IMG/VR virus record: IMGVR_UViG_3300020048_000108
Strand: one strand, 5' to 3'
Origin: an uncultured virus (IMG/VR IMGVR_UViG_3300020048_000108)
Taxonomy: Duplodnaviria; Heunggongvirae; Uroviricota; Caudoviricetes
DNA: 20,000 nucleotides
Shown here: positions 1 to 20,000 of the stretch, one piece after another
How the letters are laid out: each line of letters begins with the position of its first letter
Position numbering within the stretch: position 1 is the stretch's first letter
Translations under genes and position numbers: made by a program
The notes under the pieces: generated by a model
Told to the model about the DNA's origin: nothing
Database searches by the model: none
The model's input: only the letters and a program-made list of their open reading frames with translations

Positions 1-216
1 AGAAGAATAGTCTTGAGAAATTTGAATACTCATTCCATTCTGCACTAGATCAAAACAAAGTTGAACAAATGCCTTCAGAAAGATAAATGAGCATCCCCTA
101 CCAGGAAGGCAGAAGACAATCGATTTTCCTCTCATTCTTTCTTTAATTAAATCGTAATTCCACTCTTCGGTGGATACTCTTGGTGCTGCGGCCTTAACAG
201 TGAATCCTTTTGCCAT
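1..216 (-). CDS. conserved T4-like cyanophage protein, possibly glycosyltransferase-like (5' part; runs off the window)
   Basis: Manual translation from ATG at 216: MAKGFTVKAAAPRVSTEEWNYDLIKERMRGKSIVFCLPGRGCSFIFLKAFVQLCFDLVQNGMSIQISQDYSS, open to base 1; recognised from memory as a conserved cyanomyovirus ORF. Confidence 0.8.
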   Translation of the reverse strand, partial: MAKGFTVKAAAPRVSTEEWNYDLIKERMRGKSIVFCLPGRGCSFIFLKAFVQLCFDLVQNGMSIQISQDYSS

Positions 217-239
217 AACTTTAATTAATGTTCAGATCA

Positions 240-268
240 ATTTTATCCGTTTATTTATACTTTGTCAA
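240..268 (-). promoter_or_regulatory. sigma70-type promoter with nested T4-type late promoter
   Basis: Minus strand TTGACA(268-263)-17 bp-TAAAAT(245-240); TATAAATA at 259-252 lies within the spacer. Confidence 0.75.
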
Positions 269-281
269 TGAGAATAAATTC

Positions 282-491
282 CTAATCTCTGTTCACTAAC
301 AGTTCTTCGAATGATAGGTCATCTACAGTATAATCAGTCTTCATAAGACCAACCATATTTTTGAGAGTATTCCAAGTTGTTTTAAAATCCTCTTCTTTTA
401 TACAGTGAAATAAACACTGATCCTTTGCATATATGTGATATATTTTTTCATTTGCAGGCATAGAAATATTGGGGAAAATTTTTTCTTTCAC
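282..491 (-). CDS. conserved cyanophage hypothetical protein
   Basis: 69 aa ORF with KIYHIYAKDQCLFHCIKEEDF motif; fits the minus-strand gene run. Confidence 0.7.
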   Translation of the reverse strand: MKEKIFPNISMPANEKIYHIYAKDQCLFHCIKEEDFKTTWNTLKNMVGLMKTDYTVDDLSFEELLVNRD

Positions 492-493
492 TT

Positions 494-646
494 TTATTTT
501 GTCACTGCATTATATATCACCACAACACAAAATCCCAGTGCAATTAAAAATGGGCGAGGGTATCTTATCATCCATCCTGCAAGAACAACCTTCCAAAAAC
601 TCCAATATGGTTTCTGAATTGTGCGGAGGTTTTTGTAGGGTCTCAT
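494..646 (-). CDS. small membrane protein (50 aa)
   Basis: Manual translation MRPYKNLRTIQKPYWSFWKVVLAGWMIRYPRPFLIALGFCVVVIYNAVTK; ATGA overlap with the HNH gene stop; hydrophobic C-terminus. Confidence 0.7.
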   Translation of the reverse strand: MRPYKNLRTIQKPYWSFWKVVLAGWMIRYPRPFLIALGFCVVVIYNAVTK

Positions 647-1044
647 AGGTCCGGAGAATTTTTAAGTTTTAACCACTTCCCATTCGTCCCGTGCGGTGGG
701 CATATCCAATTTTCTTTTCTATTAATCCATCTCAAATTATTAACACTATTATTTTTTTTATCTCCGTTAATATGATCAACTTCTGATAAATTTTTGGGGT
801 TTTGTATCAGTGTTTCTGCAATTAATCTGTGAGTATAATATTTGATTTGTTTTAAAGTTTTTTCGTTTTCGTCCTTTAATGAAATATTAACAGACATGTA
901 TCTATCTTTGGGATTTACTCCACCTCTTGGATGTTGATTTATTTCAATTAACTCTAAAGTCTTATCGCGTTTTATTGGTTCTCTGAATACTCTACCGTCT
1001 TCAGTTACCCAGTATCCTTTGAACCTTGTGGGATGCTTTTTCAT
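643..1044 (-). CDS. HNH homing endonuclease (NUMOD4-like N-terminus, HNH_3 type)
   Basis: GYWVTEDGRVF N-terminus; HRLIAETLIQNP..EVDHINGDKKNNSVNNLRWINRKEN HNH motif; AT-rich. Confidence 0.9.
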   Translation of the reverse strand: MKKHPTRFKGYWVTEDGRVFREPIKRDKTLELIEINQHPRGGVNPKDRYMSVNISLKDENEKTLKQIKYYTHRLIAETLIQNPKNLSEVDHINGDKKNNSVNNLRWINRKENWICPPHGTNGKWLKLKNSPDL

Positions 1045-1175
1045 ACTCCGGAAATTTTTTATGAAAGAGAGATATAGGTCGAAAAAGACATACAGTGTAG
1101 GTTAGGGACTTAAGGGTTTTATATACGCCGCCCGCCAGTATAACCAATCAGCATCAAAACACTGTCGAATCACGT

Positions 1176-1205
1176 ATTATAACACTGCAGTGCCCCCAGA
1201 GTCAA
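1176..1205 (-). promoter_or_regulatory. sigma70-type promoter
   Basis: Minus strand TTGACT-18 bp-TATAAT, with TG extended -10. Confidence 0.65.
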
Positions 1206-1230
1206 CTAGGAGCACCACAGGTTGTATCAA

Positions 1231-1368
1231 TCAAGCAGCATCAAATACCTCTGCACAACTATCAATGCCCTCCTGTTCAATGTCGGCAACGATTGAATCC
1301 AGAATGGACAGAATCTCATTGCCGTTGTTACCTTGTGCCAGCAGGGAAAGAATGACAGACTTAGACAT
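1231..1368 (-). CDS. small acidic hypothetical protein (45 aa)
   Basis: Manual translation MSKSVILSLLAQGNNGNEILSILDSIVADIEQEGIDSCAEVFDAA. Confidence 0.7.
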   Translation of the reverse strand: MSKSVILSLLAQGNNGNEILSILDSIVADIEQEGIDSCAEVFDAA

Positions 1369-1447
1369 AATAAAGAAGAAAGGAGTAGAGAACTGTGTGA
1401 ACAATGAGTGTCTATTAGAGGGCGCATCTCATTCCCATTTGTGTGAA

Positions 1448-1723
1448 TCAGTCGCAGAGATCTTTCATCATCTCATTGATAGCAAGATCGTTAATCTTTG
1501 CCGAATCCCACTTCACACCGTCACCAGTCATATAATGATCACAGTTCATCATACAGCGAATGAACTTCTCATAAGGGGTCTCATTCGCTGCACAATAGAC
1601 TACACATGCCTTGGCAGTGTTATAGAGAAACTCATCATTCTGCATCCAGAGAGCAACATTCCAGGTCTCATAGTTTGTCCACCCATTAACAGTTTCGGTG
1701 CGGGTTGCAGTTGCGTTTGTCAT
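1448..1723 (-). CDS. conserved phage hypothetical protein (NGWTNYETWNVALW family)
   Basis: Characteristic NGWTNYETWNVALWMQNDEFLY motif; start moved to ATG 1723, downstream of repeat A. Confidence 0.8.
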   Translation of the reverse strand: MTNATATRTETVNGWTNYETWNVALWMQNDEFLYNTAKACVVYCAANETPYEKFIRCMMNCDHYMTGDGVKWDSAKINDLAINEMMKDLCD

Positions 1724-1757
1724 GGTTTCGTTTGAGTGGTTTGGGATGTGGTGCTGG

Positions 1758-1791
1758 TCCCTACACCTAGGGGACACTTTGAAGGCCCCAG
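1758..1791 (-). repeat. repeat family A copy 1 (34-bp intergenic element)
   Basis: tccctacacctaggggacactttgaaggccccag; its end pairs with adjacent ctctgggg (hairpin 1786-1809). Confidence 0.95.
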
Positions 1792-1819
1792 AGTAGATTA
1801 TCTCTGGGGTTGTGATCGT

Positions 1820-1990
1820 TCAGACTGCCTTACTGATACGATCAAAGTCTAACCAAATGGCACGATCTGTTCCGATTGAAGTCTCAAAGTCCCAGACAAG
1901 ATGTGTGGCATTCCTTCTATCAACACTGAAAGTCTCACAGATAGAATCTACTGCCTGACTGAAAGAAGTGAAACGTTTGATAGGAGTCAT
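1820..1990 (-). CDS. hypothetical protein (56 aa)
   Basis: MTPIKRFTSF...; ATG 1990 avoids overlap with the upstream gene. Confidence 0.65.
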   Translation of the reverse strand: MTPIKRFTSFSQAVDSICETFSVDRRNATHLVWDFETSIGTDRAIWLDFDRISKAV

Positions 1991-2024
1991 TTTGAAGATT
2001 GTATGGATGAATGTGTAAAGATTC

Positions 2025-2351
2025 TCAGGCAAGTCGCATTCCAGAGAAGAAAGGAATTGTGGAATACTCTGCACCCCACTTCGAACGCAGGAACCAAGTG
2101 TATGCCTTCTGAAATACACCTTCTCCTTCGATTCCGTGCACTTGAAGAATAGCATTCAGGCGGGACTTGGTGGTGTTTGACTGATACCCACCATCATAAA
2201 GACGAATGAAACCCTCACCAACCTCTGCGATCTTGTTACCGTGCAAGTATACAAAACTCACACCGTTAATGTTAACAACTTCGGTGTTATCTTGCTTCCA
2301 ATCAGTACCGTTGGTGATAGCAGCATTCATCAGAACTTCGATCTTGCGCAT
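2025..2351 (-). CDS. conserved phage hypothetical protein
   Basis: 108 aa with MRKIE..MNAAI..WKQDNTEV..VYLHGNKIA..GGYQSNTTKSRLNAIL motifs. Confidence 0.8.
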   Translation of the reverse strand: MRKIEVLMNAAITNGTDWKQDNTEVVNINGVSFVYLHGNKIAEVGEGFIRLYDGGYQSNTTKSRLNAILQVHGIEGEGVFQKAYTWFLRSKWGAEYSTIPFFSGMRLA

Positions 2352-2396
2352 GATGAGAATTGAGTGAGGTTTGAGTGACTTGGGGATTTTCGTTCT

Positions 2397-2430
2397 CCCC
2401 TACACCTAGAGGACACTTTGAAGGCCCCAG
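2397..2430 (-). repeat. repeat family A copy 2
   Basis: cccctacacctagaggacactttgaaggccccag. Confidence 0.95.
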
Positions 2431-2439
2431 GCATCTTTA

Positions 2440-2601
2440 TCAGTCCCGGTCGAACTCCTCAATGTATACTTCAACCCTCTCTGATGGTTCAAGGTTGAAT
2501 AGTTTTTCAAAGTCAATATCGCGGGCATTGAAATCACTTTGCACATTAAGATCCAGAGTGATTCGTACATGTTGCTTGTGTGCAATCTGATAAGAAACCA
2601 T
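2440..2601 (-). CDS. small hypothetical protein (53 aa)
   Basis: MVSYQIAHKQHVRITLDLNV...; ATG 2601 lies downstream of the promoter at 2633-2661. Confidence 0.7.
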   Translation of the reverse strand: MVSYQIAHKQHVRITLDLNVQSDFNARDIDFEKLFNLEPSERVEVYIEEFDRD

Positions 2602-2632
2602 GGGAAAGTCCTCCGTTTGTGTTGGTGAAAGT

Positions 2633-2661
2633 AGTCTAATATAGGGTGAGGTAGATGTCAA
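2633..2661 (-). promoter_or_regulatory. sigma70-type promoter
   Basis: Minus strand TTGACA-17 bp-TAGACT. Confidence 0.75.
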
Positions 2662-2736
2662 GTACCTTGGGGGTATTTATGAGGGGTTGTAGGGGATTTT
2701 GGAGGGGTTCTGTGGGGGTTTTGTGACCATGGGGTA

Positions 2737-2765
2737 TTGACAGATTTGCAAAGTGACGTTATAAT
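2737..2765 (+). promoter_or_regulatory. perfect-consensus sigma70 promoter facing a non-coding repeat array
   Basis: TTGACA(2737-2742)-17 bp-TATAAT(2760-2765). Confidence 0.85.
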
Positions 2766-2791
2766 GCATGCAAAGATCACAAGGTCTCGGA

Positions 2792-2906
2792 GGGTTTAAA
2801 TGATTCAAAGAGACTTACACCTGGGGGTTTAAATGATTCAAAGAGACTTGCTAACCTCAAGGGTTATAAGCATTCAAAGAGACTTGCTAACCTCAAGGGT
2901 TATAAG
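2792..2906 (+). repeat. tandem repeat array, period 33-36 bp (about 3.3 units)
   Basis: gggtt..aa...attcaaagagactt units at 2792, 2825 and 2861, partial at 2897; 35-nt exact duplicate at 2836-2870 and 2872-2906. Confidence 0.95.
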
Positions 2907-2981
2907 AGTTTTCCACAACTATCTAAAACACTCATATACATTAATTAATACATTTATAATCGTTTTTTATTGTTTTTTACC

Positions 2982-3296
2982 TTATTTTGATGGTAAATGA
3001 TGTTGTATCATCTCAATCCACTGATCTACCCATTCCTTGGATGCAGTAAACTTGATGGTTCTATTGTATTTCTTTTGTCCTCCAATGTGAGTATAAACAT
3101 CAACTGAAACATTGCGAGAATCTGATTCATCAACCTGGTATGCACCAAGGACTAACAAATGATTGAAACTATCAACTTGTGCAATAATGGCAGATCCAGA
3201 TTCGTTCGATTCAATATCCAGACTCCAAGGATTAGAGACAGGAGAGACTGCAATCCGATCAGTAACTGAGAGAGTAGTGTAACTAGTCATCATCAT
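2982..3296 (-). CDS. hypothetical protein
   Basis: 104 aa ORF in the gene run. Confidence 0.65.
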   Translation of the reverse strand: MMMTSYTTLSVTDRIAVSPVSNPWSLDIESNESGSAIIAQVDSFNHLLVLGAYQVDESDSRNVSVDVYTHIGGQKKYNRTIKFTASKEWVDQWIEMIQHHLPSK

Positions 3297-3310
3297 TTTG
3301 TGGTTTTTGA

Positions 3311-3513
3311 TTAGTTAAAACGTGATGCGAAAACTTGTGCATCTTTTTGTTTTTTGAAAGAGCGAAACTCTTTCGTTACCCAATAGCAATCACCTCGCAG
3401 AGTGTTTTCTTTGTAACAATCAACTTGAACATTCCAACCATTTTCAGACTTTCTAACCCAGACTTNNNNNNNNNNACTTTAACATCACCGAGAGTTGGAA
3501 GAATGTAAGTCAT
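3311..3513 (-). CDS. hypothetical protein spanning a scaffold gap
   Basis: ACTT is duplicated on both sides of the N gap; merging gives an open frame MTYILPTLGDVKVWVRKSENGWNVQVDCYKENTLRGDCYWVTKEFRSFKKQKDAQVFASRFN. Confidence 0.65.
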
Positions 3514-3537
3514 TTTGTGGCGAACTCCTTTGACTCT

Positions 3538-3741
3538 TTAAGAATAGCAGGTTTCAGACGCTGTGCTCATTTTGTGTGCCACCTTCTCAACTGGCACAGA
3601 GTAACGTTCTTTATACTGAATCATGTAATCTAGCAGTTCTCCAATATTCTTACGAACGTACTCATTGCGAAGTCCGGCATAATCATAAGCATCGTACAGT
3701 TTATGATACATTTCATCCCATTCTGTTTGAGTCATATTCAA
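3538..3741 (-). CDS. hypothetical protein
   Basis: 67 aa ORF whose C-terminus reads through a family B palindrome and -10 box. Confidence 0.65.
   Translation of the reverse strand: MNMTQTEWDEMYHKLYDAYDYAGLRNEYVRKNIGELLDYMIQYKERYSVPVEKVAHKMSTASETCYS
3541..3598 (-). promoter_or_regulatory. family B inverted repeat plus extended -10 promoter
   Basis: tgtgccac-cttctcaa-ctggcaca at 3575-3598; TGCTATTCT at 3549-3541. Confidence 0.7.
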
Positions 3742-3962
3742 ACCACCACATATTCAAGAGTTTGAATACACCAACCAGTTTCGTCAGTGATCATATCTGC
3801 AAGATACTCTAGAAAGTCTTCTTCATATTCAAAATCTTCTTCACATTCGTATACCTTACCAATCGTTTCGTTTGTGAGTTCAACCTGATAAGATTCGGGC
3901 AAAACTTCATTCTCATCATCACACTCGAAGTCATACTCAATATCAGTGATTTGAACTTTCAT
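3738..3962 (-). CDS. small acidic hypothetical protein
   Basis: 74 aa with ITDIEYDF...LADMITDETGWCI motif common in cyanophage small ORFs. Confidence 0.75.
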   Translation of the reverse strand: MKVQITDIEYDFECDDENEVLPESYQVELTNETIGKVYECEEDFEYEEDFLEYLADMITDETGWCIQTLEYVVV

Positions 3963-3994
3963 GATTGTTTGTTTGATGAAGTTGTGGAAGTTAA

Positions 3995-4174
3995 TCAGGC
4001 AGCACAGAAGGCAGAAGTATAATCTACTTCGCGAATCTCCATCAGAGCATAATCATAATCATTCTCAAGTTCCTCGCGGTAGGCATCAGCAGCAGACTTG
4101 CAATCGAACAGGCGCAGAGTATCGAACTCTGACCCGTCGTACTCATAACCACCGATCACAGCGTAGACTTGCAT
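3995..4174 (-). CDS. conserved phage hypothetical protein
   Basis: MQVYAVIGGYEYDGSEFDTLRLFDCKSAADAY...; start set downstream of repeat A (alternative ATG 4183). Confidence 0.75.
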   Translation of the reverse strand: MQVYAVIGGYEYDGSEFDTLRLFDCKSAADAYREELENDYDYALMEIREVDYTSAFCAA

Positions 4175-4202
4175 TTTGAACATTTTGGAGTTTTGCGTTG
4201 TG

Positions 4203-4236
4203 TCCCTACACCTAGGAGACACTTTGAAGGCCCCAG
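4203..4236 (-). repeat. repeat family A copy 3
   Basis: tccctacacctaggagacactttgaaggccccag; shares the following gcatctttatcag with copy 2. Confidence 0.95.
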
Positions 4237-4245
4237 GCATCTTTA

Positions 4246-4431
4246 TCAGATCAAGGTGGGGAATGGTTGTAGAAATACCCATTCATACTCTCCGTCTTCT
4301 GGATCTACCCCATCGACAACAAACTCGGAATAGATTGCATCTGATGTGGCATAATCTTTGAGAGATACAAAATACATACAACGCTCCATGAACGTATCAG
4401 TCAGGGCATCAATCAGTTGTTGTTTTTGCAT
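4246..4431 (-). CDS. hypothetical protein
   Basis: 61 aa ORF; stop 9 bp from repeat A. Confidence 0.7.
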   Translation of the reverse strand: MQKQQLIDALTDTFMERCMYFVSLKDYATSDAIYSEFVVDGVDPEDGEYEWVFLQPFPTLI

Positions 4432-4469
4432 AATGAAGAAAGTGAATTGAATGAATAGAAAAATGAACT

Positions 4470-4898
4470 TTAGAAAGTGCTAGAGAATACGAAACCATCT
4501 ACGAAATCAAAATCATACTTAAGATTCTGATTCCAGGTTGCTTCCCAATCAATCACCAGACCTGCAGGAAGACTATCATAACCATACACACTCTCATAGT
4601 ATTCTTCGGCAAAGGTTTCTTCATCAATGTATGAACCTTGATAAGCATGTCTTACGTTCTCAACATAACCCATATTGCCGTGATAGTTAACGAATGCATC
4701 GACAACATCGTAACCAAGATCCTCACCAACGCAGACGTATTCTTCATAATAGGCAATGAAATCATCTTCGGAGTGCAGATCAATGAACTCCAGAATGCAT
4801 CCAAGATCATAAGAATCTTCTTCGATCAGTTGTTGAATCTTCTCTAGAGTTTCCAGAGCAAACACTTCTTTGTAGTTAGCAGTCAGAGTGACGGTCAT
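4470..4898 (-). CDS. ardA: ArdA-like antirestriction protein (acidic DNA mimic)
   Basis: Very D/E-rich; AYQGSYIDEETFAEEYY...IDWEATW...YDFDFVDGFVF resembles the ArdA C-terminal domain. Confidence 0.75.
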   Translation of the reverse strand: MTVTLTANYKEVFALETLEKIQQLIEEDSYDLGCILEFIDLHSEDDFIAYYEEYVCVGEDLGYDVVDAFVNYHGNMGYVENVRHAYQGSYIDEETFAEEYYESVYGYDSLPAGLVIDWEATWNQNLKYDFDFVDGFVFSSTF

Positions 4899-4936
4899 TG
4901 GTGTAATGAATGAGTTTGAAATTGGACTTGAAAAGA

Positions 4937-5176
4937 CTATACAGTAACAGCAGACTTGCCGAAGGTACGAATCAACATCTCTTGAAACTTTTGCTTGTTA
5001 CCATTCTCCCAGCGGAGAAGATCTTCGGCAATAAGTGCATCATGAAACTGTTGAGTTTCCATCATCGACAGACCAGGATAGGCACGAGCATTCTTAATAC
5101 AATCGGCAGTGTAGTTCAACTGAAACTCAATACCTGCGTCGGTCGAATCTTTCACGAAGGAGTAATCTTTTTGCAT
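4937..5176 (-). CDS. hypothetical protein
   Basis: MQKDYSFVKD...; ATG follows an A/C-rich leader downstream of repeat A. Confidence 0.7.
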   Translation of the reverse strand: MQKDYSFVKDSTDAGIEFQLNYTADCIKNARAYPGLSMMETQQFHDALIAEDLLRWENGNKQKFQEMLIRTFGKSAVTV

Positions 5177-5192
5177 TGTGGTTTCGTTTGTG

Positions 5193-5226
5193 TCCTTACA
5201 CCTAGGGGACACTTTGAAGGCCCCAG
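5193..5226 (-). repeat. repeat family A copy 4
   Basis: tccttacacctaggggacactttgaaggccccag. Confidence 0.95.
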
Positions 5227-5238
5227 GTTAGATTATCA

Positions 5239-5415
5239 TCACAAAGGAAGTTTGCCTAGTGGTTTGCCTTTCTTGTGTGCTTCAATGTAATTTCGTGCTG
5301 ATGATTCGGTCCTGCAAAGTTTATCAAGTTGCTGACCATTGTGTATGATAAGATACTGATTTGCATACAAGATTCCTGCATATTCGCCATTATTCACTAT
5401 GAATCCTTTCTTCAT
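5239..5415 (-). CDS. small hypothetical protein (58 aa)
   Basis: Manual translation MKKGFIVNNGEYAGILYANQYLIIHNGQQLDKLCRTESSARNYIEAHKKGKPLGKLPL, ending TGA TGA TAA. Confidence 0.7.
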   Translation of the reverse strand: MKKGFIVNNGEYAGILYANQYLIIHNGQQLDKLCRTESSARNYIEAHKKGKPLGKLPL

Positions 5416-5536
5416 TTTTACACTTTCAAAAAAACAGGTGATTTTATTTGACTGGACGACCTTTCATACGGATGGGGCAAAAATCGCAGAAAATCACGTT
5501 TTGACCCCAGTGGTGGACTGGGGTCTCGTGTGAGAC

Positions 5537-6781
5537 TCACCTGCGAACGGTGCTGATAGCAGGTTCGCCCTCAACAAAAATTGTATTAACAACCGACTCA
5601 ACTGCGCTGGCAGTAGCTACACCAACCTTGCTGTACACTGGAATACAAACCAGACCGAACGATTTGGTATAGGAACTCAAATCGCCTGGTTGAATAGCAC
5701 CAGACTGCAACTTGGCAGCATCATCATGATGCAAACGAATGACTCGTCCAATAGTCTGCGAGATGGAAATAAAGTCCATGTTTCGCATAAACAATACTGC
5801 CTCAAGTCCTGACACATTGATACCCTCACTCAAAATGCTGTGATGTAGAACAACAAACTTCTTTGAGTTATCCTTACCCCATGCAGATAGGGTATCAAAA
5901 AAGACTTCACGATTGACTTTCTGACCATCAATAACCGCACCAGTCTTGGCAGTAATGTACATCCAAGAGTATCCACGTTGATTGAGTTTGGAGCAGAAAT
6001 CAGTTTGTGATACCAGTGCCACGATTTGCTTTGTCGTCTTTGCACAGATCAGAATCTTGCCGACAGAGTTCTCATCAATCGTTTCCAGAAGATTCTCTGA
6101 ATCACGATCGAAGTTAGTCTGCTTTCCGACTAACATTGGCAGTTGCTTGACTACAACTTTAGGGGGCACAATATACCCACCAGCAACTAGTTCAGGAGCA
6201 GCAACTTTGCAGATAACCTGACCATAAACCTCAACATCATTCATTCCAGGTTTACCCACTGCCAGACTATGTTTAGGAGTTGCCGTCAGGAAGAAACAAC
6301 GATTTGCATCCGCAGAAAAATACTCTGTTGCAGGAAAGAAGTTACGTTTGACGCTATTATGTGCCTCATCAAAGTAGATCGTATCCACATCAATCTCGGC
6401 ATCTTGAAGACGCGAAAGAGAGTTGTAGGTGGTAAAGATAATTTTGTGTGAGGACTTGTGATTCTCTACCCACTGACGAATTACAAGAGGACGAGTAGAA
6501 GATTCGTGATGCGTTTCTCCACTGTGAACGTGAAAGACTTCAGCATTGATGATAAACTCCAGAAACTCGCTAGAGAGTTGCTCTGCAAGCAGAATGCGAG
6601 GAGCAACAACAACAACCGTGTGAGGAGTTTCTGATTGAAACTGCCGAAGAGCATCATAGATCATCTTGAGAGTCTTTCCACCCCCAGTAGGAACAATCAG
6701 TTGACCCTTATCATACTTCTGCATTGCAGAAATACCACGTTGTTGATGCGGACGAAGTTGAGTTTGCATGAGATTCATCAT
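5537..6781 (-). CDS. superfamily 2 DEAH-box helicase (ResIII-like)
   Basis: Q-motif LRPHQ, Walker A PTGGGKT, DEAH, motif III TAT, motif V LSEGINV, motif VI QTIGRVIR; exact start uncertain (6781-6769). Confidence 0.92.
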   Translation of the reverse strand: MMNLMQTQLRPHQQRGISAMQKYDKGQLIVPTGGGKTLKMIYDALRQFQSETPHTVVVVAPRILLAEQLSSEFLEFIINAEVFHVHSGETHHESSTRPLVIRQWVENHKSSHKIIFTTYNSLSRLQDAEIDVDTIYFDEAHNSVKRNFFPATEYFSADANRCFFLTATPKHSLAVGKPGMNDVEVYGQVICKVAAPELVAGGYIVPPKVVVKQLPMLVGKQTNFDRDSENLLETIDENSVGKILICAKTTKQIVALVSQTDFCSKLNQRGYSWMYITAKTGAVIDGQKVNREVFFDTLSAWGKDNSKKFVVLHHSILSEGINVSGLEAVLFMRNMDFISISQTIGRVIRLHHDDAAKLQSGAIQPGDLSSYTKSFGLVCIPVYSKVGVATASAVESVVNTIFVEGEPAISTVRR

Positions 6782-6810
6782 CTAACAAGAGAACAATTTA
6801 AAGGACCCAG
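6782..6810 (-). repeat. repeat family A degenerate copy
   Basis: ctaacaagagaacaatttaaaggacccag; same orientation and intergenic context as other copies. Confidence 0.65.
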
Positions 6811-6812
6811 AT

Positions 6813-6974
6813 TCAGTTACCATTCAGAAAGTCGTGAATTGCTTCCTGATACTCTTCAAAGGTCGCGTAACGATTCTGAAGATGTTTGGGAACTTCCTTA
6901 CAGATAGGACGATTACATTCTGCAATCGTGTATCCTTTCTGTTGAACGTAGTCAGTATAAACGGATTGAGTCAT
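6813..6974 (-). CDS. small hypothetical protein
   Basis: MTQSVYTDYVQQKG...RYATFEEYQEAIHDFLNGN. Confidence 0.7.
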   Translation of the reverse strand: MTQSVYTDYVQQKGYTIAECNRPICKEVPKHLQNRYATFEEYQEAIHDFLNGN

Positions 6975-6981
6975 TTTGAGA

Positions 6982-7134
6982 TTAACGATAGTAGGCACAA
7001 GAAACCCAGGAAGGAATACCAGCAGCATCAAGATTAGAGTTGATACGATCTACCTCTCTCTCTGCAACTTCCTCATCATGAGTTTCATAAAGAAGTTCGG
7101 CATTGCCGTCTTGAGTCTGATAAATGTGGAACAT
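6982..7134 (-). CDS. small hypothetical protein
   Basis: MFHIYQTQDG...; start set downstream of repeat A. Confidence 0.65.
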   Translation of the reverse strand: MFHIYQTQDGNAELLYETHDEEVAEREVDRINSNLDAAGIPSWVSCAYYR

Positions 7135-7150
7135 TTTGAGTCGGTTTATG

Positions 7151-7184
7151 TCCTTACACCTAGGAGACACTTTGAAGGCCCCAG
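7151..7184 (-). repeat. repeat family A copy 5
   Basis: tccttacacctaggagacactttgaaggccccag. Confidence 0.95.
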
Positions 7185-7196
7185 GTTAGATTATCC

Positions 7197-7460
7197 CTAC
7201 CACGTTCCACGTTGTACATGAATCTTGCGAATCTCTCCATAAATGAACTTTTTAAGTTTCTCGTCTGTGGTATTATCAAAGGCATAATGCAGGCGATTTA
7301 GGTAATCATCCTGTGTGGCACATTTGACTACTTTTGAGTTTGTCATTCCGATTTCATTGAGTGACGAACCTGCTTTCCTTCGTGGTTGGGAGATTGCACC
7401 AGATGTTCTAAACTTGGTAGAAATCTTTGAGAGATTGGATGTTGCAAAATCAAGTTTCAT
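7197..7460 (-). CDS. conserved cyanophage basic hypothetical protein
   Basis: 87 aa; SNLSKI..KFRTSG...TQDDYLNRLHYAFDNTTDEKLKKFIYGEIRKI. Confidence 0.75.
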   Translation of the reverse strand: MKLDFATSNLSKISTKFRTSGAISQPRRKAGSSLNEIGMTNSKVVKCATQDDYLNRLHYAFDNTTDEKLKKFIYGEIRKIHVQRGTW

Positions 7461-7465
7461 AAAGG

Positions 7466-7472
7466 ATAAATA
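7466..7472 (+). promoter_or_regulatory. T4-type late promoter motif
   Basis: ATAAATA 26 bp upstream of the HNH gene start. Confidence 0.55.
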
Positions 7473-7498
7473 ATAGGTAACTTTGGTTTAATTTTCTA

Positions 7499-8218
7499 AT
7501 GATACATAAACATCACCTTATTCCTAAACATAGAGGTGGAAGCGATGATCCATCAAATCTTGTAAAAGTTACACCAACTCAACACGCTATGTTTCATTAT
7601 TGTGAATGGAGATTGTGGGGAAGTCATAAAGATTTTTGTGCTTACAAAATGATTTTGGGTGATGTTAAAAATCCAGAGTTTAGGAGAGCAAGAAATGAAG
7701 CATTTAAGGAGATTATTTTAGAAGGTGGAAGAAAATGGAGAGAGAATAATCCAGATAAAGTTAGAGAAAATGGAATGAAAGGAAATAAATCTCAAAGGGA
7801 AAAACTTAAGAAATACAATAGAGAAATCGCACAACAAAAGTGGGAAGTTATAACACCAAATGGAGAGATAATAATCATAGAGAACATAGCAAAGTTTTGT
7901 TTAGAAAACAATTTGCAAAAATCAAAAATGACTTTAGTATCACAAGGACAAAGAAAACATCATAAAGGTTACAAATGTCGTAAGATAACTGGAAATGTTA
8001 ATGAATATGATGGTGAATTGTCTTTATTTGAGTGGGAAATAACAACACCAAATAATGAAGTTTTTGTTGTAGAAAACTTAAAGACTTTTTGTGTTGAAAA
8101 TAATCTTAAAGAAGGAATGGTGTATAGAGTTGGAAGAGGAGAAAGAAAACACCATAAAGGTTATAGAGTTAGAAAAGTTGTTAAACAGGTTAAAAACTAT
8201 TTGGATAGGTTGGAGTAA
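7499..8218 (+). CDS. free-standing HNH homing endonuclease with duplicated C-terminal DNA-binding-like repeat
   Basis: HKHHLIPKHRGGSDDPSNLVKVTPTQHAMFH; two copies of WEI/V.TPN.E....EN...FC.ENNL...RKHHKGY; only convincing plus-strand gene; A-rich. Confidence 0.88.
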   Translation: MIHKHHLIPKHRGGSDDPSNLVKVTPTQHAMFHYCEWRLWGSHKDFCAYKMILGDVKNPEFRRARNEAFKEIILEGGRKWRENNPDKVRENGMKGNKSQREKLKKYNREIAQQKWEVITPNGEIIIIENIAKFCLENNLQKSKMTLVSQGQRKHHKGYKCRKITGNVNEYDGELSLFEWEITTPNNEVFVVENLKTFCVENNLKEGMVYRVGRGERKHHKGYRVRKVVKQVKNYLDRLE

Positions 8219-8224
8219 GTCATT

Positions 8225-8458
8225 TCAGTTACTTTCAGCAATTTGGTTGAGAACGTTACGGGCAAACTTCATAAAACCATAGGCAGTCACAGCACCACAA
8301 GGACCACTATAACCAGTGCTAATTTCATAACTATCAAGCAAATCTGAACCATTGTAAGTATTCACAATCAGCAGACAAGCATCATACAATGCTGCTTGAT
8401 GTTCTTCTTTTGAGTGAAACTGAATTGCGTTGTAACCAGTAGGAAGAGTCATAATCAA
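8225..8458 (-). CDS. hypothetical protein
   Basis: 77 aa ORF (alternative start 8452). Confidence 0.7.
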   Translation of the reverse strand: MIMTLPTGYNAIQFHSKEEHQAALYDACLLIVNTYNGSDLLDSYEISTGYSGPCGAVTAYGFMKFARNVLNQIAESN

Positions 8459-8736
8459 ACTAGATTAAGTTGAGGAGCAGGTTGAACAGAAAAGGTGCCG
8501 ATTCTGTCGCAAGTGATAGAAACAGTATCATAAGGAGCACCGATTTCATCTACCACTTCCCAGTAATCTTCACCCTCTTCAATTACAGCATAACCGAAAG
8601 TTCCGGCATTTGAGAGTTGATCAAGACCACAACGTTCTGCTTGTCGTTGTGTGGAGAATCGCTCTTTACGATTCCACCAACCGTTTCGGGCAACATCATC
8701 AGAAGGTCCGAAAGTGATGCAGATAAAGTCAGTCAT
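8455..8736 (-). CDS. hypothetical protein
   Basis: 93 aa ORF directly downstream of repeat A. Confidence 0.7.
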   Translation of the reverse strand: MTDFICITFGPSDDVARNGWWNRKERFSTQRQAERCGLDQLSNAGTFGYAVIEEGEDYWEVVDEIGAPYDTVSITCDRIGTFSVQPAPQLNLV

Positions 8737-8757
8737 TTAAAGTCGGTTTGAGTTTGA

Positions 8758-8791
8758 TCCTTACACCTAGGGGACACTTTAAAGGCCCCAG
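8758..8791 (-). repeat. repeat family A copy 6
   Basis: tccttacacctaggggacactttaaaggccccag. Confidence 0.95.
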
Positions 8792-8806
8792 GATAGATTA
8801 TTCATA

Positions 8807-9670
8807 TTAAAACCTCACCAGGTTAAAGTTAGCAGCAGAAAAGCATTCTCGATTTACAAGTTTGAAAATCAGATTATCGCTCTTGTAGACGAAACCTTCA
8901 CCGACAATCTTCTGATCTTGAATATAAGCAACAGGATTATCCGTTACAATCATACAGTCCATCAAATCTTCCTTAACCTCAATCATCGTAAGATACAGAT
9001 CTGCAAGTTCGCGACTACCAAGAATGTGAGTAAGATTGTCCCAGTTCAGTTCATCACCTTCACGAATCAGTGCATTGATTTGTTTCTTTGCTTCTACTGC
9101 TTCCTTTACATTCAGGAAGAGAACATTAGAGGTATCAATCTTTGGGAGATTGATAGGAAGAAAATCTACGCAAGGTTGAACAAACTTCACATTCTCGGTA
9201 TCACTAAAGAATGGTGCGCTACCGATTACATAGGCATTCTTCAGTTCATCATCAGTATGCCAAATAGTATGAGGAGCAACAATAATGTTTTGATCAACTA
9301 CTTCAGAAAACTTGTAAGTGACCGTATTGGGGCAATAAGTATCAGAACCGCCAAAACCAATAAAATCACATTGATAGATAGACTCTGTGACAGGCAGATA
9401 ATCAAAGCAAGCATGAAGAATATCTGCAACCTGACCCGTGTGGTTCTTATCAATTTCTTCATGAGAATGATTGATTTTGAGTTTAACTTTGTTGAAGACA
9501 GATTTAGTGCCGACACACCATTTGCCGTTTGCAGGATTTGTACCAAAAACTACACTGGGACTGCCATCTATCTTAAGGGAAACTTCATAATCAGAATTGA
9601 AGAAATTGAGGATAGAAAGATCTCCCGTGAGAATGCAATCTTCGAAGTGTTCTTGGTGTTTGTTTTGCAT
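8807..9670 (-). CDS. conserved phage protein with ligase/nucleotidyltransferase-like motifs
   Basis: NKHQEHFED, KIDGSP (KxDG), GTKSVFNK, YQCDFI, GEGFV, FKLVNR. Confidence 0.75.
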   Translation of the reverse strand: MQNKHQEHFEDCILTGDLSILNFFNSDYEVSLKIDGSPSVVFGTNPANGKWCVGTKSVFNKVKLKINHSHEEIDKNHTGQVADILHACFDYLPVTESIYQCDFIGFGGSDTYCPNTVTYKFSEVVDQNIIVAPHTIWHTDDELKNAYVIGSAPFFSDTENVKFVQPCVDFLPINLPKIDTSNVLFLNVKEAVEAKKQINALIREGDELNWDNLTHILGSRELADLYLTMIEVKEDLMDCMIVTDNPVAYIQDQKIVGEGFVYKSDNLIFKLVNRECFSAANFNLVRF

Positions 9671-9676
9671 GATCTT

Positions 9677-9736
9677 AGTATGACACAGAATCCGGAAGAT
9701 TTCAAGTGGTCGTGTGCCAGTTTCAGAACCGGCACA
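9677..9736 (-). promoter_or_regulatory. family B inverted repeat plus sigma70 promoter (leaderless transcript likely)
   Basis: tgtgccag-tttcagaa-ccggcaca at 9713-9736; TTGAAA-17 bp-CATACT; ATG 6 nt after the -10 box. Confidence 0.75.
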
Positions 9737-9751
9737 CCTTAAGAGTTTTAG

Positions 9752-9892
9752 TTACTTACGAAGAGGAGAATTGCCAAAGGAACGAAACACAGAAACGACA
9801 ATGATAAGCGTCGAAACAATACCAACCATGCCAAGGAAGGTAACACCATTGCCAGTAAAATCGAGAGTATTAACTGTAGTCATTTCAGTCAT
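9752..9892 (-). CDS. small single-pass membrane protein
   Basis: MTEMTTVNTLDFTGNGVTFLGMVGIVSTLIIVVSVFRSFGNSPLRK. Confidence 0.7.
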   Translation of the reverse strand: MTEMTTVNTLDFTGNGVTFLGMVGIVSTLIIVVSVFRSFGNSPLRK

Positions 9893-9893
9893 T

Positions 9894-10004
9894 TCAGGTA
9901 AGTTTGATGTAAGATTTGTTGATGATAGTTTGCCACTCATTGGATGCCGAAAGTCGTTGATCTACGATTACCCAACGACCTTGAAACTTAATAAGTTTTC
10001 TCAT
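9894..10004 (-). CDS. small hypothetical protein (36 aa)
   Basis: Manual translation MRKLIKFQGRWVIVDQRLSASNEWQTIINKSYIKLT; fills the gap exactly with TGATG coupling. Confidence 0.55.
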   Translation of the reverse strand: MRKLIKFQGRWVIVDQRLSASNEWQTIINKSYIKLT

Positions 10005-10138
10005 CAGTAATCAATGTTAGAGTTCAGGTAATCGTTAACGTTAAACTTTTCTTCATCAAGTTCGCGAAGTTCGGGAATATCAAGGTCAAAGATTTCACCT
10101 TGCATATCTTGAATCTCGCTCCAAAGTTCGTCGTACAT
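10004..10138 (-). CDS. small acidic protein (44 aa)
   Basis: MYDELWSEIQDMQGEIFDLDIPELRELDEEKFNVNDYLNSNIDY. Confidence 0.7.
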   Translation of the reverse strand: MYDELWSEIQDMQGEIFDLDIPELRELDEEKFNVNDYLNSNIDY

Positions 10139-10166
10139 TGTTTCGGTGCTTGTGGTTGTCTTTGTA

Positions 10167-10225
10167 ATCATAAGGCACCTAGAGCGTCTTCTAGGTGCCA
10201 CTGCGGCAGTTTCTAAAGTGTCACA
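10167..10225 (-). promoter_or_regulatory. family B inverted repeat, hairpin and -10 promoter
   Basis: tgcggcag-tttctaaa-gtgtcaca at 10202-10225; 10-bp stem ggcacctaga/tctaggtgcc at 10174-10199; TATGAT at 10172-10167. Confidence 0.65.
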
Positions 10226-10393
10226 TCATACTTCATAGAACTTATAGTGACGAATCTCTGACTGATAGAATGCTTGATCTTCGGAATCATTACAGAAACC
10301 GAGAAGATAGTTGCACATTTCGACCCGGTGATTACAAACATCTTGCAGAATCTCAGGATTACGTTGGAAGCAGTTGTTAAAGTCAACAATCAT
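10226..10393 (-). CDS. small hypothetical protein (55 aa)
   Basis: Manual translation MIVDFNNCFQRNPEILQDVCNHRVEMCNYLLGFCNDSEDQAFYQSEIRHYKFYEV. Confidence 0.65.
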   Translation of the reverse strand: MIVDFNNCFQRNPEILQDVCNHRVEMCNYLLGFCNDSEDQAFYQSEIRHYKFYEV

Positions 10394-10417
10394 CGGAATT
10401 CCCTCAGCAACAAATGT

Positions 10418-10476
10418 AGAATAACAGGATTTTGTGTCGTTTGGTGATTTTGTGTGCCACCTTGACGACTGGCACA
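10418..10476 (-). promoter_or_regulatory. family B inverted repeat plus extended -10 promoter
   Basis: tgtgccac-cttgacga-ctggcaca at 10453-10476; TGTTATTCT at 10426-10418. Confidence 0.7.
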
Positions 10477-10503
10477 GGAGGATTCAGTTGATTATAAGGG
10501 GGA

Positions 10504-10532
10504 TTGACAAAGTACGAAATCTGTATTAGACT
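10504..10532 (+). promoter_or_regulatory. plus-strand sigma70 promoter
   Basis: TTGACA-17 bp-TAGACT. Confidence 0.65.
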
Positions 10533-10717
10533 AGGTTTGTCATCAATGAAGATAAGTTGTATCTAATACTTTAAAGGGATGAGGTATAAAAGGGGGAAGG
10601 ACACCACTCCTTCCCTGATAGCAACCTACACCTTTATTTTTTATAATATCACCACAGGAGTAACTTTAACNNNNNNNNNNAGTCAACAATCATTCGGATT
10701 CCGTCAGCAACAAATGT

Positions 10718-10776
10718 AGAATAACAGGTTTCAGCGACGTTTGGTGGTTTTCTGTGCCACCTTTACAACTGGCACA
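10718..10776 (-). promoter_or_regulatory. family B inverted repeat plus extended -10 promoter
   Basis: tgtgccac-ctttacaa-ctggcaca at 10753-10776; TGTTATTCT at 10726-10718. Confidence 0.7.
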
Positions 10777-10979
10777 TCATCATTCAATTGTACCTGCAGT
10801 TGAGAAACAATTGTATCAACGAATGCCAGAACAGTTTGCATTACTTTAAGAACCATTTCTTTACCATTGTTTTCATTGAAGGCACGAACCGAATACTGGA
10901 AAACACCAACAACGATTGCGGAGATAGTAGCAACATTGAAAATCAGAGTTTGATAGAAGTTTTTGTAGTAATCTTGCAT
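10731..10979 (-). CDS. hypothetical protein with hydrophobic segment
   Basis: 82 aa ORF downstream of repeat A. Confidence 0.7.
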   Translation of the reverse strand: MQDYYKNFYQTLIFNVATISAIVVGVFQYSVRAFNENNGKEMVLKVMQTVLAFVDTIVSQLQVQLNDDVPVVKVAQKTTKRR

Positions 10980-11009
10980 TTTGTTTTTGGTTTAGTGCTG
11001 TGAGGATCA

Positions 11010-11043
11010 CCCTCACACCTAGGCGACACTTTCAAGGCCCCAG
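11010..11043 (-). repeat. repeat family A copy 7
   Basis: ccctcacacctaggcgacactttcaaggccccag. Confidence 0.92.
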
Positions 11044-11045
11044 AG

Positions 11046-11786
11046 TTAAATCATAAAACTCAAAAGTGGATTATTGATACGATCTCGTGCTACCGTAAAA
11101 TACTTTTCTTCCCTTTCAATTCCGATAAAATTTCTATTACAATTGACTGCAGCAACTCCAGTAGTACCACTTCCCATACAAGGATCTAAAATCACATCAT
11201 TCTCATTGGAAAAAGTACGAATAAGATACTCATATAGCAACACAGGTTTCTGTGTTGGATGATACTTACCTTCAGATTCTGCGGTTTTAAAATAGATTAC
11301 ACTTCTTGGGTAGCGAAGTCCAGTATCATTTTTAACATGTACTTCTTTAGTTTGCACTCCATATGCTTCAGTATCTCTTACTGCCTTACCCTTATCATAC
11401 GGAGTTCCTTGTGTCATTTGTGGGTTATATGTGGGTTGTTTTTTATAAAAAACAACCACCTCTTCATGAGCACGAAGAGGTTGCTTCTTTGCATTCAAAT
11501 AACCAGAGGACTTTGACTTCTCCCATACCATCGTGTACTTAAAATGTTCATAGTTTGAAGCAATCAGAACACTTGTAAATGGTTGTGCTGCTGTAGAAAT
11601 AACAGCACAATTTGGTTTGCATATCATATCAACTTTTTTCCAGAATGTTGGATAATCAATGATACTATCCCATTCATTCCTCTTATTAAGTGTTCCGTAG
11701 GGAAAATCTGTCAACAACAAATCAATACTTTGGAGTTCAAGATTGCCCAAAACATTGAACATATCGTCATTGAATAACTGAATCAT
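11046..11786 (-). CDS. beta-class N6-adenine/N4-cytosine DNA methyltransferase
   Basis: Motif IV IDLLLTDFPY precedes HPTQKP and motif I ILDPCMGSGTTG..RNFIGIE; ATGA coupling to the upstream gene. Confidence 0.93.
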   Translation of the reverse strand: MIQLFNDDMFNVLGNLELQSIDLLLTDFPYGTLNKRNEWDSIIDYPTFWKKVDMICKPNCAVISTAAQPFTSVLIASNYEHFKYTMVWEKSKSSGYLNAKKQPLRAHEEVVVFYKKQPTYNPQMTQGTPYDKGKAVRDTEAYGVQTKEVHVKNDTGLRYPRSVIYFKTAESEGKYHPTQKPVLLYEYLIRTFSNENDVILDPCMGSGTTGVAAVNCNRNFIGIEREEKYFTVARDRINNPLLSFMI

Positions 11787-12361
11787 TTTTGCAACCACTC
11801 TACAAATTTATTATAACTCACCTCGTCAAGTTTGAAGTCGGCACGATAGTCTGCATTGTAAATAGGACGCTTTGAACTGCGTTTGCGGTAAGGATTAATA
11901 AAGAAAATATTCAAATCCTTACCAGTTAGTTCTTTGAAAAGTGCAAGATAATATGCAAGAGAATCTTTACGACAAGCATTCTGGCCAGCAAAGATTGCAA
12001 ACTCTACATCATCAGGAACATCAGGAGATTGATCAAGTCCAATAAAATTAAGGATTGCACGTTCAAGATTGCAAAGATCCAAATAAGTCTTGCACTCTAT
12101 CATTTTTTTCAATACACCTTGAATATAGACGTGAGCGTCAACTTGAAGATTGTTCAAGCACCTACCACCAACTATCATTGTTCTTTTGTAATCATTCTTT
12201 TTCGGATCAAAACCCAAATATTCACAAGTTTTGAAAGCGAGATTCTCATAGACTGTACCTGAACCAGACCTCGCCTTACCTCCCCCCTTATTTTTATGAA
12301 GGAGAGGAAGTTGATCAACTTCAAATTCGTAATTTTCAATCAGTGTGGAAAATTGAGTCAT
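11783..12361 (-). CDS. putative PD-(D/E)xK restriction endonuclease-like protein
   Basis: G..YE...QVDAHVY...MIECKTYLD pattern; translationally coupled to the methyltransferase. Confidence 0.65.
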   Translation of the reverse strand: MTQFSTLIENYEFEVDQLPLLHKNKGGGKARSGSGTVYENLAFKTCEYLGFDPKKNDYKRTMIVGGRCLNNLQVDAHVYIQGVLKKMIECKTYLDLCNLERAILNFIGLDQSPDVPDDVEFAIFAGQNACRKDSLAYYLALFKELTGKDLNIFFINPYRKRSSKRPIYNADYRADFKLDEVSYNKFVEWLQK

Positions 12362-12370
12362 TGGTTTTGG

Positions 12371-12404
12371 TGATTATAATGAGAGGACACTTTAAAGAAC
12401 GCAG
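12371..12404 (-). repeat. repeat family A degenerate copy
   Basis: tgattataatgagaggacactttaaagaacgcag; core GGACACTTT retained. Confidence 0.7.
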
Positions 12405-12435
12405 ATTATTGTTAATCTGGGGGACAGAGTTTCAA

Positions 12436-12747
12436 TTAGTCTTCCCGTGTTCCAAAATACCATAGAACACCAAGAATGACAATAGCAGGAATTGTATAGT
12501 ACCAATACGTTACAATTACACCCAATAGAAGCAAAGCACCCAAAAGTAGAGCACCTGCAGAGGAATCGCCACCACCAGAACTTGAGGAACTACTTCTACG
12601 AACTTGATGAAGATTTACGATCTGCTGAACATCACCATGCTTTGCATAGATTTGTTCTTTTGCACCACTAAATGTTGCTGCTTCTACTTCAGTGTTAATC
12701 CGTCCAACACGAGAATTAACAAATACTTCTGCTCTCCAAGTTGCCAT
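12436..12747 (-). CDS. conserved cyanophage membrane-anchored protein
   Basis: MATWRAEVFVNSRVGRI..., Ser/Gly linker, C-terminal hydrophobic helices. Confidence 0.8.
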   Translation of the reverse strand: MATWRAEVFVNSRVGRINTEVEAATFSGAKEQIYAKHGDVQQIVNLHQVRRSSSSSSGGGDSSAGALLLGALLLLGVIVTYWYYTIPAIVILGVLWYFGTRED

Positions 12748-12749
12748 AA

Positions 12750-12944
12750 TTAATTTGCTTGTGCTTTGAGTCGTTCAATAGTTGCTACAATGTGCTCTAG
12801 TGCAGCACAGGAATATCCAACTGCATAGGGATAACTTTTCTCCGGATCACTGGGTGCAGTACGACACACTTTAAGAACATCTTGTAGTCCATCAATTACA
12901 GTTTCAAGAGTAGTTTCAGGAATTGTAACATACTTCATAATCAA
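12750..12944 (-). CDS. hypothetical protein
   Basis: 64 aa with SYPYAVGYS motif. Confidence 0.7.
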   Translation of the reverse strand: MIMKYVTIPETTLETVIDGLQDVLKVCRTAPSDPEKSYPYAVGYSCAALEHIVATIERLKAQAN

Positions 12945-13138
12945 CCTCCGTAGATTTCATCAAAAAGAGGAGTATCACCGAACAGTTCTTTAAACAAATC
13001 CACAGGAGGATTGTTCAGTTGTTCTTCAAGACGTTTGAGAGACTTGATCTTGCTTTGATAGAACTCCATTTCCTTTTTTGCTTTCAAGTAAGCATTACGA
13101 GCATCATAAAGTGCTCTTTGGATTTCAACTTGGTTCAT
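12941..13138 (-). CDS. small coiled-coil hypothetical protein
   Basis: 65 aa ORF directly downstream of repeat A. Confidence 0.7.
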   Translation of the reverse strand: MNQVEIQRALYDARNAYLKAKKEMEFYQSKIKSLKRLEEQLNNPPVDLFKELFGDTPLFDEIYGG

Positions 13139-13149
13139 TTTGAGTTGTG

Positions 13150-13183
13150 TCCTTACACCAAGGCGACACTTTGAAGGCCCCAG
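13150..13183 (-). repeat. repeat family A copy 8
   Basis: tccttacaccaaggcgacactttgaaggccccag. Confidence 0.95.
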
Positions 13184-13190
13184 GTTTCAT

Positions 13191-13751
13191 CTATTTGGCG
13201 TCAGTGAGATTCTTAAGTTTAATTTGATCTGGTGTTGTTCCTCGTCTTTCTGCTTCACCTCTTCTTGCCAACTCTTGAGCATATTTGTGTCCGTCTCTGG
13301 TAATTTGTTTTCTTTTTTCTCTACTTATTCCAACCACTGCTCTTTTAGGTTGATCAGCAGGTCTCTTATCTTCTGGTGCTTTAGTTTTAGTGGAGAGAAG
13401 TTCTGTTGCAGTTTTAGTCTTTGCACCTGCTTCTCTTGCTTTTCTTTCTAAACGTGCCTTACGTTGTGCTTCTTTAAAGGATAATGCAGCAGAACCACGT
13501 TCTTGAGTTGGTTGTTGTACTCTTTTAGCACTTTGTCTTTGAGTTCCAATATCAGATCTTGATTTGTACGACGAAGGTGTTCTTTCCTGCCCCTGCTTAC
13601 CCTTATCACTCTTTTGAGACATTCTACGAATCTCTGGCGTACTTTTCTTTCTTTCCTGTCCAACTTTTCCTACATCTTGAGGTGCCGATGCTGGTTTATC
13701 GGTCTCGTAGTATGCTTCGGTGATGGACATAAACTGGCGAAAAGTTTTCAT
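13191..13751 (-). CDS. basic low-complexity protein with MKTFxxF N-terminus (probable late, head-packaged protein)
   Basis: MKTFRQFMSITEAY; K/R/Q-rich; ATAAATA late motif at 13783-13777. Confidence 0.7.
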   Translation of the reverse strand: MKTFRQFMSITEAYYETDKPASAPQDVGKVGQERKKSTPEIRRMSQKSDKGKQGQERTPSSYKSRSDIGTQRQSAKRVQQPTQERGSAALSFKEAQRKARLERKAREAGAKTKTATELLSTKTKAPEDKRPADQPKRAVVGISREKRKQITRDGHKYAQELARRGEAERRGTTPDQIKLKNLTDAK

Positions 13752-13779
13752 CTTCTACTTTTAGATAATCTCCATATAT

Positions 13780-13965
13780 TTATGCAGCAGATGCTTTTGT
13801 TCCCTTAAATACCCGACCATCTTTATAGAATTGTTGAACACGTTCACGACGCAACATTAACAAATTGGCATATGTCACTTGTTGCTCTCCATTCAAACGA
13901 AAGTTATTCTGCCTCCAGATAGTTTGAAGTTCACGAATCTGATAAAGAATTTCAGCGGATTTCAT
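13780..13965 (-). CDS. conserved cyanophage hypothetical protein
   Basis: 61 aa; WRQNNF...LRRERVQQFYKDGRVFKG. Confidence 0.75.
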   Translation of the reverse strand: MKSAEILYQIRELQTIWRQNNFRLNGEQQVTYANLLMLRRERVQQFYKDGRVFKGTKASAA

Positions 13966-14107
13966 AGTTTTTGTGTGTATTTTCGGTGAGATTAATGGTT
14001 GATTGTTGAATAGACCTTACACCAGAATCGAGAATTGGTGCAAGTCCAGAAAATCCTACAGTTGTTGATGCAATTCCTAGAATAAAACCGAAGAAGAATG
14101 CTTTCAT
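13952..14107 (-). CDS. small membrane protein (51 aa)
   Basis: Manual translation MKAFFFGFILGIASTTVGFSGLAPILDSGVRSIQQSTINLTENTHKNYEIR. Confidence 0.6.
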   Translation of the reverse strand: MKAFFFGFILGIASTTVGFSGLAPILDSGVRSIQQSTINLTENTHKNYEIR

Positions 14108-14124
14108 TTTAGATAGGGAGAGTT

Positions 14125-14265
14125 TCAGTAATCGTAGTCAGAATTCAACAATGAATTGAAATTTTTTGAATCGGTTTCTTCTTCTTCAAGGAGATCATCG
14201 TAACATGCTTCTACAAAATCAAATCCAGAGGATTCTTCAATACAAAAATCATCAAAGTCGTTCAT
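14125..14265 (-). CDS. small acidic protein (46 aa)
   Basis: Manual translation MNDFDDFCIEESSGFDFVEACYDDLLEEEETDSKNFNSLLNSDYDY. Confidence 0.65.
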   Translation of the reverse strand: MNDFDDFCIEESSGFDFVEACYDDLLEEEETDSKNFNSLLNSDYDY

Positions 14266-14292
14266 ATTCAGTATTTCTATTGTAGTTTGTTT

Positions 14293-14472
14293 TTACCTTG
14301 TTGATGCCTTGAGTATTTCTATTTTATTATAATCTTCTCTATACACAAGAACTCGTGGGGGATTAAATTGTGGTTTTGTGTATAATTCAATCACAATGTA
14401 TTTCTCAGCCACAAAGACAACAACTCCTTGCATTTCCTTATAAATTACTTGTGTATTTTGAGGGAAAGTCAT
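14293..14472 (-). CDS. small hypothetical protein (59 aa)
   Basis: Manual translation MTFPQNTQVIYKEMQGVVVFVAEKYIVIEL...; ATGA coupling. Confidence 0.7.
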   Translation of the reverse strand: MTFPQNTQVIYKEMQGVVVFVAEKYIVIELYTKPQFNPPRVLVYREDYNKIEILKASTR

Positions 14473-14762
14473 TGAAAAAACTTTTCTAATGGTGTTTGTT
14501 GTATTTGCATTGCGGTGTAGTTTCTAGTATTCTTGAAATCTACAACTTTACCAACGGTTTTGCTATTTACCGGGGCAAAGAACTTGCATTTTTTATAATC
14601 ATAAAACCCCCACACTGATTTGGTTAGTTTTCCATCATTGTAATCAAACTTACGGGTGTTGCATAACCAAATAGAAAACACATTACGTTTGAATTCTTCT
14701 ACTTGATAAAAATATCCTTCAGGTGGTTTGTGTAAAAATTGAGGAATTAAATCAACAGTCAT
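14469..14762 (-). CDS. conserved cyanophage hypothetical protein
   Basis: FLHKPPEGYFY...SVWGFY...FFAPVNSKTVGK..TRNYTAMQ; ATG 14762. Confidence 0.8.
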   Translation of the reverse strand: MTVDLIPQFLHKPPEGYFYQVEEFKRNVFSIWLCNTRKFDYNDGKLTKSVWGFYDYKKCKFFAPVNSKTVGKVVDFKNTRNYTAMQIQQTPLEKFFQ

Positions 14763-14916
14763 ATTTTTTTTCTTGCGACATCCGTTTGATTTGTTCGTTA
14801 AGTTGATTGATTTCGTGTTGTTGATTTGCAATTTTAGATTGCAAAAAATCAATCCTATTCCTATGCTGTTCTTTAAGTTGAAGTGCTAGATGATTGTTGT
14901 AAAAATTAGCGATCAT
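14752..14916 (-). CDS. small coiled-coil protein (54 aa)
   Basis: Manual translation MIANFYNNHLALQLKEQHRNRIDFLQSKIANQQHEINQLNEQIKRMSQEKKYDC. Confidence 0.6.
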   Translation of the reverse strand: MIANFYNNHLALQLKEQHRNRIDFLQSKIANQQHEINQLNEQIKRMSQEKKYDC

Positions 14917-14918
14917 AA

Positions 14919-15158
14919 TTAAGTCGTAAATGCGTCAACTACACGGGATTCCTCATTTTCAAGAAGAGGAAAGTGTTGAGATTTTAGTATATTTTCACGG
15001 AGTTTTCCATAATGTTCTGTCCAGGTTTCATTGTCCCATTTCACTACTATATCAAAACACTCTTCGTTATTTTCAGCAATCACATTTAGCAATCCGCCAT
15101 ATTCAGATTGCCACTGTGGAACAAAATAATCCACCAGATAGAGAAACTTTTGTGCCAT
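14919..15158 (-). CDS. conserved cyanophage hypothetical protein
   Basis: YLVDYFVPQWQSEYGGLLNVIAENNEECFD...SRVVDAFTT. Confidence 0.8.
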   Translation of the reverse strand: MAQKFLYLVDYFVPQWQSEYGGLLNVIAENNEECFDIVVKWDNETWTEHYGKLRENILKSQHFPLLENEESRVVDAFTT

Positions 15159-15182
15159 TAACCTCATTTGTTTAACGAATAC

Positions 15183-15211
15183 ATCTTAAGACCTTATAAC
15201 CAAAATGTCAA
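15183..15211 (-). promoter_or_regulatory. sigma70-type promoter
   Basis: Minus strand TTGACA-17 bp-TAAGAT. Confidence 0.7.
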
Positions 15212-15370
15212 GTGAATTCAGATANNNNNNNNNNACTTGCTTCAGATTCTGCCCACACAAAGAAATCATCAAGCATTTTTTCAGTTTGAAGTTCTTTGCG
15301 TTCATCACTATAATCAATCATTGTTTCCTGTGCTTTTTGGATAAGATCTTTAATGCGCTTTGAAATCATT
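15208..15370 (-). CDS. small hypothetical protein spanning a scaffold gap
   Basis: MISKRIKDLIQKAQETMIDYSDERKELQTEKMLDDFFVWAESEAS-gap-SEFT*; end is inferred. Confidence 0.55.
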
Positions 15371-15402
15371 TTTTGATTTAGTTCCTATCTCTGGTAGATT
15401 TG

Positions 15403-15436
15403 TGATTACACCAAGGGGACACTTTGAAGGCCCCAC
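15403..15436 (-). repeat. repeat family A copy 9
   Basis: tgattacaccaaggggacactttgaaggccccac. Confidence 0.92.
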
Positions 15437-15446
15437 AGATTTTTAT

Positions 15447-15611
15447 TCAACCACCACGTTCTTTGAGACTTCTGACAAGATATTCGGTAAATAATTCCAT
15501 CTGCTGTGGTGCAACTGTATGTGGATTATAATTAATTGCATCTTTAAGTGCAACCAGTTCCTTCCATTCTTCTTTAGTCAGTTCAGTTCTTTCAGTTCTT
15601 ACGAGAGTCAT
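15447..15611 (-). CDS. conserved cyanophage small protein (54 aa)
   Basis: Manual translation MTLVRTERTELTKEEWKELVALKDAINYNPHTVAPQQMELFTEYLVRSLKERGG. Confidence 0.7.
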   Translation of the reverse strand: MTLVRTERTELTKEEWKELVALKDAINYNPHTVAPQQMELFTEYLVRSLKERGG

Positions 15612-15703
15612 AATTCCTCAATATTATGTTGGTATCCTAACACAATATCTATATGAATGGGGTTTATTTAACAATATCTCAAGAATTGATTTACGATCAC
15701 CAA

Positions 15704-15922
15704 TCAATAAAATGAACCAAAAGATCCACTGCTTCCAGGTTTCCTATTCTCCAATAGATCCATAAGTTCTTCATATTTTTCAAGTTCTTCAAGTTGCAAA
15801 AGAACTTTAGATAGTTGTTGAATGACAAAGGGTTTTTCATTCATTGCCGCATTTTTGAGTGCATTGCGAAGATGACTTTTTGCTTCCAAAACCTCTTCAT
15901 TTACTTTTTCTGAAAGTGCCAT
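15704..15922 (-). CDS. conserved cyanophage hypothetical protein
   Basis: MALSEKV...EAKSHLRNALKNAAMNEKP. Confidence 0.75.
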   Translation of the reverse strand: MALSEKVNEEVLEAKSHLRNALKNAAMNEKPFVIQQLSKVLLQLEELEKYEELMDLLENRKPGSSGSFGSFY

Positions 15923-15923
15923 T

Positions 15924-16175
15924 TTATTTAATGTATTCCTTGTGTTTGGTTTTTAATGATTGATTTGCAGATTCAATCAGTTGGGTGGTAACTGTATCAA
16001 TAAACTGAAGAGCATCAGGACTATATTCTTTGAGAGATTGTTGATCAAAAAGTCTCTCTCCAACTGCAGAAGCACATTGAGCATAAGCATCCACGTTACT
16101 CAAAAAGAACTGACTCCATTCTTTAGAGTGTTCTTCATCTTTAAAATCTAAAAACATAATAGGTTCAATCCTCAT
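15924..16175 (-). CDS. hypothetical protein
   Basis: 83 aa ORF in a tight gene run. Confidence 0.65.
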   Translation of the reverse strand: MRIEPIMFLDFKDEEHSKEWSQFFLSNVDAYAQCASAVGERLFDQQSLKEYSPDALQFIDTVTTQLIESANQSLKTKHKEYIK

Positions 16176-16593
16176 TTACTTTTTGAAGTTCATAACTACA
16201 ATCACCAACACCAATCCAATTAAGTACATCGTCCTCTTTCCATCCTTTGAGTTCAATAAGTTCATCTGGAAGAGTGATAAAAGATTCACCAGAAAGACCA
16301 TCAACTTCAACGGTGAGAGTCCAAGTTTTAGGAGAGTCTTGTTGCTCATCACTGTAAAACATACTCAAATCATCACTATCATAATCATCAAAAGAAATAT
16401 CTCGATTCCCCATTAGAAGGGATTGAAGTTTCTTTGAGTTATCAAGTTGTTTCTGTATTCCGTTAATGTACTCTGAAACTTCAGAATTAATAGTATCATA
16501 TATTTCTTGAGCGTTAATATCTCCAGAACACAAAGCATCAGATACCCATTCACGAAGTTGTGAAAGAGAATAGTTTTTATAGTCAAAAGTCAT
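16165..16593 (-). CDS. protein with C-terminal AbrB/SpoVT-like DNA-binding domain
   Basis: WTLTVEVDG..GESFITLPDELIELKGWKEDDVLNW. Confidence 0.65.
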   Translation of the reverse strand: MTFDYKNYSLSQLREWVSDALCSGDINAQEIYDTINSEVSEYINGIQKQLDNSKKLQSLLMGNRDISFDDYDSDDLSMFYSDEQQDSPKTWTLTVEVDGLSGESFITLPDELIELKGWKEDDVLNWIGVGDCSYELQKVNED

Positions 16594-16760
16594 GATTCAT
16601 TCTCCAATTTCTTTTCAATAGATTCAACAATAAAATTCTGCAATTCTTCTTGAGTCATTGCATTAAACATAGACCATCGTGGATCTTCGGGATTCCATTC
16701 TAATTGAAGAGAACCATCAGGCATCTCTGTAATTTTTAGTCCATCATCTTCAGGATTCAT
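16590..16760 (-). CDS. small hypothetical protein (56 aa)
   Basis: Manual translation MNPEDDGLKITEMPDGSLQLEWNPEDPRWSMFNAMTQEELQNFIVESIEKKLENES. Confidence 0.7.
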   Translation of the reverse strand: MNPEDDGLKITEMPDGSLQLEWNPEDPRWSMFNAMTQEELQNFIVESIEKKLENES

Positions 16761-16968
16761 TTTTCTTTAACAAAAAGTACAATTTATAATATTTGGAGCA
16801 GAGAAGTCTCGTAGTATTATAATCCTCTTCATCCAAACAGTCAAGTAGGTATGATGCGCCTTCAAGTTCCCCCAAAAGTCTTGCGATCGTAACTGAATTA
16901 ACTTCTTTTACGTTCCATTTCTTCTTTTTTAGTTTCATTATCAAGATAGTAAGATGCAATGATATCAA
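16750..16968 (-). CDS. hypothetical protein (true start probably internal)
   Basis: VTIARLLGELEGASYLLDCLDEEDY...KYYKLYF. Confidence 0.6.
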   Translation of the reverse strand: MISLHLTILIMKLKKKKWNVKEVNSVTIARLLGELEGASYLLDCLDEEDYNTTRLLCSKYYKLYFLLKKNES

Positions 16969-17191
16969 TACGAGATTCTAAAGCATCAACGGAATGCATA
17001 ATTTCGTAAAGAGTATTTGTAGTTTCTACATTTTCTTCTTCTAACTTTTCAACTCTGCCTTGTAGTATTTGTACATGCAATGATAACTGATAACCAAGAT
17101 CTTGAAGTGAAGGATACTGTTCGCTCCTTTCATAAGATTTGGTACTAAAAATCTTGGATAGAAAATCACCAATAGCATTAAAGTTTGTCAT
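16898..17191 (-). CDS. coiled-coil hypothetical protein
   Basis: RVEKLEEENVETTNTLYEIMHSVDALESRIDI motif. Confidence 0.7.
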   Translation of the reverse strand: MTNFNAIGDFLSKIFSTKSYERSEQYPSLQDLGYQLSLHVQILQGRVEKLEEENVETTNTLYEIMHSVDALESRIDIIASYYLDNETKKEEMERKRS

Positions 17192-17381
17192 TCATAATCT
17201 CTTTGTAATAAGCATTATATCTCATAAACTTTTGAATAGACCCCCTAACATTTAAACTCTTACAGCACTCTTGATATGAAAGAAATTCATAATAACTTGT
17301 AGTGGAATCAAGTGCTGGATAGGTTGGGTCAGTATATCCCACAATTTCACGAAAGTCAATTTTCATTATTGTCATCCCCAA
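17178..17381 (-). CDS. hypothetical protein
   Basis: YYEFLSYQECCKSLNV..SIQKFMRYNAYYK. Confidence 0.7.
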   Translation of the reverse strand: MGMTIMKIDFREIVGYTDPTYPALDSTTSYYEFLSYQECCKSLNVRGSIQKFMRYNAYYKEIMNDKL

Positions 17382-17797
17382 TACTCATAAAGAAATCCAT
17401 TTGGAGTTGAGTAGTGAATATGAACTACTGTACTACAACTACGAATGAATTCCGAACAGATCCTACACGGCCTAGAATCTCGCAGTTCCTTTCCTCCATG
17501 GCCACCAACACGACAAACCACAATTGTATCCGCATCTTCTTTTGCCTTAATAAGTACAAAAATCTCCGAATGCAAAAATACTTTCTTTTCCAAATGAGGT
17601 TCATTAAAAATCATTGCAGCATTCTTTGCTGCCCAATATTGAACAGGATGACTACGTTTATAATCATTCACTGCAGAAGCAATAATACGATTTCTCTTGA
17701 ACAATACTGCACCCATTTTCTTGGGAGCATTAGATGCCATCGCAACTGCAACTGCCTGATTCAAAATTGCAGATTTCAAAAATGATTTGGTTGGCAT
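17372..17797 (-). CDS. cytidine/dCMP deaminase-fold zinc-binding protein
   Basis: MGAVL, LHSE (HxE) and SRPCRIC (PCxxC) motifs. Confidence 0.8.
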   Translation of the reverse strand: MPTKSFLKSAILNQAVAVAMASNAPKKMGAVLFKRNRIIASAVNDYKRSHPVQYWAAKNAAMIFNEPHLEKKVFLHSEIFVLIKAKEDADTIVVCRVGGHGGKELRDSRPCRICSEFIRSCSTVVHIHYSTPNGFLYEYWG

Positions 17798-17939
17798 TAT
17801 TTGAAATTAGAAGAATCTTCCACACCTTGATCGTAAGCTNNNNNNNNNNTTTGTTCATCCGGAGTTTCTACATCACCATAAAAGTACTCGGAACGAAATG
17901 CAAATCCTTCTAAAGAATTGAACCAGTCATCAAAGGTCT

Positions 17940-18167
17940 TCATTCAATCTCCTCAAAATAGTAGAAAGCATCATTGAAAACTTGATCATCATCACCTAAA
18001 GACATCCACCCTGCACACATAGAATCCGAATATTCTTCCCAGGCACGAACAGCATCAGTATGTGAAATCTCATAATCACGATCAGCAAAGACTTTCACAA
18101 TACGATCAATATCATTAGAGTATTCAGTATGGTGATTATAAGGTTTCTTGAACTTAAGTCTTTTCAT
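17940..18167 (-). CDS. hypothetical protein
   Basis: WEEYSDSMCAGWM motif. Confidence 0.7.
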   Translation of the reverse strand: MKRLKFKKPYNHHTEYSNDIDRIVKVFADRDYEISHTDAVRAWEEYSDSMCAGWMSLGDDDQVFNDAFYYFEEIE

Positions 18168-18456
18168 TAGTCTTATCCTCCTCAGTAACACTCACAATCG
18201 TATAATCACCAGTCGCAATCAACAAATTCGCAACAGCAATCGCCTTGTGCATCGTCTTATGATACTGCCACCGACGCTCTAAGTCATTCTTATAATAGTA
18301 ATCAATACGATATTGTGTGGTCTGTTCCACCCATTCATTTAAGTCCTTATCATACCTTTTCCCTTTTGTGAGTTCATCTATGTTGATTGTGGGTTCGTTG
18401 TCGCCATTCTCATTCTCCCAAAATTCATCATACGCATACCCAGGACATTGAGTCAT
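18154..18456 (-). CDS. hypothetical protein
   Basis: MTQCPGYAYDEFW...; ATGA coupling. Confidence 0.65.
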   Translation of the reverse strand: MTQCPGYAYDEFWENENGDNEPTINIDELTKGKRYDKDLNEWVEQTTQYRIDYYYKNDLERRWQYHKTMHKAIAVANLLIATGDYTIVSVTEEDKTNEKT

Positions 18457-18587
18457 TTTCCTAAAATCCCCCAAATAATATAAGCAATCAAGTAGCATAT
18501 ACCGACACCTAACGCATACTTTCTGTTTTTAAATCCATGTGCTATCCAGATGTTTGTGAGGATTAATAGGATTTGAGAATGAGTCAT
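18453..18587 (-). CDS. small membrane protein (44 aa)
   Basis: Manual translation MTHSQILLILTNIWIAHGFKNRKYALGVGICYLIAYIIWGILGK; coupled at both ends. Confidence 0.55.
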   Translation of the reverse strand: MTHSQILLILTNIWIAHGFKNRKYALGVGICYLIAYIIWGILGK

Positions 18588-18850
18588 TGTGCCTCCCAAT
18601 AACGACCAGATTTTCCACAGTATTCCTCAGGGGAACAATTTCCTAATTGAATCATTAAGAACTCCAAATCTGAACCTTTAGTTGCTATCAATCTTTCTGA
18701 AGAGCAATCTACAAGTTCTGGTTTTGTTTTAGTTTCTCCAGTAATCACAGAAGAGTAAGTTATAACTCTTCGGGCACAGTAAGGTTCCCACAAAGTTCTC
18801 CAATTACGCCGATAATGTTTACAAGATGCACAGAGTTTAGTTTCGCTCAT
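18584..18850 (-). CDS. Cys-rich hypothetical protein
   Basis: KLCASCKHY...C...CSSER...CGKSGRYWE. Confidence 0.7.
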   Translation of the reverse strand: MSETKLCASCKHYRRNWRTLWEPYCARRVITYSSVITGETKTKPELVDCSSERLIATKGSDLEFLMIQLGNCSPEEYCGKSGRYWEAQ

Positions 18851-19440
18851 TTTAGTTTCCCCATTAGAGTATTATGATAAGAATTATATCCATCATCCCA
18901 ATCATCTTGAACATCCCCAATAGCATCAGGCATCCATTCCTCAAACATTTGAATGAACCTCTCTACTTCTTCTTCATAAAGTTCACTACTCCTATTCTTT
19001 GGATTTTCCCATTTAAAAGCGAAATTAAACTCCCATTTCTTAAGAAGGTTTTTGAGTGTTAGTGTTTCGGGTTTGGGTTCATCAAACACCCCATTTTGCT
19101 TTGCAGTCTTCATAGCATCTTTGAGACTTTTTTCAGTTTCTTCTGGTGTATATTTTTTATAAGGATACTCACTCACTTTTTCTTCTTTTGCGGCATTATA
19201 ACCTTTTTGGAAAATATCCCACCAGATATAAGAATGTCTATTACCAATACCAGTAGTTATTTTTTGACCTTCTTTATCAGGATAGTTTCCATAAACTTTT
19301 TTATATGCTTCTTCGCAAAGAGTTTTATGATTTTGGAGTTCTTCAAGAAAAGACAATTTTGCTTCTAATACTTTGATTTCTGCTTTTGTTTTTTCAATTT
19401 CTTGTGCTCTGATTTCTGCTTTTTCGTTTGGGAAAGTCAT
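18847..19440 (-). CDS. hypothetical protein
   Basis: MTFPNEKAE...; coiled-coil N-terminus, EEAYKKVYGNYP. Confidence 0.7.
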   Translation of the reverse strand: MTFPNEKAEIRAQEIEKTKAEIKVLEAKLSFLEELQNHKTLCEEAYKKVYGNYPDKEGQKITTGIGNRHSYIWWDIFQKGYNAAKEEKVSEYPYKKYTPEETEKSLKDAMKTAKQNGVFDEPKPETLTLKNLLKKWEFNFAFKWENPKNRSSELYEEEVERFIQMFEEWMPDAIGDVQDDWDDGYNSYHNTLMGKLK

Positions 19441-19525
19441 TTTGAATAAGGAATAAGGTTCATAAGAATTGCAATTGACCAACAAATGTTAAGTGATATA
19501 AATGCAGTGAATAGGTTCATTTCAA

Positions 19526-19702
19526 TCAACGCCCAAAATACATAATGCCTGTAGGATGTGCAATCTCTCCTTCGTGATTGAGATACGCCCAATCACCTTC
19601 TTCTTCATCCCACCAAGCATCTTCTGGATACTTATTGTGAGTATCGTGAAACTGTCTCACGGCATCCCATTGTGCTCCCGACCAGTTTTCCCAGTTATTC
19701 AT
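19526..19702 (-). CDS. small hypothetical protein (58 aa)
   Basis: Manual translation MNNWENWSGAQWDAVRQFHDTHNKYPEDAWWDEEEGDWAYLNHEGEIAHPTGIMYFGR. Confidence 0.6.
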   Translation of the reverse strand: MNNWENWSGAQWDAVRQFHDTHNKYPEDAWWDEEEGDWAYLNHEGEIAHPTGIMYFGR

Positions 19703-19809
19703 CTTATCGGCAAGAAAGTGATTTTGATGATGGGGTCAGTGGTGGTCTGATAAATCTCGATCACATCAGAGTGTGAGAGTTTCAGGTTCCAAACTCGTTC
19801 GTGGGTCAT
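19699..19809 (-). CDS. small hypothetical protein (36 aa)
   Basis: MTHERVWNLKLSHSDVIEIYQTTTDPIIKITFLPIR; ATGA coupling. Confidence 0.5.
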   Translation of the reverse strand: MTHERVWNLKLSHSDVIEIYQTTTDPIIKITFLPIR

Positions 19810-19810
19810 T

Positions 19811-20000
19811 TCACCACCTCATTTTCTTTTTCCCATTTCCACTGATAGAACTTATCCAGGGCAATCTTCTCTGCGTGTTCTTCGTCTCGTGCCCAACAGT
19901 TTACCATAAAAGTATTCAACACACCAGAAACGCCGCCTCCCCCATAATACTTTTCCTTTGGTTCAAAACCATTAAGACTATCACGTTGAGATACACAATC
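19811..20000 (-). CDS. hypothetical protein (3' part; 5' end outside the window)
   Basis: Open frame ...VNCWARDEEHAEKIALDKFYQWKWEKKMRW. Confidence 0.6.

Follow-up and report, generated by a model that had tools for sequence, protein, structure and literature searches.

What is the role of a 34-base repeat that recurs at the heads of short gene groups in a T4-like phage? The question is raised by a 20,000-nt stretch of DNA (the window) on a 71,694-bp contig, a partial genome from a T4-like cyanomyovirus, where 11 groups of small genes are headed by the element. Nine copies are strong and two decayed; all lie on one strand, every one at a gene head. Sequence comparison suggests that the element is, on balance, probably an early promoter specific to the phage, which an injected 186-aa protein encoded within the same region would activate (Table 1).

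Copies of the element and their anatomy

The nine strong copies lie where the preliminary description placed them, co-oriented and with 0-3 mismatches to the consensus given there, which had 0 matches in 200 shuffles. Scored with a PWM across all 71,694 bp of the contig, the strong copies reach 54-65 bits and no copies besides the 11 appear, the next-best contig site scoring -0.9 and the best among five shuffled contigs 0.3. The two degenerate copies are both homologous in place to recognisable copies in the close relative L087; the one at 12371 holds (13.7 bits), while the 34-mer of the one assigned to 6782 actually begins at 6777 (9.2 bits). The gap from the preceding stop codon to the element is 2-31 nt, as previously stated, and 2-52 nt separate the predicted +1 from the ATG that follows. 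Regarding the cargo, the ArdA-like anti-restriction protein (phrog_36653), the helicase and the methyltransferase (N6/N4) are as first described, whereas the supposed nuclease (11783-12361) matches only phrog_10849, a family of unknown function.

Relative to the predicted +1, the element would consist of a lineage box at -27 to -18 (CTGGGGCCTT in this phage), a shared AAAGTGTCC at -16 to -8, and TAGT at -4 to -1, which is WGGT in this phage's lineage. This spacing may resemble that of T7/SP6 or sigma54 promoters. The exact consensus has 0 loci in IMG/VR, where shorter patterns of the element gave a single, unrelated-looking match at a contig end. A host search for the motif in GTDB genomes gave nine single matches, none cyanobacterial by title, which are taken as chance. 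A literature search, covering mainly the main texts of openly accessible papers, found no description of the element or the 186-aa protein.

Table 1. Coordinates of the element copies and associated features within the window
Feature	Position	Strand	Remarks
Element copy	1758..1791	-	predicted +1 at 1764
Element copy	2397..2430	-	predicted +1 at 2403
Element copy	4203..4236	-	predicted +1 at 4209
Element copy	5193..5226	-	predicted +1 at 5199; in L087, two copies flanking an extra 105-aa gene
Decayed element copy	6777..6810	-	precedes helicase gene; L087 equivalent clearer
Element copy	7151..7184	-	predicted +1 at 7157; in L087, two copies flanking an extra 140-aa gene
Element copy	8758..8791	-	predicted +1 at 8764
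Element copy	11010..11043	-	predicted +1 at 11016
Decayed element copy	12371..12404	-	precedes phrog_10849 and methyltransferase pair; sole copy with TATAAT
Element copy	13150..13183	-	immediately behind candidate reader gene; predicted +1 at 13156
Element copy	15403..15436	-	furthest upstream in direction of transcription; predicted +1 at 15409
Candidate reader, 186-aa basic protein	13191..13751	-	47 K+R, 24 D+E; capsid-targeting-like N-terminus
T4-type late promoter motif ATAAATA	13777..13783	-	upstream of candidate reader gene
Syn9-type dyad box	9714..9735	-	upstream of sigma70-like -10 CATACT; ATG of gene 8807-9670 lies 6 nt behind this -10

Start register and the candidate reader

Where copies in relatives read TAGT|ATG, 133 of the 136 that can be scored have this ATG in the reading frame of the gene that follows. 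Comparison triplets at the same base are spread over the three frames (49/34/48 for GTA copies, 29/17/23 for ATA copies), and ATGs upstream of the T|R base are in frame in only 32/163. The 68 distinct ORFs that begin at the T|R ATG have conserved N-termini and no alternative ATG, GTG or TTG in codons 2-12. Since this in-frame ATG falls inside the supposed -10, the 5' end at T|R is likely the transcription start, and TAGTRT is likely not a sigma70 -10. Among 498 copies of other lineages, T(-1) is conserved in 487, R(+1) in 494 and TA..T in 399. The absence of sigma70 boxes noted earlier is confirmed for this phage, TAnnnT being lost in all nine strong copies (WGGT|GT); WGGTGT is present in 18/25 copies of its lineage versus 4/498 elsewhere. 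The Syn9-type dyad at 9714..9735 was used as a control for the +1 register. Of the 70 distinct upstream regions in the phrog_455 family, 25 have the ATG at the T|R base and 15 have it behind a [TC]AnnnT hexamer at a distance of exactly 6 nt (the same is seen at 9670 here), so that the gene looks leaderless in both settings.

The candidate reader belongs to a family with N-termini such as MKTFQEFIAEA (MKTYQEFIAEA in T4 IPII/IPIII), with conservation of residues 4 and 7 and of the cleavage glutamate, as in capsid targeting. The late promoter motif [AC]TAAATA precedes 64 of 68 reader genes, compared with 45/10,600 random 30-mers, in keeping with the predicted packaging of the protein into virions. 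Across 37 helicase-selected loci of at least 12 kb (near-identical phages included), the reader and at least three elements are present together in 10 and both absent in 27. In the AlphaFold model (pTM 0.27) most of the protein is disordered, apart from one helix; neither the model nor profile searches gave a sigma domain 2 or 4, and comparison with protein families and solved structures gave no match.

The reader's linker (~129-142) and helix (~143-170) track the box. The linker RPxxQPKR accompanies a box ending GGCCTT in 18/18 cases and is found in 0/32 others, a rule that amounts to only three changes (two forced) on the N-terminal tree, copies and proteins not being independent. Q at helix position 6 pairs with A at -24 in 7/8, and K at position 10 pairs with G at -26 in 10/10. 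In S-B05, a TACTCACC box was predicted from the reader helix and then located at two gene heads. Seven CTGA boxes are scattered over the reader N-terminal tree (6 changes, with 118/500 shuffles as low). The reader gene usually adjoins one copy, hence linkage and homogenisation of copies could yield part of the co-variation.

In the proposed mechanism, the 186-aa protein would be packaged in the head and injected together with the DNA; its C-terminal linker and helix would bind the lineage-specific box, and it would recruit host RNA polymerase, with transcription starting within the element, at the T|R purine, and no sigma70-type -10 at the usual distance. The "non-canonical phage early promoter" of the preliminary description fits this evidence, and can now be refined to a promoter with a likely T|R start, no sigma70 -10 and a candidate reader. 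The disordered model, lacking a sigma fold or family match, argues against the proposal. More tentatively, and as a possibility rather than an expectation, a branch of T4-like cyanophages may express its first genes from promoters without a sigma70 -10, a virion-injected, mostly disordered protein substituting for sigma. Linker and helix would then be a swappable code by which each lineage activates only its own promoters, with inter-copy recombination rewriting the promoter set upon a change of reader. The analysis bears on first-gene activation in T4-like cyanophages: it names a candidate protein, predicts the start bases and proposes a code linking residues to bases, all testable in the cultured phages S-SM2, P-TIM68, SynMITS9220M01 and S-B05. 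A promoter-reader pair that is both small and orthogonal would, in addition, be of use where expression in cyanobacteria has to be controlled.

Relation to known phage elements

An early-gene regulatory element of T4-like cyanophages was reportedly described by Doron et al. in 2016. Like the 34-base element, the Syn9 early element is a repeated motif that heads groups of small genes, both occurring in the helicase-containing region of Kyanoviridae, and the half-site AAGTGTCC of the 34-base element resembles a Syn9 dyad half. However, Syn9 has 0 copies of the 34-base element, the reader gene was not found in it, and ~30 nt separate its dyad from a downstream -10-like hexamer (spacing taken from the Syn9 sequence), whereas in the 34-mer a single 9-mer resembling a half-site stands 3 nt ahead of the hexamer. 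The window holds both kinds of element, with separate dyads at 3576, 9714, 10454 and 10754. The PlmA/CGRE1 site, which in the available part of its description is a palindromic sequence lying 55-57 bp before the start, was not matched to the 34-mer.

PeSLs consist of a sigma70 -35/-10 promoter and a terminator stem-loop, and are described in the accessible portions of two reports from RB49/phi1, T4/PST and KVP40/nt-1 (PMC2839356, PMC4122927). As far as these portions go, they share with the present element co-oriented intergenic repeats, a hyperplastic region near indels and the gain or loss of element-flanked genes, but what sets the 34-base element apart is its lineage-specific box, with a protein that co-varies with it. 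It falls outside the definition of a PeSL, since sigma70 boxes and a conserved terminator hairpin are both missing; a promoter scan gave no sigma70-type site at the strong copies, and 0/14 terminator-like sites adjoin a copy.

The reader resembles T4 IPII/IPIII and their capsid targeting sequence (PMC9026906) in being basic and in having an N-terminal MKTF..F..EA, with positions 4 and 7 and the glutamate conserved, but has no noted similarity to them beyond the N-terminal start. A functional parallel is offered by T4 MotA/AsiA and gp55, phage proteins that redirect host RNA polymerase to phage-specific promoters without the host -35; in the excerpts available, MotA promoters keep the sigma70 -10, which the 34-base elements apparently do not, and T4-like cyanophages are without MotA and AsiA (PMC5780444). 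Unlike these factors, the candidate reader matches no known family and would, by prediction, come from the virion and act first. A T4 late (gp55) promoter with a TATAAATA-type box was rejected, ATAAATA occurring at 24 minus-strand places of the contig and none inside copies. T4 internal proteins are not known to act as promoter readers.

Rival readings and the role of recombination

The frame bias beginning at T|R would also be produced by RNA processing, and the element could mark where long read-through transcripts are cleaved, antiterminated or translated, with the arginine-rich protein reading the box as RNA, as lambda N does with boxB. Read-through is possible since no terminator-like site stands beside any copy, and the reader is basic and disordered with one helix. 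This reading is nevertheless unlikely: a conserved RNA hairpin was rejected, as none is common to the box types (the energy runs from ~-6 to -12 kcal/mol for the majority of copies in this phage and is close to 0 for the TACTCACC, ACCAGCCC and CTGTCCCC types), Y(-1)R(+1) matches the usual preference of RNA polymerases at initiation, and a late promoter with a capsid-targeting start suits a factor required before any phage transcript. Still less likely is a host sigma70 promoter, a variant of the Syn9 early element with TAGTRT as the -10 and an activator box replacing the -35. The TAnnnT of 399/498 copies in other lineages is a good -10 look-alike, which also counts against the promoter-reader proposal (there the likeness would be a coincidence of melting region and start codon), and the shared half of the element is similar to the dyad's right half in Syn9. 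However, a start 7 nt behind TAGTAT would remove the sole start codon of the 68 ORFs, and neither the hexamer-free strong copies of this phage nor the spacing of the Syn9 dyad agrees with it.

It is slightly less probable again that the promoter is served by a different, unseen factor, perhaps the product of a sigma-like or polymerase gene outside the contig, and that the 186-aa protein binds the box to some other end, such as repression, DNA protection or DNA entry. The contig covers just 71.7 kb of the genome and the reader lacks a fold known to start transcription, but its strict co-occurrence and residue-to-base co-variation implicate the 186-aa protein, and the partial contig showed no phage polymerase, its large ORFs having no DxDGD motif. 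(The 2605-aa protein of the contig is DUF4815/phrog_358.) Least probable by far is an integron-like system, in which the element is primarily the attachment site for site-specific movement of gene cassettes and its promoter role is secondary. It would account for two exact element-gene-element cassettes in L087, an element-to-element joint and a concerted TAGT to AGGT change across copies. An att site, though, needs no fixed relation to start codons, and the absence of a visible recombinase, first reported for the window, extends to 71 scanned ORFs (43 in the window, 28 elsewhere on the partial contig).

Alongside the favoured promoter role, the element appears, from sequence comparison of relatives, to serve as an occasional crossover point for gene gain and loss. 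The recombination junction proposed earlier is thus upheld by single cases, not as the main organiser of the region. In the testable cases of a hand table, junctions with the element are broken in 6/10 and those without it in 10/22 (p=0.35), and the comparison against 100 more distant loci gives p=0.09, so that the enrichment of breakpoints at elements is not significant. Many gene-content changes lie away from the elements, at HNH genes, dyad boxes and gene heads. Both points also count against the integron-like reading. A second comparison, with assembled contigs, gave no clean element-to-element joint, the one from 7182 to 15419 having just 21 letters on one side. The ~34 identical bases common to the copies lead one to expect general T4-type recombination between them, which would occasionally excise or insert a gene as a by-product and could homogenise the copies. 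Exact cassette loss is seen between this phage and L087, and 7150 is joined to 8758 in the contig of another strain.

A further lead is that the -4/-3 bases may depend on the N-terminal type of the reader, as a VGK-type N-terminus goes with 12/29 non-TA copies versus 42/369. Several VGK-type loci have TA in all copies, and few lineages are involved.

Build and distribution of the element

All nine strong copies of the 34-bp element reported in the preliminary description were recovered on one strand with 0-3 mismatches (zero matches in 200 shuffles), each 2-31 nt from the preceding stop codon, as described there. A position weight matrix scan of the whole 71,694-bp contig, of which the window is the final 20 kb, adds only two weak copies, one where it had been proposed and one at 6777 rather than 6782; at each of these two gene heads, one close relative also has a copy. 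Read in gene direction, the element is CTGGGGCCTT-N-AAAGTGTCN-NCT-WGGT|GT. The strong copies indeed lack a canonical -10 box (TAnnnT in 0/9), and 9/9 read WGGT|GT.

Features of the window
Feature	Position	Strand	Remark
Element, strong copies	1758, 2397, 4203, 5193, 7151, 8758, 11010, 13150, 15403	-
Element, weak copies	6777, 12371	-
Candidate reader gene	13191-13751	-	186 aa
Helicase gene	5537-6781
HNH endonuclease gene	643-1044	-
HNH endonuclease gene	7499-8218	+
Syn9-type dyad boxes	3576-3597, 9714-9735, 10454-10475, 10754-10775	-	~30 nt upstream of TATTCT or CATACT
110-bp direct repeat	10381-10490, 10681-10790		flanks an N gap
Three 33-36-bp direct repeats	2792-2896		gene-poor stretch
Perfect TTGACA-17-TATAAT	2737-2765	+
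Late motif	2674
Methyltransferase and unknown gene	11046-12361		between weak and strong copy

The window helicase is 55-63% identical to Synechococcus and Prochlorococcus myovirus helicases (best 40 of 430 records), and the contig encodes major head protein, portal, prohead protease, terminase, late sigma, UvsY and baseplate proteins; on sequence grounds its source is a T4-like cyanomyovirus. The window is a stretch of small genes lying upstream of those for the baseplate, an arrangement shared with S-SM2 and Syn9. The small genes would be early genes from this position and from the 2016 work of Doron et al., which is said to support an early class for such genes; that work and its supplements may also bear on the novelty of the element. 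No description of the element was found in the accessible text of the literature searched, including PMC4503421, PMC5780444, PMC9964418, PMC6191309, PMC6708340 and PMC9602691.

S-SM2 carries at least 10 copies of the same build with a different upstream box, and 498 distinct copies were called in 87 fetched loci outside the window lineage; five loci were omitted by hand as spurious and two by a filter (<60% T at -1). The upstream 10-base box is near-constant inside one phage and differs between lineages. The best-kept free positions are T(-1) (487/498) and R(+1) (494/498); the AA and G of the core were set by the caller and carry no independent weight. Outside the window lineage, the element ends in TAGTAT or TAGTGT, a -10 box look-alike (TAnnnT fits 399/498 copies). 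In the window lineage, to which a metagenome scan added three contigs of close relatives (L085-L087), 18/25 distinct copies read WGGTGT, and xGGT occurs elsewhere in 4/498; L087 has AGGTGT in 6/11 copies. Such array-wide loss of TA, with box, core and T|R kept, is difficult to reconcile with recognition by sigma70; it suggests that the copies homogenised one another or that an altered reader selected the new form.

In the Syn9 element, a dyad precedes a -10-like hexamer by ~30 nt, and the Syn9 region holds 0 window-type elements; equating the Syn9 element with the 34-bp element was rejected, since the two differ in build. Syn9-type dyads occur in the window and are absent from the remaining 51.7 kb of the contig, and two predicted promoter systems coexist in the window region. 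The element was also rejected as a PeSL, having no sigma70 boxes and no terminator (definition from the accessible part of PMC4122927), but resembles PeSLs in that its copies can double as seams between genes.

Predicted transcription start

In other lineages, an ATG after TAGT is in the reading frame of the following gene in 133/136 scorable copies, while GTA copies (49/34/48 over the three frames) and ATA copies (29/17/23) have no frame bias and ATGs upstream of the T|R base are in frame in only 32/163. The same bias appears with all 14 box prefixes taken singly, although many of the copies precede homologous genes. The 68 distinct ORFs that begin at the T|R ATG offer no other start in codons 2-12, and their N-termini are conserved. 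Among 70 distinct upstream regions of the phrog_455 family, the ATG lies at the T|R base in 25; in 15, the window gene at 9670 included, it follows a -10-like hexamer at a distance of exactly 6 nt; the others have other spacings (7) or are unclassed (23). The simplest reading is that this gene would be leaderless in both settings, which places +1 at T|R.

Transcription thus likely starts at T|R, within the element. TAGTRT serving as a -10 box is disfavoured by the frame bias, the phrog_455 spacing and the 68 single-start ORFs, whose start codon would be lost with a sigma70 start 7 nt behind TAGTAT. With +1 at T|R, positions -12 to -7 read TGTCCY, no sigma70 box. A cleavage site at T|R, a possible alternative, would give the same signal as a start there.

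Unlike most other lineages, the strong window copies have ATG at +1 in 0/9; TAAGGA, a Shine-Dalgarno-like word directly after the predicted start, occupies +2 to +7 in 4/9. In five loci of phages without the element (L013, L019, L024, L043, L050), the phrog_455 gene is preceded by a GC hairpin and T run, then TG-TAnnnT, with the ATG 6 nt further; this unit is a predicted true PeSL-type terminator-promoter with leaderless start.

A candidate reader of the upstream box

The candidate reader, a basic protein predicted to be packaged, has 602 relatives; comparison with Pfam, PHROG, PDB and Atlas assigned it to no family. In the AlphaFold model (pTM 0.27) most of the chain is disordered, apart from a confidently predicted helix at residues 144-170. 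The family N-termini resemble T4 IPII/IPIII starts, with nearly invariant residues 4 and 7, which matter in capsid targeting (accessible part of PMC9026906), and the late-promoter motif [AC]TAAATA precedes 64/68 distinct reader genes versus 45/10,600 random 30-mers. Among 37 loci of >=12 kb (from 80 helicase-selected loci), reader and element are both present in 10 and both absent in 27; the gene is present in S-SM2 and absent from Syn9. It usually adjoins one element copy, a possible confounder of co-variation.

Across 50 reader proteins of <90% identity, box distance tracks residues 137-176 (rho 0.35-0.37), not residues 1-120 (0.03). The linker RPxxQPKR accompanies boxes ending GGCCTT in 18/18 proteins and 0/32 others; these should not be counted as independent cases, since proteins with this label group together on the N-terminal tree (only 3 changes needed, 2 forced). 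CTGA boxes are the better test: their 7 proteins are scattered on that tree (6 changes; 118/500 shuffles as low), and all 7 have Q at helix position 6. In 48 proteins, Q at position 6 goes with A(-24) in 7/8 and K with G in 22/24; at position 10, K goes with G(-26) in 10/10 and R with T in 28/35. In base contacts, Gln commonly pairs with adenine and Lys with guanine. In S-B05, the helix predicted a TACTCACC box, and two gene heads proved to carry one, although the core there is more diverged. The 186-aa protein is a candidate box reader, with putative binding.

Element copies as possible gene seams

In L087, a 140-aa gene and a 105-aa gene each lie between two element copies; at both sites the outer flanks meet at a single copy in the window, as expected from a crossover inside the repeat; crossover of this kind has been shown in PeSLs (accessible part of PMC2839356). 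In one other-strain contig, 7150 is fused to 8758, element to element, possibly through misassembly; in another, 11044 is linked to 12422, one side of the joint having only 20 letters. In a table of testable junctions compiled by hand against L085-L087, 6/10 with the element are broken versus 10/22 without (p=0.35), and across 100 loci the fraction of junctions kept is 0.02 with and 0.15 without (p=0.09). These tests, and the gain or loss of HNH genes and other segments away from elements, indicate that copies can act as seams but are not the sole organiser of shuffling. The preliminary proposal of a non-canonical early promoter or operator, perhaps also a recombination junction, stands in part: the T|R register fits the promoter role, breakpoints are not significantly enriched at elements, and the element, as read from sequence, would work like a phage-specific early promoter with a PeSL-like seam role.

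For each HNH gene, related-strain contigs exist that lack it, and the breakpoints do not fall at elements. In place of the methyltransferase pair, L087 (9205-10550) carries another two genes, which suggests an exchangeable restriction-modification cassette. At the 110-bp repeat, 300 bases are skipped by the strains in runs X1 and X4, so the repeat may represent two alleles placed in tandem by scaffolding. The three short repeats, close to the end of the element array and near the perfect TTGACA-17-TATAAT and the late motif, possibly mark an origin or antisense promoter. The terminase large subunit at L174:70-2706 (minus strand, 879 aa) contains an additional internal segment with a match to phrog_5989, perhaps an intein.
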